This document shows positions 1-64,000 of a DNA stretch of 64,000 bases, piece after piece. The DNA is from a virus. The stretch covers positions 1 to 64,000 of the IMG/VR virus record IMGVR_UViG_3300007522_000367; one strand, 5' to 3'. The position numbers were made by a program, and so were the translations under genes. Within the stretch, counting starts at the first letter, position 1. Each line of letters begins with the position of its first letter. Below the pieces are notes generated by a model, which saw nothing but the letters and a program-made list of their open reading frames with translations, was not told the origin of the DNA and made no database searches.

Positions 1-2
1 AG

Positions 3-1289
3 TTTATTGAATATAACATTCAAGATACTGCGCTGCTGGACAAGCTGGATAGGAAACTGCGCTTTATTGAATTAAGCAATACTATTGCACACGAGAATAC
101 AGTTCTTATTCAGACTACTATGGGCGCTGTTGCTGTTACTGAACAAGGCATTATTAACGAGGCGCACAATCGTGGACTTCAAGTTCCTAATCGTAAGAAT
201 ATAGATGACGAAGAAAACACACAGGCCGCTGGCGCATATGTTGCGTTCCCTAAAAAGGGCTTGCACAAGTGGATTGGGTCAATGGACTTGAACTCACTGT
301 ACCCTTCAGTGATTCGTGCGTTAAATATGGCTCCAGAAACTCTTGTAGGACAAATTCGTCCAGACATATCAGAAGCTCGTGTAGCAGAAGACATGGGTCT
401 TAAGAAACAGAGCTTCGCCGGTAGTTGGGAAGGTCGCTTTGCAACAGAAGAATACGATGCTGTTATGGCCAAACGTAAAGATGTTGCACTTACTATTGAG
501 TTTGAAAACGGCCAGTCTGAAGTAATGAGCGGAGCAGAGATTTACAAACTAGTATTTGACAGTAATAATCCATGGATGCTTAGTAGCAATGGTACAATCT
601 TTACACAAGAGTTTGAAGGTGTTATTCCAGGTATTCTAAAGCGTTGGTATGGTGAACGTAAAGAGTTACAAGCAAAGCTGAAGAAAGCTAAGGATGCAGG
701 TAATAAGGCAGAGATTGAGTATTGGGATAAACGTCAGCTAGTTAAGAAGATTTTGCTTAACAGTTTGTATGGTGCTATTCTTAACCCTGGTTGCCGCTTC
801 TTTGATAAGCGTATTGGACAGTCAACTACACTTACTGGTCGTACTATTGTTAAGCATATGAGTGCAGAAGTTAATAAAGTTATTACTGGAGTTTACGATC
901 ACGTTGGTGATGCTGTTATCTATGGTGATAGCGTTACCGGTGATTCGATGATTAACACATCAAATGGCATGATTGCAATTGAAGATTTGTTTGATGCAGT
1001 TGAGGATAAAGTATTACATCCTAGTGGAAAGGAATATGCAATGTTTAACGACTCGGACATTACAACACTTGGATTCCATGCATTAAATGATAAAATTACT
1101 ATTTCTAAAATGAACTATGTTATGCGTCATAAAACTTCTAAGCAATTATACAAGGTAACAATGGAAGACGGAACGTCGGTTACAGTAACAGAAGATCACA
1201 GTTTAATGATAGACCGAGATGGGTTCTTACTGGAAATAAAGGCAACAGATTTACAAGAAAATGATTTAGTTATTACTCTTGCTAAGTAG
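3..1289 (+). CDS. polB: Family B DNA polymerase (gp43-like), N-terminal gene (5' truncated by the window), ending in the N-half of a split intein
   Basis: Frame is open from nt 3 (ExoIII-like YNIQD). Region II DLNSLYPS, region III KILLNSLYG, then YGD followed by intein sequence SVTGDS... to the stop. Confidence 0.95.
   Translation, partial: FIEYNIQDTALLDKLDRKLRFIELSNTIAHENTVLIQTTMGAVAVTEQGIINEAHNRGLQVPNRKNIDDEENTQAAGAYVAFPKKGLHKWIGSMDLNSLYPSVIRALNMAPETLVGQIRPDISEARVAEDMGLKKQSFAGSWEGRFATEEYDAVMAKRKDVALTIEFENGQSEVMSGAEIYKLVFDSNNPWMLSSNGTIFTQEFEGVIPGILKRWYGERKELQAKLKKAKDAGNKAEIEYWDKRQLVKKILLNSLYGAILNPGCRFFDKRIGQSTTLTGRTIVKHMSAEVNKVITGVYDHVGDAVIYGDSVTGDSMINTSNGMIAIEDLFDAVEDKVLHPSGKEYAMFNDSDITTLGFHALNDKITISKMNYVMRHKTSKQLYKVTMEDGTSVTVTEDHSLMIDRDGFLLEIKATDLQENDLVITLAK
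930..1286 (+). mobile_element. Split intein N-fragment (119 aa, Ser1, no Cys)
   Basis: Starts right after YGD of the YGDTDS catalytic motif. Block A SVTGDSMI, block B VTVTEDHSLM, ends ...DLQENDLVITLAK*. Confidence 0.92.
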
Positions 1290-1296
1290 GGTTTTT

Positions 1297-1355
1297 TGAC
1301 TATGATGTTAAATAAGTATAGCAAGCATACAACGATAGGAGTATCACCATAGTCA
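1297..1355 (+). promoter_or_regulatory. Putative RNA hairpin occluding the endonuclease start, with a late-promoter-like TAAATAAGTA in its loop
   Basis: TGACTATG (1297-1304) is the exact reverse complement of CATAGTCA (1348-1355, which includes the A of ATG). SD AGGAG at 1337-1341. TAAATA at 1309-1314. Confidence 0.55.
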
Positions 1356-2299
1356 TGCCAAAATGTATAGAGTGCGGCACAGTCGCAAAAAGATTACAGT
1401 GGACACATTTTTTTTATAAATGTACTGGAAAGTTTAAGAACGGTAAAGAATACAAAATCGCATATCCCCATGCTAAACTAGTAGACGATGAGTTTGCTAA
1501 GTCAACAGCCTGCACACTAGTTAATATGCAAAAGAAATACGGAACAGTGCAGGGTCAAGCTGCATGGGATGATTATAAAAGAAAACAAGCGTATTCTAAT
1601 ACGCTGCAATACAAACAAGAGAAACATGGATGGACCGAAGCCGACTTTGATGAATATAATAAATCAAGAGCTGTTACATTAAAAAACTTAATAGAACGGC
1701 ACGGTGAAGTGACAGGTGCTATTAAATGGCAATCATATTGCGATAGACAGGCATACACAAACACAAAGGAATATTTCATAGAAAAGTTTGGTACTACAAC
1801 TGGTACAGACATGTACAATGAAGTGTGTAGAATAAAGTCACACTCACTAGATGTAGTAATGGAAAGAAACAACTGTGATGAAGCAGTAGCACTAGATATA
1901 ATTGCTAATTATAAACAGTCAGAAAAATATTCAAGTAATTTAGAAAAGCAGTTTGCTGATGAAATAATGTCTGCACTGGAAGAAGAATTGCGCTATTATT
2001 ACAAAACGAAACAATATTGCATTTGGGCAAATGACAAGCCGAACTTTTATGACATTGTACACAATGACAAAGCAATAGAATTTAATGGCGACTACTGGCA
2101 TTGCAATCCTAACAAATACGCTGAAAACTGGTATCATCCACAATCTGAGTTATTAGCAAGACACGTATGGGAAAAAGATGCAAAGAAGATTCAAGCATTA
2201 AAAGATAAGCGTAACATAGACACACTAATCATATGGGAGTCAGAGTATTTGGCTGATCCTAAAACAATAATTCAAAGGTGCATAACATGGCTGAAGTAA
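1355..2299 (+). mobile_element. Free-standing homing endonuclease, Vsr-like/EDxHD (DUF559-like) catalytic domain with N-terminal repeats
   Basis: C-terminal IEFNGDYWH...D..K...LIIWESE Vsr-like motif. N-terminal CxxC and tandem repeats. Lies between the two split-intein halves. Confidence 0.85.
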
Positions 2300-2418
2300 T
2301 AAGACAACGAGTAGCAAGCGTAGAAAAGATACCAAACACAGGCGACCAGTACGTATATGATATAAGCATTGCCGAAGACGATCCGTTTTTCTTTGCAAAT
2401 GGACATTTGGTTCATAAC
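2287..2418 (+). mobile_element. Split intein C-fragment (44 aa, ends His-Asn, Thr+1)
   Basis: Block F YVYDISI, block G FFANGHLVHN, followed by T. Confidence 0.92.
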
Positions 2419-3279
2419 ACAGATTCGGTCTACTTTAGTGCTTGGCCTACTTTACAAAATGAAATTAAGGCAGGCAATATTCCTTGGACTAAAGAGAATG
2501 TTATTACACTTTACGATCAAGTATCAGAAGCAGCTAATATAACCTTCCCAGATATGATGGCAAAATCATTCCATTGCCCAAAGAGTCGAAGTGTTGTTAT
2601 TGCAGCAGGTCGTGAAATTGTTGCAGAAAGCGGATTGTTTATTACTAAGAAGCGTTATGCAGCTCTAGTAATTGATACAGAAGGTTTCCGCAGTGACGTA
2701 GACGGTAAAGCTGGTAAAGTAAAAGCCATGGGCTTAGACTTACGTAGAAGTGATACTCCTGTGTTTATGCAAGAGTTTTTAAGCGAGCTGTTGCTTATGG
2801 TACTTACAGATAAGCCGCAAACTGATGTGCTAGAACGTATTACTCAATTTCGTTTAGCATTTAGTGAACGGCCAGGTTGGGAGAAAGGTAGTCCGAAACG
2901 TGCAAACAAAGTTGGACATTATCGTCGCTTAGAAGAAAAAGCCGGCAAGGCTAATATGCCTGGACACGTTAGGGCAAGTATTAACTGGAATACACTCAAG
3001 CGTATGAATGGTGACAAATACTCGCAGGAGATTGTTGATGGTATGAAAGTTATTGTTTGTAAGCTCAAGCAGAATCCATTAGGGTACACTAGTGTTGCTT
3101 ATCCGACAGACGAGCTGCGTATGCCTGAATGGTTTAAAGAACTTCCGTTTGATGATGCAGCAATGGCAGAAACAATTATTGATAATAAGTTAGATAATTT
3201 GATTGGTGTGCTTAACTATCCATTAGAGGATACTAAGCGGCATAACACGTTCAATAGTTTGTTTGACTTTGGAGACTAA
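2287..3279 (+). CDS. polB: Family B DNA polymerase, C-terminal gene, beginning with the C-half of the split intein
   Basis: ...LVHN|TDSVYF restores YGD-TDS. KKRYA and GLDLRRSD PolB motifs. AAGG SD upstream of ATG 2287. Confidence 0.95.
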   Translation: MAEVIRQRVASVEKIPNTGDQYVYDISIAEDDPFFFANGHLVHNTDSVYFSAWPTLQNEIKAGNIPWTKENVITLYDQVSEAANITFPDMMAKSFHCPKSRSVVIAAGREIVAESGLFITKKRYAALVIDTEGFRSDVDGKAGKVKAMGLDLRRSDTPVFMQEFLSELLLMVLTDKPQTDVLERITQFRLAFSERPGWEKGSPKRANKVGHYRRLEEKAGKANMPGHVRASINWNTLKRMNGDKYSQEIVDGMKVIVCKLKQNPLGYTSVAYPTDELRMPEWFKELPFDDAAMAETIIDNKLDNLIGVLNYPLEDTKRHNTFNSLFDFGD

Positions 3280-3280
3280 A

Positions 3281-3388
3281 ATGAAAATAAAATTAGAAAT
3301 AGAAATTGATACCGAGAGCGATCAGGACCTAAATACTATTGAAGAGCTAATCGAAATGTTAAAAGGACTAGTGGAGCAGATGCAATGA
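3281..3388 (+). CDS. Small hypothetical protein (35 aa, MKIKLEIEIDTESDQDL...)
   Basis: GGAG SD, fills the gap exactly, ATGA overlap with the next gene. Not in the ORF track. Confidence 0.7.
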   Translation: MKIKLEIEIDTESDQDLNTIEELIEMLKGLVEQMQ

Positions 3389-3795
3389 AGGTAGGTTTCA
3401 CCGCATCAACTTTTGATTTACTTCACGCCGGGCATGTACAAATGTTACGTGAAGCAAAAGAACAGTGCGATTATTTGATCTGCGGATTACAAGTGGATCC
3501 TAGCGTTGATCGTCTAGATAAAAATTCCCCTATACAGACTATTGTCGAGCGCTATACGCAACTTAAAGCAGTAGGATATGTAAATGAAATTATTCCTTAT
3601 GGCACCGAACAAGACCTAGAAGATATCTTGACAATGTATCATATTCATGTTAGAATATTAGGAGAGGAGTATAGAGATAAAGATTTTACTGGTAAAGACA
3701 TTTGCCGTAAAAGAGATATTGAATTATACTTTAATAAACGAGATCATCGTTTTAGTTCAAGTGATTTAAGAAAGAGAGTAGCTGATCGTGGGTAA
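3385..3795 (+). CDS. Cytidylyltransferase (TagD/glycerol-3-phosphate cytidylyltransferase-like)
   Basis: STFDLLHAGH (HxGH motif), C-terminal RxxxxSSSxLR. Confidence 0.88.
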   Translation: MKVGFTASTFDLLHAGHVQMLREAKEQCDYLICGLQVDPSVDRLDKNSPIQTIVERYTQLKAVGYVNEIIPYGTEQDLEDILTMYHIHVRILGEEYRDKDFTGKDICRKRDIELYFNKRDHRFSSSDLRKRVADRG

Positions 3796-4501
3796 TAAGT
3801 TTATATTTGATGTAGATGGAACATTAACGCCAAGCCGCAGTGGTATGAATAGTGAGTTTCAAGGATACTTTATAGACTTTTGCTATGCAAACGAAGTTTA
3901 TCTAGTTACAGGTAGTGACTATGCTAAAACATTAGAACAGGTTGGACCTGATGTTTGTGATGCTGTGATAAGGATTTATAACTGTAACGGCAATAATGTT
4001 TGGGAGAAAGGTGTGAATATTCGTACTAATGAATGGACACTTCCTGAAGATGCACACGAATGGTTATCTAATAAGCTAACCGAAAGTACCTATTGTACTC
4101 GTACAGGATTACACTTCGAACATCGCCCAGGGCTTGTTAACTTTAGCATAGTTGGACGTAGCGCTGACAAAGAACAACGAGCAGATTACGTTATATATGA
4201 TGTTCTATTCGACGAACGTAATATTATTGCTCAAGAGTTTAATGGATTATTTCCTACACTACAAGCAACGGTAGGAGGCGAAACTGGTATTGATATTGCT
4301 CCACTAGGTGCGGACAAAGCACAAATTGTTGAGGACTTTGAAGTTGAAGATAAACTTTACTTCTTTGGCGATAGAATGGATCCTGCTGGTAATGATTATC
4401 CGCTGTCGTTAGAAGTAGACGTAGCAAAGCCTGTAAAACGCTGGCAAGAAACATTTGAACTGTTACAATATTTTCAAGAAGCAAAGGTAGCAGCGAAATG
4501 A
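3788..4501 (+). CDS. HAD-superfamily phosphomannomutase-like enzyme
   Basis: FDVDGTLT, VTGSD, NFSIVGR and FFGD...GNDY motifs of PMM-type HAD IIB. Confidence 0.85.
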   Translation: MGNKFIFDVDGTLTPSRSGMNSEFQGYFIDFCYANEVYLVTGSDYAKTLEQVGPDVCDAVIRIYNCNGNNVWEKGVNIRTNEWTLPEDAHEWLSNKLTESTYCTRTGLHFEHRPGLVNFSIVGRSADKEQRADYVIYDVLFDERNIIAQEFNGLFPTLQATVGGETGIDIAPLGADKAQIVEDFEVEDKLYFFGDRMDPAGNDYPLSLEVDVAKPVKRWQETFELLQYFQEAKVAAK

Positions 4502-5259
4502 AAATTTTGCTAACGGGTCACAGGGGCTTTATAGGTACTGCATTACTTGCACGATTAACAAATAACAATGATGTAGAAGTTATACACTGTATAGACTTGC
4601 AAGCAGGTACCAACTTGCTTACTTGTGACTTTCCGAATCATGTCGATCTTGTAATACATCTAGCAGGAAAAAGCGGTGTTCGTGAAAGCCTGAATGACCC
4701 GGGTGCTTATTGGTTAAACAATGTAGAAGCAAGCCGTAGACTGTTTGAACGCTATAGTAACGCTCGCATATTGTATGCAAGCTCAAGCAGTGCGTACGAG
4801 CCCGATTTGAACCCTTATGCGGCATCTAAGTACATACTGGAAAAATTAGCAACACGGTATACTGATACTTTAGGTATGCGATTCCACACTGTGTATTCCG
4901 ACTTACCTAGAAAGAACATGTTCTTTGATAAACTATTTAATGGTACATTAGAATACGTAACTCAACACCACAGAGATTTTGTACACATTAACGATATTTG
5001 CGATGCAATTGAAATACTGATTAAAAAGACGCACGTTAATGGTATAATAGATATTGGTTCAGGTGATCCAATTAGAGTTCAGGACTTGGCTCCTGGCTTG
5101 CCTATCCGCCTAAATACTCCACATGAAAGAACATTTACATGTGCAAATTTAGAAAAAATGAAAGCCTTAGGATATAAACCTAAATATATGATAAAAGAGT
5201 TCTTGACAAACAAAGAATTAGGCACTATAATAAAACTTAACACAGGAGAAATCGCATGA
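4498..5259 (+). CDS. NAD-dependent epimerase/dehydratase (extended SDR)
   Basis: TGHRGFIG, HLAG, ASSSS, YAASK, RDFVHINDI. Confidence 0.9.
   Translation: MKILLTGHRGFIGTALLARLTNNNDVEVIHCIDLQAGTNLLTCDFPNHVDLVIHLAGKSGVRESLNDPGAYWLNNVEASRRLFERYSNARILYASSSSAYEPDLNPYAASKYILEKLATRYTDTLGMRFHTVYSDLPRKNMFFDKLFNGTLEYVTQHHRDFVHINDICDAIEILIKKTHVNGIIDIGSGDPIRVQDLAPGLPIRLNTPHERTFTCANLEKMKALGYKPKYMIKEFLTNKELGTIIKLNTGEIA
5203..5231 (+). promoter_or_regulatory. Consensus sigma70-type promoter upstream of the sliding clamp
   Basis: TTGACA-17 nt-TATAAT. Confidence 0.8.
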
Positions 5260-5999
5260 AAGATATTTTACAAGACGTAGTAGCACATACACACGCACTA
5301 GGGTTTTTATCATTAGTTAAAGTAACTGCTGATACTACTAGCACAGTCGTTGAAAGTATGGCAGATGATCGTTCAGTTATTATGACTGCAACGGCACATA
5401 CACCAGTAACAGAATTTGATGGTATATTTGGTATGCCCAATTTGGACAAACTTGCACTACACTTAAAAAATCCCGAGTATCAAAAAGATGCAAAGATTGA
5501 AGTAGTCAAAGCAGTACGCAATGGCGAAACTATTCCTACACATATTCACTTTGAAAACTCAACTGGTGACTTTGAAAATGATTATCGCTTTATGAACCGA
5601 GCAATCATTGACGAAAAACTTAAGACGGTTACATTTAAAGGTGCAACATGGCAAGTTGAATTTCAGCCTAGCGTAGCAGCAATTGGACGTATGAAGTTAC
5701 AGAGTGCTGCTCATAGTGAGGAACCTACATTTAATGTTAAGACTACTGCAACAGGCAGTGCAACTGACTTGGTGTTTAGCTTTGGCGATGCAAGCACACA
5801 CTCAGGTGAGTTTGTATTTCAAAATGCAATAAAAGGTAAACTGTCGCACACTTGGAGTTGGCCAGTTGCCGCTGTTCAAAGTATTTTAAATCTAAGCGGT
5901 ACTACTACTATGAGCATTAGTGATCAGGGTGCTATGATGATTAGTGTTGATTCAGGTATGGCAAAATACAACTACATCCTTCCAGCGCAGAGCAAATAA
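5256..5999 (+). CDS. Probable DNA polymerase sliding clamp (gp45-like)
   Basis: 247 aa with a two-domain beta-rich pattern, C-terminal YNYILPA, close to polB, strong AGGAG SD. Recognised by overall resemblance. Confidence 0.65.
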   Translation: MKDILQDVVAHTHALGFLSLVKVTADTTSTVVESMADDRSVIMTATAHTPVTEFDGIFGMPNLDKLALHLKNPEYQKDAKIEVVKAVRNGETIPTHIHFENSTGDFENDYRFMNRAIIDEKLKTVTFKGATWQVEFQPSVAAIGRMKLQSAAHSEEPTFNVKTTATGSATDLVFSFGDASTHSGEFVFQNAIKGKLSHTWSWPVAAVQSILNLSGTTTMSISDQGAMMISVDSGMAKYNYILPAQSK

Positions 6000-6340
6000 T
6001 GCTAGAACTTTTAATAATTGTAACATTTTTAGCTATAACGCTTACAACTTATCACCGTGTAGGTTGGAAAAATATTAAAGAATGTTACAGTTACTGGTTT
6101 AAACCAGGATACTGGTCAAGTTACAATATTGTTGAAGCAGTATCCTGGTTAGCAAAAACATTAGTGATTATTCCGAGTCTAGTGTTCAATTTAGAGATAT
6201 GGCAGTTACATTTTGTAACACTACTAACATCAGTAATGTTGATTTGGGCTAGCGAAAGAAAACTATTGCCAACGCTAGTTGCATTCAATACCCTATGGAT
6301 TGCTATAAGTTCCATAGTAATAATAAGGAACATTGTTTAA
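5999..6340 (+). CDS. Small integral membrane protein
   Basis: About four hydrophobic segments; TAATG coupling to the clamp gene. Confidence 0.6.
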   Translation: MLELLIIVTFLAITLTTYHRVGWKNIKECYSYWFKPGYWSSYNIVEAVSWLAKTLVIIPSLVFNLEIWQLHFVTLLTSVMLIWASERKLLPTLVAFNTLWIAISSIVIIRNIV

Positions 6341-6342
6341 AA

Positions 6343-7902
6343 ATGAATAAAGACTTAACTGCAACACAAAACGATTACGCACATTTCTTACCTGCACTTA
6401 GTGGCTTCTATGCGACTTACGTGGGCAAACAGCGTCATCTAGATCCTGTTAAAGGTCCTTACATTGAAGATGCTCGTATTCCTGCTAACTTTCAGAATGG
6501 TGTAGAAAGTCTTAACTATCTAAATGCACAAGAAGGAGCGTTCACATACAAGTGGACGCTTTACTCTGCAGGACACGCCGATTTAGATACAACTAAGTTT
6601 GTGCCTAAAGAAGACATGGTTAGGAATAGAGATAGGCAGAACACTTGGTTGCTTGGCGACTCAGGTGGATTCCAGATTGGTAAGGGCGTTTGGGAAGGTG
6701 ATTGGAAAGATCCTAATTGTCCTAAAGCTCAAAAGAAACGAGACGGTGTATTGCGTTGGATGGACGCTTACATGGACTATGGCATGGTACTTGATATCCC
6801 GGCTTGGGTTGCTCGTAGCCCTGAAGGTGCAAAAGCTACTGGCATTAGCACATACAACGAAGCAGTTAAAGCAACACGTATTAATAACGACTACTGGATG
6901 AAACACCGCACTGGTGCTTGTAAGTTCTTAAACGTACTACAAGGTGAGAATCATGCAGATGCAGATGACTGGTACGAGCAAATGAAAGACTATTGCGATC
7001 CAGTTAAGTATCCGGACAATCACTTCAATGGGTGGTCAATGGGTGGACAGAATATGTGCGATGTACACTTGGTTCTTAAACGCATTGTTTCTATGCACTT
7101 TGATGGCTTGTTACAAAGCGGTATACACGATGTAATGCACTTTCTAGGCACAAGCAAGCTAGAGTGGGCATGTTTGCTTACGGACGTACAGCGGGCTATA
7201 CGCAAGTACTATAACCCCACTATGATGCTTACATTTGACTGTGCAAGTCCTTTCTTAGCAACTGCTAATGGACAGATTTACATTCAGAATGAAACTCCTG
7301 ATAGAGGTAAGTGGACTTACCGAATGGTGCCTAGCATTGATGATAAGAAGTATTCAATCGATACTAGAACTTTTAAACAAGCAGTATTGCAAGATGGCAT
7401 CTTTAAAAACTTTGAAGATAGTCCTATTACAGCAGAAATGAAAGTCAGTGATGTATGCATTTACAAGCCGGGCGACTTAAATAAGATTGGCAAAGAAGGA
7501 AGAACATCTTGGGATAGTTTTTCATATGCCATTCAAATGGGTCATAATGTTTGGAGTCACATCAATGCAGTTCAAGAAGCCAATAGACAATACGATGCTG
7601 GAGTTGTACCGAGAATGCTTGTACAAGAGCAATTTGACAGGGTCTTTTTTAGAGACGTTGTTGAAACAATATTTGCAGCAACTACAAGAGAAGAAGCAAA
7701 CGCCTTAATTGACAATAACTCTAAGTTTTGGATGTCAATTCCGGGCACTCGCGGAGCCATTGGTAAAAAGACTGTAAACTCTAGTACTTACTTTGGAGCA
7801 TTGTTTGATGTTGTTGAACCAGAAGTAGAAGAACTAGAAGATGGTTGTTTTACTGAAGATCAAACACACTTGTTAGAGGACTTGGAAAATGGACAATTAT
7901 GA
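6343..7902 (+). CDS. dpdA: TGT-fold transglycosylase, DpdA-like (7-deazaguanine insertion into DNA)
   Basis: LGDSGGFQ, VLDIP, NVLQG, HFLG and TFDCASP motifs of the TGT fold. No C-terminal CxCxxC Zn site of tRNA TGT. Clustered with folE and queE. Confidence 0.8.
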   Translation: MNKDLTATQNDYAHFLPALSGFYATYVGKQRHLDPVKGPYIEDARIPANFQNGVESLNYLNAQEGAFTYKWTLYSAGHADLDTTKFVPKEDMVRNRDRQNTWLLGDSGGFQIGKGVWEGDWKDPNCPKAQKKRDGVLRWMDAYMDYGMVLDIPAWVARSPEGAKATGISTYNEAVKATRINNDYWMKHRTGACKFLNVLQGENHADADDWYEQMKDYCDPVKYPDNHFNGWSMGGQNMCDVHLVLKRIVSMHFDGLLQSGIHDVMHFLGTSKLEWACLLTDVQRAIRKYYNPTMMLTFDCASPFLATANGQIYIQNETPDRGKWTYRMVPSIDDKKYSIDTRTFKQAVLQDGIFKNFEDSPITAEMKVSDVCIYKPGDLNKIGKEGRTSWDSFSYAIQMGHNVWSHINAVQEANRQYDAGVVPRMLVQEQFDRVFFRDVVETIFAATTREEANALIDNNSKFWMSIPGTRGAIGKKTVNSSTYFGALFDVVEPEVEELEDGCFTEDQTHLLEDLENGQL

Positions 7903-8098
7903 AAATGACGAAGATAGACTCAAGCAGCATTACGAAGAACTAAAAATTAGGCATAGAGAACTTGACAACGAAATAGAAGCAAGTTATACTGATGTTACAA
8001 AACAAGACGAAATTCGTAGAATGAAAACTATGAAACTTTGGCTTAAAGATGAAATGTATCGTATTAATGCATATCTAATACAAAAGGATTTAGAATGA
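7889..8098 (+). CDS. DUF465/YdcH-like coiled-coil protein
   Basis: HRELDNEI...IRRMKTMKLWLKDEM pattern. Confidence 0.7.
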   Translation: MDNYENDEDRLKQHYEELKIRHRELDNEIEASYTDVTKQDEIRRMKTMKLWLKDEMYRINAYLIQKDLE

Positions 8099-8685
8099 TG
8101 ATAAAAGTAATATCACTTAATAGTGCAATAAACCCTGGAACAGTTATTCCAATGAAACAGTATAATGGTAATATTGGAAGATGGATTGAAAACGATCTTG
8201 AAGATAAAGGTTACAAAGTTAATCGAGGAAAAGGTATAGATCTTCCCGAGTATGGACTAGAAATTAAAAGCCGTTTGAGAAGTAGCACAAGCGGTCATAC
8301 AGTAGGTGCTATGCTACCTGTAGATATTATAAATACTCCTTGGGAATATAGTAATATTAGAAATAAGATTCAACGGCAATACCGTGTTGAATATGATGAA
8401 AATATACTTACTGGTGACAACGTAGTTACTGAAGCAAAAGTTTATGATTTTACATGTAACGAAATACAATCTAAACTTAAAGAAGCATGGGAGTACGGAC
8501 AATCTATGCTTAAATCTAGCAATCCAAAGAATATGCCTAAATACATTCGTTACAACAATCATTTGGGCTATTTTGAGAGGCAAACCAGTGGACAATACCA
8601 ATATCGTATTACCGAAGGAGCAATGACACATATAAAAAAACTTTCAACTAATACAAGCAACCGACTTTTTGAGTTCGGAGCGTAA
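8095..8685 (+). CDS. PD-(D/E)XK restriction-like endonuclease
   Basis: GRWIE...GIDLPEYGLEIKSR gives the E...D...ExK arrangement. Confidence 0.6.
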   Translation: MMIKVISLNSAINPGTVIPMKQYNGNIGRWIENDLEDKGYKVNRGKGIDLPEYGLEIKSRLRSSTSGHTVGAMLPVDIINTPWEYSNIRNKIQRQYRVEYDENILTGDNVVTEAKVYDFTCNEIQSKLKEAWEYGQSMLKSSNPKNMPKYIRYNNHLGYFERQTSGQYQYRITEGAMTHIKKLSTNTSNRLFEFGA

Positions 8686-8686
8686 T

Positions 8687-9220
8687 ATGAAGCGTGATTA
8701 CGACACAGGCACAGCAGACAGTATTACATTCTTTACAGGTGTAGAAGTTGAAAAGACTCCTGCATTTGGAATGAAGACATTGTTTGTTACTGGTATTCAA
8801 GACTACAATGAAGTTATGAAGTACTACAAAGAAGAACAATGCGAGCATATCTTTTTTGGTGCTAATCACAGTTACAATCCTGTTGCAGCGGAAGACTTTG
8901 AAGCATGGGATAAATTAATTCAACTGTTTTTAGATGAAGGTATCTTTTGTAGTCTAGATATTCCGAGCACTATTAACTTAGAATGGTTTATGGACGGCGG
9001 GCTGATTGAGAGCAATTATTTTATTCCGCAGCTTCGTGTAGTTGTTCCTTACGTTAAACAATGGAACTACAACACAATGGTCAAGATTGACGACAAAGGG
9101 TTTCGTGCAACTAATCCGGGCGTTTGGTGCCATAGCCTGCATAATTTGATGGACCGTGATAAATTTACTGACTGGCGCGAATATGGCCTTGACAAAGTGT
9201 TAAAGTTAGCGTATAATTAA
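8687..9220 (+). CDS. Hypothetical phage protein inside the dpd cluster
   Basis: GGAG SD before ATG 8687. FTGVEVEKTPA, HIFFGANHS and ATNPGVWCH look conserved. No function assigned. Confidence 0.65.
   Translation: MKRDYDTGTADSITFFTGVEVEKTPAFGMKTLFVTGIQDYNEVMKYYKEEQCEHIFFGANHSYNPVAAEDFEAWDKLIQLFLDEGIFCSLDIPSTINLEWFMDGGLIESNYFIPQLRVVVPYVKQWNYNTMVKIDDKGFRATNPGVWCHSLHNLMDRDKFTDWREYGLDKVLKLAYN
9189..9217 (+). promoter_or_regulatory. Consensus sigma70-type promoter upstream of the T-fold gene
   Basis: TTGACA-17 nt-TATAAT. Confidence 0.8.
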
Positions 9221-9279
9221 TGTATGAGCAAGAAAACTATCACAACTACATACTACGCAAAATAAGAGAAGAAAGAACT

Positions 9280-9678
9280 ATGACAGAACCTACTAAAAGT
9301 ATTTGGGTTACATTCCGCAAAGAAGGGGTGCATCTGTACCCTGGTGCAGACACTAATCCTAAACTAGCAACAGGCGGATGGGATGATGTATCATTCCTTG
9401 GCGTTCCGCATCGCCATATTTTCCATTTTAAAGTTCGCATCGAAGTGTTCCATAACGATCGCGATATTGAGTTTATCCAATTTAAACGTTGGATGGAACG
9501 GTTGTATGCTGAAGTAGATAGCTCTACATCTGTACTACAACTAAATCACAAGAGCTGCGAAATGATCGCAGATGACTTGTACAAAGAAATTTCTACAAAG
9601 TATCCCGGCCGATTTGTAGAGATTGATGTTGCCGAAGATGGCGAAAACGGCTGTTCAAACTTTTATCCTAAGAATTAA
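9280..9678 (+). CDS. dpdL: QueD-like T-fold protein of the DpdL type (proposed CDG decarboxylase)
   Basis: EGVH...LGVPHRHIF...SCEMIA...VAEDGENG. The QueD CxxxHGH motif is replaced by LxxxHRHxF. Start at 9280 chosen because ATG 9220 abuts the -10 box. Confidence 0.72.
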   Translation: MTEPTKSIWVTFRKEGVHLYPGADTNPKLATGGWDDVSFLGVPHRHIFHFKVRIEVFHNDRDIEFIQFKRWMERLYAEVDSSTSVLQLNHKSCEMIADDLYKEISTKYPGRFVEIDVAEDGENGCSNFYPKN

Positions 9679-9691
9679 AAAGGTAAAAACT

Positions 9692-9937
9692 ATGTCAATT
9701 GAGAATCCTGTTATCCGCAAAGTATTTGACGACTTGGATAAATTCCGTGACTACTGTCGCTTTGAAGCAAAAGTCTTTGATGAAAAAGACATGTATAGCA
9801 ACGAGTCACCAACTTGGATTGCGTACAACAAACACCAAGGTTGGCTGCGAGCAAAATCTCGTGCAGGCGCAAGCTACGATCCCAATCGTCGCACACGCCG
9901 TCCTAACCCAAGGTTTGAAAGCAATCGAGGTAACTAA
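9692..9937 (+). CDS. Hypothetical protein with basic C-terminus
   Basis: AAGG SD; FDDLDKFRDYCRF...; fills the gap. Confidence 0.65.
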   Translation: MSIENPVIRKVFDDLDKFRDYCRFEAKVFDEKDMYSNESPTWIAYNKHQGWLRAKSRAGASYDPNRRTRRPNPRFESNRGN

Positions 9938-11035
9938 ATGACAATCTTCATAGTAGACATTGAAGCAGTAGATACCCGCTACACTAAACAGTGGAAAGAG
10001 TATTTGCCTAAGCAAATGCGGCATGCTACTAATGAAGATGTTAAAGTTATTAGCGGCGGAAATACTCCTCAGGCAACTACGCCTGGGGCGTTTCTTAATT
10101 TTGGTGGTACTAATGTTTATAAGAGTAAGCAATTAGAAATCATTGGTGAAATGTTTTGCAAAGGTGAGGTAAAGAATGGAGACTATTTTCTATATACGGA
10201 TGCTTGGAACCCAACTGTTATCCAGCTTCGTTACATGGCTGAGCTCTTGGGCGTTGATATCAGAATCGGTGGCTTATGGCATGCTGGTAGTTATGATCCT
10301 CATGATTTTCTTGGTAGGCTAATTGGCAATAAGCCCTGGGTAAGACATGCTGAGAAGAGTATGTATCATGTGTACGACAATAACTTCTTTGCTACAGAGT
10401 TCCATGTTCGGATGTTCTTTGATGAATTACTGCATGGCGGCATGATGGTAGAGAATCCTTGGTACGACGATGACTGGGAAGAAATCTACGACAGTGGTAA
10501 AATTGTTCGTGTAGGATGGCCTATGGAGTATCTTAAAGATAGCTTAACACAATATAAAGGTATGGAGAAGCGAGACTTGATCTTGTTTCCACATCGTGTT
10601 GCTCCTGAGAAGCAAGTTGATATTTTTAGAGACTTGGCACAGCTCCTGCCACAATATGAGTTTGTTGTTTGTCAAGAGCAACAGCTTACAAAGAATGAAT
10701 ATCATAACTTGCTAGGGGAAGCTAAACTTGTGTTTAGTGCTAACCTACAAGAAACACTAGGTATTAGTTGGTATGAAGGTGCATTAGTAAATGCTATTCC
10801 TATGGTGCCGAATAGACTAAGCTACAGTGAAATGGCTGTTCCAGAGTTCTTATACCCAAGCGAATGGACTGAAGACTATGACGCTTACTTGTATCACAAA
10901 GACAAAGTAATTGCACGTATTGTAGAGTACATGGAAAATTACGATGACTTTGCAGTTAGTCTAGCTAAACAAGTTACTAAACTAAACAAAGAATTTTTTA
11001 GTGGAGCAGCATTGTATGACACAATTAAAGGATAA
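9938..11035 (+). CDS. GT-B fold glycosyltransferase (GT4-like)
   Basis: FPHRVAPEKQ and QETLGISWYEG (ExxGxxxxE) donor-binding motif. Confidence 0.82.
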   Translation: MTIFIVDIEAVDTRYTKQWKEYLPKQMRHATNEDVKVISGGNTPQATTPGAFLNFGGTNVYKSKQLEIIGEMFCKGEVKNGDYFLYTDAWNPTVIQLRYMAELLGVDIRIGGLWHAGSYDPHDFLGRLIGNKPWVRHAEKSMYHVYDNNFFATEFHVRMFFDELLHGGMMVENPWYDDDWEEIYDSGKIVRVGWPMEYLKDSLTQYKGMEKRDLILFPHRVAPEKQVDIFRDLAQLLPQYEFVVCQEQQLTKNEYHNLLGEAKLVFSANLQETLGISWYEGALVNAIPMVPNRLSYSEMAVPEFLYPSEWTEDYDAYLYHKDKVIARIVEYMENYDDFAVSLAKQVTKLNKEFFSGAALYDTIKG

Positions 11036-11480
11036 TATATCTATTGGCACAATCTTTCTTAAACTGCTAGAACGTGTAGATCGCAAGCGTGTGATTATGG
11101 ACCGTTACCACAACGAGCCGTACTTAACACGCTATTATCTTTTCTTAAAAGAGCGTACATGGTTTCCGTTTAATGTCTTTTTACATAACTTTCATAAAGG
11201 AGATTTAGATGACTTACATGATCATCCTTGGCCTTACTTTACTTTTATTCTTAGCGGCGGGTATTGGGAACATACTCCAGCAGGTAAATTGTGGAGACGA
11301 CCGGGGCATTTTAGGTTTAGCAGTCCTAAGTCTCTTCATAGCATTGAACTTGAGCCTGGTATTGAGCCTTGGACTTTGTTTGTACCTGGTCCTAAACTAA
11401 GAGAATGGGGCTTTGTCAAAGACGGTGCTTGGGTACAACATGAACAATACTTGAAGGAAAAATATGAGCTCGAACACTAA
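11001..11480 (+). CDS. Cupin-fold protein
   Basis: LHDHPW...GGYWE...LHSIEL...WTLF. Confidence 0.7.
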   Translation: MEQHCMTQLKDNISIGTIFLKLLERVDRKRVIMDRYHNEPYLTRYYLFLKERTWFPFNVFLHNFHKGDLDDLHDHPWPYFTFILSGGYWEHTPAGKLWRRPGHFRFSSPKSLHSIELEPGIEPWTLFVPGPKLREWGFVKDGAWVQHEQYLKEKYELEH

Positions 11481-11847
11481 TTCCAGTTCTAACACCATTG
11501 GACTCTTGTCCGGATCAGCAGCACAAAAAATGTCTGCTCTGAGCGGGTATATTAGTTGTACTGATACTGGTGTGTTAACCGGAACGTATAGTAGTGCTAG
11601 TGCTATTACTGGTAATCTGACTATAAGAGACTCGTTAGATCCTAATACGATGCAGATTGATATTCCTCTTGTTGTTCAAGGCAGAGATGTTATGAAAGAA
11701 CTTGACGAACTGCGTGACTCTGTGTTATTATTAAAGCGACACGTAGATATGGAAGCAAAGTATCCTAAGCTAAAAGAACTAAAAGATGCGTATGAGTCGC
11801 AACTTGCAAAGTATAAAACATTTGATGCAATTAAGGAATCTAAATGA
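11464..11847 (+). CDS. Hypothetical protein
   Basis: S/T/G-rich N-terminus and helical C-terminus (MEAKYPKLKEL); coupled to its neighbours. Confidence 0.65.
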   Translation: MSSNTNSSSNTIGLLSGSAAQKMSALSGYISCTDTGVLTGTYSSASAITGNLTIRDSLDPNTMQIDIPLVVQGRDVMKELDELRDSVLLLKRHVDMEAKYPKLKELKDAYESQLAKYKTFDAIKESK

Positions 11848-12143
11848 GATGGTTTAAAAAACTAGTAGCTAGCTGGGCAAGGCAAGGTAGCGATTATGAA
11901 GAAGAAAAATGCACAGTTGGTCGTGACACGGTAACATGTTCGCGTGATACTAAAGCAACTGTGTGCGATGCTGACCCTATACTAAACTTTAGAGTGTTTA
12001 GTGCAATAGGCGGACGTGTGGTAGAGTTTCGAACATATGATCGGGTAAAAGATCGTACTAATACAACTACTTACATTATTCACAAGGACGATGATTTTGG
12101 TGATAAGATTGCTAAAATTGCAACACTGGAGAGCATGAAATGA
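11844..12143 (+). CDS. Hypothetical protein
   Basis: ATGA overlaps on both sides. Confidence 0.65.
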   Translation: MRWFKKLVASWARQGSDYEEEKCTVGRDTVTCSRDTKATVCDADPILNFRVFSAIGGRVVEFRTYDRVKDRTNTTTYIIHKDDDFGDKIAKIATLESMK

Positions 12144-12697
12144 TTAAGAAACATTATTACAGTTGGCAAGACATTGAAAAGATGTGCGTACAGATTGTTA
12201 CTAGCATGTATGCAGACAACTGGCGTCCTGATTATATTGTAGGAATTACTCGTGGCGGCAATATTCCTGCTACTATCATTAGTAACATGCTTAAAGTTCG
12301 CTGCGAAGCACTTAAAGTTAGTTTGCGCGATAGTGAATGCGGACCTGAGAGTAATCTTTGGATGAGCGAGGAAGCGTTTGGATATAATAATGCTGAAGAA
12401 ACTGGCATTACTGGTGCAAGATGGGACCTGTCACTGCGTAAGAATATTCTTATTGTAGATGATATCAACAATAGCGGTGCTACATTCAATTGGATTAAAG
12501 AAGATTGGCAGAGCAGTTGTTTGCCCGATGAAGAAACTTGGAATACAGTTTGGCATAAGAATGTTCGCTTTGCTACACTTACAGATAATCTAGCAAGTGG
12601 GTTTAACGGCACCGTAGATTATACTTGTCACGAAATTAACAAAGCAGAAGATGACGTTTGGTTAGTTTATCCTTGGGAAACTGTTAATGAATACTAA
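12140..12697 (+). CDS. Type I phosphoribosyltransferase (xanthine/guanine PRT-like)
   Basis: VGITRGG, PRPP loop ILIVDDINNSGAT, WLVYPWE. Confidence 0.88.
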   Translation: MIKKHYYSWQDIEKMCVQIVTSMYADNWRPDYIVGITRGGNIPATIISNMLKVRCEALKVSLRDSECGPESNLWMSEEAFGYNNAEETGITGARWDLSLRKNILIVDDINNSGATFNWIKEDWQSSCLPDEETWNTVWHKNVRFATLTDNLASGFNGTVDYTCHEINKAEDDVWLVYPWETVNEY

Positions 12698-13043
12698 ACC
12701 TTGGACTGAAGTATTAGTAGATACAAAAGACTTTACAGTATATAAGGACGACTTTCCGGTAACAGAAGGTCACGTTCTTTTTGTTCCTAAAGTAGAAGAT
12801 TGGCAACATCTTGTAAAATGCTGGGAAGCAGCATACAAGTGGGGATACGATTGGACAGAACGTGGATACTGTGAAGCGTTTAACATAGGACAGAATGTAG
12901 GCGAAGCAGCAGGACAAACTGTAGAATATGCTCATGTACATTTGATTCCACGACGCAAAGAGGACATGGCGGATCCTCGAGGTGGCGTAAGGCACGTAAT
13001 TCCTGAAAAAGGAAATTATAAGAAACTACTTGACAAAGCCTAA
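12687..13043 (+). CDS. HIT family nucleotide hydrolase
   Basis: PVTEGHVLFVPK and NVGEAAGQTVEYAHVHLIPR. Confidence 0.9.
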   Translation: MNTKPWTEVLVDTKDFTVYKDDFPVTEGHVLFVPKVEDWQHLVKCWEAAYKWGYDWTERGYCEAFNIGQNVGEAAGQTVEYAHVHLIPRRKEDMADPRGGVRHVIPEKGNYKKLLDKA

Positions 13044-13058
13044 ATAACAGTGTATACT
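13030..13058 (+). promoter_or_regulatory. sigma70-type promoter upstream of folE
   Basis: TTGACA-17 nt-TATACT. Confidence 0.75.
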
Positions 13059-13101
13059 TAATAGTATATAAGACATCCACGTCAATAACTCGGAGAAATA
13101 A

Positions 13102-13794
13102 ATGACAGAAAAAAACTTATCTCAAGTGCTTCGTGAGAAGATGCACTCAGAAAATAAACGCTTTTGGGCAGGCGATAACATCAGCGAATATATTTCCAAT
13201 GATACAAAAGACATCCTTATCAACGAAGCTGCACAAGCATTTGAAAGTGTACTTGACACACTGCTAATTGATCGTGAAAATGATCCTAACAGCAAAGGTA
13301 CTGCAAAGCGCCTTGCTAAAATGTACTACAATGAGATTATGAGCGGACGTTATGATCCTATGCCTAGTGCAACGGCGTTCCCAAATGACAGCAAGGATAG
13401 ATATGAAGGCATGTTGGTTGTTCGCAGTGAGTTGCGTAGCATGTGCAGTCATCATCACCAGCCCGTTAGTGGCATTGCTTATATTGGCATTATTGCTTCT
13501 CAAAAGTTAATTGGTCTCAGCAAATATACTCGTATTGCACAGTGGTGTGCTAGACGTGGTACATTACAAGAAGAACTGTGTAATGACATCGCACGTGAGA
13601 TTAAAGCTGCTACAGGTACTAGTAACTTAGGAGTGTATATTCAAGCAACACACGGATGCTGTGAGAATCGCGGCATCATGGCAAATAGTAGTCTTACACA
13701 AACTACTGTACTTGAAGGTAGCTTTAAACACGATGCTGGTACAAAGAAAGAATTCTTTGACAATATTAAACTGCAACAGGAGTTTGCACGATGA
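13102..13794 (+). CDS. folE: GTP cyclohydrolase I
   Basis: SMCSHH, IGLSKYTR, LQEEL, HGCCENRG. Confidence 0.95.
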   Translation: MTEKNLSQVLREKMHSENKRFWAGDNISEYISNDTKDILINEAAQAFESVLDTLLIDRENDPNSKGTAKRLAKMYYNEIMSGRYDPMPSATAFPNDSKDRYEGMLVVRSELRSMCSHHHQPVSGIAYIGIIASQKLIGLSKYTRIAQWCARRGTLQEELCNDIAREIKAATGTSNLGVYIQATHGCCENRGIMANSSLTQTTVLEGSFKHDAGTKKEFFDNIKLQQEFAR

Positions 13795-14663
13795 AATTGA
13801 GATATAGCGAAGCCTTTTACAGTATACAAGGCGAAGGTGCATATGTAGGTGTACCTAGTGTATTCCTACGTACATATGGTTGCAACTTCCGTTGTCAAAA
13901 CTTTGGACTTCCTCGTGGTACTCCTAAAGCTAAATATAATCCAGAAGTTAAAAAACTTATTGACTCCGGTGTGCATCTAACTGCAAAAGTATTTGAAGAC
14001 TTGCCGCTGGTGTTTACTGGCTGCGACACTTACGCAAGTATCTATCCTGAGTTCAAACATCTTGTAATGGACAAGACTATCGACGAAGTTGTAGAACATA
14101 TACTGTCGCTTACTCCAGAAGGTAAGTGGACTATGGATAATGGACAGGATGTCCATTTGATTCTCACTGGCGGTGAACCGCTACTTGCTTGGCAGCGTTT
14201 GTATATTGAGTTGTTTGAGCATCCTAGAATGAAGGACTTAAAGAATGTTACATTTGAAACAAACACTACACAATTTTTACACACGGAGTTTGCCGATTAC
14301 CTTAAGAATCAGGCAAGATTTAAAACAACGTTTAGTTGTTCGCCCAAGCTCTCCGTATCTGGTGAATCTTGGACAGACGCTATTAAGCCTGCTGTTGCTG
14401 CCAATTACCGCTCTATACTTAATGCTGACATGTATTTTAAATTTGTTGTTGCTGACAGCGTTGACGTTGAAGAAGTTGATCGAGCTGTCGAGGCTTACAG
14501 AAAAATTGGGATCAATGTTCCGGTATATCTTATGCCGATGGGCGGTCGTACAGAAGGTTATAACCTTACCGTACAAGAAGTTGCAAAACTTGCTATGGCA
14601 AAAGGATACCGATTCACTCCGAGACTCCACATTAGCTTATTCGGAAATGCCTGGGGGACTTGA
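13791..14663 (+). CDS. queE: 7-carboxy-7-deazaguanine synthase (radical SAM)
   Basis: EAFYSIQGEG, FLRTYGCNFRC...GCDT with an insertion inside the Cys motif, TGGEP, ETN, SPKL, RLH. Confidence 0.93.
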   Translation: MKLRYSEAFYSIQGEGAYVGVPSVFLRTYGCNFRCQNFGLPRGTPKAKYNPEVKKLIDSGVHLTAKVFEDLPLVFTGCDTYASIYPEFKHLVMDKTIDEVVEHILSLTPEGKWTMDNGQDVHLILTGGEPLLAWQRLYIELFEHPRMKDLKNVTFETNTTQFLHTEFADYLKNQARFKTTFSCSPKLSVSGESWTDAIKPAVAANYRSILNADMYFKFVVADSVDVEEVDRAVEAYRKIGINVPVYLMPMGGRTEGYNLTVQEVAKLAMAKGYRFTPRLHISLFGNAWGT

Positions 14664-14739
14664 TGACGATGCGCTTAACGCCCTTAGGCAGGGCGTACAC
14701 AAAGATGAACAAATCGATAAACTAAGGAAACACATATGA
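14647..14739 (+). CDS. Small hypothetical protein (30 aa, MPGGLDDDAL...)
   Basis: Overlaps the end of queE and has an ATGA overlap with the next gene. Confidence 0.4.
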   Translation: MPGGLDDDALNALRQGVHKDEQIDKLRKHI

Positions 14740-15125
14740 AATGGCTCAATAAGCTACTAGGCAGAGAAGAAAAAGTACAACAAGAAATGCCTGTAGAATC
14801 TACTAATGAATATTTACGCAGAGCAATTCTTGCTAAAGAAAAAGAAGCTGCTACTGCTAAAGGCGAAGCATGGGTTGCTGTGTTAGATACACAAATTAAT
14901 CCAAAGAATATTAAGAACGGTTTCTTTGAGCTTGATTGGAATAATCAGTTTATTGAAGAACTACTTGATGCTGGTTATAGCGGTGAGTCAAACGAACAGA
15001 TTGTAGATGGATGGTTTCGAACTATTGCTATGCAAGTGTTAGGCGAAGAAGGTCTTAACACAGCGCGAGAAATGGGGTACATTAACGTAGTGCCTATTAA
15101 TAAAAGCAAAAGCGAAGTATCATGA
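14736..15125 (+). CDS. Hypothetical phage protein
   Basis: GFFELDWN...GYSGES...IVDGWF; AGGA SD. Confidence 0.7.
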   Translation: MKWLNKLLGREEKVQQEMPVESTNEYLRRAILAKEKEAATAKGEAWVAVLDTQINPKNIKNGFFELDWNNQFIEELLDAGYSGESNEQIVDGWFRTIAMQVLGEEGLNTAREMGYINVVPINKSKSEVS

Positions 15126-15154
15126 TTGACATTCTATCAATCATATGCTATAAT
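15126..15154 (+). promoter_or_regulatory. Consensus sigma70-type promoter upstream of rnh
   Basis: TTGACA-17 nt-TATAAT. Confidence 0.8.
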
Positions 15155-15180
15155 GATAACACTAAAGGCACATATATAAT

Positions 15181-16170
15181 ATGAGTACATACATTCTGGT
15201 AGACACAGCAAATACGTTCTTTAGAGCTCGTCACGTAGTACGCGGCGATATCGACACAAAGGTAGGCATGGCACTACACATTACGCTAAACAGTGTAAAG
15301 AAAGCATGGACTGACTTTAAAGCAGATCACGTTGTGTTCTGTTTAGAAGGTCGTAGCTGGCGCAAGGACTTTTACGAGCCCTACAAGCGCAACAGGCAAG
15401 TTGCCCGCGGCAAACTATCTGTAACAGAAGCAGAAGAAGATACTGCATTCTGGGGTATCTTTGACGAGTTTAAAAACTTCGTTACTGAAAAGACTAATTG
15501 TACTGTTATGCAACACAAGCAACTAGAAGCAGATGATCTTATTGCAGGTTGGGTACAAATGCACCCGAATGACACTCATATTATTATTAGTACAGATGGC
15601 GACTTTGCACAACTTATTGCACCTAATGTACAGCAGTACAACGGTGTGAGTAATACAATTATTACACACAAAGGATACTTTGACGATAAGAAGCGTGAGC
15701 CTATTATTGACAAGAAGACCAAAGAAGTAAAACCTGCTCCTAATCCTAAGTGGCAAATTTTTGAAAAGTGTATGCGTGGCGACACTAATGATAATGTGTT
15801 TAGTGCATATCCCGGTGTGCGTACAAAAGGCACTAAGAACAAAGTTGGCCTTACAGAAGCGTTTGAAGATAAAGTTACAAAAGGCTTTAACTGGAATAAC
15901 ATGATGCTACAGCGTTGGACTGATCATGAAGGTGTCGAACATCGTGTGCTAGATGATTATCAGCGTAATGTAGTACTGTGTGACTTAACTGCACAACCCG
16001 AACACATTAAAGAACTAATTACTACTACAATTAAAGAGCATGCTGTGCCTAAGACAGTAGATCAAGTAGGCATGCGTCTTATGAAATTCTGTGCTAAGTG
16101 GGATATGCAACGTATTGCAGATCAAGCTACTTATTATGCAGAGCCATTAAATGCGAGGTATCCGGTATGA
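15181..16170 (+). CDS. rnh: T4-type RNase H / 5'-3' exonuclease (FEN family)
   Basis: ILVD, SWRK...YKRNR, EADDLI, STDGDF, GDTNDNV. Confidence 0.9.
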   Translation: MSTYILVDTANTFFRARHVVRGDIDTKVGMALHITLNSVKKAWTDFKADHVVFCLEGRSWRKDFYEPYKRNRQVARGKLSVTEAEEDTAFWGIFDEFKNFVTEKTNCTVMQHKQLEADDLIAGWVQMHPNDTHIIISTDGDFAQLIAPNVQQYNGVSNTIITHKGYFDDKKREPIIDKKTKEVKPAPNPKWQIFEKCMRGDTNDNVFSAYPGVRTKGTKNKVGLTEAFEDKVTKGFNWNNMMLQRWTDHEGVEHRVLDDYQRNVVLCDLTAQPEHIKELITTTIKEHAVPKTVDQVGMRLMKFCAKWDMQRIADQATYYAEPLNARYPV

Positions 16171-16625
16171 ATGCAAAAGAAATTATTAAAAATAAGTTTT
16201 GGATTGTTGAAGACAAAGGTGTTAAATTTGGCACTATTAGTTTAAATGAGGATCAGTATATTTTAAGTACTCCGACAGGTACTAAATTTTATCATACTGA
16301 AAACCAACTTACTAAAGCATTAGATCAAAAACTAAGTTGGACTGAGTTAGCAATAACTGAAATCAGTACAAAAGAAGTACACGGTTATGCAACTAACTCA
16401 ACTCCTTTTAACCCTATGTTTGACGTAAAACGTAAACTTCCTTTGTTTACTAAAAGCGATAAGAGCAAGAGTTTGTACTGTGCAGGATACTATATTATTC
16501 AGTTTGAAAAAGGTTGGGTTAAGAGCTTTTGTCCTAAACTTATTACAGTAGAACGTTACACTACTAAAGGTCCATTCAAAAGTGAAATTGAGATGCGTCA
16601 GGAGTTAAGCTGTGTCAACCGTTGA
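16167..16625 (+). CDS. Hypothetical protein
   Basis: GAGG SD; ATGA overlap with rnh. Confidence 0.7.
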   Translation: MNAKEIIKNKFWIVEDKGVKFGTISLNEDQYILSTPTGTKFYHTENQLTKALDQKLSWTELAITEISTKEVHGYATNSTPFNPMFDVKRKLPLFTKSDKSKSLYCAGYYIIQFEKGWVKSFCPKLITVERYTTKGPFKSEIEMRQELSCVNR

Positions 16626-16854
16626 ACCTTTAAACACTAATCCTATTCAGCAGTTTATTAGTCAAGTTAAGGGCGCTGATGCATCTAACCAAAAAGAGCT
16701 GAAGATGAATATTGATCAAGCTCGACGCCTTGCATTTACTCTAGGCGAAGTTATGGCAAGATTAAACGGCGACCTTGAGCAGTTGCTTGCACGTAAGAAT
16801 AGCGGTGCGGACGATGTGATTCAAATTAATATGGATGGCGGAAGCAAGTGGTAA
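16612..16854 (+). CDS. Hypothetical protein
   Basis: AGGAG SD before a GTG start. Confidence 0.7.
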   Translation: MSTVEPLNTNPIQQFISQVKGADASNQKELKMNIDQARRLAFTLGEVMARLNGDLEQLLARKNSGADDVIQINMDGGSKW

Positions 16855-16871
16855 ATCTACTCTAAAAAGAG

Positions 16872-16878
16872 ATAAATA
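16872..16878 (+). promoter_or_regulatory. T4-type late promoter-like ATAAATA
   Basis: Intergenic, about 30 nt upstream of ATG 16908. The same motif precedes structural genes. Confidence 0.55.
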
Positions 16879-16907
16879 TATGCGTAGTTAACTAAAGGAC
16901 AACGTAT

Positions 16908-17195
16908 ATGAGCAGACCCAAGCCTACCATATTAAAAGAACATGTAAATAAAAAGACTTATAAAACTGAACAAGTCTTACATTCTGATGCCATTTGGGCT
17001 GTGTTTTTCCAAAATCAGCCTTTTAATCTTAAAAGTGCAAATATGCTTACTAGCTATCCAGGACCTAAGTATAAAAAGACCAGCTTCTCAAATCCTGGGC
17101 ATGCATTTAATCTAGCCAAAAAATTAAACAATTTGTTTAATAGTGACGAATTTTCTGTGGTTAAACTTACCACAGGCGAAACGATCTTCGAATGA
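16908..17195 (+). CDS. Hypothetical basic phage protein
   Basis: AAGGA SD; PGPKYKKTSFSNPGHA. Confidence 0.7.
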   Translation: MSRPKPTILKEHVNKKTYKTEQVLHSDAIWAVFFQNQPFNLKSANMLTSYPGPKYKKTSFSNPGHAFNLAKKLNNLFNSDEFSVVKLTTGETIFE

Positions 17196-17599
17196 ACTGG
17201 AAAGAAACATACACTAAAATATTCCTTAAGGCTGCTGACAAAAGTATCGGTGAGTCTGCTGTAAAGGAGTATTTTCCGGTGTGGTGGAAGAACACACGAG
17301 CAAAAGATACAGGCGGGCTGCGTCTTACTGATGAAGGCTTTCGCTTTATTACAGAAGATATAGAACTTACTACCTATGAAGTTCCGTATCCTAGAGATTT
17401 TGAGCTTACTACTAATGTAATAATTTGGATGGACAACTTTATCGACTGTCCGTATTACTTAGGTAGGCATGGCATTATTGTTACAAACGAGAAAAAAGCC
17501 ATGGAATTACACCTGTTTAGCGGCGATATACGCAAGTATGGCCTAACAAAGGCCCTAAACAGACATAAAAAAGACGATTTAGACTCCAATAGTGGTTGA
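17192..17599 (+). CDS. Hypothetical protein
   Basis: ATGA overlap; GLRLTDEG. Confidence 0.7.
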   Translation: MNWKETYTKIFLKAADKSIGESAVKEYFPVWWKNTRAKDTGGLRLTDEGFRFITEDIELTTYEVPYPRDFELTTNVIIWMDNFIDCPYYLGRHGIIVTNEKKAMELHLFSGDIRKYGLTKALNRHKKDDLDSNSG

Positions 17600-17624
17600 C
17601 CTTTGCTGTTATCAGTGTTATTAT
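17596..17624 (+). promoter_or_regulatory. sigma70-type promoter upstream of the AAA ATPase
   Basis: TTGACC-17 nt-TATTAT with an upstream TG. Confidence 0.6.
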
Positions 17625-17672
17625 ATATACATAGTTAGACACAAGCACTTATAACCCTTTAAGGAACACAAA

Positions 17673-18758
17673 ATGGAAATCTCCACACTTCGTACCGTTA
17701 CTCCTAACAGCGCAAAGAAAAGCATTGTACGTGCTTTTAAGAAAAAGCGTCCGTTGTTCCTTTGGGGTCCTCCAGGTATTGGTAAATCAGATATTGTTCA
17801 TCAGATTGGTGAACAAATGGAAGCCAAAGTTATTGATATTCGTTTGAGCCTTTGGGAACCTACAGACATCAAAGGTATTCCGTACTTTGATCCAAATCAG
17901 CACAAAATGGTTTGGGGTGCTCCTAGCGAGTTGCCAGATGCTGAAATGGCATCTAAATATAAATTCATTATTCTTTTCCTAGACGAAATGAACTCAGCGG
18001 CTCCTAGTGTACAAGCGGCAGCATATCAGTTGATTTTGAATCGCAAAGTTGGACAGTATACATTACCAGATAATGTTCTTATTATTGCCGCTGGTAACCG
18101 TGAAGCTGATAAGGGCGTTACGTACCGTATGCCTGCTCCGTTGGCTAACCGCTTTGTACACTTAGAACTTGCAGTATCATTTGATGACTGGTTCCAGTGG
18201 GCAGTTGATAACAAAGTACACCGCGATGTTGTAGGTTACTTGACATTTGCAAAGAAAGACTTGTACGACTTTGATCCTAAGAGCCCAAGTCGTTCGTTTG
18301 CTACTCCTCGTTCATGGACGTTTGTTAGTGAATTGCTTGAAGATGATGACGATGACACCACTACTACTGATTTAGTTAGTGGCGCAGTAGGCGAAGGTCT
18401 TGCTGTAAAATTTATGGCACATCGTCAAGTGTCGGCAACAATGCCTAATCCTACTGATATTTTAGAGGGCAAAGTTAAAGAGATGAAGTCAAAAGAAATT
18501 AGTGCTATGTACTCTTTAACTGTGTCTTTGTGCTATGAGCTTAAAGAAGCATGCGACAAGAACGATAAAAAGTTTGATGCCAAAGTAAATAACTTCCTGC
18601 GCTTTGCAATGGATAACTTTGAGACTGAGCTAGTTGTTATGGGTATTAAACTTGCTCTTACACAGTATGCTTTGCCTATTGACCCAGATGAAACTGAGTG
18701 CTTTGACGAGTTTCATACACGTTATGGTAAGTATATTACTGCCGCTCAACAAGCGTAA
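17673..18758 (+). CDS. MoxR-like AAA+ ATPase
   Basis: Walker A GPPGIGKS, Walker B LFLDE, AAGN, LANRF, TPRSW. Confidence 0.9.
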   Translation: MEISTLRTVTPNSAKKSIVRAFKKKRPLFLWGPPGIGKSDIVHQIGEQMEAKVIDIRLSLWEPTDIKGIPYFDPNQHKMVWGAPSELPDAEMASKYKFIILFLDEMNSAAPSVQAAAYQLILNRKVGQYTLPDNVLIIAAGNREADKGVTYRMPAPLANRFVHLELAVSFDDWFQWAVDNKVHRDVVGYLTFAKKDLYDFDPKSPSRSFATPRSWTFVSELLEDDDDDTTTTDLVSGAVGEGLAVKFMAHRQVSATMPNPTDILEGKVKEMKSKEISAMYSLTVSLCYELKEACDKNDKKFDAKVNNFLRFAMDNFETELVVMGIKLALTQYALPIDPDETECFDEFHTRYGKYITAAQQA

Positions 18759-18770
18759 CCATAAAAGAGT

Positions 18771-18800
18771 TTGGGCGTTCTCAATAAAAACGTCCATTTT
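18771..18800 (+). terminator. Possible intrinsic terminator
   Basis: TGGGCGTT...AACGTCCA stem (one G-U pair) followed by TTTT. Confidence 0.4.
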
Positions 18801-18803
18801 CAC

Positions 18804-18832
18804 TTGACTTTTCCTGTAAAGTAATATATAAT
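18804..18832 (+). promoter_or_regulatory. sigma70-type promoter upstream of the VWA gene
   Basis: TTGACT-17 nt-TATAAT. Confidence 0.75.
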
Positions 18833-18862
18833 ACATACATAACAGTTAAAAAGGAATGCAAA

Positions 18863-20143
18863 ATGAGCGTCACAGGCAAGAAAAATTGGCAACCTAAAGA
18901 GCTTACTGAAGAACAACTTAGATTGATGCGAGTTGATGTACTTGATCGTATCATTGTAGCTCGTGTTGGATTGCTGTTACGTCATCCATTTTTTGGTAAT
19001 ATGGCAACTCGTTTGCAGATCAAAAGTGCAGATGATTGGTTAGGTACTGCTGCCGTAGACGGACGTAACTTGTATTTTAATACTCAATTCTTTAATGCAA
19101 TGTCAAACAAAGAAATTGAGTTTGTTATTGCACACGAGATTCTACACTGCGTCTTTGACCACTTAACTCGTAGACAAGACCGTATTCCAAAAATTTATAA
19201 TATTGCCGCAGACTATATTGTAAATAATTTGCTTGTGCGAGATCGTATTGGTACTAAGCCAACATTTATTGACTGCTACCAAGACTTTAAATACGACAAA
19301 TGGTCTTCAGAAGACGTATATGACGACATCTTTGAAGACGCTAAGAATAAAGGTGAAGAGTTTCTTAAACAACTTGGCGAACTACTAGACGAGCATATCG
19401 ACTGGGAAGGTGAAGACGGCAATCCTGGCGGTAGCGGAGCCGACGGTAAAGAAAGCAAAAGCCGTCCTACATATTCTAAAGAAGAACTGAAAAAGATCAA
19501 AGACGAGATCAAAGAAAACATGATTTCGGCGGCGCAATCATCAGGTGCAGGTAATACACCAGGCGAAGTACAGCGTATGATCAAAGAGCTTACTGAGCCT
19601 AAGATGAACTGGCGCGAAATACTGCGTCAACAAATCCAAAGTACTATACGCAACGATTACACCTTTAGCCGGCCAAGCCGTAAAGGACAAATGACTGGTG
19701 CCATTTTGCCAGGAATGAACTTTGATGAAACTATTGATATTTGTATTGCACTTGATATGAGTGGCTCAATCGGTAACGATCAAGCAAAGGACTTCCTAAG
19801 CGAAATTAAAGGCATTATGGACGAATACAAAGACTACAACATTAAATTGTGGTGCTTTGATACTAAGGTCTATAACGAGCAAGACTTTAGTGCAGACGGC
19901 GGCGATGATTTGTCATCCTACGAAATTATTGGCGGCGGCGGTACTGATTTTGATGCTAACTGGGAGTACATGAAATATAATGATATTCAACCTAAGAAGT
20001 TTATTATGTTTACAGATGGATATCCTTGGAATAGCTGGGGTGATGAATCGTATTGCGATACTATCTTTATTATCCATAGTCATAGTGATAAGAACTTGCA
20101 GGCACCGTTTGGACTAACAGCACATTACGAGGAAACGGCTTGA
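18863..20143 (+). CDS. Metallopeptidase-like + VWA domain protein (DUF2201-like), MoxR partner
   Basis: AHEILH (HExxH); MIDAS DMSGS...GGGTDF...FTDG. Confidence 0.88.
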   Translation: MSVTGKKNWQPKELTEEQLRLMRVDVLDRIIVARVGLLLRHPFFGNMATRLQIKSADDWLGTAAVDGRNLYFNTQFFNAMSNKEIEFVIAHEILHCVFDHLTRRQDRIPKIYNIAADYIVNNLLVRDRIGTKPTFIDCYQDFKYDKWSSEDVYDDIFEDAKNKGEEFLKQLGELLDEHIDWEGEDGNPGGSGADGKESKSRPTYSKEELKKIKDEIKENMISAAQSSGAGNTPGEVQRMIKELTEPKMNWREILRQQIQSTIRNDYTFSRPSRKGQMTGAILPGMNFDETIDICIALDMSGSIGNDQAKDFLSEIKGIMDEYKDYNIKLWCFDTKVYNEQDFSADGGDDLSSYEIIGGGGTDFDANWEYMKYNDIQPKKFIMFTDGYPWNSWGDESYCDTIFIIHSHSDKNLQAPFGLTAHYEETA

Positions 20144-20418
20144 AACTAAAAGAAGTCAATGCATTAAACTTTTTTGAAATACGGAGAGCAAATTTACCTG
20201 CTCCGCATTTTGAATACATTCTTTTGCCTACAAGATACAACTTAGACCAAAGTCTAGTTAAATGGATAGAACAACATCTTAAAGGTAGATTTTATGTAGG
20301 CAAGGCTGTTGCAGTATCTAGTAGCAACAGTATTGAGAACATGACTAAAGTTGGATTTGAGGAAGCTAAAGAAATTTCTTATTTCACTTTGGCGTGTCCG
20401 TATTTGAAATACAATTAA
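20140..20418 (+). CDS. Hypothetical protein
   Basis: GAGG SD with a TTG start overlapping the previous stop. Confidence 0.65.
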   Translation: MKLKEVNALNFFEIRRANLPAPHFEYILLPTRYNLDQSLVKWIEQHLKGRFYVGKAVAVSSSNSIENMTKVGFEEAKEISYFTLACPYLKYN

Positions 20419-20451
20419 ATATAATATAAATTACATAACAGGAGAAAAATT

Positions 20452-20679
20452 ATGTCCGAAGAAGTTAAAGAAGCAGCAGCTACCCCCTTAAAAGAAGCAG
20501 CAGCTACCCCAGAGCTAACAGTTAATGACTTAACTACAATTAAACAAGTTATTGACGTAGCAAGTCAGCGCGGTGCATTTAAGACAAGCGAAATGGTAGC
20601 AGTTGGCACCATTTACAATAAACTAGAATCATTCTTGGCAGCAGTTGCGGCACAACAAGAAGCACCTAAAGGAGAATAA
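20452..20679 (+). CDS. Hypothetical protein
   Basis: AGGAG SD; IDVASQRGAFK. Confidence 0.75.
   Translation: MSEEVKEAAATPLKEAAATPELTVNDLTTIKQVIDVASQRGAFKTSEMVAVGTIYNKLESFLAAVAAQQEAPKGE
20467..20510 (+). repeat. Tandem in-frame duplication with 24-nt period (KEAAATPL/KEAAATPE)
   Basis: AAAGAAGCAGCAGCTACCCC at 20467 and again at 20491. Confidence 0.9.
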
Positions 20680-20681
20680 CA

Positions 20682-21311
20682 ATGGCTGATACAAAACACG
20701 TAGGTCGTATTGCTAAAACTAGAAAAAAATGCGGCGTAGTATATCGAGTAGTACCCGGTGAACCAGAAAACTGTGTCATAGTATTGACTGAAAGTTTAGA
20801 AGCAGCTGATCATGACTCGCTTATTAATTTAATTAATTCAGCTACTGCACAAGATGCATACGAACTTGGCGAAGCAATGGCAAGATCACAATTGTCCGAT
20901 GGTAGTAATATGCTTGCCCGTTTCCACACCACAGGTAGAATGCAAAAAGTTGCTACTAACTTGGTAGAAATGACCCCTAATAACAATGCATCTATTAACT
21001 TAGCAGAACTTAATAACATTATTGCCCAACAAAAAGGTGTAACTGTTGCAGATCTTGCACTAGGTGGTGCTAAACCACAAGTAGCAAATACGGGTGTAGC
21101 TAATGCAGCTGATGCATATGTTACACCAAGTATGGCAGCAATGGACGAAGCGGTTACAACTAATGATGGTATTTTGGATGACGAAAGTTTAGCTAAACAA
21201 CTACGCTCGCAAGCTGATGCAATGTTTAAAGAGGCACAGCGGTTACGCAGCGAAGCAGAAGAACTTGCTCCTACCAAAAAAACAACTAAGAAAACTGCCG
21301 AGAGTGCCTAA
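20682..21311 (+). CDS. Hypothetical protein
   Basis: GGAG SD; coiled-coil C-terminus. Confidence 0.75.
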   Translation: MADTKHVGRIAKTRKKCGVVYRVVPGEPENCVIVLTESLEAADHDSLINLINSATAQDAYELGEAMARSQLSDGSNMLARFHTTGRMQKVATNLVEMTPNNNASINLAELNNIIAQQKGVTVADLALGGAKPQVANTGVANAADAYVTPSMAAMDEAVTTNDGILDDESLAKQLRSQADAMFKEAQRLRSEAEELAPTKKTTKKTAESA

Positions 21312-21615
21312 GGGTAAGAAACTTCCACCAGGTGTTGTTGATACATGGCCTGAGGTTTTTAGCGAAATTAATGTTGATGTTGTACCAATTGAATATTTGC
21401 ACAGCATTAATGTCAAGTTTAAAGATGGAAAGATCTGGGAAATTGATGTTAAAAGATCTCGCGAAAAAAAGAACGTAGACATCGAATTGGCTCTAGAAGA
21501 ACTATTCGAGCAATACGAAGATGTTATCGATAGTATTGATTTTAGACTAGATACTGAGAAAGTTAAGTACGATATTAAAAAGCGTACAGCATTATTTATG
21601 AAGAAGCGTAAGTAA
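21304..21615 (+). CDS. Hypothetical protein
   Basis: Probable GTG start overlapping the previous gene; WPEVF...VPIEYL. Confidence 0.6.
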   Translation: MPKGKKLPPGVVDTWPEVFSEINVDVVPIEYLHSINVKFKDGKIWEIDVKRSREKKNVDIELALEELFEQYEDVIDSIDFRLDTEKVKYDIKKRTALFMKKRK

Positions 21616-21631
21616 TCTTTCAGTCAAAGGC

Positions 21632-21638
21632 ATAAATA
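21632..21638 (+). promoter_or_regulatory. T4-type late promoter-like ATAAATA
   Basis: Upstream of a fibre gene that has an AGGAG SD. Confidence 0.6.
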
Positions 21639-21668
21639 CTAGTAACAATATTATCCAGGAGTTAATAG

Positions 21669-22973
21669 ATGGCCTTACAAGTAAGACGCGGTACTAATAC
21701 AGAAAGATTAGGAATCACCCCCTTAGCAGGTGAATTAGTATATACAACAGACACAAAACAGCTATACGTAGGTGACGGTTCTACTGCTGGAGGTATTACT
21801 AGCATTTCAGGAACAATTGATTCTGTATTAGCTGATACTACTCCGCAACTAGGTGGTGACTTAGATCTAAACAGTCATAACATTACAGGTACTGGTAATA
21901 TTAACATTACAGGTACAATTACTGCTACAGGAAATATTAACCTAGGTGACGGTATTGGTAGTGATATTGTTGTGTTTGGTGGAGCAATACAAGGACATCT
22001 TGTACCAGATACTGACATTACTTGGAATTTAGGGTCTCCTACAAAACAATTTAATGAAGTATGGATTAGTCAACTTAATGTTGAAAATCAACTAACTGTA
22101 GGTCGCATTATGGGCAACTTAATTGCAGACGATAGTACTGTAGTTTTTGATGCAACTGCCGGAACATTGCTTGCAAGCACATTAACTGGCTCTGCTACAA
22201 TTAACGTAACAGGCGACTTAACTGGTAGCGTATTTGGTGATGACAGTACACTAATAGTCGACGGTATAAACAAGACTGTACTTGTTGATGTTAGTAATAT
22301 TACTACTACAAGTTCAACATATACACAAGGCGCAAATATTCGTGTCGGCGGGACAGGCGATGGAAACCTAATATTGCTTCAAGACAACTTATCTTCTGCA
22401 ACATTAATTATAACAACCGAAGATACTGCTGGCGTAGTAGTAATTCCTAGACCTGTACAAATAGGAAGTTCATCTTCACTTATTCCTAACATTACTATTA
22501 CTGTTCCTCACGGTACACCAAACAGTCCAGGATTAACAATTGCTGGCTCATTTGATACTGCTGGTTCCGCTTTTGCATCGGTTAGTAGATCAAGAGGAAC
22601 TAAGGCTGCGCCAACAGCAGTACAAACCGGCGATAGTCTAGGTGCGTTTTTATTAACAGGTTATAACGGTGTTGCTTATAGACTTGCAGGTGGTATTAGA
22701 TCTATCGCTGCTGGCGCACCGCAAGCAACATATATACCAGCAAACGTTGAATTATTTGTTGCCGGAGATGATGGCGCAGGCGAAGCTGCTCTTAGAGTAA
22801 GACGTGATCAGAAGGTTACTGAACTATTAGGCCCAATGAAACTTGTGCCGTTTACTACCGCAGAAAGAAATGCACTAACTCCAGAAGAAGGTATGGTTAT
22901 ATTTAATACTGACACAACAATAGCACAAGTATATGCTAATAGTGCATGGCGTGATATGAACGTAGCAGCTTAA
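21669..22973 (+). CDS. Virion fibre / tail-associated structural protein
   Basis: N-terminal MALQVRRGT...GELVYTTDTKQLYVGDG (Mtd/hyaluronidase-like N-domain), DTTPQLGGDLD, G/T-rich beta repeats, C-terminal TTAERNAL...GMVIFNTDT. Confidence 0.75.
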   Translation: MALQVRRGTNTERLGITPLAGELVYTTDTKQLYVGDGSTAGGITSISGTIDSVLADTTPQLGGDLDLNSHNITGTGNINITGTITATGNINLGDGIGSDIVVFGGAIQGHLVPDTDITWNLGSPTKQFNEVWISQLNVENQLTVGRIMGNLIADDSTVVFDATAGTLLASTLTGSATINVTGDLTGSVFGDDSTLIVDGINKTVLVDVSNITTTSSTYTQGANIRVGGTGDGNLILLQDNLSSATLIITTEDTAGVVVIPRPVQIGSSSSLIPNITITVPHGTPNSPGLTIAGSFDTAGSAFASVSRSRGTKAAPTAVQTGDSLGAFLLTGYNGVAYRLAGGIRSIAAGAPQATYIPANVELFVAGDDGAGEAALRVRRDQKVTELLGPMKLVPFTTAERNALTPEEGMVIFNTDTTIAQVYANSAWRDMNVAA

Positions 22974-22996
22974 TAGTAGTTATAGTACTTTAACCA

Positions 22997-23023
22997 AATA
23001 GAGCTTATGGGCTCTATTCTTTT
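22997..23023 (+). terminator. Intrinsic terminator after the fibre gene
   Basis: AATAGAGC-ttatgg-GCTCTATT followed by CTTTT. Confidence 0.7.
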
Positions 23024-23037
23024 GACTAAGTAATTGT

Positions 23038-23463
23038 ATGATAATATTAAAACAAGAAATTACAGAACACAATAGAAATGCTACTTCAGTAGACGATTTT
23101 TATTATAGAGGAACTGAATTTGAGCACAGCGGTGGCACAGGTATCCGTTCATTAGCTATGCAGTATCTTCGAGACAGGAAAATTATAGATAGAAGACTTA
23201 TCTTAAAGAACAATGGCAATACCCTAGAAATTACAACTATGTTCGTAAACAAACAGTATTACTTAGAATTTTTACAAGATGATTTACAAAAAGAAGCAAT
23301 GCAATTTTTTACACAGCGTCAATGGGAAACAAAGACTGAAACTTACGAGGCACAAGACGAACTTAGTATACTAGCAAATGCACATAGAAACATTATTGAT
23401 AGTTTTAAAAATATGTCTTTAGAACAAATAGTAGAACGAATTAAACAACTACAAGGCAAATAA
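23038..23463 (+). CDS. Hypothetical protein
   Basis: 141 aa ORF; TAAGTA 5 nt upstream; no SD. Confidence 0.65.
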   Translation: MIILKQEITEHNRNATSVDDFYYRGTEFEHSGGTGIRSLAMQYLRDRKIIDRRLILKNNGNTLEITTMFVNKQYYLEFLQDDLQKEAMQFFTQRQWETKTETYEAQDELSILANAHRNIIDSFKNMSLEQIVERIKQLQGK

Positions 23464-23464
23464 A

Positions 23465-24211
23465 ATGAATAAATTTCTTATAACTGGTATACCGCGAAGT
23501 GGAACAACTATAATTGTCAAGACATTAGCTAAATTAAATGATGTCGAAGTATACAATGACCAGGATGGTTTTGGAGAACCGTTTAAAATAGTTAACAAAA
23601 AATTAGATTTAAATCCATATTTACGTCTAACAGCAGTTGAAGATAAATGTAATTCAAAATATTTTGGATTTAAATGTTTCCCCGGCGACTTATTAGATAT
23701 TAATCAATTAAATGAACAACGTAATTATAAAACATTTGCAATTATAAGAAAAGATATTTGGAAGGCTTTATTCAGTTATTGTGTTGCTAAAACAAAATTT
23801 GTCAGAGATAGTACAGACATATTTAAACATAGTTCAACATTACACACACAGCGTCCTTTACAAATTTATATCGATGACTGGCAAAGTCCACTAAATCAAA
23901 TGATAAGACATTCTTATTTTTGGAGAGTAAAATCGTGTTATGAATTTGAAACACAGTGGAAAAATACAGATATAATTTATTTTGAAGATTTAATCAAACC
24001 AAATGCAAGCTTCGAGTGTTTAAATGAGTACTTTGGACAAGAAATAATTTTCAATTTAGATTACGACGATAGTCATGACACCGAGTCGTATTACGCTAAC
24101 TTTAGTCCAGAAGTTTTATCTAAATTGTCTAAACATATGTTAAGTACGATAGTTCTTCCATATGACTGTCCTGACTATATTAAACAGTCTATATATAAAT
24201 TTATAAAATAA
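23465..24211 (+). CDS. Sulfotransferase-like protein (Stf0/NodH-like)
   Basis: PAPS-binding ITGIPRSGTT, FGFK, IIRKD...S, IYFEDL. Confidence 0.75.
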   Translation: MNKFLITGIPRSGTTIIVKTLAKLNDVEVYNDQDGFGEPFKIVNKKLDLNPYLRLTAVEDKCNSKYFGFKCFPGDLLDINQLNEQRNYKTFAIIRKDIWKALFSYCVAKTKFVRDSTDIFKHSSTLHTQRPLQIYIDDWQSPLNQMIRHSYFWRVKSCYEFETQWKNTDIIYFEDLIKPNASFECLNEYFGQEIIFNLDYDDSHDTESYYANFSPEVLSKLSKHMLSTIVLPYDCPDYIKQSIYKFIK

Positions 24212-24214
24212 TAC

Positions 24215-24243
24215 TTGACAATATATTGCAGATCAAGTATAAT
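24215..24243 (+). promoter_or_regulatory. Consensus sigma70-type promoter for panD (leaderless geometry)
   Basis: TTGACA-17 nt-TATAAT; ATG lies 7 nt after the -10 box. Confidence 0.75.
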
Positions 24244-24249
24244 AAATGT

Positions 24250-24600
24250 ATGAAAGAATACATACACGGTAAAATACATAATATAAGCGTAACTGCTAAA
24301 TCAATTAACTATCATGGTAGCGTAACTGTTTGCTCGTATCTGTTAGAACAAGCAGGTATAGACCACTATCAAAAAGTAGATATTGTAAATCTACATAATG
24401 GACTTAGATGGACTACATATACTGTCCCAGGTCCTTTAGGATCATTTGAACTAAATGGTGGTGGCGCTAGGTTAGGTGAAATTGGCGATAAATGTGTAGT
24501 TATCGCATACGAGATGAAAGAGCAATTCGTTGGTTCAAAGGTAATTTTTTGTACTACCTACAACGGAGTAGAAGAAGTTATTGACTACCCTTTGCTTTAA
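24250..24600 (+). CDS. panD: Aspartate 1-decarboxylase (pyruvoyl enzyme)
   Basis: KIH...YHG|SVT self-cleavage site, NGLRWTTY, LNGGGAR, GD. Confidence 0.9.
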   Translation: MKEYIHGKIHNISVTAKSINYHGSVTVCSYLLEQAGIDHYQKVDIVNLHNGLRWTTYTVPGPLGSFELNGGGARLGEIGDKCVVIAYEMKEQFVGSKVIFCTTYNGVEEVIDYPLL

Positions 24601-25336
24601 TAAACGGTAAAAAGATTACACTAGGGTCAAATTCGTTTTTTGAAGCAAAACTATAATTGCTAGGAGTGTTGTGATGATTATTATGTAATGCTTGTCCCCA
24701 TGTAAGCAATCCTAATAGTTTAAGATTATAAGAATTATCTGTAGTTTCATGACTTCTATAACCAAACCACCCACTGTGGCAACTAATATTAACAATTGCT
24801 TCTTGATGGAAACTCCATGCTGCTGGTACTATCCAAAACCATAAAGTAAAGGTAGGAACAGTTAACAGTCCTACTACTAATACGCTCCAAATAATAAAAA
24901 TATAATATTTGTTTAAGAATAGATGAAATGAATTTTTATATATGTCTTTGACATGTCTAGGATTTATGTTATCTATACTTTTAGAATGAAGCCATCCAAT
25001 GTACGCATGAAACAATCCGTCTTTGGGACTATGCGGATCGCCCTTAGCGTCTGCATGTTTGTGATGCATGCCTCTATGAACACCCGCCCACCATATTGGT
25101 GTTCCTTGAGCACATAATGTTGCTAATACTAATAAAGGTTTTTCTAACCAAGGTTTTAGTTCTATTGATTTGTGAGATACGTACCTATGTAATATAGTTG
25201 CGGATCCTAATCCGCAAAATGTAATCCATCCTAGTAGTAAGTAAATCCAGTTAATTTCTGTAAAAAATATTGCAAATAGTGCAACTAACTGCACGACATA
25301 AAATACAAAAAATAAACTACTATTTTTCTTTGACAT
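24578..25336 (-). CDS. Membrane fatty-acid desaturase (delta-9-like)
   Basis: His boxes HRYVSH, HRGMHH, HNNHH; DPHSP; TM segments. Confidence 0.9.
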   Translation of the reverse strand: MSKKNSSLFFVFYVVQLVALFAIFFTEINWIYLLLGWITFCGLGSATILHRYVSHKSIELKPWLEKPLLVLATLCAQGTPIWWAGVHRGMHHKHADAKGDPHSPKDGLFHAYIGWLHSKSIDNINPRHVKDIYKNSFHLFLNKYYIFIIWSVLVVGLLTVPTFTLWFWIVPAAWSFHQEAIVNISCHSGWFGYRSHETTDNSYNLKLLGLLTWGQALHNNHHNTPSNYSFASKNEFDPSVIFLPFIKAKGSQ

Positions 25337-26163
25337 TAGTATCCACCTTCGTTGTCTTTGATGTGTTGTAAAAACGGAACAACGTCAAATTGTTCAGTCA
25401 TTCTTCCTCTTATAGAATTAGTGTCTTCGTCGAACCCGTCAGACACTCCGTTCCAATTAGTTAAATTTATTCTAAATCCTTTATGCTTTATAGCATAACT
25501 ATATTGGTTATCTTCTAAAGTTCTAATATTTTCAATTTTTAATTTTTCACAAACTAAGTTCTTAAGTTCTGTAAATTTATAAGTATCGTTGGTCATGTAC
25601 CGACCAACCTGTCCAATGTTCCTATATTCTATACTTGTACCAGACTTTACATTTCTCTCTTTTAAATAATTAAATATTTTTTCTATTAGATGTTCGTTAA
25701 GACCTTTAACAATAATACAACCAATTGACAATCTTAAATTTAGATCAATTACATTATTAAGTGCTTTCATTTTTCCTTTAGCACATTTAGCAAGATCAGT
25801 TATTTCATATACACTGTCTTCGTCAAACCCAGTCATACTTAAATAAACAGTTTTTAATCCTGCATCTTTTAATAGATTTAGATATGCTTTGCTTGCTATT
25901 TTTAATCCGTTTGTCGCAATACTAGTACGATGTCCTTTTTCAACAGCATAAGCAATAATTTTATCCAAGTCGGGATGAAGTGTAGGTTCACCGCCTATAA
26001 ATCTAAATTCAGTTGGATAATCAAATTTATCAATAAAGGAAAACATTTTTTCTTTATCTATATCTGGATAAAGTCTATTGGGAAGATAACAGTTAGCACA
26101 TTCCATATTACATCTATGAACAATATCGCAGTATACTGATCTATATTTTAAATTAGTTATCAA
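25336..26163 (-). CDS. Radical SAM enzyme (MoaA-like core)
   Basis: CNMECANC, GGEPT, ATNG. Confidence 0.88.
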   Translation of the reverse strand: MITNLKYRSVYCDIVHRCNMECANCYLPNRLYPDIDKEKMFSFIDKFDYPTEFRFIGGEPTLHPDLDKIIAYAVEKGHRTSIATNGLKIASKAYLNLLKDAGLKTVYLSMTGFDEDSVYEITDLAKCAKGKMKALNNVIDLNLRLSIGCIIVKGLNEHLIEKIFNYLKERNVKSGTSIEYRNIGQVGRYMTNDTYKFTELKNLVCEKLKIENIRTLEDNQYSYAIKHKGFRINLTNWNGVSDGFDEDTNSIRGRMTEQFDVVPFLQHIKDNEGGY

Positions 26164-26309
26164 TTTGCACCTTTAATAATTTAACTGATCTTTATCATCA
26201 TATCTTAGTTCTGGAATTTCAAAAAAAGTTTCCATAGGATCATTATACGCCTTTTTGATTATATGTTATGATAAGTATTTAGTAATCATGAAAAGAGGTG
26301 TTAGCAGTT

Positions 26310-27554
26310 ATGAAACAAAAAATACTAGTTCCGAATCAAGGCATGCCTAATCAATTTTTTTTAAAAAGTTGTAGAGATCGCGGCATAGAATTAGATATTA
26401 TTGTTGATTTAAGTTACGTGCTCCTTACTGACGATGTGTTAAAACACGAACAAGTACTAGGTAATAAAATTGTTTTAAATGAAAAATTAAACAAACTTGT
26501 TATAACAGATAAAATTAAAGAACACTATCAAGACACACAGTTAGATTATATCTACCCTAGTTGGTTTGATTTTCGAATTATGGCTATGGCGCACATAAAC
26601 GAAAAACTAAACATACCGGGACTAGGCCTTGATGCTGCGTTAAAGATTTTTGACAAATTAACGTATCAAACTATTCTAGAAAAAGAAGGAATAACGCTAC
26701 CTAAAATTATTTCATGCTTAGATCCATATAGTGAGCAATATTTTTACAACAATGCCGTGTTTCCTCTAATTGCCAAACCAGTAAAAGGTACAGGTAGTTT
26801 AGGTGTAAAAGTATTACAAAGTACTAAAGAAGCAACTGACTTTTTTAAAGATTACGATACTCCGTTTAACTCTTTTTGCGAGAAAGGACAAACCGGATAC
26901 AAGCACTACGACTATCATTGTTTAGGTAGTTGCTATATACTACAGGAATATATAGACGGTGATCTAGTGAGCGTGTCAGGGCATGTAATAAACAACAAAG
27001 TAAATGTAGACCTAGTTTATGATATAAAAAGTTCAGAGCTTCCGTATCGAGCGGAAATAGGATTTACGTATCCAAGCAAACACAATAAAGAAAAATTAAC
27101 TACTATTATTAAAAAAATAATAAAAACGTTGGAGATAGATAACAGTCCCTTTATGATGGATTTTATTTACAAAGATACTACATTTTATTTGATAGACTTT
27201 TCTGCGAGGTTTAGTACTAGTACACAATATATTATGAACTATTTAGGCGAAAAAGATTATGCGTTTAACGTTGTAAATAAAATTTTAAACAATGTAGATT
27301 TTGATATTGATTTGCAAAACTGTATCAGTATAAGACACTTGCCTATTGAAAAAGGTAAAATCAAGTATATTAACATAGATACTACCGAATGTGTAACAGC
27401 ACAGTTGCCAAAAACGGGATCCCAGCACTATAGTTCAAGGATAGATGCTTACGCAGGAAACAAAGGATTTATAGTTGCAGAATCTAACGACTTATTGTCT
27501 TTAGAAGAAAAAGTTAATAGGATACTAAAAACATTGGAGGTAGAGTATGTTTAA
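26310..27554 (+). CDS. ATP-grasp ligase (L-amino-acid ligase-like)
   Basis: DKL...IAKPVKGTGSLGV, ILQEYIDG, FYLIDFSARF; C-terminal LAL-like domain. Confidence 0.85.
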   Translation: MKQKILVPNQGMPNQFFLKSCRDRGIELDIIVDLSYVLLTDDVLKHEQVLGNKIVLNEKLNKLVITDKIKEHYQDTQLDYIYPSWFDFRIMAMAHINEKLNIPGLGLDAALKIFDKLTYQTILEKEGITLPKIISCLDPYSEQYFYNNAVFPLIAKPVKGTGSLGVKVLQSTKEATDFFKDYDTPFNSFCEKGQTGYKHYDYHCLGSCYILQEYIDGDLVSVSGHVINNKVNVDLVYDIKSSELPYRAEIGFTYPSKHNKEKLTTIIKKIIKTLEIDNSPFMMDFIYKDTTFYLIDFSARFSTSTQYIMNYLGEKDYAFNVVNKILNNVDFDIDLQNCISIRHLPIEKGKIKYINIDTTECVTAQLPKTGSQHYSSRIDAYAGNKGFIVAESNDLLSLEEKVNRILKTLEVEYV

Positions 27555-28116
27555 GTTAAAAGTGTTAGACAAGTCGCATTTACTCGACATATTAAAATTA
27601 AACAACGATAGTAAAAAAGTGTATGGTAGTACTAAAACTTCCTTGTACAATCGCGAATACGAAAACTGGATAATCGAAATTCTAAATTTTAATAATAAAG
27701 AGTCTGAGATACTAGGAATATTTAATGAAGGAAACGAATTAATACAGTATGCGTTATATTATCACATAAGTACATGGCCTGCTGTTGTAGTAGACCATTG
27801 GCGTAGCTCAACTGCTCACAAACATAAAGGTGTATTAGCAGCAACAGAATGGACTAAAATGTTTGCTGAATACATAGCAAAAAAAGACATATTTGTTTGG
27901 TACATTGTTGTTGAAAAAGATATGTGGGATAGATACACTACGCTACAAAAAGATCGATTCAACAAAGAACCTCCAAATTATAGATTTTTATTAGAAGAAG
28001 TTCCGGCAGGTGAAAGAAGCAAGTTTTTATCGTTTAATACATACTTATTAAAAAATCAAACATATGATAAAGCCATGTATGTATTTCAAATGGTAAATAA
28101 AGATAAATATTACTAG
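27547..28116 (+). CDS. Hypothetical protein, possibly GNAT-like fold
   Basis: LKVLDKSHLLDI...ILGIF..GNELI pattern resembles a GNAT N-terminus; GGAGG SD. Confidence 0.45.
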   Translation: MFKLKVLDKSHLLDILKLNNDSKKVYGSTKTSLYNREYENWIIEILNFNNKESEILGIFNEGNELIQYALYYHISTWPAVVVDHWRSSTAHKHKGVLAATEWTKMFAEYIAKKDIFVWYIVVEKDMWDRYTTLQKDRFNKEPPNYRFLLEEVPAGERSKFLSFNTYLLKNQTYDKAMYVFQMVNKDKYY

Positions 28117-28125
28117 GAGATAATT

Positions 28126-28536
28126 ATGCAAAAACATACTATAAAAGTTGAAATACCGACAACAGTAACTACCCACTTACAATGTCAGATCGCAGTATTA
28201 GACATGCTAGGCGAACAAGGCGGTAAAGACTTCACTAATCTTATTATTAAATATAAACACAATGGAGATATTTGGTTCTATAACTTAGATATCCAAGCCG
28301 AAGGTGATCAAAAATTTATGTATGCAACACGAGTCTTTGATTCAGCAAAAGCTAAAGAATCCTTTGTCACCGAAGCTGCTGAGTATTTTAGCGGTATTGG
28401 TGCAACAGTAGTAAGTGACGAAGCAATAACGTTCGAAGCGTTTGCCGCATATGCTGCTGACAAAAATGAATCTATAGGTATTCCGGCTAAGTTTGCGCCG
28501 CCTGGTACGGAGCCACATCCAGAGGAATTGGAGTAA
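28126..28536 (+). CDS. Hypothetical protein
   Basis: Strong AGGAG SD; 136 aa. Confidence 0.7.
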   Translation: MQKHTIKVEIPTTVTTHLQCQIAVLDMLGEQGGKDFTNLIIKYKHNGDIWFYNLDIQAEGDQKFMYATRVFDSAKAKESFVTEAAEYFSGIGATVVSDEAITFEAFAAYAADKNESIGIPAKFAPPGTEPHPEELE

Positions 28537-29236
28537 GAACAATATAGTTGGGCCTAGTAGGCTGTGTGATTGCGTTATTTGTTTTATTATAACAAACGAA
28601 TAATACATTCCTATCTACTTCACTAGTATTACGCCCGCTGTAGTGCAATGTATTTGCATGCATACATATTACGTCTCCTGCCTTGCCAGTCAACTGTATC
28701 GCACTACAATTAGTCTTAGACACCATATCGTCGTCAAGTATTCCTTGCGATTCATCAGCACTATGCTTTATGGTCCACTTAGAGTCGTTAATTTTTGGTA
28801 CCGGTAAGTTTTGACTTTTTTCTAAAACAGTTAACGGACCATTGTTTTTTGTCATATCATCAAGTAAAAACAATACGCTGATAGCATCAGGATTGTTCAT
28901 TCCATCAAAATTTTTCCAATATGTGTAGTCACTATGCCAAGCATATTCGCCGCCAGTTTGTGCTTTTTTATAATTAATATGACATTGGTGAATGTATATG
29001 TCTTGTCCTAATATTTCTTTAACAAAATCAATTACATTGTTATTATAGATAAACTCATTTATTGTCTTGCTCTTCCAATGCGGCGCAAATAAACTTCTAA
29101 TTGTATTGTTGTCTTCTATAATGTAAGTTTCATCTAATGGTTCGTTTTCTAAACGGATAGCTTCTTTTTTTAATTCCGTTGCATCAAATACCTCTTTCAA
29201 AATTAAATATCCGGTTTGTAAATATCCGTTGATCAT
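28487..29236 (-). CDS. Fe(II)/2-oxoglutarate dioxygenase, PhyH/ectoine-hydroxylase family
   Basis: YIHQCHINYK, WHSDYTYW, NGPL, GDVICMHANTLHYS..N...R. Confidence 0.88.
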   Translation of the reverse strand: MINGYLQTGYLILKEVFDATELKKEAIRLENEPLDETYIIEDNNTIRSLFAPHWKSKTINEFIYNNNVIDFVKEILGQDIYIHQCHINYKKAQTGGEYAWHSDYTYWKNFDGMNNPDAISVLFLLDDMTKNNGPLTVLEKSQNLPVPKINDSKWTIKHSADESQGILDDDMVSKTNCSAIQLTGKAGDVICMHANTLHYSGRNTSEVDRNVLFVCYNKTNNAITQPTRPNYIVLTPIPLDVAPYQAAQT

Positions 29237-30099
29237 TTTTCTACCTCTAATAGTTTTGTTAATTTGTGTGCTTCTAATGTAAAGACACCATTATGATATT
29301 TTTTCAAGTCATCAAATTTTTTAAGAACTTCATTCATTAACGGTGTTTTCTCAATTTCTTCCCATCCTGTATATTTTGGACGATCATTAAATGTATAATG
29401 TTTTGAATATATTATAGGCTTACTAGTTCGTGTACTTAGCTTGCCCGGGTGCTTATTGGCTATAAGTTCCCGCACTCTAGGCTCTTGTAAAAAGCTCAAT
29501 GTCATTTCAGGAGTGTATCTTAAAAAATCTGGAGTACCGTCTATGCTTTCATTAGCATACCATTTCATGTAGCTATTTACTCGTTCAGTTTCTTCATACG
29601 TCCATATTGAATCAAAGTTTTTAAGGTAAGGCTCGCCATTTGCCATAACAATAGTCCCATCTAATTGTAAAATTCCATACATGATGCTAGGTATTTGGTA
29701 TGCGCAACACTTTACACTATTAGCAATGTCGAATATTTTTTTAGAACTTATAAATTTTTCAATATCAACATTAACTACTATAGGTGTAATATTGTGTAAT
29801 TTACAATAATCAAACGCAAATGCAGTATCGTGTGCGTTATAATGTCCGTAACTTATTATGGCAGTCTTAAAAGGAACTTTTGCTGTCTTAAAAACATTTA
29901 ACATAAATTCACTGTCAAGTCCTCCACTAAACATTAATGTTATAGGAGAAGACGAATTTTCATAGAGTATTTGAGCTGCAAAAACAGCTTCGTCATGAAA
30001 GTTTTTTATATCACTACGGGTACATTTTTTAATGTTTACTGACCAACTATCACCTGTTCCGCTAGTTGTAAAATAATCATTATACGTTGTTGCTGTCAT
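29233..30099 (-). CDS. PP-loop (adenine nucleotide alpha-hydrolase) ATPase, asparagine-synthetase-like synthetase domain
   Basis: LMFSGGLDSE; K..IY......RPKYTGWE. Confidence 0.65.
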   Translation of the reverse strand: MTATTYNDYFTTSGTGDSWSVNIKKCTRSDIKNFHDEAVFAAQILYENSSSPITLMFSGGLDSEFMLNVFKTAKVPFKTAIISYGHYNAHDTAFAFDYCKLHNITPIVVNVDIEKFISSKKIFDIANSVKCCAYQIPSIMYGILQLDGTIVMANGEPYLKNFDSIWTYEETERVNSYMKWYANESIDGTPDFLRYTPEMTLSFLQEPRVRELIANKHPGKLSTRTSKPIIYSKHYTFNDRPKYTGWEEIEKTPLMNEVLKKFDDLKKYHNGVFTLEAHKLTKLLEVEK

Positions 30100-30119
30100 A
30101 CTTACCTCATAAATACGTT

Positions 30120-30791
30120 ATGAATCATTTTAAACCTATCAATTTTGATTTTGACCAAGAACAAATCTATAACGATCTTGTAAACATGGATATCTTTGAT
30201 AAAAGTTTTCTTGCTACAGTTATTTACAACAATGGTCGTAGCAAGTACGACCAAGATGGCTTTTTTAACGAGTACAACGACGTTGTACACTATAACGAAA
30301 ATAAAGAAATAGTTAACGGAAAATTTAATACATTTGTGACTTATAACTTTACACACTTACCCGGAATTGAAGAAACTAACAACAATAGTTTTATAGATAC
30401 TCCTGAAGGAAGACGGCCTATATGGCAAGTGTATGATACAGCATGGGAGTGGAAAAAGGATACTCCAAAATCACTTAAGGCTGTAGTAGAACAATTAAAT
30501 TTAAAATATATAAGCTGTGTGAGATTAGTAGGACAAACTCCTCCTAGTAAAGGAATTGTACATGTAGATTCAGGAATAAAAGATAATTTAAAATATTATC
30601 GAAACGGAGGTGTAAGTATTACACTAAACGTATCTGACGGAGGAGGTAATTTACAATTTAAGTCTCCTGGAGGATTAGAAACTGTAGACGAAAGTAAACA
30701 TAAAGCATGGCACTTTAATGATGCGTTGCCGCACTGTACAACTGAAATTACTAGTCCTAGAATACAAGTAAGAGTGTTTGGAAAACAATGA
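30120..30791 (+). CDS. DSBH Fe(II)/2OG oxygenase-like protein
   Basis: VHVD...ITLN...FNDALPH...RIQV; ATAAATA 4 nt upstream of the ATG. Confidence 0.65.
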   Translation: MNHFKPINFDFDQEQIYNDLVNMDIFDKSFLATVIYNNGRSKYDQDGFFNEYNDVVHYNENKEIVNGKFNTFVTYNFTHLPGIEETNNNSFIDTPEGRRPIWQVYDTAWEWKKDTPKSLKAVVEQLNLKYISCVRLVGQTPPSKGIVHVDSGIKDNLKYYRNGGVSITLNVSDGGGNLQFKSPGGLETVDESKHKAWHFNDALPHCTTEITSPRIQVRVFGKQ

Positions 30792-31402
30792 CAGTATTAT
30801 ACACACCTTTAGACTTACCTACACTAGACTTTAATAGAGAAGAATTTATAAAGTGGCACGAAGAAAAGCGTCATAAGAATAGAGATAATATCAATTACGA
30901 TAAAAAAAACTTCATTGCTCCGTGGCTAGTTAGCCTTGCATATCACGTCGACTACGGCTGGTGTAATAGATTTTTAAAAGTTATTCCTAATTTTCAAGAC
31001 ATACTGTATAATCATTTACCATATACTGATATTACATATGTTAACTTCTTAGAACAAAAGATTCCTTGTCAGTTACACCAAGATGTAGGATCAAGACCAG
31101 ATAGAGAAAACGAGCCAGGTGCGTATAAAGCATTTATAGTATATGATGCTCCGTTAATGTATTTTCAAGAAGGTAAAACTAAAGATACAATTAAAGAAGA
31201 AAAGTTATATATTAATCATCCAACTCACTTAACAAAGTGGTTTGCAATTAACAATTACGATGCATATCATGCAGCTGATTTACCGCAAGAAGGACAGCGT
31301 AAGATTATCATGACAATACTTGGTAAATTAGATAAAGAAAAACATGCAACTATACTGGAGCGCAGTTTATCCAAATACAAAGATTACATAATAGAAATTT
31401 AA
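30788..31402 (+). CDS. DSBH Fe(II)/2OG oxygenase-like protein
   Basis: LHQD...NNYDAYHAA...RKII. Confidence 0.6.
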   Translation: MTVLYTPLDLPTLDFNREEFIKWHEEKRHKNRDNINYDKKNFIAPWLVSLAYHVDYGWCNRFLKVIPNFQDILYNHLPYTDITYVNFLEQKIPCQLHQDVGSRPDRENEPGAYKAFIVYDAPLMYFQEGKTKDTIKEEKLYINHPTHLTKWFAINNYDAYHAADLPQEGQRKIIMTILGKLDKEKHATILERSLSKYKDYIIEI

Positions 31403-31968
31403 ACTAACAACTCGCCCGCAGTGTACATATCATAAATTTTTTCAAATGTCCATGCTTCTTTAAAACTTATTGTTAAAATGTATCTATCTTCTAATGACGT
31501 ATTAGTAACACCGTGAATTTCTTGTGTATTAAAACAAATAGGAACATTATAACTAACTTGATAATCTAATTCAGCGTCAGGATAAACCATGCCGCCACCG
31601 CGATGTTCTTCATTGTCATTTAGGGCAACTGCCGGAACACCAATAGAAGGTTTGTAAAAATCTAGATAACTATGTTTAAAGTCTCCTTTTAAAGGAACAT
31701 TAATTGTTACATACCTATGATGATCAGTATGCGGCATAACAACACCCATTTTCCCTACCTTGTTAAGTTCCATCTTAAAGAACAAGTCTTTAGGATTTTT
31801 AAATTTCTTTGCTAACGGTAATATAAGTTCTCTATTAGGAAGAAGACCAATGTATAATTTGAATCTGCCCCTTCCGTAAGAAGACCAACTATCTGTATTT
31901 ACAGCATAGTCTATTAGCTCTTTAGTCTCTTCTTTTATTATAAAGTCCGTTAATAGAAAATGTTTCAT
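31399..31968 (-). CDS. DSBH Fe(II)/2OG oxygenase-like protein
   Basis: PHTD...INVPL...FNTQEIHGV.N...RYIL. Confidence 0.7.
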   Translation of the reverse strand: MKHFLLTDFIIKEETKELIDYAVNTDSWSSYGRGRFKLYIGLLPNRELILPLAKKFKNPKDLFFKMELNKVGKMGVVMPHTDHHRYVTINVPLKGDFKHSYLDFYKPSIGVPAVALNDNEEHRGGGMVYPDAELDYQVSYNVPICFNTQEIHGVTNTSLEDRYILTISFKEAWTFEKIYDMYTAGELLV

Positions 31969-31976
31969 GAAAATAT

Positions 31977-33446
31977 TTAGTACAAATTATTTTTAATATA
32001 TGTTGTTATAAGTTCTTGTTTTTTTTCTCTTAACATTTTAGCAGGCAGTTTATTTCGCAATCCTTGATGCTTAGAATAATGATCATCTAAGTCTAATCCT
32101 AAGCTAGTAACGCCGCCACAACTCCATCCAGCAACTTTCTGATATTCGTCGTCCATGTTACGTAAATCTTCAGCAAGTCTTCCTGCACCAATTGCATTCA
32201 TTTGATCGTTTTTCCAAACAGTCATCCAAGCATTTGTTTTACGAGCAATCGTTGTTTTTAATAAACGCTTTTCATGATGGACTTTATAACCAAATTTTTC
32301 AGGATTTCTATCAATAGGTGAATGATACTCGTGGTGTTCTTTTGAATGTATTAGCAACGGATACCAATACCACAAATCAATGTTAGGATCTGCTACTACT
32401 CGCTCTCTACTCGCTCTAATATTTTCTTCACTTTGATGTGGAAGTCCAACAATAAGATTAATTTGTATTTTTACTCGATCTTTGCTTTTTTGTTTCATAG
32501 AAGCAATAGCATCAAGTACTTTGTCTATATCTGCACCTTTTTGAATTGCTTGTCTAGTTTCTTTATTATAACTTTCTACACCAAAACTTGCGCCACGGAG
32601 TCCGCTTTCAATAAGTAAATCTATTTGATCGGGCCATCGCACTAATAGCTCAGGTTTAATATAAGTGTCAAAGTTAATTTTAAAAGGTAGGCTTGTAATT
32701 ACTTCATGCATTAATTCTAGTTTAACCATACTATCATTATATGTGTCATCCATGAACCAATAATTAGTTGTACCAAATTGTTCATAGTTACGCATAAACT
32801 CCGCATACATATCTTCTTTAGCACGAATATAATCAAATTTGTTTTTATTGTTTAATGGGAAATTGCAAAAGGCACAATTAAAAATACAGCCCCTTGCAAT
32901 TTCCATAGGTAAACTTTGCTGTGCGGTGATGCCGTCTTCAGGCTTCCATATTACTGGAATGTTGCTAATGTCTTTTTTATCGTAATTATGATTGCTGTCA
33001 ACAATCTTTTTGCCGTTAAAATCTTTAAAGATCAAATTAGTATCTTTTCCTGCAAGGTAATTTGTAATAGCAACAGTTGCATCATCTGCGTATCCAGTAA
33101 CAAATATATCAGCAAAATCTAAAAATTCAACCATTCCTTTGGCACCGCCTATAACAAATGGAACATTAAAGCGGTTTCTCAAATTAGTGTAAAACTTATT
33201 GTTATCTTGCAATAGCTCACTAGTGTTAAAAAATGTAGTACTAAATCCTACCCAAAGCGTTTCTTTGCTTACATACTTTTCAAATGCAAGTTCGATATCT
33301 TCTTCTGTTAAACTTTGAAAATAATCAATAACTTTTACTGAATATCCTTGCTGTTCTAGTTCTGTTCTAATGCGATAAGCACCAATGGATCTAAAATAAG
33401 TAGTTGAGCCTAAGTCAATGCCTGTAAATATTATTGCATGATACAT
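31977..33446 (-). CDS. Radical SAM enzyme with B12-binding-like N-domain (class B methylase-like)
   Basis: EIARGCIFNCAFC, FMDDTYN, FGVES, LIVGLP. Confidence 0.85.
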   Translation of the reverse strand: MYHAIIFTGIDLGSTTYFRSIGAYRIRTELEQQGYSVKVIDYFQSLTEEDIELAFEKYVSKETLWVGFSTTFFNTSELLQDNNKFYTNLRNRFNVPFVIGGAKGMVEFLDFADIFVTGYADDATVAITNYLAGKDTNLIFKDFNGKKIVDSNHNYDKKDISNIPVIWKPEDGITAQQSLPMEIARGCIFNCAFCNFPLNNKNKFDYIRAKEDMYAEFMRNYEQFGTTNYWFMDDTYNDSMVKLELMHEVITSLPFKINFDTYIKPELLVRWPDQIDLLIESGLRGASFGVESYNKETRQAIQKGADIDKVLDAIASMKQKSKDRVKIQINLIVGLPHQSEENIRASRERVVADPNIDLWYWYPLLIHSKEHHEYHSPIDRNPEKFGYKVHHEKRLLKTTIARKTNAWMTVWKNDQMNAIGAGRLAEDLRNMDDEYQKVAGWSCGGVTSLGLDLDDHYSKHQGLRNKLPAKMLREKKQELITTYIKNNLY

Positions 33447-34199
33447 TTATAGTTTTACCAGCTTGATTACCCATGCACTAGGATCAAGCTCCCACCAACG
33501 ATGTTGAAAATTCCAGCGACCGGGTTTTGCGTGATGATTGTTATGCCATCCTTCTCCCCAAGTAATTACTGCTAGCCACCATGTGTTTCGACTATCTTCT
33601 TTTGTTACAAAGTTTTTGTATCCCCACATATGATTACCATAGTTACTTAGTACACTTGCCCATATTTGTATTCCCATAGGAATAATTCCGCCAAATATTA
33701 ACACATTAACTCCGCCTAACACAAACAATACTGCACACCATATTAATAATATCAAGTAATAATAGTTATGCAACACCAAATGGAACCTGTCTGTAATTAA
33801 TCTACGCACTGCCCATTTGTTCATTTCAAAATTGTACTTGGGTATTAGTACATTCCATAGTCCTAGGTGAGGACCGTGCGGATCACCTTCTTTGTCGCTG
33901 TGCGTATGATGCTGATTATGCACTGCGACCCATCCGATACTACTTCCAGTGCCGCCGATTGCTCCAAAGAATGTAAACAAATACTCCATCCATTTATAAC
34001 AAAACTTAAAACTGTTATGTGTAAGGTAGCGATGAAATGTTATTGTGATCCCTAAACACCCTGTTAAGAAATATACGGCCAAACTAAGTAACCACCAGTG
34101 TGTAGATGGGGCAAAAAATACCATATACTCAATCATTGCTGTTGCAACTGCTTGAATGTATGGAAAATACGACGTGTTTGCTCTAAATAAGTTCTTCAT
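33447..34199 (-). CDS. Membrane fatty-acid desaturase (delta-9-like), second copy
   Basis: HRYLTH, HNQHH, GEGWHNNHH, WWELD. Confidence 0.92.
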   Translation of the reverse strand: MKNLFRANTSYFPYIQAVATAMIEYMVFFAPSTHWWLLSLAVYFLTGCLGITITFHRYLTHNSFKFCYKWMEYLFTFFGAIGGTGSSIGWVAVHNQHHTHSDKEGDPHGPHLGLWNVLIPKYNFEMNKWAVRRLITDRFHLVLHNYYYLILLIWCAVLFVLGGVNVLIFGGIIPMGIQIWASVLSNYGNHMWGYKNFVTKEDSRNTWWLAVITWGEGWHNNHHAKPGRWNFQHRWWELDPSAWVIKLVKL

Positions 34200-34202
34200 A
34201 CT

Positions 34203-35054
34203 CTATTTATCAACCTCTATATTGCCTATAAATTCTTTTGATAATATATCACCGTCTAACAACATGTCGAACGGATGTTTTTTTCCAAAAAACTCATTTT
34301 TCACCCAAGCATTTTCTTCAGGAATATAATCTAACCAAGGACTACATCCTATTATTAAATTTGTTCTTGTATTTTCTGTGCGATCATTTGCAAATACTCT
34401 ATGTGCAATATTAGTGTCCCAACTGTATATATTTCCTAACTCAAGATTATAAGGTTGTACATTATCCATTTCAAAGTAAAATTCTTTACTTGTAGTAATA
34501 GGAATATTAAGTCTTAAGTTTACAAATATTTCTTCATCTCTGTGCCAACCAGCCTTAGGATCGTTAGGTTGCTCACTTGCTATAATAGTGCTTATCCTGC
34601 TTCTTACTACTGTACGCTTAATATTTGATAAGAATTTACCAAGTTCGCCTTCTAAACTACATGCAGTTGGTTTTATAAATCCGTAGGTGTCGTAATAACT
34701 GTCTTTTAAGTAAGAATAATTGTGAGTTTGATTATAAAAGAACTCACCTGGAATATTCTTCGGAGTGCCAACACTACTATAATTTTCATCCAAGTTATCT
34801 TGATGGTTAGGATTGTATCGCAAGCTAAGACTTTTATAATAACTTGTATTTTGAGTTTTAGTTTGCCAACCTATTGGCTTGTATTTTTCTAATACATCTG
34901 CAACAGATAGTTGTAATGATTCTAAATTATAGTTTAATTTTACACTAACATTTTTTACGTCAGTATTTATTAAATTGCTGTTCATTCTTGTAACTCTGTA
35001 CAACCATTCATGTACTGTAGAACTGTCGGGACACAATGACACTGGATATATCAT
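34203..35054 (-). CDS. Asp/Asn beta-hydroxylase-like oxygenase
   Basis: RSRI...WHRD...RLNIPI...WDTNIAHRV...R. Confidence 0.7.
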   Translation of the reverse strand: MIYPVSLCPDSSTVHEWLYRVTRMNSNLINTDVKNVSVKLNYNLESLQLSVADVLEKYKPIGWQTKTQNTSYYKSLSLRYNPNHQDNLDENYSSVGTPKNIPGEFFYNQTHNYSYLKDSYYDTYGFIKPTACSLEGELGKFLSNIKRTVVRSRISTIIASEQPNDPKAGWHRDEEIFVNLRLNIPITTSKEFYFEMDNVQPYNLELGNIYSWDTNIAHRVFANDRTENTRTNLIIGCSPWLDYIPEENAWVKNEFFGKKHPFDMLLDGDILSKEFIGNIEVDK

Positions 35055-35626
35055 TGTTTGCTCCGCTTATATAATGCTATATCGAGTTCTGCAACTAGTT
35101 GTCTAGTGTATTGTATTTCTTTAGGCTCGTCGTACCATTTTAAATTTTGGTAAATTTCTCTCGGGCCGCCAAATGTGCTTGCACGACCTTGGCTCATGCG
35201 TTTTAGAAAATTTACAAGTTTATGATTGTATGTATTAAACGTTAGCCATACTTTACTATACCCTTGATTTTCTGCCCAGTCTATTTGCTTAGGGAATATA
35301 GTCCTTGCCTGGCACCAATGGCCACCACCGCGATAGTCAGGGTGTGTAAAGGCACGTACTCCTATAATAGGAATATCATTGTATACATATGCTCCGCTCA
35401 TTGCAATCGGTCTATCTTTGTCACTGACAATATTAAATATTTCAAATCGTTTTTTAATATAAAATAAACGTAACAACGTGTGCGGTTTATTTTGCCAATC
35501 ACTTATGTCATAATTGGCGTAAGCAGGTTCCTGCAGGTAATAAGCATCCTCACAAAGTTTTATTAGTTTGATATGCTGTTCTTCTGTAATAGTATCAGGT
35601 GTAAAAGTATCAACGTAATAGTTCAT
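35051..35626 (-). CDS. GNAT-family N-acyltransferase-like protein
   Basis: RAFTHPDYRGG motif A; AGGAG SD before ATG 35626. Confidence 0.65.
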   Translation of the reverse strand: MNYYVDTFTPDTITEEQHIKLIKLCEDAYYLQEPAYANYDISDWQNKPHTLLRLFYIKKRFEIFNIVSDKDRPIAMSGAYVYNDIPIIGVRAFTHPDYRGGGHWCQARTIFPKQIDWAENQGYSKVWLTFNTYNHKLVNFLKRMSQGRASTFGGPREIYQNLKWYDEPKEIQYTRQLVAELDIALYKRSKQ

Positions 35627-35703
35627 TTTTTGCACTCCTATAGTCATTAATGGTCTGCATTTGTTAATCGCGGCCAAGGTAGTTCTACAAAATATTCAGG
35701 CAT
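35610..35703 (-). pseudogene. Possible internally deleted gene remnant
   Basis: Coupled start MPEYFVELPWPRL..., then an out-of-frame tail ...NDYRSAKNELLR* overlapping the next gene. Confidence 0.35.
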
Positions 35704-36277
35704 ATTTTTTCATACCTTCGTATGTAACTGGTTCTTTTCCTCTAATATGTACCGTATACCTAAAATCGCATACAGTTTCTTTCCATTTATAATGCCAAGA
35801 AGGGTCTGTAGGCACCATAAAGGCTTGACCTTTTGGAACTAATTTATGATACTCATCATTTAGCGTATCATATGCTTCTAGGGGAGATTCAACAAATCCT
35901 CCTTGGATAGGAACTATAATGTCATATGTTCTAACGATACCGTTTGGACCATCTATTTCTGGATGTTGCATCAATGGACGCCATTCTGACTGGTATCCAT
36001 TTCTACTACGTTTTATGTTTAATGTATACCATAACTTTTTAGGTCCTAACGAAAGCCCTTCGACAAGGTCCTTTATAGCATCACACTGTAATAGATCATA
36101 ATCATTTTGTAACAGTGTCCAAAAACACCAGGCATCTTTTCTATTAGGATTTATCTCTTTAGTAGTATATTCTTGAAACCCTTGCCCTCGCCAATATTCT
36201 TCAGGCACAGACTCAATAAACTCTTTGATAGATTCTGCTTGTATTTTAATTTTAGGAAAATAATAAAACGGATACAT
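35696..36277 (-). CDS. DSBH oxygenase-like protein (HxE variant)
   Basis: QHPE...IIVPI...SWHY...RYTV; AGGAG SD and TAATG coupling. Confidence 0.5.
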   Translation of the reverse strand: MYPFYYFPKIKIQAESIKEFIESVPEEYWRGQGFQEYTTKEINPNRKDAWCFWTLLQNDYDLLQCDAIKDLVEGLSLGPKKLWYTLNIKRSRNGYQSEWRPLMQHPEIDGPNGIVRTYDIIVPIQGGFVESPLEAYDTLNDEYHKLVPKGQAFMVPTDPSWHYKWKETVCDFRYTVHIRGKEPVTYEGMKKYA

Positions 36278-36771
36278 TAAAATGCTCCTACAGAAATTAA
36301 TTTTTGAAACGTGTAAGGATACTTGCATTGTAGCATAAAAGCACTTCTCCATCCATCTGTATTATTTTCATAACCATGCATAACACTACAATCAAACGCT
36401 GTAGGACAGTCTGTAAGAACACTGTCTGCTTTTTCTCTATCTATGTAAAAGTCCAAAGGAGTATTATAGTTATCTAAAGGAAATAGAATATTTACAGTCC
36501 TTCTAATAGTTCCTGCTGCACTATCTTCGTGTGCTCCTACTACGCTGTGTGCTTCGGTCCTTATAAAACTACACGAATAAAAAATCTTAGGCATAACAAA
36601 TTGGTCTAATATATTTTTTATTAAAAGATTGTCCATGTTGAAAGCTGAATGTACTTGCTGTGGTACTTTTCTGCCTAATTCTGCATAACCATCCGAGTAA
36701 TTTAGACTGTTTGCAACATCTAATAAATCTTGTCTTGCATAATTTATATTTTCTAATTTTTTATAAATCAT
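36277..36771 (-). CDS. DSBH Fe(II)/2OG oxygenase-like protein
   Basis: AHED...NILFPL...FDCSVMHG..N...R. Confidence 0.65.
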   Translation of the reverse strand: MIYKKLENINYARQDLLDVANSLNYSDGYAELGRKVPQQVHSAFNMDNLLIKNILDQFVMPKIFYSCSFIRTEAHSVVGAHEDSAAGTIRRTVNILFPLDNYNTPLDFYIDREKADSVLTDCPTAFDCSVMHGYENNTDGWRSAFMLQCKYPYTFQKLISVGAF

Positions 36772-37505
36772 TAGCTTTCCCCAGCGTCTAACACATCTAA
36801 TATGCGTAATACATTATCGTAAGTCTTTGGAATATTCATTACCAAATGTATACTATCTTGTGTATAACTATGTGTACGATGTGTTTTACGTGTATCAATG
36901 TAATATGCCCGGCCTTCGTCTATTTGTCTAATACGATGATCATGCTCCCATTCATACGCTGTATGATTTGTATTTGTTAAAAATATAACTATTCTAAATG
37001 TTCTTCTTTGCAGTAATATACCGTCTCGATGTTTCGGAAACCATGCTCCTGTGTTTAGTTTAACTAAACTGCAACGACCTAACTTAGGGAAATAGTCTAC
37101 AATATGCTGTAAACTAGGAAGGTCTTTGTATAATTGTGTAGGAGTATCAAAGTCAAGTTCAGACAATTTGCGACCTGTTCGTCTCATTGCTTCAGGCATA
37201 CTTAAACTATCTGTAGGAGTATCACCAGGCAGGCCTACTAAATTTAAACCTTGTCTATCATTTAGCAATCCTTCTCTATGCAAATAAGGTATCCACATAT
37301 TATCATACTGTTTAATCTCTTTTCTAAACTCGTTTAGATCAACTTTAAACTTCAATGGAACAAAATCACCAATAGCATCTAGCTGCAATTCGCATGCAAT
37401 GTCCATAATTTTAGGGTTTGTAATAACTCCATCATTGTATAATTGAGTATAGTTTACTTTTAGTTTTGCTTGCTCTTCAGCAGTAACAATATGACTATTA
37501 TCCAT
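36771..37505 (-). CDS. Asp/Asn beta-hydroxylase-like oxygenase
   Basis: FPKHRD...FRIV...IDTRKTH...HLVMN. Confidence 0.72.
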   Translation of the reverse strand: MDNSHIVTAEEQAKLKVNYTQLYNDGVITNPKIMDIACELQLDAIGDFVPLKFKVDLNEFRKEIKQYDNMWIPYLHREGLLNDRQGLNLVGLPGDTPTDSLSMPEAMRRTGRKLSELDFDTPTQLYKDLPSLQHIVDYFPKLGRCSLVKLNTGAWFPKHRDGILLQRRTFRIVIFLTNTNHTAYEWEHDHRIRQIDEGRAYYIDTRKTHRTHSYTQDSIHLVMNIPKTYDNVLRILDVLDAGES

Positions 37506-38199
37506 TATAAATCTCCGTAAAAATACTTAGTCCAATTTTTTGTTTTATTCCAGCGGCCTTGAAATTACTAGAACAGTGAATTCTTAAACTATCAAATGCT
37601 ATTATCGATCCAATAGTCCAAGGAAAATAAGAATGTACGCTAAGACATTCAAGCCATGTAGATTTTAAATGGCCAAGCATTTTAGTTTTTATATTTTTAG
37701 GAATACCGGTGTCAACTAAATTTTCAACATCAGTATATTCATAAAGGTGCTTATTGTAAAAAATAACTTCTTTATCAAATACTTCATCTTTAAAAAACTT
37801 TACAGGGCCGCCGTAATAGAATTGATCAAACATAACTAGTTTAATCTTATTGCAGTCACCGCTTTCTACCCATAACGGAATAGTAAATGCTTTGTAGGTG
37901 TTTGGATAATCGTAACTATCATCTATGTGCAGTATGTGAGGAGTATCTACATCAAAAAAATGGCAAGCCCGAACTTTAAAGTTGCCAAATTGTTTACGCA
38001 AAGGAATTAGTATGTCGTCAATTATACCCGTTCCTTCTTTTACATAAACTACTTTTGGACCTGTGTTTTTTTCTATTTTGTCTTGACTGTGATAGTAGTC
38101 TAATAGAAATTTAATCTTAGTTTTATCCAATGCGTTAACTATTTGCACAGGATCAGAATGTGTTTTTTTAATTTCTTCTATTTGTGTACTACTACGCAT
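37498..38199 (-). CDS. DSBH oxygenase-like protein
   Basis: LHIDD...IPL...FDQ...W..GS..AFDSLRIH; paralogous to 41785-42663. Confidence 0.6.
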   Translation of the reverse strand: MRSSTQIEEIKKTHSDPVQIVNALDKTKIKFLLDYYHSQDKIEKNTGPKVVYVKEGTGIIDDILIPLRKQFGNFKVRACHFFDVDTPHILHIDDSYDYPNTYKAFTIPLWVESGDCNKIKLVMFDQFYYGGPVKFFKDEVFDKEVIFYNKHLYEYTDVENLVDTGIPKNIKTKMLGHLKSTWLECLSVHSYFPWTIGSIIAFDSLRIHCSSNFKAAGIKQKIGLSIFTEIYNG

Positions 38200-39307
38200 G
38201 TTTTCTCTTAGGTATCTTACTATCAGCACTTGATACACAACTCTTAGTAATACACGTCTTAGGTGTCTTAAACAGTGTAAAACCTGTTTCGATGTTACCA
38301 AGGGGTGCGTCGTGACAACTATAGCTTCTTTTTACACTACCGTCTGGCTCCCGTATTATAATGCCACTGTAACCGGCATTGCAAGCCCATCCTTCAAAAT
38401 TGTTGAAATTAAAGGCATTAAAGCGTTCTGCTTGGTCCATGTACCACGTTTCGCCTTTTGAGTCTTTTAATTCTACTTGCATATGCCACGGAACGCTGGC
38501 ATCATTCTTGCCCATAATATCTCTAGGCACTTGAAAGTTTGGTTTAGGTCGACATTCCCACTTACGCTTGCTTTCTGTGTACGCACGTTGCGGCATACCG
38601 TTGTGTAAACGCTTTAGATTGTCTGCTGTATACCCATCTACTACTCGGCTTGCTGTAGGGTCGCTTTGAGGCTTTAGCGTTACGTTTATACCTTGTTCGT
38701 GAAAAAACAATGCGTTCTCCCAATCACGTTCAAACCAATCCGGCACCATAACCATGTTGATTGTAACTTGTACATCATGCTCTTGACAGAAGATTAGCTT
38801 GTCGGCAAAGTCCTGCATCTTCTCAATACTGTTTACGTGCTCTGTATGCAAACTTGCAGTTATACTAGCACGATGAAACGGCTTAACTGCTTCTACATAT
38901 TCTTCATGCCACTTCATATTACGTGACATGTTTGTTGTCATGTGTACACTAGTATAATTAGTGTTATTAACGTCATTAGCAAGATGAGAAAGAATATCAA
39001 GATACCCAGGGTGGAATGTTGGCTCACCACCACTAAGACTAAAGTGAAAACTGTTAAAACCGTTATCACGTGCCTGTCTTTTTATTTCGTCAATTGTTTT
39101 GAGACATAGCTCGGTAGGCCTGTGGTCTTTTTTATCGCTTCTTGCATAAGGCCAGCAGTAGCTACACTTGTAGTTACAAAATCGTCCAAGTAACCAGCTG
39201 ACCGTGAAGAGGTCTCGATATAAGAGAGTTCGTTGACCCACACTGACGATATCGTCGAATGGTATCTTAGTGAAGTCATAATTACTCCATTTTAAATCTT
39301 CAGTCAT
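38192..39307 (-). CDS. Radical SAM enzyme with C-terminal twitch/SPASM-like Cys cluster
   Basis: CNYKCSYC, SGGEPT, CNAG...C...C...C. Confidence 0.9.
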   Translation of the reverse strand: MTEDLKWSNYDFTKIPFDDIVSVGQRTLLYRDLFTVSWLLGRFCNYKCSYCWPYARSDKKDHRPTELCLKTIDEIKRQARDNGFNSFHFSLSGGEPTFHPGYLDILSHLANDVNNTNYTSVHMTTNMSRNMKWHEEYVEAVKPFHRASITASLHTEHVNSIEKMQDFADKLIFCQEHDVQVTINMVMVPDWFERDWENALFFHEQGINVTLKPQSDPTASRVVDGYTADNLKRLHNGMPQRAYTESKRKWECRPKPNFQVPRDIMGKNDASVPWHMQVELKDSKGETWYMDQAERFNAFNFNNFEGWACNAGYSGIIIREPDGSVKRSYSCHDAPLGNIETGFTLFKTPKTCITKSCVSSADSKIPKRKHA

Positions 39308-39313
39308 ATTTTT

Positions 39314-39342
39314 ATTATACTACATTTTTTAAGTTTAGTCAA
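39314..39342 (-). promoter_or_regulatory. sigma70-type promoter (leaderless geometry) for the radical SAM gene at 38192-39307
   Basis: TTGACT-17 nt-TATAAT on the - strand; ATG 7 nt downstream. Confidence 0.7.
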
Positions 39343-39464
39343 GATATTTTGCTAAGTTAGGAATATAATTATTAATTCTAATATTTTGAGCAGTATCTGT
39401 TTTTTTAATATATTCTTTCAACTGTTATACATGCATGATTTTCTAAAAAATAACACTTAGGCAT
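39335..39464 (-). pseudogene. Remnant of a radical SAM gene with almost the whole interior deleted
   Basis: MPKCYFLENHACIT (like the CxxxWxH N-termini of the neighbours) joined out of frame to KEYIKKTDTAQNIRINNYIPNLAKYLD* (like their C-termini). Confidence 0.6.
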
Positions 39465-40614
39465 CTTTAAACTCCTGTACAAGATCAAATAAGTTTTCAC
39501 CTCTGCTTGCATCTAGCGCAGCAGTGTACGACAAGAACTTATCGTACTTAGCGGTCCAATCCTCAGCATACATATAATCAATAATACCTTGCACTTTATC
39601 TAAATGCAAGTAAGGTTGCAACTGTGCAGCGGCTTGATCTTTTAAATGTTTAGGTAATACTCTAATGTTTAATTCTTCTGGATGATTGAGAATGTTGAAG
39701 TATATTCTATGTCCATACGGATTAGCCCAGTCTATTAGTTCAGGCAGTCTTAGTATATTGTACATTTGTACTGTGCAGTGTATTTCAATGCCTGCGTTAG
39801 GCAGTTGCCTAACCTTTTCAAAGTTCTTTACAATCGTATCCCATTTACTAGGATGTCTAATATAATGATCTAATGCACCTGTTGCATCTATTGAACAATT
39901 AAGTTGTACTCGCTTAAAGTGAATCCATCGTTCAAGTAACCAAGGCGGTAGTTTAACTAGATTAGTATTGTACTTTAGACGTATATCCTTTGCAGTACCG
40001 TTGTCAATAAAGTAATCTAATAATTTCTGCTGTTCTTTAATAACTGTAGGTTCGCCGCCAGTTAAGTATATTTCGTCAACAGTGTGTGCAATACTAAACA
40101 AGTTTTCCCAAGTCTTTTCGTGCTCCGGCCAGTCCATACTACTAAGTCGCTTGTATTCGCTTTCACTTAGTGCAGTTTCAACTAGGTTCCATTCTTTAAC
40201 CCACATGTTACTTGCATACGGATTACACATGCGACATTTTAAATTACACAAGTTTCCTAACCGTAGGTCAACATACTTTATGTTAAAGGGAGCATCAACA
40301 GTGTACTCTTTCTCTTCTTTCCACTTGTTGTTCCAACTTTGTCTAGCACTTTTAATGCCAACATCTTCTTCTCTAAAACAACGTGTACACATTTCAGGAC
40401 GTTCGCCAGCAAGTAACTGCTTACGAATAGTAGTATATACTTCACTATTCCATGCTTCTTGTAAGTCGTCTCGTTGTAGTTTATAAGGGGTGCCGTCTTT
40501 TTTAGTGATAAAGTTTTTACCCGGAGTGCTGTTGCAGCACACACGAAGATTGCCGCTTGCATTAGTAGCAAGATGCATCCACGGTAATGCGCAGAATGTT
40601 TTAGATTGAGTCAT
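39457..40614 (-). CDS. Radical SAM enzyme with N-terminal twitch/SPASM-like domain
   Basis: FCALPWMH...VCC...CTRC, then CNLKCRMC, TGGEP. Confidence 0.9.
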   Translation of the reverse strand: MTQSKTFCALPWMHLATNASGNLRVCCNSTPGKNFITKKDGTPYKLQRDDLQEAWNSEVYTTIRKQLLAGERPEMCTRCFREEDVGIKSARQSWNNKWKEEKEYTVDAPFNIKYVDLRLGNLCNLKCRMCNPYASNMWVKEWNLVETALSESEYKRLSSMDWPEHEKTWENLFSIAHTVDEIYLTGGEPTVIKEQQKLLDYFIDNGTAKDIRLKYNTNLVKLPPWLLERWIHFKRVQLNCSIDATGALDHYIRHPSKWDTIVKNFEKVRQLPNAGIEIHCTVQMYNILRLPELIDWANPYGHRIYFNILNHPEELNIRVLPKHLKDQAAAQLQPYLHLDKVQGIIDYMYAEDWTAKYDKFLSYTAALDASRGENLFDLVQEFKDA

Positions 40615-41788
40615 AATACTTCGATATCTCCATTGTGGCAAAACTTTGTTTTTTATATGTGTCTTTTAATTTAGTTACTTCTATAAATTGTTTACTGTTA
40701 TCTTCGTTAGTCGGTTGATTAATTTTATTTTTTACGTCTTTAAGAAACTTACTAAACTTTTTATTGTCTAACTCACTTAAAGTATTAATTTGTCTTAATG
40801 CTTCATCTTTAAGATCCTGCGGAACATTTCGCACATCTAAGTACGCAGGTGCATCCAATGGAATAACATTAATATGGAAATTATATTGTTTAGCTAACTC
40901 TACTATATTTTTAATTTCAAGAATGTTATATGCTTGTAGTGTAAATGTAGTTGAAGTTACCAACTGTTCAGTCTGCACTTTAGACAACTTTTGCAACTTA
41001 CTGTTGACATCATTCCAATTTGCAGGATGTCTTATATATTCGAAAGTATCGCCTATACCGTCTATACTACAAATAATGTTCACAAATTTAAATGCTTTAA
41101 ATAGGCCAATCCATTCGTCATTTATTAGTGTTACATTTGTTATTATCATTAGATTAATGTTTTTAGCAAAATCGTTATCAACACAATAGTCAATTAGTTT
41201 CTTTACGCTGGGAACCATTAGAGGTTCCCCGCCTGTAAATTTTAAATGACGCAACCCATTTGCAATCATGTCTTTTATCGAATCTACAAACTCTTCTTGG
41301 AGATACCATTTGTTTTGAACAAAGGTTTTTTCGTGCTCGTCTAGTCCTAGATCAACACCAGTTTCTTTAAGTATTTTTTGAAATTCATTTGCAACACCGC
41401 TACTACTATAACTATTGCACATTCTACAACTTAGGTTACAATAATTTCCTAATTTTAGATCAAGTTCTACTGGATATTTTTTTGTTGTAGGAATGTCATC
41501 TACAAATTTATCCCAGATACCTTGATTCTTATAATTTTTAACAAACTGATCTCGTAAACTAGATATTCCAGATTCTTCTTTTTTCCAACAACTTTTACAA
41601 ATCTCTGGACGGTTGCCGGCCAACATTTCTTTCTTAACACCATCTCTTAGATCATTCCAGTGCTTGTCGAGATTGCCGATAAATTTATCTTTGTCCTGTG
41701 TAACAGCATTACAACATAAACGATTTTTCCCCATTGTGTTTACGCATAGGTGATCCCATACAGCAGGACAAACGGTATCTAAATTCAT
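40601..41788 (-). CDS. Radical SAM enzyme with N-terminal twitch/SPASM-like domain
   Basis: CPAVWDH...LCC...CKSC; CNLSCRMC; TGGEP. Confidence 0.9.
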   Translation of the reverse strand: MNLDTVCPAVWDHLCVNTMGKNRLCCNAVTQDKDKFIGNLDKHWNDLRDGVKKEMLAGNRPEICKSCWKKEESGISSLRDQFVKNYKNQGIWDKFVDDIPTTKKYPVELDLKLGNYCNLSCRMCNSYSSSGVANEFQKILKETGVDLGLDEHEKTFVQNKWYLQEEFVDSIKDMIANGLRHLKFTGGEPLMVPSVKKLIDYCVDNDFAKNINLMIITNVTLINDEWIGLFKAFKFVNIICSIDGIGDTFEYIRHPANWNDVNSKLQKLSKVQTEQLVTSTTFTLQAYNILEIKNIVELAKQYNFHINVIPLDAPAYLDVRNVPQDLKDEALRQINTLSELDNKKFSKFLKDVKNKINQPTNEDNSKQFIEVTKLKDTYKKQSFATMEISKYYDSI

Positions 41789-42663
41789 TTTATCTCTCTG
41801 AGAAACGTTAGTAACAGTCCCATTTTAGTTGTCCAATGATTATTCGGACGACCTTTATTTGTTGCATGCAATTGCACAGCATCAAACACAATAGGAGCAC
41901 GAGGTTTCCACTCGCAAGTTAGTTCAGGTGTTAATCCTGTTAAGCGTTTGTAAGGAGTGTAGTACAAATATTCATCGTAATGTTCTTTGTTATAGTTTAT
42001 AAGATTTGATGTTTTATCTTGTACTGTGCCATCTAACAAATAAAAATTAATGTCAACATGATTATCTACAATGGGATATGTTGTTGCAACAGTTTGTTCT
42101 GGTTTTTTACCGTGATGGTATACATGGGCAAAATCAACATGGCGCTGATCAAAAAACACAGCATGGCTTTCTATGTTAGCAGGTGCAGTAAACAATGGAA
42201 TAATAATATTACGCCAGGGTACATATTTGCGGCCCTTGTGATCTATAGGAGTTTTAGTTAAACTATTTTTCCAATCTGATTCTCTAGTACTATCGTTGTG
42301 TAACCCATACTGACTAGGCGTAATAAAGAAATTGCCTCCGACAACAGGTGATGTTTCTGCACCCGGTACCATTTGATTAATACGATCTGCAAACTTTTCG
42401 TATACTCCCTGTAGGTTACCGCTTATAAACATTGTACCGTTATCGTTGTGTCTTACTGTATTGCAACGACTAAATGCATATCCGTACATCCAACTAATTT
42501 CTTCTTCAGTAAATGCTTCATCAAATACTTCTGCTTTTTGAAAATGTTCTGCTATGTTTTGTTGTACGCTTGATTCCTTTAGATTAGCAAGCCAATGTTC
42601 ATACTCAAGTTTATAACTTTTATGATTTGCAATGTCTTCTGCTCTATTAATATTCGCTAACAT
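41785..42663 (-). CDS. DSBH oxygenase-like protein
   Basis: LHNDS...IIIPL...FDQ...VFDAVQLH. Confidence 0.6.
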   Translation of the reverse strand: MLANINRAEDIANHKSYKLEYEHWLANLKESSVQQNIAEHFQKAEVFDEAFTEEEISWMYGYAFSRCNTVRHNDNGTMFISGNLQGVYEKFADRINQMVPGAETSPVVGGNFFITPSQYGLHNDSTRESDWKNSLTKTPIDHKGRKYVPWRNIIIPLFTAPANIESHAVFFDQRHVDFAHVYHHGKKPEQTVATTYPIVDNHVDINFYLLDGTVQDKTSNLINYNKEHYDEYLYYTPYKRLTGLTPELTCEWKPRAPIVFDAVQLHATNKGRPNNHWTTKMGLLLTFLREIK

Positions 42664-44062
42664 TAAAAATATCTTTCATTTCAGGAAATGTTTCTGCAAA
42701 AGTATTTCCACGCTGATTATCACATAGTCCTAAAAACTCCTGCATCTCAGGCAAGCGTTGGCTCCAGTCTTCGCTCTCCATAAAGCTAAGTATGCCGTCA
42801 AGGCGTTTAATGCCATATTCTGCACTGCGGAATTTTTCATAATCTACTTTACCTTTGTGCCATTCTGGAATGCCTAACTCCCAGTTTGCTTCCCACCAAG
42901 GATACCATGCTTCGTATTTTACTCTACACTTAGCTTTAAAATCTGCAGGCAAACTTTTAACATTTAAATGTGCAGGCCAATATACAAAGTGCTGACTAAT
43001 TCCGCCTGCACCAAATGGCCACATGTTAACTTTCTTAAACTTCTGCTCTAGCTTCCATTGAATAAAGTCTGGCAAGTAATATACATTTAGTGCTTGTACT
43101 GCACATGCAATAGTAACTTCGACATTGTCACTAGTTTGTGTATCTAACAAATGGAATACTTCTTCTTGACGACTCCACTTACTAGGATAACGAATGTAGT
43201 CATTCATTTCTTTGATACTGTCTATGCTGTAATGGAAACGTACTAACTTAAATTCTTTCCACAAGTCAAACAAATCATCCCGCCACTCAACACCGTTTGA
43301 ATTGTAACGAAGTTCTAGATCTTTTGCATAACCCATTTTAATAGCGTATTCGAGTATCTCGTAGTGTTCTTCAATAATGAGACTTTCGCCGCCAGCAAAG
43401 TAAATCTGTTGCATACTAGGCATTTGCTCGTAAAACTGTTTCCAAAATGTAGGATTCTGTTTGTGCCAGTTATAACTACTGCCGTTAGTACTACCTTTAT
43501 CCTGCCACTGCATAATTTCTTTAAGTGATTCATTTTTTACACTAGGAAAGATTGCTTTATAATCTTTAATCCATCCACTACTGTCATGTGGGCTACACAT
43601 AATACATGCAAGTTGACACTTTGTCCCAAACCGCAAATCAATGTATGCTAAGTTGGGCGGTACTTCGCCGTCGGGCTGTGTATCAGAAAGTATTTTATCA
43701 AGATCAACACGTTGACTCCAATAGTGTGTTTCCCACTGTCGCTTACTACGGTGCCCGGCTGCTTCTTCTTTATAACATTTTAAACAGCTAGGTGGCTTTT
43801 CGCCTGCAAGCATTTGTTTGCGTACATTTTTCATGTATTTGCTGTTCCATGCTGTTTCAAAGTCACTAACGTTTAAGTTGTTGGGTTTGCCGTCGTCTGT
43901 TTTAAGGATGCCCACTTGGCCACCATGTTCTTTGTCATTAGTAGCACCGACACTACTAGCGTTAGCAGTGCAGCATACTCGCATACTACCATCAGGTCTC
44001 GTACTAAGGTGTACCCACGGTAGAAGGCAAAACGTCTTTGAAGGATACTTTTTATCTGTCAT
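42647..44062 (-). CDS. Radical SAM enzyme with N-terminal twitch/SPASM-like domain
   Basis: FCLLPWVH...VCC...CLKC; CQLACIMC; AGGE. Confidence 0.9.
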   Translation of the reverse strand: MTDKKYPSKTFCLLPWVHLSTRPDGSMRVCCTANASSVGATNDKEHGGQVGILKTDDGKPNNLNVSDFETAWNSKYMKNVRKQMLAGEKPPSCLKCYKEEAAGHRSKRQWETHYWSQRVDLDKILSDTQPDGEVPPNLAYIDLRFGTKCQLACIMCSPHDSSGWIKDYKAIFPSVKNESLKEIMQWQDKGSTNGSSYNWHKQNPTFWKQFYEQMPSMQQIYFAGGESLIIEEHYEILEYAIKMGYAKDLELRYNSNGVEWRDDLFDLWKEFKLVRFHYSIDSIKEMNDYIRYPSKWSRQEEVFHLLDTQTSDNVEVTIACAVQALNVYYLPDFIQWKLEQKFKKVNMWPFGAGGISQHFVYWPAHLNVKSLPADFKAKCRVKYEAWYPWWEANWELGIPEWHKGKVDYEKFRSAEYGIKRLDGILSFMESEDWSQRLPEMQEFLGLCDNQRGNTFAETFPEMKDIFNVSEY

Positions 44063-44070
44063 GTAAGTAC

Positions 44071-45138
44071 TTATTTGAACTGTTCTGCAAAAGGATCAAA
44101 CTCGGATCCGCATTTCATAGCACATACTTTTAGTTTGCCGTCTGCACAACTAGACTTGCTCCAACTGCTTTGTATACTATCAAATATACCTGTGTCAAAT
44201 ACTGCTGCTAATCCGTTACGTGCATCTAACGCACCCTTATTAGGAATAAAGTCCCATATCTGTTCTACCTTAGGATCTTTGTGCCACCATTTGTACATTC
44301 GCCCGGCTGTCCAACAACAAGGCAATGCTAGACCTTCTGCTGTAATGAACAAGCTATTGTCTTTCTTTACTTTACAAATAATAGGAGCTCTATCATAGTA
44401 TGCATCCATACTATTATATTTCTTTTCTACTTTTTCTTGAGTCTTTAATGCATTATTTTGGTATTTAATATCAGGTTTTTTTAATTCTGCCGCCACTTTT
44501 CCTTTTTTGTCAACTGCTTGGTGCGATTCTTTTTTCTTTGAATCTTGTGTAATAAAACGGCCTGTCTTTTTCTTCATAAACTTTTCGCAGCCCCACGCAT
44601 TAGCAAGTGTTTCTGCTTCTTCAACTTGATGTTGGTTGTGTTCAAATATTAAAAAGTCCCAACGAGCTCTGCCGCCTGCACTAATAAACGCCTTCATGTT
44701 ACGCTCTACATTGTCCCATACAACGCCTTGACGATAGATATGGTTAGTATCGCGTAAGCCGTCAACACTAAAAATAACGGCTCCTGTCCTTCCAAAAACT
44801 CCTGCAAGTTCTTTCCACCATTGTTCATTCTTTGCTCCTGCATTTGTATTCATGCTCAGCCACATGTTAGTATTGTGTTCACGGAAGTACTTGAATATTT
44901 CTAAGGTATCACGAGCAACAATAGGATCACCTAAGTTTCCACACATATACATTGTGTTAAGCTGTGCAATAAACTCTGGCAAGAATATTTTTTTGCAATC
45001 TTCTAATGAAAGTTCATCTAAGTTGATATGAGGGTTTATACCTTTGCCATTCATATTGCGGTCGCACATAGGACAACTAGCTTGACAATTTTGAGTTACT
45101 TCAAGATGAATTGCTTTTATATCTTCATACTTATACAT
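44071..45138 (-). CDS. Radical SAM enzyme with C-terminal twitch/SPASM-like domain
   Basis: CQASCPMC, CGNLGDP, C...LPCC...CAMKC. Confidence 0.9.
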   Translation of the reverse strand: MYKYEDIKAIHLEVTQNCQASCPMCDRNMNGKGINPHINLDELSLEDCKKIFLPEFIAQLNTMYMCGNLGDPIVARDTLEIFKYFREHNTNMWLSMNTNAGAKNEQWWKELAGVFGRTGAVIFSVDGLRDTNHIYRQGVVWDNVERNMKAFISAGGRARWDFLIFEHNQHQVEEAETLANAWGCEKFMKKKTGRFITQDSKKKESHQAVDKKGKVAAELKKPDIKYQNNALKTQEKVEKKYNSMDAYYDRAPIICKVKKDNSLFITAEGLALPCCWTAGRMYKWWHKDPKVEQIWDFIPNKGALDARNGLAAVFDTGIFDSIQSSWSKSSCADGKLKVCAMKCGSEFDPFAEQFK

Positions 45139-46081
45139 ATTTTATGTATTCTTCTATAGGAGGTTTTTTATGATTATTGCTATCTGGTATGCCAGCTTCG
45201 GCGTTATATACCGGGCAATGATATGTAAGAGCCTCAGATTTATAACCAATTCCTAAATATAATTGAGGATGTATTCCAATATCCTCGACCATGTCGTTAT
45301 CATTTTGTATACAAGCACAAAATCCAACAGCCAATCCAACAGCAGGAGCAGCAAGACTAACATACATTGCTGCAAGCCCTATTTCAACTCCTGCTTCATA
45401 GAGATAGTAATTTTTATCAACTCCGTCTTGCGGAGTTCCTCTAATGCCAAAGGCAAGAACATAAGGTGCAAGTACCTGAGGATTATATCTTGATTTTGGA
45501 TTACCCGGATCTGCTTCAGTGCCTTTATACATCTTTTGTTGTAACTCAGGCAGCGTATGTGTAGGAATAATACGCAAGTCATATCTAACTCGGCGTTGTT
45601 TACTTGGCACGTAGTTGTGTATACCTCTTACAATATCATCTATTAAATGCTGTTCAGGTATTTGATCTGTCCAATTATATGTATTGATTCTATTATTTGC
45701 GAGATATTCAAAAGACCCTAATTCATAAATTGGTTTATTTAAAATATTGTTTATTGTAATAGATACTAAGCTATCAACTTCAACAGACGGACAAATTTCG
45801 TTTATCAAAGTATTAATTATTTTATAAGTTTTTACTTCAACATCAGTTGTTCTTAACTGAGACTTTCCTCTGTTCCAAAATCTACTGGTAATATTCTGTG
45901 TTCTAGTAGTATTAGTATTTTCTAAATCATATATCCATGCATCATACACATAACCAATATCTCTATAGCACTTTTCAAATTCAGTAGTACGATTAGGATA
46001 AGATTTTTTAATCCATTCTACTGATTGCTCAATTATAGATTTTTTATTTTCTTTTAAAATTTTAATTATGTTCATTGTCAT
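45131..46081 (-). CDS. Nitroreductase-fold protein fused to an N-terminal helical KCxRDxGY domain
   Basis: RIN.Y.W...P...I...VPSKQ...EIGLAA...LAA...GLAVGFCAC; N-terminal EKCYRDIGYVYDAWIYDL. Confidence 0.6.
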   Translation of the reverse strand: MTMNIIKILKENKKSIIEQSVEWIKKSYPNRTTEFEKCYRDIGYVYDAWIYDLENTNTTRTQNITSRFWNRGKSQLRTTDVEVKTYKIINTLINEICPSVEVDSLVSITINNILNKPIYELGSFEYLANNRINTYNWTDQIPEQHLIDDIVRGIHNYVPSKQRRVRYDLRIIPTHTLPELQQKMYKGTEADPGNPKSRYNPQVLAPYVLAFGIRGTPQDGVDKNYYLYEAGVEIGLAAMYVSLAAPAVGLAVGFCACIQNDNDMVEDIGIHPQLYLGIGYKSEALTYHCPVYNAEAGIPDSNNHKKPPIEEYIKYV

Positions 46082-46299
46082 TCCAGTACTAACACTACAT
46101 CTTTGCCTGGACCTACTTTGCTAGGTAAGTCTCCATATTGCTCTACATACCATTTAATAACCGCGGTGTACCAATTTTGACTATTATGATGTGCTTGTTT
46201 ATTAAACTGATATATGTTATTGTTTGTAGCTTCCATAGTACTTATCGCACGGGCACTTTCGGTCTGGAGCTGTCTGAGTGTAAGATTACTTATATCCAA
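46078..46299 (-). CDS. Hypothetical protein
   Basis: 73 aa; overlaps both neighbours. Confidence 0.6.
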   Translation of the reverse strand: MDISNLTLRQLQTESARAISTMEATNNNIYQFNKQAHHNSQNWYTAVIKWYVEQYGDLPSKVGPGKDVVLVLE

Positions 46300-47047
46300 T
46301 TTTCATAAACCTAGTATAGTTGGAAAGAAATAATTCACCTTCAAATTTAACATCTGACATAGGAGCTGACTTACTAAATGTATCTAAGTCAGCACTACAA
46401 TTTATATGATCTTCTATTTCAAAGTAATTGTTGCTTTGTAATACTACTAATTTGCCATCCGGAATCTTTGAATACCATTCTTCGAAATTTTCTATGTGTT
46501 CGCAACTTGTGTTAATAATAGTATCAGGCGTATCAGCTAAAGGACACGTTGTTCCGTCAGCTCTAATTACTTCGTAGTTTTCGAACTCATAATTAATATC
46601 CATGATATCTTTTGTAGATGATTTAAATTGCCAGTTATCCTTAACCCACGGGTTATTAAATGTTTCAGCAATACTTCGGCAACTAGGATCAATGTCAAAA
46701 CTTCTAACTTTATTTACTTTAATGTTACTTTCAAATAACATTGTAGCAAGTGTAGCATACCATCCTGCACACAAGAATACTGTGCCTAAATCAACTTTAA
46801 GTTCACTAAGTTCTTTTACTAACCATAGTTTGCTTTCTAGTTGTCCTCGGCTAAAACAGTCTGCATTAAAACTGTCATCGTCCTTATACTTACGCATACC
46901 TTCAATTAATTGACTGCCTGTTAATCCTTGTATAATTCTAAACAATGCAAACTTATCTTGACTTAATAAGGTTTTTCTAAGATCACTAAAGATAGAGTTA
47001 TCCGGGTATAGTAATTCTAATCTATCTAGTATTTCAGCAATCTGCAT
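46286..47047 (-). CDS. Class I SAM-dependent methyltransferase-like protein
   Basis: GQLESKLWL, FLCAGWY, SFDIDP, IINTSCEH. Confidence 0.65.
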   Translation of the reverse strand: MQIAEILDRLELLYPDNSIFSDLRKTLLSQDKFALFRIIQGLTGSQLIEGMRKYKDDDSFNADCFSRGQLESKLWLVKELSELKVDLGTVFLCAGWYATLATMLFESNIKVNKVRSFDIDPSCRSIAETFNNPWVKDNWQFKSSTKDIMDINYEFENYEVIRADGTTCPLADTPDTIINTSCEHIENFEEWYSKIPDGKLVVLQSNNYFEIEDHINCSADLDTFSKSAPMSDVKFEGELFLSNYTRFMKIGYK

Positions 47048-47705
47048 TGTATTTCTCCTTAAGCCAGTTAAAGTCGTTTATCAACCCAAGATCAGCCCCG
47101 CTAGAAAGCCCGTACTTCCTGCCAGCACAAGCACCTTTAATAGCATATTCGCCGAAGGGAGCATCTCCTCCCACTGTTGTCCATATTTTGAGTCTTTCAT
47201 TTGTTTCTTCCTCGTTTTGTCTATCTATTATTTTACTTGCAAGTTTAGTACATTCTCTAAATGCACTACGCCATGTACTAAATTCATCTACATTAAATGC
47301 AGTGATATTACTAACTTGCTCCATAGGAATAAATTTAGTACTGATGCTTGTGGTCATATCTGGTTTACTAGTGTCCATGTGTAATGTTGCTATTCTAGGA
47401 AGCAATTTTACACCACCGTATCCGTATTCTAGATCATTAATAGGATTGCGGCTACGCCATACATGTACAGCATCTTTATTAGTTCGGTTTGGAACATAAG
47501 AAAAATCAAAGTCATCTACAATAAGTGCATCGGCGTCAACAATCCATACCATATAAGTAAATGCTTTTTTTGCTGCTTCAATATGTGCTTGATGTATTCC
47601 TTTAACTCCGTGAACACGCATAGCCCACGGCACTTGTGCTTTTAGGTTGTTCCAGTTTACATCAGCTTGGATTTCGTTATAACTTATAAAAATTACATCA
47701 TACAT
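47034..47705 (-). CDS. GT-A fold glycosyltransferase-like protein
   Basis: VIFISYNE...RVHGVKG...AH...IVDAD; WRSAFRE. Confidence 0.7.
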   Translation of the reverse strand: MYDVIFISYNEIQADVNWNNLKAQVPWAMRVHGVKGIHQAHIEAAKKAFTYMVWIVDADALIVDDFDFSYVPNRTNKDAVHVWRSRNPINDLEYGYGGVKLLPRIATLHMDTSKPDMTTSISTKFIPMEQVSNITAFNVDEFSTWRSAFRECTKLASKIIDRQNEEETNERLKIWTTVGGDAPFGEYAIKGACAGRKYGLSSGADLGLINDFNWLKEKYNADC

Positions 47706-49050
47706 TGCTGTTCTCACATAGCTTGTAAAATTCTTTGTACTCTGGAAATACTTCTAAAAAGTTTTTATTTCTACGACGATCGTACTCATTTACAAATTGC
47801 ACAAATCCAAATCTGTCTGCACTTACATTAATTTTCTTTTTGAAACGAGCAAGGCAATCGTTGTATATTCTTTCTAATTTAAAAATCTCATCCATTTTAA
47901 ATCGCTTGTTCTTTTTTCTTCGTTCGATCATAAAATCTATAGTAGTCTTTAGATATGTTTCAATCATTTCCTCAGTTGCAATTTTAATGTCAAGGAACTC
48001 TGGGTGCCTAACATATGCAAAATCCATAACTACTCGTTCGCCAAAGTCTCGTTTTAATTTTTCTATATGACAAACAAACTTGTGGATTGTGGGCAAACTT
48101 AAAATATTAAATGCACTCATAAAACAAACCTTAATATCAGTAGTTTGTTCCAAAAAGTATTTAATATTTGAATCAAATAATTTCCAATCCATTCCGTCTC
48201 TGCTGTATTCGGCTTGTCCTTTAACACTTTCTGCACTTGTATATAAACTAAATGATTTAATAGATTTTGAAACTTCTAATTCTTTTATAGAATTAACAAA
48301 TTCTTTCCATAATAATTTTGGAGGACATGCATTACTGTTTATAGCAAAATCTAAATTAGGCTGAGGATTGTTAATTAAATATTGAATAACCCGTTTAGTG
48401 TGTTTACTTAATAACGGTTCGCCGCCTGTAATTCTGAATACGTGCATATGCTGTACTGCTTCAGGAAACCATTTCCAGAATGCTTCAATATACGGATTTT
48501 CTTCTCTTTCAAGAATAGGAATTTCTGTTTCCTTAATACTATTATAATGGTTGTTTTTTAATATGTAAGCACCATTTGCTTTTATTTCATCAGTCCATTT
48601 GCTACTAAATGCCGGGCCGCAGTATGTACATTTAAAATTACAAACGTTTGAGAAACTAACTTCTACATATCTTGGATATATATTTTCGTCTCCTGTTGAC
48701 GTGATTATTTTCTTTTTATCAGTCTGGCTCCATGTTTCAGAACTTTTAGTAATTCTATCACTAAAGTTATTAGTATTATCTTCAATTCGCCAACAATAAT
48801 CACATTCGGCAGGACGCTTGCCTGCAAGCATTTCTTTTCTAATTTCTTTTTTAAAATTAGTGTTATGTAATGCACTCGGATTAACTGCAAGTTCATCTAA
48901 TGGAATTTTATGGGCACCTACATGATGACAACTATGTGTTATGCCAGATCCAAGATGCATAGTTACTTGTGTCCATTTAGCCAGGCAAAATCCACAGCCA
49001 ACAGCATCTAATTCTTTTTTAACTTGTGGTAAGGAATCTAAATTAATCAT
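47698..49050 (-). CDS. Radical SAM enzyme with N-terminal twitch/SPASM-like domain
   Basis: FCLAKW...SCHH...CDYC; CNFKCTYC; TGGEP. Confidence 0.9.
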   Translation of the reverse strand: MINLDSLPQVKKELDAVGCGFCLAKWTQVTMHLGSGITHSCHHVGAHKIPLDELAVNPSALHNTNFKKEIRKEMLAGKRPAECDYCWRIEDNTNNFSDRITKSSETWSQTDKKKIITSTGDENIYPRYVEVSFSNVCNFKCTYCGPAFSSKWTDEIKANGAYILKNNHYNSIKETEIPILEREENPYIEAFWKWFPEAVQHMHVFRITGGEPLLSKHTKRVIQYLINNPQPNLDFAINSNACPPKLLWKEFVNSIKELEVSKSIKSFSLYTSAESVKGQAEYSRDGMDWKLFDSNIKYFLEQTTDIKVCFMSAFNILSLPTIHKFVCHIEKLKRDFGERVVMDFAYVRHPEFLDIKIATEEMIETYLKTTIDFMIERRKKNKRFKMDEIFKLERIYNDCLARFKKKINVSADRFGFVQFVNEYDRRRNKNFLEVFPEYKEFYKLCENSNV

Positions 49051-49958
49051 TCTGGATCAATTACAAATTGTTGTGCAGGATTTCTACTAGGATTTTGATA
49101 TACTATTTTAAAGAATTTACTTTGTTGAGCACTTAATGGAGTTTCAGCAATTGGTATTTTTAACTCATTAATAAGTTTAATACCATACGTGTCTGTTTTG
49201 TGTTTAATATCTTCGATGCCTGCAAAGGAAGTAGTCCATAAGTCATTTAAATATTTAAAGTCTCTAACTTGAACAAAGTCCCAATCTGTACACATTGTCA
49301 TATACAGACCCGCTCTTGCTCCTAATATAGCCCAGTCACCGTTTTGTACATCTGCACCTATCATTAACCAAATCCAAAGTCGGTGTAAGTTTTTCCAATG
49401 ACCTTTTAATAACTGTTCTTTTGTAGGCTTTGCTCCTTGATCGAGTGCCATTTTAACACCTTCGCGGAATCCAGCACGCCATGCTTGTTGTGCTGTAGTG
49501 TTGTTATGTACATCAGAGTAACAACTATTTTGTTGAATGTACTGTAAGTCCCAACAGAAGTCTACTTGAGCTGCTATATTATCAGCATCTGCATTTTCGT
49601 GTGTACGCATGTTAAGAACATATTCTTTGGGCCAGCATTTGAGACCGCCGTTGCCGTACATCAATCCGTTAATTTCGTTTTTGCCACACCAACTAATAAC
49701 ACTAGATTCTAAATCACTGCCCTGCGGAATATCTAATATTTGTTCTAAAAAGCCAGGGCGTACAATATTGTCACCATCAACAGTAATAAAACGATCTGTT
49801 TCGCTTAATTCTGCACATGCTTTGTGTGCAGCATCTGAACCTTCTACACCGTGTACACGTTTTGCCCACGGTGCTTTAGTAAGCAAGTCAGCATAGTTTT
49901 TTTCTGCATTGGGTTCGTCATATGACAGATAGATAATATCGTAATCAATAATTCTCAT
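49047..49958 (-). CDS. GT-A fold glycosyltransferase-like protein (paralog of 47034-47705)
   Basis: IIYLSYDE...RVHGVEG...AH...TVDGD; AWRAGFRE. Confidence 0.7.
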   Translation of the reverse strand: MRIIDYDIIYLSYDEPNAEKNYADLLTKAPWAKRVHGVEGSDAAHKACAELSETDRFITVDGDNIVRPGFLEQILDIPQGSDLESSVISWCGKNEINGLMYGNGGLKCWPKEYVLNMRTHENADADNIAAQVDFCWDLQYIQQNSCYSDVHNNTTAQQAWRAGFREGVKMALDQGAKPTKEQLLKGHWKNLHRLWIWLMIGADVQNGDWAILGARAGLYMTMCTDWDFVQVRDFKYLNDLWTTSFAGIEDIKHKTDTYGIKLINELKIPIAETPLSAQQSKFFKIVYQNPSRNPAQQFVIDPE

Positions 49959-50516
49959 TTATTGCTCCTGTACATTATGTATGTGTTTTACATGATGCTC
50001 GCTACACAAAAGGCTTACACGCTGTTTACACACTTCTACATTATAATTTTTTAATGTAACCGTATCGCATAATGCAAGTGTTTTTAAATTAACTTGCAAT
50101 GTATCTAATAGTATAAATCGATTGCTAGGATCAACTACATAGTACTCCTTAATATAATTTTCTCCTTGTGCAAACATTGCACATACTATATCATCCATTG
50201 TACTTGTAGCTGTCCAAGTACAGTTAAACAAGTCTTGATTTAAAATAATTGCATTATGATCTATTACTTGCTTAACAATAATACCCCTAGACTGTGCTCG
50301 GTCTTCTGCCTTGTCAATGTGTTTGAGTACAATGTGTATCTTACCTTTTATTTTTGCATTTTCAATTACAATGTAATCTAATATTTGCTTGATGCCGTTT
50401 GAAAAGTCAGTATATGTTTGTAAATCAACTTCAATATAATATTCGCCAAAAGAATCGTCTGTTATATTAGCAACTGCTGTGATGTTACCGTCGTCGTTAT
50501 AATAAATGTAATACAT
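49959..50516 (-). CDS. Hypothetical protein
   Basis: GAGGAG SD; TAATG coupling. Confidence 0.65.
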   Translation of the reverse strand: MYYIYYNDDGNITAVANITDDSFGEYYIEVDLQTYTDFSNGIKQILDYIVIENAKIKGKIHIVLKHIDKAEDRAQSRGIIVKQVIDHNAIILNQDLFNCTWTATSTMDDIVCAMFAQGENYIKEYYVVDPSNRFILLDTLQVNLKTLALCDTVTLKNYNVEVCKQRVSLLCSEHHVKHIHNVQEQ

Positions 50517-51322
50517 TACACACGCTCCTCAAGCCATCCTAACATGTCTACTGTTAAAAATTCATCTTCAACATAATGCAATACGCCTGATTGTTTATAT
50601 CCACCTATATAAAGTGTATCATTGCCAAAATCTATAGGTAACACATCAGTCCATTTACTCGGTACATGACTCCAATTTTGTACTTGAGCTTTCATATGAG
50701 TAAATGTTAGATTATTATTAATTTTAGAGTCTAAAATCGTTAGTGCAACTGCGGCACTGAGATCTACACTATTCCAATTTTGCATGTCTTTAGGAGCATA
50801 TTGTTGATAAAATACTTTCCAGTTTGTCATTATTACATCTAATAATTTAAAAAAATTATGAGCTTCGTCGCATTTTGAAAATTTATACATGCCGGTGTAT
50901 ATATTAGGTAAATTGTTTGAATCAAATGTTTTTCTATAGTATCTATTAGTTACTAATTCGTTTCTATATGTAGTTACTTTATTTGTAAAAATAATAGGAT
51001 CAATATTTTCCCATATTGGAGTAATATTATCTAATATTAACATATCAGCATCAAATACTAGGGTATTTCTATAAGGAGTTAAATGGTAGATTTTCCAACG
51101 ATTATCTATTTTCCAATCAGAGTTTTTTGCTAAATCGCCCCAAGGTATAGAAATAACTTGATCAAATACATCTTTATATGCTGTTGGAATTACTTCATCA
51201 GTTATAATACTAATATTTGTGCCAGGTGCGGTTGCAAGAATACTTAATGCCAATGCATATGCTTGTTGTACATAATCTGTTTTACTATTATTTTGTGCAA
51301 GTACACATACACCATTACTCAT
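50516..51322 (-). CDS. GT-A (GT8-like) glycosyltransferase
   Basis: LALSI, TPY..TLVFDADML, FTHMK. Confidence 0.72.
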   Translation of the reverse strand: MSNGVCVLAQNNSKTDYVQQAYALALSILATAPGTNISIITDEVIPTAYKDVFDQVISIPWGDLAKNSDWKIDNRWKIYHLTPYRNTLVFDADMLILDNITPIWENIDPIIFTNKVTTYRNELVTNRYYRKTFDSNNLPNIYTGMYKFSKCDEAHNFFKLLDVIMTNWKVFYQQYAPKDMQNWNSVDLSAAVALTILDSKINNNLTFTHMKAQVQNWSHVPSKWTDVLPIDFGNDTLYIGGYKQSGVLHYVEDEFLTVDMLGWLEERV

Positions 51323-52163
51323 TTGCAAACTCCTTGTCAATAAACGAGTTTAAGCTAAACTTATTCATAATGTGAACAGTTGCATCTGTAAATTTTACTG
51401 GAAGATAATCATATGACTTATGTGCAAGTAATTTAATAACGTTATTATTAACATCTATTAAAATATCGTTATCCGTTGATACCCACATATCACTAGGTAA
51501 TTGTTTAGGCCACTCGGTGCTATTTTCAAATCCACGCATCATATGCATTGTAATACTGAATGCAAAATCGTTTCTAAATTTAGATTCAGTAATATCATAT
51601 ACTGTTCTATAATAATTGTAATTTTCTTTAATATGTTCTACTAAGTCAAATACTGTTTTTGCAGTATTGCTTTTTGTAAAATATAATATAGTAGCCCAAT
51701 ACATTGGAATAGTTTTATCACTTACTCTATCAAAACTTAGCTCTGTGCCTTGATTAACTAAATTGTAATGATTTGCAATCATAAAATCTTCATTAGTATC
51801 AAAACATGCTAGTAACTTATCATTTGATACAAATAAATCAGTATCAATTACAATTGTTTTATCAAATACGCTTAACTCGTATACACTATTGCGAGAAGAG
51901 TTTTTCCATTCTAATTTTTTACTTGCATATAATCCGTCATTAAATGTTTTAACAGAATTATTAATAGGTGCAGCAATGTGTGATACAACATCAATATAAT
52001 TTTTATAAAACGGGTATTCTGATTCAAGGTAATCAACTGTATCTGTAATCAGTTGTACAGGTAAGTTTAAATACTGTTTTACTCGCTTTGCACAATATAC
52101 TGCTTGCTTTACATAATCAATACTGCTGTTGTTAAATGCAAAAAGTACAACACCTTGCTTCAT
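51315..52163 (-). CDS. GT-A (GT8-like) glycosyltransferase (paralog of 50516-51322)
   Basis: TIVIDTD, FRNDFAFS, HIMNK. Confidence 0.72.
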   Translation of the reverse strand: MKQGVVLFAFNNSSIDYVKQAVYCAKRVKQYLNLPVQLITDTVDYLESEYPFYKNYIDVVSHIAAPINNSVKTFNDGLYASKKLEWKNSSRNSVYELSVFDKTIVIDTDLFVSNDKLLACFDTNEDFMIANHYNLVNQGTELSFDRVSDKTIPMYWATILYFTKSNTAKTVFDLVEHIKENYNYYRTVYDITESKFRNDFAFSITMHMMRGFENSTEWPKQLPSDMWVSTDNDILIDVNNNVIKLLAHKSYDYLPVKFTDATVHIMNKFSLNSFIDKEFANE

Positions 52164-52507
52164 AAATCAACCAATCCTTGTACTGATCTATTTTTTTTAA
52201 TTGTTTCGTAGTCAACGGCATATTTACGTGATGCAACTGCATAGACTCCTATTAGTTCTTTTGCAAATTCGTTAACATCAGGAATCATAAAAGGAATACT
52301 GTTATCATCTAGTACAACTGCACCATCTGGAATTGTTTTTGACAACGTATAGACAAAATTAATTAGTTCTTGTGTAACAGTAAACTTATGGCCGTGAATA
52401 TAATGCACAAGGTTTTCTTTATACTGTGCAAGAAAAATACGTTTTTGGTTGTTTTGCGTTGCTAAAAAATTAGAAAACTCTAATGCTTTACTTAATCTTT
52501 CGTCCAT
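52160..52507 (-). CDS. Hypothetical protein
   Basis: GAGGAG SD; first gene of the - strand modification operon. Confidence 0.7.
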   Translation of the reverse strand: MDERLSKALEFSNFLATQNNQKRIFLAQYKENLVHYIHGHKFTVTQELINFVYTLSKTIPDGAVVLDDNSIPFMIPDVNEFAKELIGVYAVASRKYAVDYETIKKNRSVQGLVDL

Positions 52508-52529
52508 TGATGACTCCTCATATAGTATT

Positions 52530-52558
52530 AGTATATACTATAATTTGAAACCTGTCAA
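52530..52558 (-). promoter_or_regulatory. sigma70-type promoter at the head of the GT/radical SAM operon
   Basis: TTGACA-17 nt-TATACT on the - strand. Confidence 0.7.
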
Positions 52559-52564
52559 GTAAAA

Positions 52565-53470
52565 TTAGAAAGTATTTGTTACGCCTAATGCAATTGTAGG
52601 AGCATCAACTTGAACATTTGAACCAGTTGGACGAATGTAGCTCATTGCACTAGTTAATGTACCTTGCACGTTTTCGTCAACTGCTGGACCTGTACCAGTT
52701 TGGTCGCCAACGTCATTATCTTGATATTGCATACGGATTCTTACTCCGTTAGTAATTGCACTTGCAAAGATTTTATAACGATTTTCTGAGTACGGATTTG
52801 CACCGTTACGATTCATGATTTCTACTTCCCCAGCTAAATCATAATATCCGCTGCTATTAGTAATCGTGCCGCCGGCTCCTGATTTGGTCACATCAACATA
52901 ATTCACTGTAATAGTACCCGGGTCCATCATTGTTTGCCAGTCTAATGTTTTCGCTTCGCCACCTCCATACGATAAAGTTGACGTAAGTGTAAGTTTGCCG
53001 CCAGCATTAAAAAAGGCCTTGGCAGCGTTTGCTGATGACCACGTAAATGTTACATCGTGTGTTTGTGTGCCGTTCCAATTTGTTTTAGTTCTACTGCTAG
53101 CAGATACTGTAGTAGACTGTCCAGCACCTAATGTAAATCTATTTCCTGCATCTTTTACAAAATTAACTACATTTTCAAGTGCGTCATGAATGGCTTTAGT
53201 GATGCCGCTATCAGTGTTTACAGTAGTAAGTGCCGGACTAGGAGTTGAACCAACTTGGTGTGTATATGCTTTATCAACATCTGTTTTGAGTGCATTCCAG
53301 GCAGCAGCAGTAACTTTATCGCCAGGAACAACTGCTGGAGCAGTTGTTGCTTGATTATATCCAGCTGCACCTGTACCTGTACCAGTAGGAGTTCCCATAA
53401 CAAGATTAATACCCGATCTTAATGTCGTATATTCTGCTTCGCCAATTGTTTGACCGACTGTTACTGCCAT
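52565..53470 (-). CDS. Virion structural protein (tail/fibre associated)
   Basis: G/T/A-rich, FFNAGG; GAGGA SD and a perfect TATAAATA upstream. Confidence 0.7.
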   Translation of the reverse strand: MAVTVGQTIGEAEYTTLRSGINLVMGTPTGTGTGAAGYNQATTAPAVVPGDKVTAAAWNALKTDVDKAYTHQVGSTPSPALTTVNTDSGITKAIHDALENVVNFVKDAGNRFTLGAGQSTTVSASSRTKTNWNGTQTHDVTFTWSSANAAKAFFNAGGKLTLTSTLSYGGGEAKTLDWQTMMDPGTITVNYVDVTKSGAGGTITNSSGYYDLAGEVEIMNRNGANPYSENRYKIFASAITNGVRIRMQYQDNDVGDQTGTGPAVDENVQGTLTSAMSYIRPTGSNVQVDAPTIALGVTNTF

Positions 53471-53496
53471 GTTTATTCCTCTTTAACTATGTACTT

Positions 53497-53504
53497 TATT
53501 TATA
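53497..53504 (-). promoter_or_regulatory. T4 late promoter consensus TATAAATA
   Basis: Exact match 27 nt upstream of the structural gene start at 53470. Confidence 0.7.
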
Positions 53505-55011
53505 CTTTTAACACGCACTCAACTAGTTTCTCTGATTCGTCTGTGTTTGATTCTAGAGAAATACCTACTAACGCAGTTGTCGCAATAGTTGTACATACTC
53601 CATCGGCCATTGCATAAACTGCTTGACCTTTTTTAACAGCACCTTTAACACGCACAGGAAGACGACCTTTAAGACCAATATATTGTCCTTCACTATCACT
53701 GTTCATCATGTACGCCGGAGCTGTTGATACTACACCAATACAATGATCACTTGCTTTTGCAGGTTCTACATCGTGGTCCTCGCAAGCACATACTGCTACT
53801 GCGGTACCTGGTGCTAGTTCTTCTGCTGTTGAATATTTTTCTGCTAAGTCAGCATATCGAGCACTTGTTGCTGTACCTTGGAACAGTACTGCATTTAAGT
53901 TACCTGAGCCATCACGCACTGCAACACTGCTACTAGTACCTGTACCAATTGTGTCAACTGCGCCAACTCGTGCAGTGCCCCCAACTATAAGCGCACTTGC
54001 TTTTTCTGAAGTTCCGTATATATTAGTTGCGTATACTGCTGCAAACTGATTACTAATATCGCCTAGCGTAACTGATTCAGCTGCGGTTCCGGCAGCATTA
54101 AGGCCAGGTTTAACTACACCTGGTGTAAATACAATAATATTTTTAGATAGGCCGCCGCTTTGTTTAGTTCTAAAACGAATTTCGTCACCTTGCGCATTTT
54201 GTATAACACCCTGGTTGTCGTTTTCAATAAAGATTTTTAAATCTAGTCCTGCGCCGATAGCAATACCTGCATCGGTTTGGAAGTTAGTGATCTCAGTAAA
54301 TACACTCGGTTGTCCAGGTGATGCAGTAACATAATTAGCAGCTGATATGCCGTTTAGTTTGTCAGCGTTAGTAGCTGTACCGTGGAATCGTTGTGTTCCG
54401 CTAGTAATACCAGCTGTTGCGTTGAGTGTATTTTTAAGGGTTACTCCTGCACGTACTACATCAAATCCAGAAATAGCATTTTCAGCATCGGCACTATCAA
54501 TTGTAAATTCTACAGGACTAATAATAAACATTACTTCGTCGTTAATTGTTGCTGCAATAATACTCTTACTAACTGCAAGATCATCACGAACTGATCTACT
54601 CTGCATTTGCGTAATACCAGAGCCAGCATCCTGCGGTCCAATCAGTACAAAATCTGTGCCGTTATATGAATATAGCTGTTCGTTAACAGTGTCCCACCAA
54701 AAATCGCCAGTTGCTAACCCTGCAGGGGCCGTAGCACTGATTTCGGCACCTCCTGTCGTGCGCCATTTAGCACTATCATAGAACTTTAGTTTGCTGTTTG
54801 CAGTATCAAACCAAAGTTGCCCTGTAACTGCTCTCGGTGGTTGATTGGCCCCAGCAAAGTTTTCTAGCAAAAATACAAAGTTTTCGTTTTGTATTTCACC
54901 GTAACCTGCATAGTTTTTACCAACTAGCTTGATATCAGTTGTTTGATCCAACGTACCATCTTGTACGATGGTTAACTGATTTGTGTTGTATTTGTTAATT
55001 GTATACGCCAT
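53500..55011 (-). CDS. Tail fibre/baseplate protein with C-terminal chaperone-like (peptidase G2/IMC-like) domain
   Basis: Shared N-domain GKNYAGYGE..ENF..LLENFA..GQLW; C-terminal ARYADLAEKY...IGVVST.P...L.GR.PV. Confidence 0.72.
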   Translation of the reverse strand: MAYTINKYNTNQLTIVQDGTLDQTTDIKLVGKNYAGYGEIQNENFVFLLENFAGANQPPRAVTGQLWFDTANSKLKFYDSAKWRTTGGAEISATAPAGLATGDFWWDTVNEQLYSYNGTDFVLIGPQDAGSGITQMQSRSVRDDLAVSKSIIAATINDEVMFIISPVEFTIDSADAENAISGFDVVRAGVTLKNTLNATAGITSGTQRFHGTATNADKLNGISAANYVTASPGQPSVFTEITNFQTDAGIAIGAGLDLKIFIENDNQGVIQNAQGDEIRFRTKQSGGLSKNIIVFTPGVVKPGLNAAGTAAESVTLGDISNQFAAVYATNIYGTSEKASALIVGGTARVGAVDTIGTGTSSSVAVRDGSGNLNAVLFQGTATSARYADLAEKYSTAEELAPGTAVAVCACEDHDVEPAKASDHCIGVVSTAPAYMMNSDSEGQYIGLKGRLPVRVKGAVKKGQAVYAMADGVCTTIATTALVGISLESNTDESEKLVECVLKV

Positions 55012-55035
55012 ATTTAAATAACCCCTTGCTGTTAG

Positions 55036-55042
55036 TATTTAT
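55036..55042 (-). promoter_or_regulatory. Late promoter-like ATAAATA
   Basis: Intergenic, upstream of the structural gene at 55011. Confidence 0.6.
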
Positions 55043-55048
55043 CGCAAG

Positions 55049-56941
55049 TTAAGGATAAACGCCTGTGCTGGTAAATGTCCAGGTAGCGCCCGTAACTGTA
55101 AATATCATTGTGTGGCGTGACGGAGTTAAAACTACCGTACCCGATGCCGGATTTGCTGCTGTAATATCTTGTATTACTGATTCGTTTTGAGTGCCGGCAC
55201 TGTCAACTGCAATTGTAGATTTTTGTAATACCCCAGTGCCATTAGTGGTCACAGTTATGTTAATACCAGTAACTGTGGCACCAGCGTAGCTAGTACAATG
55301 AATAGTAGCAACTGTGCCTTCTCTCGCACTATTTGCAGGGCTAATACTTTCTAATATACTTCTAACATCTACAATCGGGCCGTTGCCTGTTCCTGCGGGA
55401 TTAGGACTAGTTAGTCCTGTAATGTCTAAAGCAAATGCAATTGGAATTGTAGCGACTGATGTATCAACATATGCTTTATTTGTTACATCTGTTGCAGTAG
55501 TAGGCGTAGCTACTCCTGTAATTTTTTGACTGTTAAGTGTAATTGTGCCGCCAGTTGTGATGCTTAATGCGCCTGGCGTCGATATACTACCTAATGTAAC
55601 ATTGCCAGTGACACTTAAACTTCCTAATGTACCTACTGTAGTTAGTCCGGCGGCAATTGTAACCGTGTCACCAAGTCGTGTTTTAGAAAGTACTTGTGTA
55701 TTTTCAATTCTATATTCTTTGCCAGCAATTAAATCTATGTTTTGATTAAATGTCCAGTTTCCTGTTGACTGAACCCAATTAATAGTTTTATCGGTTGCGC
55801 CTTTTAGTGTGATGCCACCTTGATTTGCGGTTGTGTCTGTAGGAGTGTCTACTTTTCCTAATTCAATGTTAGGATCTTCCACTGTCATTGTTGCAGTGTT
55901 AACAGTAACAGTGTCGCCTTCGATTATTAGGTCACCTCCAACTGTAAGATTTCCAGTAAAGTTGCCGGCTCCAGTAACATCAAGTGCAACTGTCGGAGTA
56001 TCTTGGTAGATACCTATACGACCTGTACTTGTGTCAAGAGTGAATGCTTCAATAAAGTCATTGCCTAGAGGCACTCTAATTGAAAAATCATAATTTAATT
56101 GTTTAAGTTCTATAGATGTTGTAGTTCCACTATCAACTGTTTTAAACGATGCATATTGTGTATCGCCATATCCTACAGTAACACCAGTATCGCCCTTAAC
56201 AAACAATGCGCCTTCCATTTGTTGATCGACTACTGCATTTGAATTATCACGTTCGTTAGTTCGTATAAAATCAGTAGCAGAAAACGTATTTCCTTGAGCA
56301 TCAATTAACAATTCTGCAGATAATGCAGTACCTTGATGTTTAAAATCTGAAACTACAGTTGGATTAAATCCAACTTTGATTGATCTGCCTGGTGTATAAG
56401 GAAGTATATTATAATCTACTCCTGGCGTAAATTCAAATCTACTATATATTCCAGCAAGTACGCCGCCTATATACATCGCTAACACAGTTTTAATCTTATT
56501 ACTAGTATCTACCATAGTAACTGCTTCAAGACCTGTTTTGCCCTGAGTTGCGTTATATTGTGGTCCAACTAATACTAAATCACTTCCGTCCCAAAAATAT
56601 AATTTATTTTCAGCGTTATCGATCCACAAATCTCCTGATACAAGGTTAGTAGGTTGGCTACTACTTACCGTCGGCGAACCTGCTGTTCTAAAACTAATAC
56701 CATCATAAATTTTTAATCTATTTTCGCTGTTATCATACCAAAGTTGGCCCTTTAGTGGATTACTAGGAGCACTAGTTGATGCAAAATTTTCAACTATTTT
56801 AACAAAATTTTCATTAAATGCTTCGCCAAAACCTTTGTAATTACGTCCAACTAAAGTTATGTCTGTAGATGCAGTATCAATTATGCCATCAGTAAGTTCT
56901 ACTAACAGATCACCATTGGTCTTGTTTATTTTATAGCTCAT
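55049..56941 (-). CDS. Tail fibre/baseplate structural protein
   Basis: Same N-domain (GRNYKGFGE..ENFA..GQLW), G/T-rich beta repeats, DVTNKAYVD. Confidence 0.75.
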   Translation of the reverse strand: MSYKINKTNGDLLVELTDGIIDTASTDITLVGRNYKGFGEAFNENFVKIVENFASTSAPSNPLKGQLWYDNSENRLKIYDGISFRTAGSPTVSSSQPTNLVSGDLWIDNAENKLYFWDGSDLVLVGPQYNATQGKTGLEAVTMVDTSNKIKTVLAMYIGGVLAGIYSRFEFTPGVDYNILPYTPGRSIKVGFNPTVVSDFKHQGTALSAELLIDAQGNTFSATDFIRTNERDNSNAVVDQQMEGALFVKGDTGVTVGYGDTQYASFKTVDSGTTTSIELKQLNYDFSIRVPLGNDFIEAFTLDTSTGRIGIYQDTPTVALDVTGAGNFTGNLTVGGDLIIEGDTVTVNTATMTVEDPNIELGKVDTPTDTTANQGGITLKGATDKTINWVQSTGNWTFNQNIDLIAGKEYRIENTQVLSKTRLGDTVTIAAGLTTVGTLGSLSVTGNVTLGSISTPGALSITTGGTITLNSQKITGVATPTTATDVTNKAYVDTSVATIPIAFALDITGLTSPNPAGTGNGPIVDVRSILESISPANSAREGTVATIHCTSYAGATVTGINITVTTNGTGVLQKSTIAVDSAGTQNESVIQDITAANPASGTVVLTPSRHTMIFTVTGATWTFTSTGVYP

Positions 56942-59043
56942 GCAGTAACTCCTGTGTAGATAATATAATTAATAGTTTGGAATGGATTCATAATATCAAT
57001 TGCTGCACCCACATTACTAAACCCACTGCCAGCAGGTACAAGTACATCACCACTATTTGGCAGTCGTTGAGATAAATCTTCTGCGCCGGTTTGTAAACTA
57101 GATCCTTCTGAACCTGTCGGCAAGTTGCTTCGGCCGTCAACTTCTCTATGTACATAAAATTGTTGTCCGCCGGACGACTTTAAATTATGTTGGTGTTCTG
57201 GTAGATTTTCTAATCCTATAGTAGTTGTATCTGTTCCGTCTACTGCTCCTACTACACTTGCATTTGATCCTCTATTTCTAATGTCTGGATCGTCAACAGA
57301 TGGACTTGTACCTCCCATTGATAAGTTACCTAGTGGGAACCTACCTCTTAGATCAGGTATATTAAAATATCCCGAACTTGGAGTTGGTCCATAATTATTT
57401 CCAACTAGCTGAAATAATTGATTATATACACCAGTTGCTAGTTCTTGGCCGTTGCAAAATTTCCATCCTGATGGTTCAGCAAGTCCTGCATACGGCATAA
57501 TACTTCCGATAGGAGTTAACCCTGTAATACTATTAAATAATGTTGCCCTAGTTATACGTTTCAATCCTGTGGCTACGCCGCTTATTCTATCAATTAAAAA
57601 TTCATCGCTTGATAAACTGTTAGATACTTGTTCTTTAGCACTAATAACAGTATTTTTTAATGTTAGTGCAAATGTTTTTACGCCGCCGCCGGTTTGTCCG
57701 TCAAATACATTTTCAACAGTTTCAACATCGCCGGTCATTCTAAAAGTTGTTGAACTTGTTAGTTTATCAGCACTACCTGATTTACCACTTACGTTGCCAC
57801 TTACCTGTCCTTCTAAATTTCCCAAGAAGGTAGTTGCATATATTTTTTTCCAGCGCAAAGTTGCACTACCGATGTTTCTAGCGTTGTTAAGATCCGGTAG
57901 TACTAGATCACTTGCTGCGGTATCAACTACTAGATCGTTATTGCCTAATGTTATACCCTTTTGTACCATTATTGAATCACCAACATTTAATGCTTTAGCA
58001 ACGCCAGCGCCACCTTTAACAATTAATGCACCATTACTAATAGTAGTACTTTGGACAGTGTTAGTTGTTGTAATAATTCCATTAGTTTTAATATTGCCAG
58101 TAACATCTAATGCTTCATCCGGAGCTTCGTTGTTAATACCAACTCGTAAACTTGAATCTATTCTTAAAACAGTATTACTATCTCCGGAATTTCTAACTCT
58201 AAAGTCAATATTTGAGCCTTCAATATTATGTTGAATAATTCCTGCACTGCCTTCAATACCGATATTAAGCTCTGCATTGATACCGTATGCAATGCCGCTA
58301 TTGTTTTGAACATTTAACGGAAATGATGTTGTCGATTCTATATCGCCTCTTAGAAAGTTAGCCGCAGGAATTGCTAAATTACTAACAATTAGACTTTCTG
58401 CTTTTTCAGCAGTACCATAAAACTTAACATCGTTAATGCCATCGGCATTTGTGTCTCGGTTTGCTAGGTTAATACCTGGACGAATTTGTACACCACTAAA
58501 TCCGTTAATTGTTGCTTTAGGAGTAAATGTATTAAATGCAATAATGGCAACAATATTGGCATTAACTTGAATTTCAATAACTGTATATTCTGCGTTATCT
58601 TGACCAATAATAGTATTAGGTGTTGCTCCAGTTGTTAGGCCCTGACTAAAATTTGGACCAACTAAAATCCAATTAGATCCTGTAAACAAATATAATTGTT
58701 GGTTATCAGTATCGGCCCATAAATCGCCAGTAAGTGCTTGGGTAGTGTCTGGCTCTGTGGAACTCTTTTTAAGTCCACTTGCAGATAGCCAAACAGTACC
58801 GTCATAAATTAATAATTGTCCGCTGTTATTATTATACCACAACTGGCCTTCGATAGCATTATTAGGTTCAGTAGGACTTGCAAAGTTTTCTAATAAATGT
58901 AGCAAGTCTTCAGCAATAGCAGCGCCATAACCGGTACTATTCCTACCTGGTAATTTTATACTTGTAGTTGTGTTGATTGTTTGATCTTCAATTACTATTG
59001 GATCTTTATCAGCACTATCAGTAAATTGTATTGTATATGCCAT
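56938..59043 (-). CDS. Baseplate/short tail fibre protein with tail-collar domain
   Basis: Same N-domain; PIGSIMPYAG...GWKFCNG...PDLRGRFPLG collar; C-terminal NPFQTINYII. Confidence 0.82.
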   Translation of the reverse strand: MAYTIQFTDSADKDPIVIEDQTINTTTSIKLPGRNSTGYGAAIAEDLLHLLENFASPTEPNNAIEGQLWYNNNSGQLLIYDGTVWLSASGLKKSSTEPDTTQALTGDLWADTDNQQLYLFTGSNWILVGPNFSQGLTTGATPNTIIGQDNAEYTVIEIQVNANIVAIIAFNTFTPKATINGFSGVQIRPGINLANRDTNADGINDVKFYGTAEKAESLIVSNLAIPAANFLRGDIESTTSFPLNVQNNSGIAYGINAELNIGIEGSAGIIQHNIEGSNIDFRVRNSGDSNTVLRIDSSLRVGINNEAPDEALDVTGNIKTNGIITTTNTVQSTTISNGALIVKGGAGVAKALNVGDSIMVQKGITLGNNDLVVDTAASDLVLPDLNNARNIGSATLRWKKIYATTFLGNLEGQVSGNVSGKSGSADKLTSSTTFRMTGDVETVENVFDGQTGGGVKTFALTLKNTVISAKEQVSNSLSSDEFLIDRISGVATGLKRITRATLFNSITGLTPIGSIMPYAGLAEPSGWKFCNGQELATGVYNQLFQLVGNNYGPTPSSGYFNIPDLRGRFPLGNLSMGGTSPSVDDPDIRNRGSNASVVGAVDGTDTTTIGLENLPEHQHNLKSSGGQQFYVHREVDGRSNLPTGSEGSSLQTGAEDLSQRLPNSGDVLVPAGSGFSNVGAAIDIMNPFQTINYIIYTGVTA

Positions 59044-59048
59044 TTAAA

Positions 59049-59663
59049 TTATCCCTCGTTAAAGCCAGATAAACTTTGTACTCTAACTGTATAATCAATT
59101 TGAATTAGTCTATTAAGTGATTTTTGTACAGGATGAAAAATAACATGTGTTAAAAGTCTACCATTGCCGCCTGCACTGTATGCTCTTAGTCCTAGTTCGT
59201 CAAATACATAAAGACTATCCGGACTTGTTGCAGTGTCAAATGCATCTTGGCCGTTTGGCTCGCCATAATCTAACAAACAAGTTACTAAAATATCAGTATA
59301 ATTTGTACCACTCACATGGCGTGTTTCAATCTTGTTACGAGCAGGATCAAGATTGTTTACACTTCTATCATCTACTACTTTAGTAAATGTTTCGTTGTAT
59401 AAACTAGCATTTGTGCCTGTGCTGTTTGGCGTCAAGTATGTAATAATACCTGTAGGGTCAACACTAGTGCCACCGTTGCCAAATCCCATTTGATAAATCC
59501 AGCCTGTGCCTGCATTGCCTAAACTTTCTGCAAGACTAATACTCATATTTTCATAATGAATAGCGTTGCGTTTGTCTACAATAACCTCTCCAGTCTCTGG
59601 ATTGTGTATTTTAATGTGTCCTTGAAGTAACACACCACTTTGTTCATTTAATTTATCTGTCAT
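59049..59663 (-). CDS. Virion structural protein (baseplate-associated)
   Basis: NAIHYEN, FDELGL, THVIFHPVQKSLNR; AGGA SD and ATAAATA upstream. Confidence 0.7.
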   Translation of the reverse strand: MTDKLNEQSGVLLQGHIKIHNPETGEVIVDKRNAIHYENMSISLAESLGNAGTGWIYQMGFGNGGTSVDPTGIITYLTPNSTGTNASLYNETFTKVVDDRSVNNLDPARNKIETRHVSGTNYTDILVTCLLDYGEPNGQDAFDTATSPDSLYVFDELGLRAYSAGGNGRLLTHVIFHPVQKSLNRLIQIDYTVRVQSLSGFNEG

Positions 59664-59685
59664 TTGTTTTATATCCTGCTTATTG

Positions 59686-59692
59686 TATTTAT
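59686..59692 (-). promoter_or_regulatory. Late promoter-like ATAAATA
   Basis: Overlaps the stop of the large gene, upstream of ATG 59663. Confidence 0.55.
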
Positions 59693-62600
59693 CGCGGCAA
59701 GTCAACTGTTGCTGCACGTAAGAATCTACTAATGTCTGTATCTGATTCACCTAGAGGTGTCCCAAGTGCATTCCATACTATTCCGGTGTGTCTGACAATT
59801 GTTACTTTAACGTTTTCAATTGGTGTTTCCAATAATGTTAGTGCAGAACCGCTTATACTAAATTCTGCCGGCAAAGTTACATCGCCCTCTGGACTATCTT
59901 GTGCTGTCGGATTTGGCATTACATAAGAACTAATTGTATTTTTACGTAAACGTCTGCCTCCTACAAATACTTCAAATTCATTAACACTATTTGGAACAAA
60001 GTCTAACGGATATGTTGCCGTAGTGCCATCCGCTAAAAATTGCGAAGTTAGAGTTTCGTCTTTGTATGGCATAGTTGCAGTTGGTCCTTGGTTATAAACA
60101 TTTTCTCCTTCGAGATAAACTGTCTTAACACCAGTACCTAATGTACCTCTGCGTAGTTGACTTAGTACGTTACCATTTCTTACAAAGTATTCAATGCGTT
60201 CACCGTCTATAAACAATATTCCAGGAACACTGCTTGTTGGTGATGGTTCAGGTAAGGAAGATCCGTCTGTTACTGTAATACTCTGATCGTACCATTTTAG
60301 ATCAGCGGCTAACATTACACCGTTTCTATCGTCAAGACGTTTGTAATGCGTTCTGTTGAGCATATCTTTAAATTGGCTCCATCCATATTTGTTAACTAAT
60401 ACAGGATCTGCAAAATGTAGTAATTCAACTACATCATTTGCAGTGATTTCTACATTAATTTTAACATAACGCTTATTATTAGTTACATAATAATGTACAC
60501 TAGGAATTAGCAAATCACCGTTAAGAGTTACCCAAACATATTGTGCATCTAATGCACGTCTTGATAATTCAATTAATCCAGCAGTTAAGTGATTGTACTG
60601 ATACCAATCAGCTGTTCCTACAGTTAACGAAATTCTATCTACAATATCATATTGCTGTCTATCAAACCCTTGCGAATCATGGTTACTAAATTGATATACT
60701 GTAATAACATCGCCTTCGTTATATGCACTGTCAATATACAATGTACTCGGAGTTGAGACAAATTCATTGCTCGAATCAAAATATCCATATCTATATTGAC
60801 CATCACTAGTAATATAAACATTTAGTATATCACCGTCTTGTTGTTTAACTCGTGTTTTTAATCTAACAATACTTCCGTTACCAGTGTAAGTCCAATCGAG
60901 ATTATATGCTAATTCTACATTATTTAAGAACACTTTCATCTCTTTGTTGCTAATAGCCCCCACCGGAACTTGGAATTCTTCTAGTCGGTATTCACGGCTT
61001 GCGGCTGTTGTAATAAAGCGGCGTGTATATCCTGCATTTAGAATTTTATTATTAACCTTTACAATACTAAACCAAGCACTTGGCTCATTATTAAACGGAG
61101 TCTGATTTAACTCAAATGCTACTGTACTTCCGTCTGCTGTAAATGTATCAATAGACACTTCACTAAAGTTTTGTGTTGCACCACTAAAGAAAGCATAACT
61201 TATAACGCTTCCTGCTGCTGGTGGCGTAGCAAACGATATAACAACGTTGTTTGGATACTCGTAGGTGTTATCACTTTCTTGGATTACGTTAGATAATGTT
61301 TCGCCATTTAGTGTAACAAAGTACTGAAGATTTTCTACAAATCTTACATTAGTTAAGAATTTACTTGTAATTCCATCTGCAACAAAATTATCAATGTCTA
61401 ATATATCTGTACCACTTACTCCTAGTACTGCTAAATGTATTTTAGCATTTAGTGCAGGTGCAGTATTAAACGTCACTAACTTGTTAGCATAGTTAATAGT
61501 GTAATCTTCTGCTAATACAATATTATATTCTACTTTTACAAATAAGCTGTTTGCTTGCAACGGTGCTATATCTAGACTGAACGTCGTAGTTACTCCATCG
61601 CCTGTATAATTTCTTGAAGTAATTTGACTACTGCCGTTTTTTGGTCTTTCATATACTTTAATATCAACTGTATCAAGCAATTGTCCTGGAACTAATTCTT
61701 CTGGACCGCTGCTTGTAGTAGCAGTTACAAATCCGTCACCGTCAATAGTAATATCTTCTGCTCTTAACCCAGTGGCAGTCGAATAATTAAGATTTCCACC
61801 AGTAAGTATAGTGTCATAACTATTAGGCTCTGGAAGGTATGTGCCGTCACTAGTTGTTTTTCTAATAATGATAATATCGCCTGCTTGGTTAGCAAGATCA
61901 AGTCCATCATTATCAAGGAATACAACAGTAGTAGTTCCGTCTCCTGTAATACTTTGACATATTGCATTTGGATTAGTTACTGGGGTTGCAGTGCCGTAGT
62001 TGACGTCATCAACTCTTACACCGTTTTTATAAATGTTATAAACAACACCGCTTGCTAATGGTGCAGCAAGATCAAGACTTATAGTCGAACCATCAAGTTC
62101 AAAAATTTCATCTTCAAATGTAGTGTCATAACTATCCCACGTGTCTTCGTACCATCCATCTGCATCCCATCCACGGCCGGGGCCGAAGCCAAAGCTCTTA
62201 ACTTCAACACCGCCGTAATCTAACCCAGTCATAAGTTGATTTAGATCCTTGCCTGTCATTCCAACTGTTGGAGTATAATAATTATTAATTCTGTCTTGTG
62301 CTTGCATTAAGCTAACAGTTTTTTTATACTCAACTCTTATTGATTTGCCGTTAGCCTGAGCTTCAGTAAACGAGATTTGTCCGTAATATCGATCATACCC
62401 TTTAGTAGTATCAAGTAAATTACTATAGGTATATTCACTGTTTAATGCTTCTTGAGTATTAACGTATACATTTATAGTCGACCTTGATAAGTCCATTGGC
62501 CATACTAAGTTAAACTCATACTTGTTGCCACTTGCTGTAAATGTTTCTGTTTGACTTATTATTGTATAAACATATGTTCCTGTAGTTCTATCAAACTTAA

Positions 62601-63999
62601 CAGTAGAATGTATTCCTCTAACTAGTCCATTGCCTATTTGTACACTATATGTTGCTTCTTCTCCGCCATCGACGATATTGTTTAGTGCTGACACTGTAGG
62701 AGCACTGTAGTATCCGCTACCTGCATTAACTACATCAACTTTAGTTACTTTGCCGTTGGTTCCGATGTGTGCTTTTAACACGGCGCCTCCGCTGCCGCTT
62801 AATGTTAATTCAGGCGAACTTCTATATCCGCTACCCTGGTTTACTACTTTAACACTTGTAATTTTGTAACCGTTGTTATCTAACCAATTTTTATTTGGAT
62901 AAGTTTCAACGTCAGCGTTGACACCAATTAATACACCATCTTGCACTTTAATGGACTGCGGAACAATGTTACCTTCAACTACATTGTATGACGGTGGCAA
63001 GTCAAAGTCAGTAACAACTGTACTTGTATTATCAAGACCTTCGTATGCACTTAGATATTCTCTAATTTTAGTACCGAACGGTTTAACTTCTTTAATATAG
63101 GCTTCATAACTTGGAAGGTTATCGTTATTAAAAGTAATATCTTCTCTTAACATTCCAACATTATGTTTTGCTTTAATAAAGCTAGTTTTGAATGCCCAAT
63201 CGATATATGTTTGTTCACTAAATGCATATCTTAGACCTGCAAAGAATAATGCATTAAAACTAACTAATAGTTCGTCAATAAACAAATCATCTTTAATTGA
63301 TGTTAATATAGTTCTAAGTTCAATTACCGGTTCACTATCATAAATTTTAGTATCAAAACTTATAGTATCAAAACCTGTAGAAGATTCAACAGTATCATAT
63401 AGTGTAGATTTAAACTGTATTGTACCGTCTTGTCTACCAACAGTGTTGTAATTAACAGTGTAATCGCTAGTATTTTGATCATCTACTTTTTCTAATAATA
63501 ACCAACCCCCTGTACCAACTGTTGATATCTTTACAACATCGCCAATGGTATCGTCTAATGCAGTCAATTCATAGCTATTGTCAATTAGATAATCAATCTC
63601 AGTTAATGCACTGTAACTAGTTGCATACCAATCTGCATAATCCCAATACAGTCTTACATTATAACTTTGACTTTGAATTCTATTCCAAGTTCTAGTTTCA
63701 CTAATTCTTTCGTATAGTGCCCATTTACCTTGTATAGCACTATCGCTATTAACTAAAACTGTAAATCTTCTTACAGTTAGTGTAGGATTAGTATTATAGT
63801 ATTCACCTGGTTCTACAACCGTAACTTCAGTAATTCTACCTAGGGCATCAATTGTAGTCTGGAACTCTGCTCCTGTACCGGCGCCTGCAACTGTTACAGT
63901 TGGAGGCACTCTATAACCCCTACCCGGATTTACAATATCTACTCTTACAATCTTACCGTCTACAACTACAGGAGACACTATAGCTTGTGTTGCTTTTGC
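59689..63999 (-). CDS. Very large virion structural protein (baseplate wedge-like), 5' truncated by the window
   Basis: Frame is open to the window edge. VVNxGSGYxxxP repeats, EVKPFGTKIR, repeated F.ADG.T..F.L beta domains, LRRGTLGT. Confidence 0.78.
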   Translation of the reverse strand, partial: AKATQAIVSPVVVDGKIVRVDIVNPGRGYRVPPTVTVAGAGTGAEFQTTIDALGRITEVTVVEPGEYYNTNPTLTVRRFTVLVNSDSAIQGKWALYERISETRTWNRIQSQSYNVRLYWDYADWYATSYSALTEIDYLIDNSYELTALDDTIGDVVKISTVGTGGWLLLEKVDDQNTSDYTVNYNTVGRQDGTIQFKSTLYDTVESSTGFDTISFDTKIYDSEPVIELRTILTSIKDDLFIDELLVSFNALFFAGLRYAFSEQTYIDWAFKTSFIKAKHNVGMLREDITFNNDNLPSYEAYIKEVKPFGTKIREYLSAYEGLDNTSTVVTDFDLPPSYNVVEGNIVPQSIKVQDGVLIGVNADVETYPNKNWLDNNGYKITSVKVVNQGSGYRSSPELTLSGSGGAVLKAHIGTNGKVTKVDVVNAGSGYYSAPTVSALNNIVDGGEEATYSVQIGNGLVRGIHSTVKFDRTTGTYVYTIISQTETFTASGNKYEFNLVWPMDLSRSTINVYVNTQEALNSEYTYSNLLDTTKGYDRYYGQISFTEAQANGKSIRVEYKKTVSLMQAQDRINNYYTPTVGMTGKDLNQLMTGLDYGGVEVKSFGFGPGRGWDADGWYEDTWDSYDTTFEDEIFELDGSTISLDLAAPLASGVVYNIYKNGVRVDDVNYGTATPVTNPNAICQSITGDGTTTVVFLDNDGLDLANQAGDIIIIRKTTSDGTYLPEPNSYDTILTGGNLNYSTATGLRAEDITIDGDGFVTATTSSGPEELVPGQLLDTVDIKVYERPKNGSSQITSRNYTGDGVTTTFSLDIAPLQANSLFVKVEYNIVLAEDYTINYANKLVTFNTAPALNAKIHLAVLGVSGTDILDIDNFVADGITSKFLTNVRFVENLQYFVTLNGETLSNVIQESDNTYEYPNNVVISFATPPAAGSVISYAFFSGATQNFSEVSIDTFTADGSTVAFELNQTPFNNEPSAWFSIVKVNNKILNAGYTRRFITTAASREYRLEEFQVPVGAISNKEMKVFLNNVELAYNLDWTYTGNGSIVRLKTRVKQQDGDILNVYITSDGQYRYGYFDSSNEFVSTPSTLYIDSAYNEGDVITVYQFSNHDSQGFDRQQYDIVDRISLTVGTADWYQYNHLTAGLIELSRRALDAQYVWVTLNGDLLIPSVHYYVTNNKRYVKINVEITANDVVELLHFADPVLVNKYGWSQFKDMLNRTHYKRLDDRNGVMLAADLKWYDQSITVTDGSSLPEPSPTSSVPGILFIDGERIEYFVRNGNVLSQLRRGTLGTGVKTVYLEGENVYNQGPTATMPYKDETLTSQFLADGTTATYPLDFVPNSVNEFEVFVGGRRLRKNTISSYVMPNPTAQDSPEGDVTLPAEFSISGSALTLLETPIENVKVTIVRHTGIVWNALGTPLGESDTDISRFLRAATVDLPR

Positions 64000-64000
64000 A

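Follow-up and report, generated by a model that had tools for sequence, protein, structure and literature searches.

How could a phage obtain a working DNA polymerase when the gene is broken in the middle of its catalytic motif? This question is raised by the polymerase gene (polB) near the start of the window, the 64,000-nucleotide stretch that we analysed from an 87-kb IMG/VR record. The original prediction, made from the letters alone, had placed the break in polB exactly at YGD|TDS of motif C, with a half-intein on either side and a separate Vsr-like endonuclease gene in the gap. The anatomy of the open reading frames agreed with this, and deletion of 930-2418 from the window sequence restored YGDTDS exactly. 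Three ORFs, all on the + strand, each in its own frame and each with its own start and ribosome-binding site, were found at the locus: the polB N-extein fused to the N-terminal intein half (IntN; 3-1289, open at the contig start), the endonuclease, and the C-terminal intein half (IntC) fused to the polB C-extein. The N-extein (3-929, 5' truncated by the contig start) reads VIYGD at its end and closes with the first of the two catalytic Asp residues in motif C (GAT, 927-929). It matched Pfam DNA_pol_B (5.1e-27) and was 51-52% identical in amino acid sequence to polymerases of PA5oct-type phages. The complete N gene was visible in a near-identical contig (L094), where it encodes 710 residues from the first Met, comprising a 591-residue extein and a 119-residue IntN. 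The C-extein (2419-3279, + strand, 286 residues) has Thr+1-Asp-Ser at its N-terminus, reads TDSVYF, and matched the DNA polymerase families phrog_1918 (7e-44) and phrog_262 (1.2e-40). Two pieces of a host gene, each bearing half of a split intein, flank a free-standing endonuclease gene, and the locus is a well-preserved member of the known fractured-gene kind, here in a large uncultured aquatic phage. No match to cultured phages was obtained by megablast with positions 1-3300, promoter and terminator scans at the locus gave background levels only, and a second copy of the endonuclease or intein was not found in the 87-kb record.

The two intein halves had the lengths, ends and composition that had been predicted. 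IntN (930-1289, + strand) is 119 residues long (coding 930-1286, followed by a TAG stop at 1287-1289), begins with Ser1 (AGC, 930-932) and ends in ITLAK, while IntC (2287-2418, + strand) has 44 residues, from an ATG at 2287 to LVHN (AAC, 2416-2418), and is followed by Thr+1. Neither half contains a Cys (0 in IntN, 0 in IntC). The IntC ATG is preceded by AAGGTG at a distance of 8 nt, and the position of this Met is conserved in relatives, in which IntC is mostly 42-46 residues long. A GTG at 2278 offers an alternative IntC start. Ser1 directly follows YGD, in an S-V-T-G-D-S-M-I context common to the relatives, and IntN carries Arg66-His67, which corresponds to the NX motif (Arg/Lys-His) defined for Ser1 inteins (PMC10189870), and block B Thr87-x-x-His90. 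IntC carries block F Asp25 and the terminal His43-Asn44. The IntN-bearing ORF matched Pfam Intein_splicing (PF14890) at 38.0 bits (threshold 35.8), and a genome-wide search returned the intein splicing domain at 41.9 bits; IntC alone fell below the Pfam intein cut-off (18.1 against 35.8 bits). The best relative of IntN of solved structure was 9hth_A (E 2.3e-13), the Aes123 PolB1 intein, for which activity has been demonstrated by experiment, and a relationship to PI-PkoII was also detected (E 4.8e-6). These sequence features support assignment as a putative class 1 (HINT) intein whose natural split lies where endonucleases are inserted. Net charge was -2 for the last 60 residues of IntN and -3 for the IntC core, compared to +8 and -11 for the Aes123 counterparts, and charge complementarity between the halves is therefore weak. 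Fast natural split inteins reportedly depend on such complementarity (PMC12707363). A variant about 93% identical in run X18, an RNA library, showed 17 listed differences from IntN, 13 of them at third codon positions, a bias suggestive of selection at the protein level; this variant is a related sequence, and its RNA is no proof of transcription at the window locus.

The endonuclease gene (1355-2299, + strand, 314 residues) occupies the gap in the second frame, as a separate ORF. The N-terminal part of the protein comprises a CxxC...H...C ribbon followed by three helical repeats, and the C-terminal part a Vsr-like EDxHD nuclease domain with D233, E242, H249 and D275. Among 48 homologues, D233, E242 and H249 were invariant and D275 was at least 90% conserved; all four are present in the window, and the gene is full length with every family-invariant residue kept. 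A Pfam search and a direct sequence search of the PDB gave no match, and the protein was placed by profile and fold methods only. The profile alignment to Vsr paired the WH and the second Asp (profile-to-PDB E 0.2), and the Foldseek matches were weak (E 0.26-0.35); the correspondence to Vsr Asp51/His69/Asp97 follows Dassa 2009 (PMC2677866). By its modelled fold and its catalytic residues, the protein is assigned to the EDxHD/Vsr-like family, with a predicted Vsr-type nuclease fold. The 3' end of the gene overlaps the IntC gene by 13 nt (2287-2299), and an overlap of 6-69 bp with the downstream gene is given for 15 loci in Dassa 2009 (PMC2677866). The intergenic leader (1290-1354, + strand) contains AGGAG upstream of the ATG and an 8-bp stem (1297-1304 paired with 1347-1354) that ends at the start codon. 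The stem was present in the minimum free energy structure, but it was indistinguishable from shuffled sequence (z 0.06; 101 of 200 shuffles folded as well), and it is at most compatible with the leader hairpins described in Dassa 2009 (PMC2677866).

Taken as a whole, the locus is very probably a fractured polB that is rebuilt by a trans-splicing, cysteine-free intein and that carries a homing endonuclease cassette. A selfish cassette of 1.49 kb, made up of IntN, the EDxHD/Vsr-type endonuclease gene and IntC, separates the two catalytic aspartates in motif C. The two polymerase fragments would be translated separately, and IntN and IntC would come together in a class 1 HINT fold that splices through oxyester intermediates, with an N-O shift at Ser1, transesterification by Thr+1 and cyclisation of Asn44. 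The product would be a single polymerase of about 877 residues with an intact YGDTDS. The endonuclease would act on relatives that infect the same cell by cutting their intein-free polB alleles, and repair would then copy the entire cassette, along with a few dozen flanking bases, into the cut alleles.

Alleles of the kind that such an enzyme might cut had been suggested as a check in the original prediction, and they were found in abundance. In 77 of the 80 closest polB relatives there is no intein and the N- and C-exteins abut, reading YGDTDS, which indicates that the excision is exact and the insertion in frame; the window C-extein is 85-94% identical in amino acid sequence to these 77 alleles. 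The cassette itself was found nearly unchanged in a second polB background. The window and two other contigs (L012 and L013) differed at 4 of the 1557 nt in a block (906-2462, + strand) containing the cassette along with 24 nt of extein sequence on the left and 44 nt on the right. DNA identity fell sharply at 906 and at 2462, to 60-93% per 60-nt bin outside the block. At the protein level, IntN and IntC were 100% and the endonuclease 99% identical to those of L012/L013, whereas the exteins were only 85% identical. All of the inner 68 nt of flank (68/68) were identical between the two intein-bearing backgrounds, compared to 42-58 of 68 against the 77 intein-free alleles, and we read the flanks of 24 and 44 nt as probable co-conversion tracts. 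A near-identical block within backgrounds that diverge to this extent indicates that recent homing between phage lineages is likely. In the assembly of run X16, exactly the 906-2462 interval stood as a piece of its own, with a choice of two flanks at either end. In a contig of run X11, 930 is linked to 2431 through a stretch coding for TDSV that has no intein; the shorter side of this joint has only 30 letters at 85% likeness, and the contig thus derives from a related phage, which need not be the same strain.

Could the three ORFs be a single contiguous intein, with an endonuclease domain nested in it, that was broken up by assembly or sequencing errors at the stop at 1287 and at the frame offsets? 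Metagenomes do contain errors, and nothing beyond this general point favours such a reading, which we regard as extremely improbable. The same stops and frames recurred at 99-100% identity in five other IMG/VR contigs (L012/L099, L013/L096, L014, L094 and L095) and, across several runs, in Logan contigs, and the Logan contig of run X1, which may be the source sample, spanned 600-2800 with 0 differences. Each ORF of the window locus has its own start and ribosome-binding site, and the layout of three genes was also kept in 60 diverged loci with the insertion at YGD|TDS (those with a readable C-side junction) and in the homologous cassettes of the cultured phages Aes123, PTm1, KP13-7 and VPALA. 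A contiguous relative, the mini-intein of Salicola phage SCTP-2, does exist but lacks an endonuclease. Another reading takes the intein halves as a clasp that merely docks the polymerase fragments non-covalently, like the insertion-derived interaction domains of other fractured genes. Assembly of fractured phage enzymes without splicing is documented for Aeh1 NrdA (PMC3045599) and for gp43 of Aeromonas phage 25 (Dassa 2009, PMC2677866), and the weak charge complementarity could accompany a slow or poor reaction. However, the full motif set for splicing (Ser1, Arg66-His67, Thr87-x-x-His90, IntC Asp25, His-Asn and Thr+1) is present here, and the catalytic splicing residues are intact across 45 distinct relatives; there would be no reason for all these residues to be kept in a mere clasp. 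The two aspartates of motif C bind metal in family B polymerases. Since the break lies between them, a folded intein of about 160 residues would occupy the active site, and we consider docking without splicing improbable.

A slightly greater, though still small, probability attaches to an intein that splices alongside an inactive or retargeted endonuclease, in which case the element would be a relic fixed in its lineage with no active homing. Endonuclease activity is here a prediction, and loss of the endonuclease is proposed as a later stage in Dassa 2009 (PMC2677866). Against this, the gene has retained its full length and its family-invariant residues, and the near-identical cassette with its sharp boundaries, together with its absence from most relatives, is what one sees with an element that has been spreading recently. 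Splicing of the polymerase fragments combined with active homing remains the preferred explanation.

The arrangement of a split intein and a free-standing endonuclease was originally described as a known one, and this was confirmed by a relative in the same host protein. Aes123 PolB1 of Aeromonas T4-like phages (JN377899; PDB 9HTH; the source of the engineered CL/CLm inteins) interrupts the same motif, again with three genes of which the middle one encodes a VSR endonuclease; its halves of 120 and 39 residues (PMC11923092) are close in size to those of the window and likewise carry Ser1 and the NX histidine. The endonucleases are homologous (33.7% identity), and so are the inteins, but at only about 28% identity. 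Aes123 inserts at DTD|S and has Ser+1, whereas the insertion in the window lies two codons upstream, which accounts for Thr+1; unlike the window intein, Aes123 is strongly charge-segregated, and the two are in different clades of the intein tree. The two are homologues but different alleles. Insertion after DTD with Ser+1 was seen in Aes123, CP21, PTm1, Lak-B5, VPALA and PA5oct. A split PolB intein has been published for the Pseudomonas jumbo phages MIJ3/PA5oct (PMC6892783), and PA5oct-type phages have the closest cultured exteins; IntN identity to this group was 34-37%, and their intein, at DTD|S with Ser+1, comes with a 560-residue endonuclease, called Hef-like in the PA5oct annotation and HNH in the MIJ3 paper. 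Closer in architecture is the fractured polB of Klebsiella phages KP13-7 / phiKp_21, which is likewise split at YGD|TDS with Ser1/Thr+1 and has an endonuclease 34% identical to ours; its intein is about 29% identical and on a long branch, and all three genes are entered as 'hypothetical protein' in GenBank. The cis mini-intein of SCTP-2 uses the same YGD|TDS point, but is unsplit and ends in Lys-Asn.

Beyond polB, the fractured genes of Dassa 2009 (PMC2677866; gp41-1, NrdJ-1, IMPDH-1 and DnaE loci) resemble the window in their split halves, Vsr-like endonuclease in its own frame and 3' overlap, and a term search of passages of that paper found neither 'PolB' nor any B-type polymerase locus with a split intein. 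I-Bth0305I, the prototype EDxHD homing endonuclease (PMC3239194; PDB 3R3P), is intron-encoded in recA and has NUMOD/HTH modules, in contrast to the Cys/His ribbon and three helical repeats found here. CP21 PolB1, LCGC14 PolB2, GOM-OPS-1 PolB2, PolB16 OarG (PMC12707363, PMC10189870) and Neq Pol are, like the window intein, Ser1 oxyester PolB inteins with the NX histidine and of interest for thiol-free ligation. Published descriptions give CP21, LCGC14 and GOM-OPS-1 as Ser1/Ser+1 with one non-catalytic Cys each, whereas the window intein has Thr+1 and none; PolB16 is atypically split and Neq Pol is thermophilic. For Neq Pol and for archaeal pol-c inteins we take the insertion to lie at the corresponding Y-x-D|T-D site and +1 to be Thr. 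Neither our literature search nor the review PMC7765530 yielded junction residues for Neq Pol.

Ser1/Thr+1 split PolB inteins with this endonuclease are common in environmental phages, and only a few pairs lack Cys altogether. The endonuclease family comprised 79 loci in IMG/VR, and fully Cys-free pairs made up only 3 of 45 distinct intein pairs. A Ser1 split PolB intein at YGD|TDS was present at 69 of the 79 loci, and this, along with the published MIJ3/PA5oct intein, makes the type less novel than first supposed. Inteins developed from the gp41-1 and other fractured-gene loci are said to use Cys. Cysteine-less split inteins are few; in the literature searched, only Aes123 derivatives, PolB16 and LCGC14 were described as ambient-temperature tools, and the PolB-derived ones all had Ser+1. 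Being Cys-free, Ser1/Thr+1 and only distantly similar to Aes123, the window pair is a reasonable candidate for an orthogonal ligation tool. For mobile elements, the locus offers a clean natural snapshot of cassette homing, with a donor-type block, putatively co-converted flanks and empty target alleles in metagenomes. Neither aspect alters the current understanding of how such elements work. As a wider and distinctly speculative proposal, which may well prove wrong, there could be a large mesophilic clade of Ser1/Thr+1 split PolB inteins, for which no biochemistry was found in the literature searched, now spreading from one aquatic phage to another in a unit of 1.56 kb; the insertion register (YGD|TDS or YGDTD|S) would have changed more than once while the endonuclease family was kept, and the window allele, among the very few that are Cys-free, might serve as an efficient thiol-independent tool orthogonal to CLm, LCGC14 and PolB16.

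We also considered, and do not claim, that synonymous changes in the TDS codons shield intein-bearing alleles from the endonuclease. The codons ACT GAC TCT were used by 52 of the 77 intein-free alleles and the window's ACA GAT TCG by none (0/77); two intein-free alleles were one base off the latter, and codon choice was highly variable in the 60 intein-bearing loci.

The window spans 64 kb from the start of an 87-kb viral contig (IMG/VR) to which CheckV assigns 18% completeness, indicating that the source is a large phage. A family B DNA polymerase gene (polB) was already open at the window start. Its ORF (3..1289) matched DNA_pol_B (5.1e-27) and then Intein_splicing (38.0 bits, cut-off 35.8), and after the residues VIYGD continued into the N-terminal half of a split intein (IntN), 119 residues long, from a Ser at 930-932 to a TAG stop at 1287-1289. 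An endonuclease ORF of 314 aa (1355..2299) lay in a second frame. In the third frame, an ATG at 2287 opened the ORF bearing the C-terminal half (IntC), whose 44 residues ended in His-Asn (2418) and were followed by TDSVYF and the remaining polymerase. The number of Cys residues was zero in both halves. IntN contained Arg66-His67 and Thr87-x-x-His90, and IntC contained Asp25 and His43-Asn44; an Arg/Lys-His 'NX' motif is given as a signature of Ser1 inteins (PMC10189870). Checks of ORFs, frames and residues therefore upheld every sequence statement of the original prediction: the break at YGD|TDS, the 119-aa Ser1 IntN, the 44-aa IntC with HN and Thr+1, the absence of Cys and the separate endonuclease ORF.

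The stop at 1287 and the frame offsets could have been errors, as the prediction had allowed, and this was contradicted by other loci. Over 3400 nt, two of these (L094 and L095) showed 5 and 8 differences to the window and kept every stop and frame, and L012, L013 and the fragmentary locus L014 had the same three-ORF cassette in another background. The complete upstream gene was visible in L094; counted from its first Met, it encodes 710 aa, of which 591 aa are extein and the rest IntN, which gives an expected length of ~877 aa for the spliced polymerase. Public collections contained the exact window proteins, without names, and 890-aa members sharing a 90% cluster with the N-fragment were taken to be intein-free full-length polymerases.

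The locus most likely works by the textbook mechanism of a fractured gene. The polymerase pieces would be translated separately, IntN and IntC would fold together and splice via oxyester chemistry, and the endonuclease would spread the cassette into empty polB alleles during co-infection. The two aspartates of the DTD triad are catalytic in family B polymerases. Because the break parts them, covalent rejoining should be needed for polymerase activity.

The endonuclease had no match in Pfam or by direct sequence search of the PDB, and was assigned to phrog_22677 (1.4e-58), a PHROGs family of unknown function. In a large protein database, 536 relatives passed E <= 1e-5, nearly all of ~316 aa, 42-63% identical and without a name. 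Alignment of 48 relatives revealed a small Cys/His ribbon (conserved C4, H18 and C23, near-invariant C7) and a second conserved set comprising D233, E242, H249 and a near-invariant D275. The AlphaFold model was confident (mean pLDDT 93.2), and Foldseek placed the I-Bth0305I catalytic domain (probability 0.95) and E. coli Vsr (0.93) near the top, with weak E-values. A profile search of PDB sequences ranked Vsr first (E 0.2), with the conserved WH and second Asp aligned. Vsr-like homing endonucleases in fractured genes were defined as a family by Dassa et al. (2009; PMC2677866), and its member I-Bth0305I is reported to cleave the element-free allele (Taylor et al., 2011; PMC3239194). The fold match and catalytic residues together support the predicted label of a free-standing Vsr-like endonuclease, and we infer that the enzyme is active. 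Within residues 1-190 (window 1355-1930), the conserved CxxC...H...C ribbon was followed by three helical repeats of ~30 residues beginning near residues 61, 115 and 144; this region is presumably the DNA-binding part.

Among cultured phages, the PA5oct/MIJ3 group of Pseudomonas jumbo phages had the polymerases nearest to that of the window (51-52% identity). Searches by tblastn with IntN matched 50 phage records, with 36.8% identity at the top (PA5oct group) and 27.6% for Aeromonas phage Aes123. The endonuclease matched 39 records at 25-39% identity, among them the 'putative VSR endonuclease' of Aes123 and records of Campylobacter phage CP21, Tenacibaculum phages PTm1/PTm5, Klebsiella phage KP13-7, Vibrio phage VPALA and Lak megaphages. 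The best solved relative of IntN was 9hth_A (E 2.3e-13), named as the Aes123 PolB1 intein in PMC11923092. IntN and the endonuclease are both matched in Aes123, so the entire cassette has a published homologue that is active in experiments. However, the Aes123 intein is inserted after D-T-D with Ser+1, as in CP21, PTm1, Lak-B5, VPALA and PA5oct, whereas insertion after Y-G-D with Thr+1 was seen in the window, KP13-7 and Salicola phage SCTP-2 (a contiguous mini-intein); the window and Aes123 PolB1 inteins are thus not alleles of each other. That MIJ3 has a split intein in PolB, and that it resembles the SCTP-2 mini-intein, has been described (PMC6892783). In the KP13-7 record (OP617745, 3083-7846), polB is fractured, with a split intein of the Ser1/Thr+1 type and a Vsr-like endonuclease; all three genes are labelled only 'hypothetical protein'. 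In CP21 (HE815464), roughly ten short CDSs that overlap and are each labelled 'putative DNA polymerase' make up the polymerase region, a pattern that suggests frameshifts or faulty annotation around the published split intein of this phage.

Net charges of the last 60 IntN residues and the IntC core were -2 and -3 in the window, close to those of the SCTP-2 cis mini-intein (-2, -3) and unlike those of Aes123 (+8 and -11); inteins inserted at YGDTD|S had medians of +5 and -9. Charge complementarity is described as the driver of the rapid capture step (PMC12707363). Electrostatics are our main reservation regarding splicing efficiency and use as a tool.

The endonuclease alignment was used to scan IMG/VR and retrieved 79 loci, whose junctions were read by script. 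The N-side junction was Y-G/A-D|Ser in 69, with Thr+1 in all 60 that had a readable C-side (missing or not recognised in the other nine), and DTD|Ser in 10 (nine Ser+1, one unread). One intein and endonuclease family therefore uses two insertion sites in motif C, YGD|TDS and YGDTD|S, which lie two codons from each other (L001, L003, L006-L011, L094-L172). Only three of the 45 distinct pairs among 69 complete IntN/IntC pairs were Cys-free altogether (the window type, with four loci, L103 and L107), these counts being approximate since the first Met was taken as the estimated start of IntC. The closest non-identical inteins were L097 and L098 (55-56%), with Aes123 at 28%. A rapidly built maximum-likelihood tree (53 distinct inteins, 157 columns, SH-aLRT support only) needed three insertion-point changes, at least two forced by well-supported branches, and none of 500 label shuffles gave a count as low. 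The insertion point may thus have switched at least two to three times, a lead and not a result given the short alignment and several long branches.

The prediction had called for a search of relatives for intein-free alleles, and these were found. Scanning with the C-terminal gene listed 80 loci of the same phage group, from ~1100 estimated stretches; the exteins abutted with neither intein nor endonuclease in 77 of those listed (N-extein 80-95% and C-extein 85-94% identical to the window), and the other three carried the cassette. Between the window and L012/L013, IntN and IntC were 100% identical and the endonuclease 99%, with exteins only 85% identical. At the DNA level, 906-2462 had 4 mismatches in 1557 nt, and identity dropped on both sides to 60-93% per 60-nt bin. 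The 24 nt to the left and 44 nt to the right of the cassette were identical (68/68) between the two intein-bearing backgrounds, whereas the listed empty alleles matched only 42-58 of these 68 positions, none exactly. From these comparisons, we interpret the flanks as tracts co-converted during a homing event.

Seventeen public runs, labelled freshwater and salt-lake metagenomes, contained at least half of the window words sampled, and ten listed runs may be sources of the window DNA. Contigs from four runs were aligned to the window. In run X16, 906-2462 formed a separate 1557-nt assembly piece with three L012-type differences, joined on the left by both window-type and diverged pieces and on the right by a window-type piece and a loose end matching the L012 flank. 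In X11, a single contig linked 930 to 2431 via 11 letters that restore T-D-S-V coding without an intein; on its shorter side the contig covers only 30 letters at 85% likeness, and so stems from a related phage of that sample. X18, a seawater RNA library, contained over 911-2414 a ~93% identical variant with a 27-nt insertion right after 1289, the IntN stop; 13 of 17 listed IntN differences fell at third codon positions, and the variant does not prove transcription. The public runs agree with recent transfer of the cassette.

The fractured-gene layout (Dassa et al., 2009; PMC2677866), the EDxHD/Vsr-like endonuclease family (Taylor et al., 2011; PMC3239194), split Ser1 inteins in phage PolB (Aes123, CP21, LCGC14 and GOM-OPS-1; PMC12707363) and, in the cultured phages nearest to this one, a split intein of PolB (PMC6892783) have all been published. 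In the literature searched, we found no biochemical characterisation of a naturally split Ser1/Thr+1 phage PolB intein, though supplements of intein papers may list candidates. What is new is modest: the total lack of Cys, which few members of the family share, and unusually clear traces of a recent cassette transfer.

Elsewhere in the window, a small sugar-nucleotide module directly 3' of polB (3385-5256) encoded a cytidylyltransferase, a phosphomannomutase-like HAD enzyme and an NAD-dependent epimerase, and 12140-13791 encoded a PRTase, a HIT protein and GTP cyclohydrolase I. The ORF at 21669-22970 contained the N-terminal domain of major tropism determinant (Mtd_N, 2.9e-11), a protein type targeted by diversity-generating retroelements. 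A mostly minus-strand block rich in tailoring enzymes (23465-52507) adjoined tail-fibre genes and included eight radical-SAM ORFs (one with SPASM), two fatty-acid-desaturase-like ORFs, a PhyH dioxygenase, an ATP-grasp enzyme and a PanD-like aspartate decarboxylase.

Follow-up and report, generated by a model that had tools for sequence, protein, structure and literature searches.

The window analysed here is the 64,000-nucleotide stretch at positions 1 to 64,000 of IMG/VR record IMGVR_UViG_3300007522_000367, read on one strand, and it covers part of the genome of a large, uncultivated phage from an aquatic source. It contains an island of ~29 kb (23038-52507) with 37 ORFs, including a 73-aa ORF at 46078-46299, in agreement with the approximately 37 genes of an initial annotation, the observations of which were partly confirmed as a whole. 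About 25 of these genes encode tailoring-type enzymes, an enrichment that is far from a random draw of phage accessory genes, and Pfam and profile searches found neither NRPS/PKS nor replication genes inside the island, as had been claimed. Transmembrane segments were encountered only in two desaturases among the island proteins, and no transporter or flippase was found in the island. The locus is hypervariable and occupies a fixed position in the phage lineage, with a replication block on one side and tail-fibre genes on the other. It is two-layered, combining a conserved core module (~38.2-49.9 kb) with swappable tailoring cassettes that encode hydroxylases of the Fe/2OG type, di-iron enzymes resembling desaturases, a GNAT, a PP-loop ATPase, PanD together with ATP-grasp, a sulfotransferase-like protein and two GT8-like enzymes. 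The features are listed below.

21669..22973, + strand, left-flank fibre gene, T/G-rich, without Cys (Pfam PF18454, Mtd_N, N-terminal, E 2.9e-11)
23038..31402, mixed orientation, variable left part of short cassettes (Pfam): 23038 unknown; 23465 sulfotransferase-like, weak; PanD 24226; desaturase 24578; radical SAM (rSAM) 25336; ATP-grasp 26298; 27547 and 28126 unknown; PhyH 28487; PP-loop 29233; 30087 and 30788 HxD...H motif
31399..38301, - strand, semi-variable tailoring block (Pfam, hhalign): 31399 cupin-like, weak; B12-like rSAM 31977; desaturase 33447; Asp/Arg-hydroxylase-like 34203; GNAT 35051; 35696; 36277 weak hydroxylase; 36771 hydroxylase-like; 37498
38192..39307, - strand, core rSAM with C-terminal Cys-rich tail, cassette end (Pfam, NCBIfam)
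39308..39456, - strand, deletion scar; relative L003 has ~1.7 kb more at this site, holding an additional N-twitch rSAM gene
39457..44062, - strand, tandem array of N-terminal-twitch (N-twitch) rSAM paralogs (39457-40641, 40601-41788, 42647-44062)
41785-42663, - strand, orphan HxD...H protein interleaved in the array
44071..45138, - strand, core rSAM with SPASM-like Cys-rich C-terminal tail (Pfam, NCBIfam)
45131..46081, - strand, nitroreductase-like protein, a lead only (atlas cluster match)
46078..46299, - strand, 73-aa ORF without Cys, flanked by 45131 and the methyltransferase
46286..47047, - strand, core class I SAM-dependent methyltransferase (AlphaFold pLDDT 94.8)
47034..47717, - strand, core GT-A glycosyltransferase, small and soluble (AlphaFold pLDDT 92; Foldseek E ~3e-5)
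47698..49050, - strand, fourth N-twitch rSAM paralog
49047..52507, - strand, fibre-proximal block: GT-A glycosyltransferase 49047-49958 (AlphaFold pLDDT 92; Foldseek E ~3e-5); 49959 unknown; GT8-like pair 50516-51340 and 51315-52163 (family profile matches glycogenin, GT8, E 1e-4); small protein 52160
52565..59043, - strand, right flank: T/G-rich 301-aa protein and three fibre paralogs (PHROG tail-fibre matches)

All eight annotated rSAM enzymes were borne out by Pfam (25336-26163, 31977-33446, 38192-39307, 39457-40641, 40601-41788, 42647-44062, 44071-45138 and 47698-49050), and this share of the island (8/37 genes) was counted as above chance. Four of the eight exceed the 170-bit cut-off of NCBIfam NF033640 (N_Twi_rSAM, twitch domain-containing radical SAM protein) at 300-424 bits, namely 39457-40641 (402), 40601-41788 (300), 42647-44062 (424) and 47698-49050 (312 bits). 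Jumbo-phage genomes contain 6-18 such matches each, and no members above the cut-off were found in 14 control genomes. These proteins combine an N-terminal four-Cys domain with CxxxCxxC, and the residues C12, C31, C93, C96 and C149/C153/C156 are invariant. In relatives the array counts between 1 and more than 10 copies; moreover, the paralogs are mutually only 22-33% alike while the orthologs of each are kept at 50-97% identity, which fits distinct steps rather than redundancy. The core rSAM at 38192 has orthologs at 53 viral loci and at 39-50 bacterial ones, and for the 44071 family (cluster cl2) the counts are 65 viral loci and 46 bacterial ones. Literature and database searches found no known substrate for NF033640 or the two other rSAM groups, nor was a characterised NF033640 member found in the literature. 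The nearest NCBIfam and PDB matches of the island rSAMs include SkfB, PapB, anSME and PqqE.

The remaining tailoring genes received more uneven support. Ten oxygenase-like proteins had been annotated, of which three are supported by profiles, i.e., PhyH 28487 by Pfam, and 34203 and 36771 by hhalign to Asp_Arg_Hydrox clusters (96% and 97-98%, respectively), whereas the others are weak (36277, Pfam E 0.005; 31399 as cupin-like, hhalign 26%) or show the motif only (30087 and 30788 among them). The orphan protein 41785 has no Pfam or PDB match, and H122, D124 and H266 (H-x-D...H) are invariant across 25 homologs of its family. Both FA_desaturase proteins, PanD and ATP-grasp were confirmed by Pfam, while the proposed GNAT (35051, 21.4 bits), PP-loop ATPase (29233, E 0.008-0.014) and sulfotransferase (23465, Pfam E 0.037 and a GIPRSGTT motif) obtained weak matches. 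Likewise, the proposed nitroreductase fusion is reduced to a lead, 45131 scoring 0.89 in the atlas against a cluster with PF00881 in 37% of its members; its family is viral only (16 loci). The four glycosyltransferases assigned to GT-A were recovered, two by fold (the paralogs 47034-47717 and 49047-49958) and two as GT8-like by profile, the glycogenin match covering the DxD motif. The Foldseek matches of 47034, in which D61-x-D63 is conserved, include PcManGT, WrtF, PBCV-1 A64R and SunS. The methyltransferase also proved to have the class I fold, Foldseek matching it at probability 1.00 to numerous enzymes of that class, among them NodS, KijD1 and MtmC, and its family comprises 48 viral and 22 bacterial loci. 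The adjacent 73-aa ORF (cluster cl5) is conserved at full length in 25 viral loci and in 3 MAG contigs that are probably misbinned, and is absent from Bdellovibrionota loci with the same enzymes.

The module at ~38.2-49.9 kb, consisting of GT-A, methyltransferase, rSAM, an expandable N-twitch rSAM array and a further rSAM, is syntenic and recurs in 80+ contigs of viral origin, the largest of 457 kb, as well as in chromosomes of Bdellovibrionota, which are predatory, Bdellovibrio-like bacteria. The order 47034(GT-A)-46286(methyltransferase)-44071(rSAM)-42647(N-twitch rSAM)-[array]-38192(rSAM) is kept in dozens of viral contigs, and the five families co-localise in rearranged order in Bdellovibrionota; the synteny of this core survives deep divergence and the phage/bacteria boundary, and the viral clade is nested within the bacterial clade. 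In the isolate Bdellovibrio sp. HCB2-146 the module is surrounded by 5-6 GT2 genes together with GNAT, another methyltransferase and a polytopic membrane protein. Across the bacterial loci GT2 accounts for 4.2% of genes, classical GT2 being present in 24 of 76 loci, and further recurring genes encode carbamoyltransferase of the NodU type, B12-rSAM and PP-loop ATPase. A distant N-twitch rSAM, from Poseidonocella, adjoins a type I PKS and not a glycan cluster.

The variable layer presents a different picture. The left part has almost no homologs in 156 related loci, no viral relative of its ATP-grasp protein was found, and its GC content is 0.31-0.34 versus 0.37-0.41 in the flanks. The semi-variable block is common to near kin only and partly to others, with homologs mainly in relatives L002, L003 and L053. 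Genes are gained and lost between near-identical relatives; for example, blastn of 39150-39650 against L003 aligned the flanks, with 135 nt here replacing 1728 nt. The island measures ~57 kb in relative G001. The fibre-proximal block is syntenic with fibres in G001, G004, G005 and L133, and no homologs of its ORF 49959 were found in relatives.

Both flanks were found to be structural, as the initial annotation had it. The left-flank fibre contains 13.4% T and 12.2% G, and the three right-flank fibre paralogs have a common N-terminal domain; virion proteins contain almost no Cys. Linkage of the island to fibres is complete within the lineage, where it adjoins the fibre triplet in nine of nine relatives (fibre identity 30-93%), but does not extend to distant jumbo phages, in which rSAM genes are scattered over many loci, away from detected fibre homologs. 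The relatives measure 236-457 kb, apart from the 87 kb relative G005 that is 24% complete (CheckV), and the backbone represents part of a far larger phage. The late-promoter motifs described ahead of island genes were not reproduced, as late-like ATAAATA precedes, at -31 to -37, the flanking structural genes only (37 nt upstream of the left-flank fibre start; 31-33 nt upstream of 52565 and 53500). Instead, sigma70-like promoters precede 38192 (39342-39314) and 52160 (52558-52530), the former as TTGACA-N17-TATAAT that is kept in L007, L016, L037 and L053. Replication genes are likewise preceded by sigma70-like consensus promoters, and such promoters ahead of the main island operons suggest expression before the late structural genes.

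Although no pathway of this kind had been recognised in the initial annotation, the island type has been described in pelagimyophages and cyanomyophages as the 'Host recognition cluster' (HRC), a hypervariable, non-syntenic island of 34-45 kb mean size beside tail-fibre genes, in which glycosyltransferases, GT8 prominently, occur with LPS-type genes and with cassettes of radical SAM genes that closely related phages variously carry or lack (Zaragoza-Solas et al. 2020, PMC7029224). The island described here is similarly fibre-adjacent and variable, with GT8-like genes and rSAM cassettes gained and lost between relatives; in contrast, its backbone derives from a much larger phage and it sits between the replication block and the fibres. 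The conserved five-family core, the N-twitch family and the Bdellovibrionota link, reported here, are not defined in that work on fibre-linked islands with rSAM cassettes. The literature search found no biochemically characterised member of this island type.

We tentatively read the island as a cytoplasmic pathway that tailors a glycoconjugate, with somewhat less than an even chance of being correct, and, as its acceptor, a virion protein (the fibres) has a slight edge over a precursor of the host envelope. This reading is based on the conserved cassette order in viral loci and the joint occurrence of the five families in Bdellovibrionota, on the GT2 neighbours and recurring carbamoyltransferase, B12-rSAM and PP-loop genes in bacterial loci, on the GT-A fold and GT8 match, on the sugar and Nod-factor methyltransferases among the fold matches of the methyltransferase, and on the solubility of island proteins other than the desaturases, the lack of a transporter or flippase, and the fibre adjacency. 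From these observations we infer a substrate class, an order of steps and an acceptor: the core enzymes would be cytoplasmic and work on an intermediate of the sugar or nucleotide-sugar type, the radical C-H chemistry of successive rSAM paralogs and methylation may yield a short glycan or an unusual sugar, its transfer to the acceptor would fall to the GT-A and GT8 enzymes, and the variable cassettes might add strain-specific hydroxyl, acyl, aminoacyl or sulfate decorations. Against the glycoconjugate reading counts that no classical nucleotide-sugar synthesis genes (dehydratase, epimerase, aminotransferase, nucleotidyltransferase) were detected in the island, and it is further weakened by the rSAM groups lacking a known substrate, the Poseidonocella PKS neighbour, the limited presence of GT2 in bacterial loci, the sigma70-like promoters, the scattered genes in distant jumbo phages and the left third without relatives. 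The initial interpretation is therefore partly supported: a linked core cassette including glycosyltransferases stands, but a single assembly line across the whole 29 kb is not supported, as the left third is almost without homologs in relatives and need not share a pathway with the rest, and none were found for 49959.

The same early-type promoters agree with remodelling of the host envelope, in which the products would alter surface glycans or lipids (O-antigen, lipid A, aminolipids, glycolipids) during infection and could block superinfection or change membrane properties instead of decorating the virion. The analogous island of pelagimyophages, in which GT8 dominates among the glycosyltransferases, has been read in this way (PMC7029224), and this view would accommodate the lipid-type families (two FA_desaturase, PhyH, LpxO/OlsC-type Asp_Arg_Hydrox-like proteins) and the bacterial homologs in GT2-rich clusters with membrane proteins. 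We nevertheless consider it unlikely, given the strict fibre linkage in the lineage, the desaturases as sole polytopic membrane proteins without initiating transferase, flippase or polymerase, and a core GT-A whose small size and solubility set it apart from GtrB and ArnC. Rather improbable is that the rSAM array, hydroxylases, methyltransferase and GNAT act on side chains of virion proteins or a RiPP-like peptide by crosslinking, epimerisation, hydroxylation and methylation, with the glycosyltransferases as a minor add-on. SPASM/twitch rSAMs are best known as peptide maturases, as their nearest matches illustrate, proteins are targets of Asp/Arg beta-hydroxylase-like enzymes, the cassette includes the nitroreductase-like protein and the 73-aa ORF, and SunS, matched by the GT-A, is a peptide S-glycosyltransferase; domain and profile searches of the island, however, detected no RRE/PqqD domain, leader peptidase or exporter, the 73-aa ORF lacks Cys, is conserved over its full length and is missing from Bdellovibrionota loci, and the near absence of Cys in virion proteins argues against thioether crosslinks.

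To a similarly low degree, the island may represent a recombination hot spot beside fibres that gathers unrelated auxiliary genes, cooperation being limited to small sub-modules, for instance within the rSAM cassette or between PanD and ATP-grasp. The strand-alternating, low-GC left third, the gene turnover and size difference between relatives, and the dispersed N-twitch genes of distant jumbo phages are in line with this, whereas the five-family synteny from phage to bacteria and the tailoring-type enrichment oppose it; part of the island is co-inherited and functionally linked, as the cassette order in viral contigs indicates, and the initial view that these are not just unrelated auxiliary genes holds. 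Finally, extension of a phage 7-deazaguanine or other base-modification pathway by rSAM, PP-loop and glycosyltransferase enzymes appears very improbable: the island has a PP-loop ATPase resembling QueC, and relatives again show such a gene next to rSAM genes, and the island rSAMs have weak partial NCBIfam matches to viperin, MoaA and QueE, but the PP-loop protein matches the SGGxDS region only and misses the QueC Cys cluster, the viperin and MoaA matches span the generic rSAM core only, and the homologous bacterial modules reside in GT2-rich clusters without DpdA or TGT.

Several known systems resemble parts of the island. Chlorovirus PBCV-1 encodes its own virion glycosylation, including an A64R-type small soluble GT-A enzyme, and the A64R structures 2p6w and 2p72 are among the top Foldseek matches of 47034, at a sequence identity of only 9-13% and a TM-score of ~0.35-0.39; that system lacks rSAM enzymes. 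Nod-factor-type and O-antigen-type oligosaccharide tailoring sets (NodS, NodU, NodH, NodL) share with the island a methyltransferase (the NodS fold match), a sulfotransferase-like protein, GNAT, and GT2 or GT-A, with carbamoyltransferase in related loci; this is a likeness of repertoire, as a NodC-like synthase and acyltransferase set are missing and rSAMs dominate here. As in the SkfB, PapB and PqqE RiPP systems, an rSAM core is joined to an auxiliary Fe-S domain and several tailoring enzymes share a cluster, but the auxiliary domain is N-terminal here and RRE, variable precursor, protease and exporter were not found in the island. The four N-twitch proteins belong to NF033640 by score and Cys architecture, and the family is expanded here into tandem arrays.

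In total, 37 open reading frames (ORFs), on which the gene calls rest, were counted in the island (positions 23038-52507), in agreement with the approximately 37 genes of the initial annotation; island genes and proteins are named here by their start coordinate. The eight radical SAM (rSAM) proteins, two FA_desaturase proteins, PanD, and ATP-grasp protein proposed at that stage were confirmed by Pfam, as was a PhyH protein. The assignments of the sulfotransferase, GNAT, and PP-loop proteins are weak, and the nitroreductase (45131) can be taken as a lead only. Four proteins scored above the curated cut-off of 170 bits (whole-protein HMM score) of NCBIfam family NF033640, which comprises rSAM proteins with an N-terminal twitch domain (N-twitch rSAM):

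39457, N-twitch rSAM, 402.6 bits
40601, N-twitch rSAM, 300.3 bits
42647, N-twitch rSAM, 423.7 bits
47698, N-twitch rSAM, 311.8 bits

The auxiliary Cys domain is N-terminal in all four, with Pfam placing SPASM before the Radical_SAM domain (residues 17-88 and 12-97), and C12, C31, C93, and C96 are invariant among these paralogs, together with the CxxxCxxC motif (C149, C153, and C156). About 20 island ORFs lack a Pfam or PHROG match (PHROGs returned nothing for 20 island proteins), and relaxing the Pfam threshold to E ≤ 1 for the 21 unexplained proteins added weak matches only. The island had no megablast match among 50,697 phage records, and tblastn of the N-twitch rSAM against phage records gave only three, all weak, which argues that this enzyme occurs in no cultured phage.

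The GT-A glycosyltransferases and the methyltransferase of the initial annotation proved essentially right, on the basis of predicted folds for 47034, 49047, and 46286; for the putative GT8-like pair 50516 and 51315, a profile match points the same way. The 47034/49047 family is without a sequence-level match in Pfam or the PDB; its AlphaFold model (pLDDT 92) has a Rossmann-like GT-A fold that was matched by Foldseek to PcManGT, WrtF, PBCV-1 A64R, and SunS (probability 1.00, E 3e-5 to 1e-4). In the DxD motif of this family, a VDAD stretch aligned over 28 homologs, D63 is invariant and D61 nearly so. The profile of the 50516/51315 family matched glycogenin (GT8) over the N-terminal 110 residues at E 1e-4 with D97-x-D99 aligned, and gave no Pfam match even at E ≤ 1. 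Protein 46286 was modeled (pLDDT 94.8) as a seven-strand Rossmann class I SAM methyltransferase fold, with more than 500 Foldseek matches at E ≤ 1e-3 and exclusively methyltransferases in the top ranks. Sequence searches of the PDB with profiles of the GT-A, methyltransferase, and 41785 families returned nothing meaningful.

The ten oxygenase-like proteins that had been proposed are over-counted or at least unverified. Profile support was obtained for 28487, which is a PhyH protein (Pfam E 2.4e-25), and for 34203 and 36771, which reached 96-98% hhalign probability to Pfam-verified Asp/Arg-hydroxylase clusters. Similarity to oxygenase families is weak for 36277 and 31399, and for 30087, 30788, 35696, 37498, and 41785 a motif was seen but no profile similarity to a known oxygenase family was found. 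Protein 41785 has no match to known families in Pfam or the PDB; its H-x-D...H motif is shared by all 25 homologs compared.

Searching IMG/VR with a single N-twitch rSAM as query produced 178 stretches, and 80 loci from these were retained. Mapping all island proteins onto these loci revealed an ordered cassette consisting of 47034 (GT-A), 46286 (methyltransferase), 44071 (rSAM), 42647 (N-twitch rSAM), an array of 1 to more than 10 additional N-twitch paralogs, and 38192 (rSAM), frequently accompanied by 41785, 45131, and a conserved 73-aa ORF. Identity among the N-twitch paralogs is only 22-33%, whereas each has orthologs at 50-97%, which suggests distinct roles for the paralogs. The array varies among close relatives; one gene (1.7 kb) that locus L003 carries between 39457 and 38192 is missing from the window. 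The block 31399-38301 is common mainly to near kin, and no viral relatives of the ATP-grasp protein were found. The 73-aa ORF (46078-46299, minus strand) shows strong conservation across 25 viral loci and adjoins the methyltransferase in every one; it lacks Cys and belongs to no known family. N-twitch rSAM homologs with one in-frame TGA were seen in two related phage records (G001:C1:33266-34327 and G012:C1:223219-224286), and may represent pseudogenes, sequencing errors, or recoding.

The source is a single virus record of 87,058 bp without a terminal repeat, of which the window is the initial 64 kb. Related records span 236-457 kb and an 87-kb relative was estimated by CheckV to be 24% complete, indicating that the record represents part of a large uncultivated phage genome. 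Near-identical DNA is present in metagenomes labelled 'freshwater' and 'salt lake', and homologs of 41785 are present in Tara ocean data. The left part carries replication functions (a split DNA polymerase, an exonuclease, and an ATPase that is 52% identical to its counterpart in jumbo phage PA5oct), and the island is flanked by virion genes:

21669-22973, Mtd_N fibre gene (Pfam), after the replication block
52565, T/G-rich 301-aa protein, right of the island and adjoining the fibre paralogs
53500-59043, three fibre paralogs with a common N-terminal domain, right of the island
59689-74523 (window part 59689-64000), minus strand, 4944-aa ORF directly past the fibre paralogs, extending outside the window

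The 4944-aa ORF has PHROG matches to baseplate-wedge and virion structural proteins and may correspond to the giant VrlC-type protein found at the border of the island in pelagimyophages. Gene order was compared within the lineage of the window (G001, G004, G005, G013, G014, G015, G017, L133, and the window itself), and in 9/9 members the replication block is followed by the island and then by 49047, the GT8 pair, 52160, 52565, and the fibres. Island size ranges from approximately 29 kb in the window up to approximately 57 kb in G001. Across these members fibre identity falls from 93% to approximately 30%, and core rSAM orthologs hold 70-97%. The fixed order beside the fibres is thus consistent in all lineage members compared, but it is not retained in the distant jumbo phages G002 (328 kb, complete), G003 (400 kb), and G011 (457 kb), where 6-18 matches to the N-twitch family per genome are dispersed across several loci and do not adjoin the fibre homologs that were detected. 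This dispersal argues that the fibre linkage is a trait of the lineage and not of the module. The proximity of N-twitch genes to fibre-like genes in G002 was dropped as a signal, being within chance by a rough estimate.

The proposal that several island genes follow late-promoter motifs was not supported. All promoters described here are consensus matches; generic promoter and terminator scans were not above shuffles. For the T4 late motif TATAAATA, 2 sites were counted in the window versus 11.6 expected; given this depletion, it was rejected as a promoter in use here. The heptamer ATAAATA, a candidate late promoter, lies 31-37 nt upstream of the starts of 16908, the Mtd_N fibre gene, 52565, 53500, and 74526, and is absent at that spacing inside the island, where near-consensus sigma70-like promoters (TTGACA-N17-TATAAT/TATACT) precede 38192 and 52160:

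16872, 21632, 53503, and 55042 in the window and 78076 in the contig, ATAAATA sites before fibre and structural genes
39342-39314, sigma70-like promoter before 38192
52558-52530, sigma70-like promoter before 52160
15126 and 18804, sigma70-like promoters before replication genes 15181 and 18863

The promoter ahead of 38192 is kept before its orthologs in four further loci (L007, L016, L037, and L053). Judged by these sequence features, the two long leftward island operons would be expressed early or middle rather than late. In a marine metatranscriptome, contigs of RNA libraries matched relatives of many island genes at 85-99%, for which DNA carry-over is possible and which is not proof of expression.

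A cellular search with one genome per GTDB species revealed that the best matches to 42647 (55-62% identity) are overwhelmingly from Bdellovibrionota, on chromosome-scale contigs, with homologs of 38192, 44071, 46286, and 47034/49047 within a few kb. PGAP labels of the Bdellovibrio homologs are uninformative ('radical SAM protein', 'hypothetical', 'twitch domain-containing'). In the bacterial loci 4.2% of the genes are GT2 genes, and genes for NodU-type carbamoyltransferase, B12-rSAM, and PP-loop ATPase are recurrent. The module of the isolate Bdellovibrio sp. HCB2-146 (L105) is surrounded by 5-6 GT2 genes and genes for a GNAT protein, an FtsJ-like methyltransferase, and an 8-TM protein. A 1355-aa phage-fibre-like protein with a C-terminal Peptidase_S74 (endosialidase chaperone) domain adjoins the rSAM/GT2 cluster of this isolate (L105 17278-21366); such adjacency was found in 1/5 Bdellovibrionota genomes tested and was dropped as general evidence. 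When the 42647 orthogroup was placed in a tree with the 39457 paralogs as outgroup, 55/55 viral sequences formed a single clade inside Bdellovibrionota, with marine Bacteriovoracaceae and Halobacteriovoraceae as its sister (SH-aLRT 88-93). This nesting points to transfer from bacteria to phages, although the tree rests on sampled sequences and its outgroup branch is long. Four non-Bdellovibrionota MAG contigs with a phage-type cassette (L081, L082, L107, and L133/L152, labelled Arcticimaribacter, Neisseriaceae, Rickettsiales MED657, and Gammaproteobacteria MED685) also fell within the viral clade and are therefore probably misbinned phage DNA; L133 holds fibre homologs besides the cassette. 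The N-twitch family is not bound to glycan loci everywhere, as a distant member (29-32% identity) in Poseidonocella sedimentorum lies approximately 1.9 kb upstream of a 2317-aa type I PKS (L153 9992-20174).

The obligate partnership of rSAM enzymes with a GT-A protein and a methyltransferase, the retention of the GT8 pair beside the fibres, and the glycosyltransferase-rich bacterial neighbourhoods fit best with a cytoplasmic pathway for tailoring and transfer of a sugar or glycan, a reading we hold tentatively and at somewhat less than an even chance. In such a pathway an unusual sugar or short glycan would be built in the cytoplasm via radical chemistry and methylation and then moved onto an acceptor, with variable cassettes contributing strain-specific decorations. 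All island proteins are soluble except the two desaturases, which are also its only polytopic membrane proteins, and among the proteins of the viral loci 2/1602 have at least six TM-like segments. An exporter, flippase, RRE domain, or protease was not detected in the island, nor was the set expected of a surface-polysaccharide cluster (initiating transferase, flippase or ABC transporter, and polymerase or ligase). Concerning the acceptor, the fibre linkage and the protein-glycosylating enzymes among the fold matches favour a virion protein, and the early-type promoters, the lipid-type enzymes, and the published reading of the pelagimyophage island (PMC7029224) favour a host envelope precursor.

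Direct modification of protein or peptide side chains is a rival explanation. A RiPP system, with precursor, RRE, and protease or exporter, was not recognized; the sole small conserved ORF (the 73-aa ORF) is uniformly conserved, Cys-free, and absent from the bacterial loci. Alternatively, unrelated auxiliary genes may have accumulated. The genes of 23038-31402 and the 49959 ORF have almost no counterparts in relatives, and the left third of the island has alternating strands and a lower GC content; the initial proposal of one assembly line for the whole island is therefore not supported, whereas the ordered conserved cassette is a co-inherited, functionally linked set. Modification of DNA or nucleotides is a further rival; the island PP-loop protein was considered as the missing QueC and rejected, since only its SGGxDS region matches and the Cys cluster is lacking. 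Beyond the cytoplasmic glycan pathway, a more far-reaching and improbable scenario is that jumbo phages and predatory Bdellovibrionota share an rSAM-driven decoration system (N-twitch arrays, GT-A, and methyltransferase) that places a C-H-functionalised sugar on receptor-binding fibres, and that phages acquired it from Bdellovibrionota. If true, this would add a class to rSAM chemistry and a novel means of diversifying or protecting adhesins.

Radical SAM enzymes are costly and oxygen-sensitive, and these uncultivated aquatic phages carry 6-18 matches per genome to one uncharacterised rSAM family, always with a glycosyltransferase and a methyltransferase. Since a known substrate is available for none of its enzymes, the cassette probably hides new chemistry. 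Islands of this type have been described: pelagimyophages and cyanomyophages contain a 34-45 kb 'host recognition cluster' beside the fibres, with GT8 and rSAM cassettes that vary among close relatives (PMC7029224), and a T4-like marine genome contains 12 rSAM genes (PMC5332604). The present island shares the hypervariable, fibre-adjacent character and the glycosyltransferases and rSAM cassettes of that cluster. The latter is located between VrlC and gp14 in a T4-like backbone (PMC7029224). In the present genome the left neighbour is the replication block. The statement that no phage pathway of this kind has been characterised thus applies to biochemistry, as no member has been characterised at that level and the chemistry may be new, but not to the island type. 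No functional study of N-twitch rSAM enzymes was found in the literature. As far as found, new elements are the definition of the five-family core and its NF033640 membership, the structural assignment of two orphan partners (GT-A and methyltransferase), the Bdellovibrionota origin or sharing, and the promoter evidence. The five-family core, the separation of core and variable genes, and a cultured carrier of the module usable for genetics (Bdellovibrio sp. HCB2-146) are handles for further work. Were the product to decorate fibres or the host envelope, it would be relevant to host range and superinfection among abundant aquatic phages, and would explain the role of fibre-linked hypervariable islands in large marine myophages. 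Finally, 16 viral loci (e.g., L064 333-935, Pfam E 9e-85) carry a ClpP protease gene no more than 10 kb away from the rSAM cassette; the gene is absent from the island of the window.
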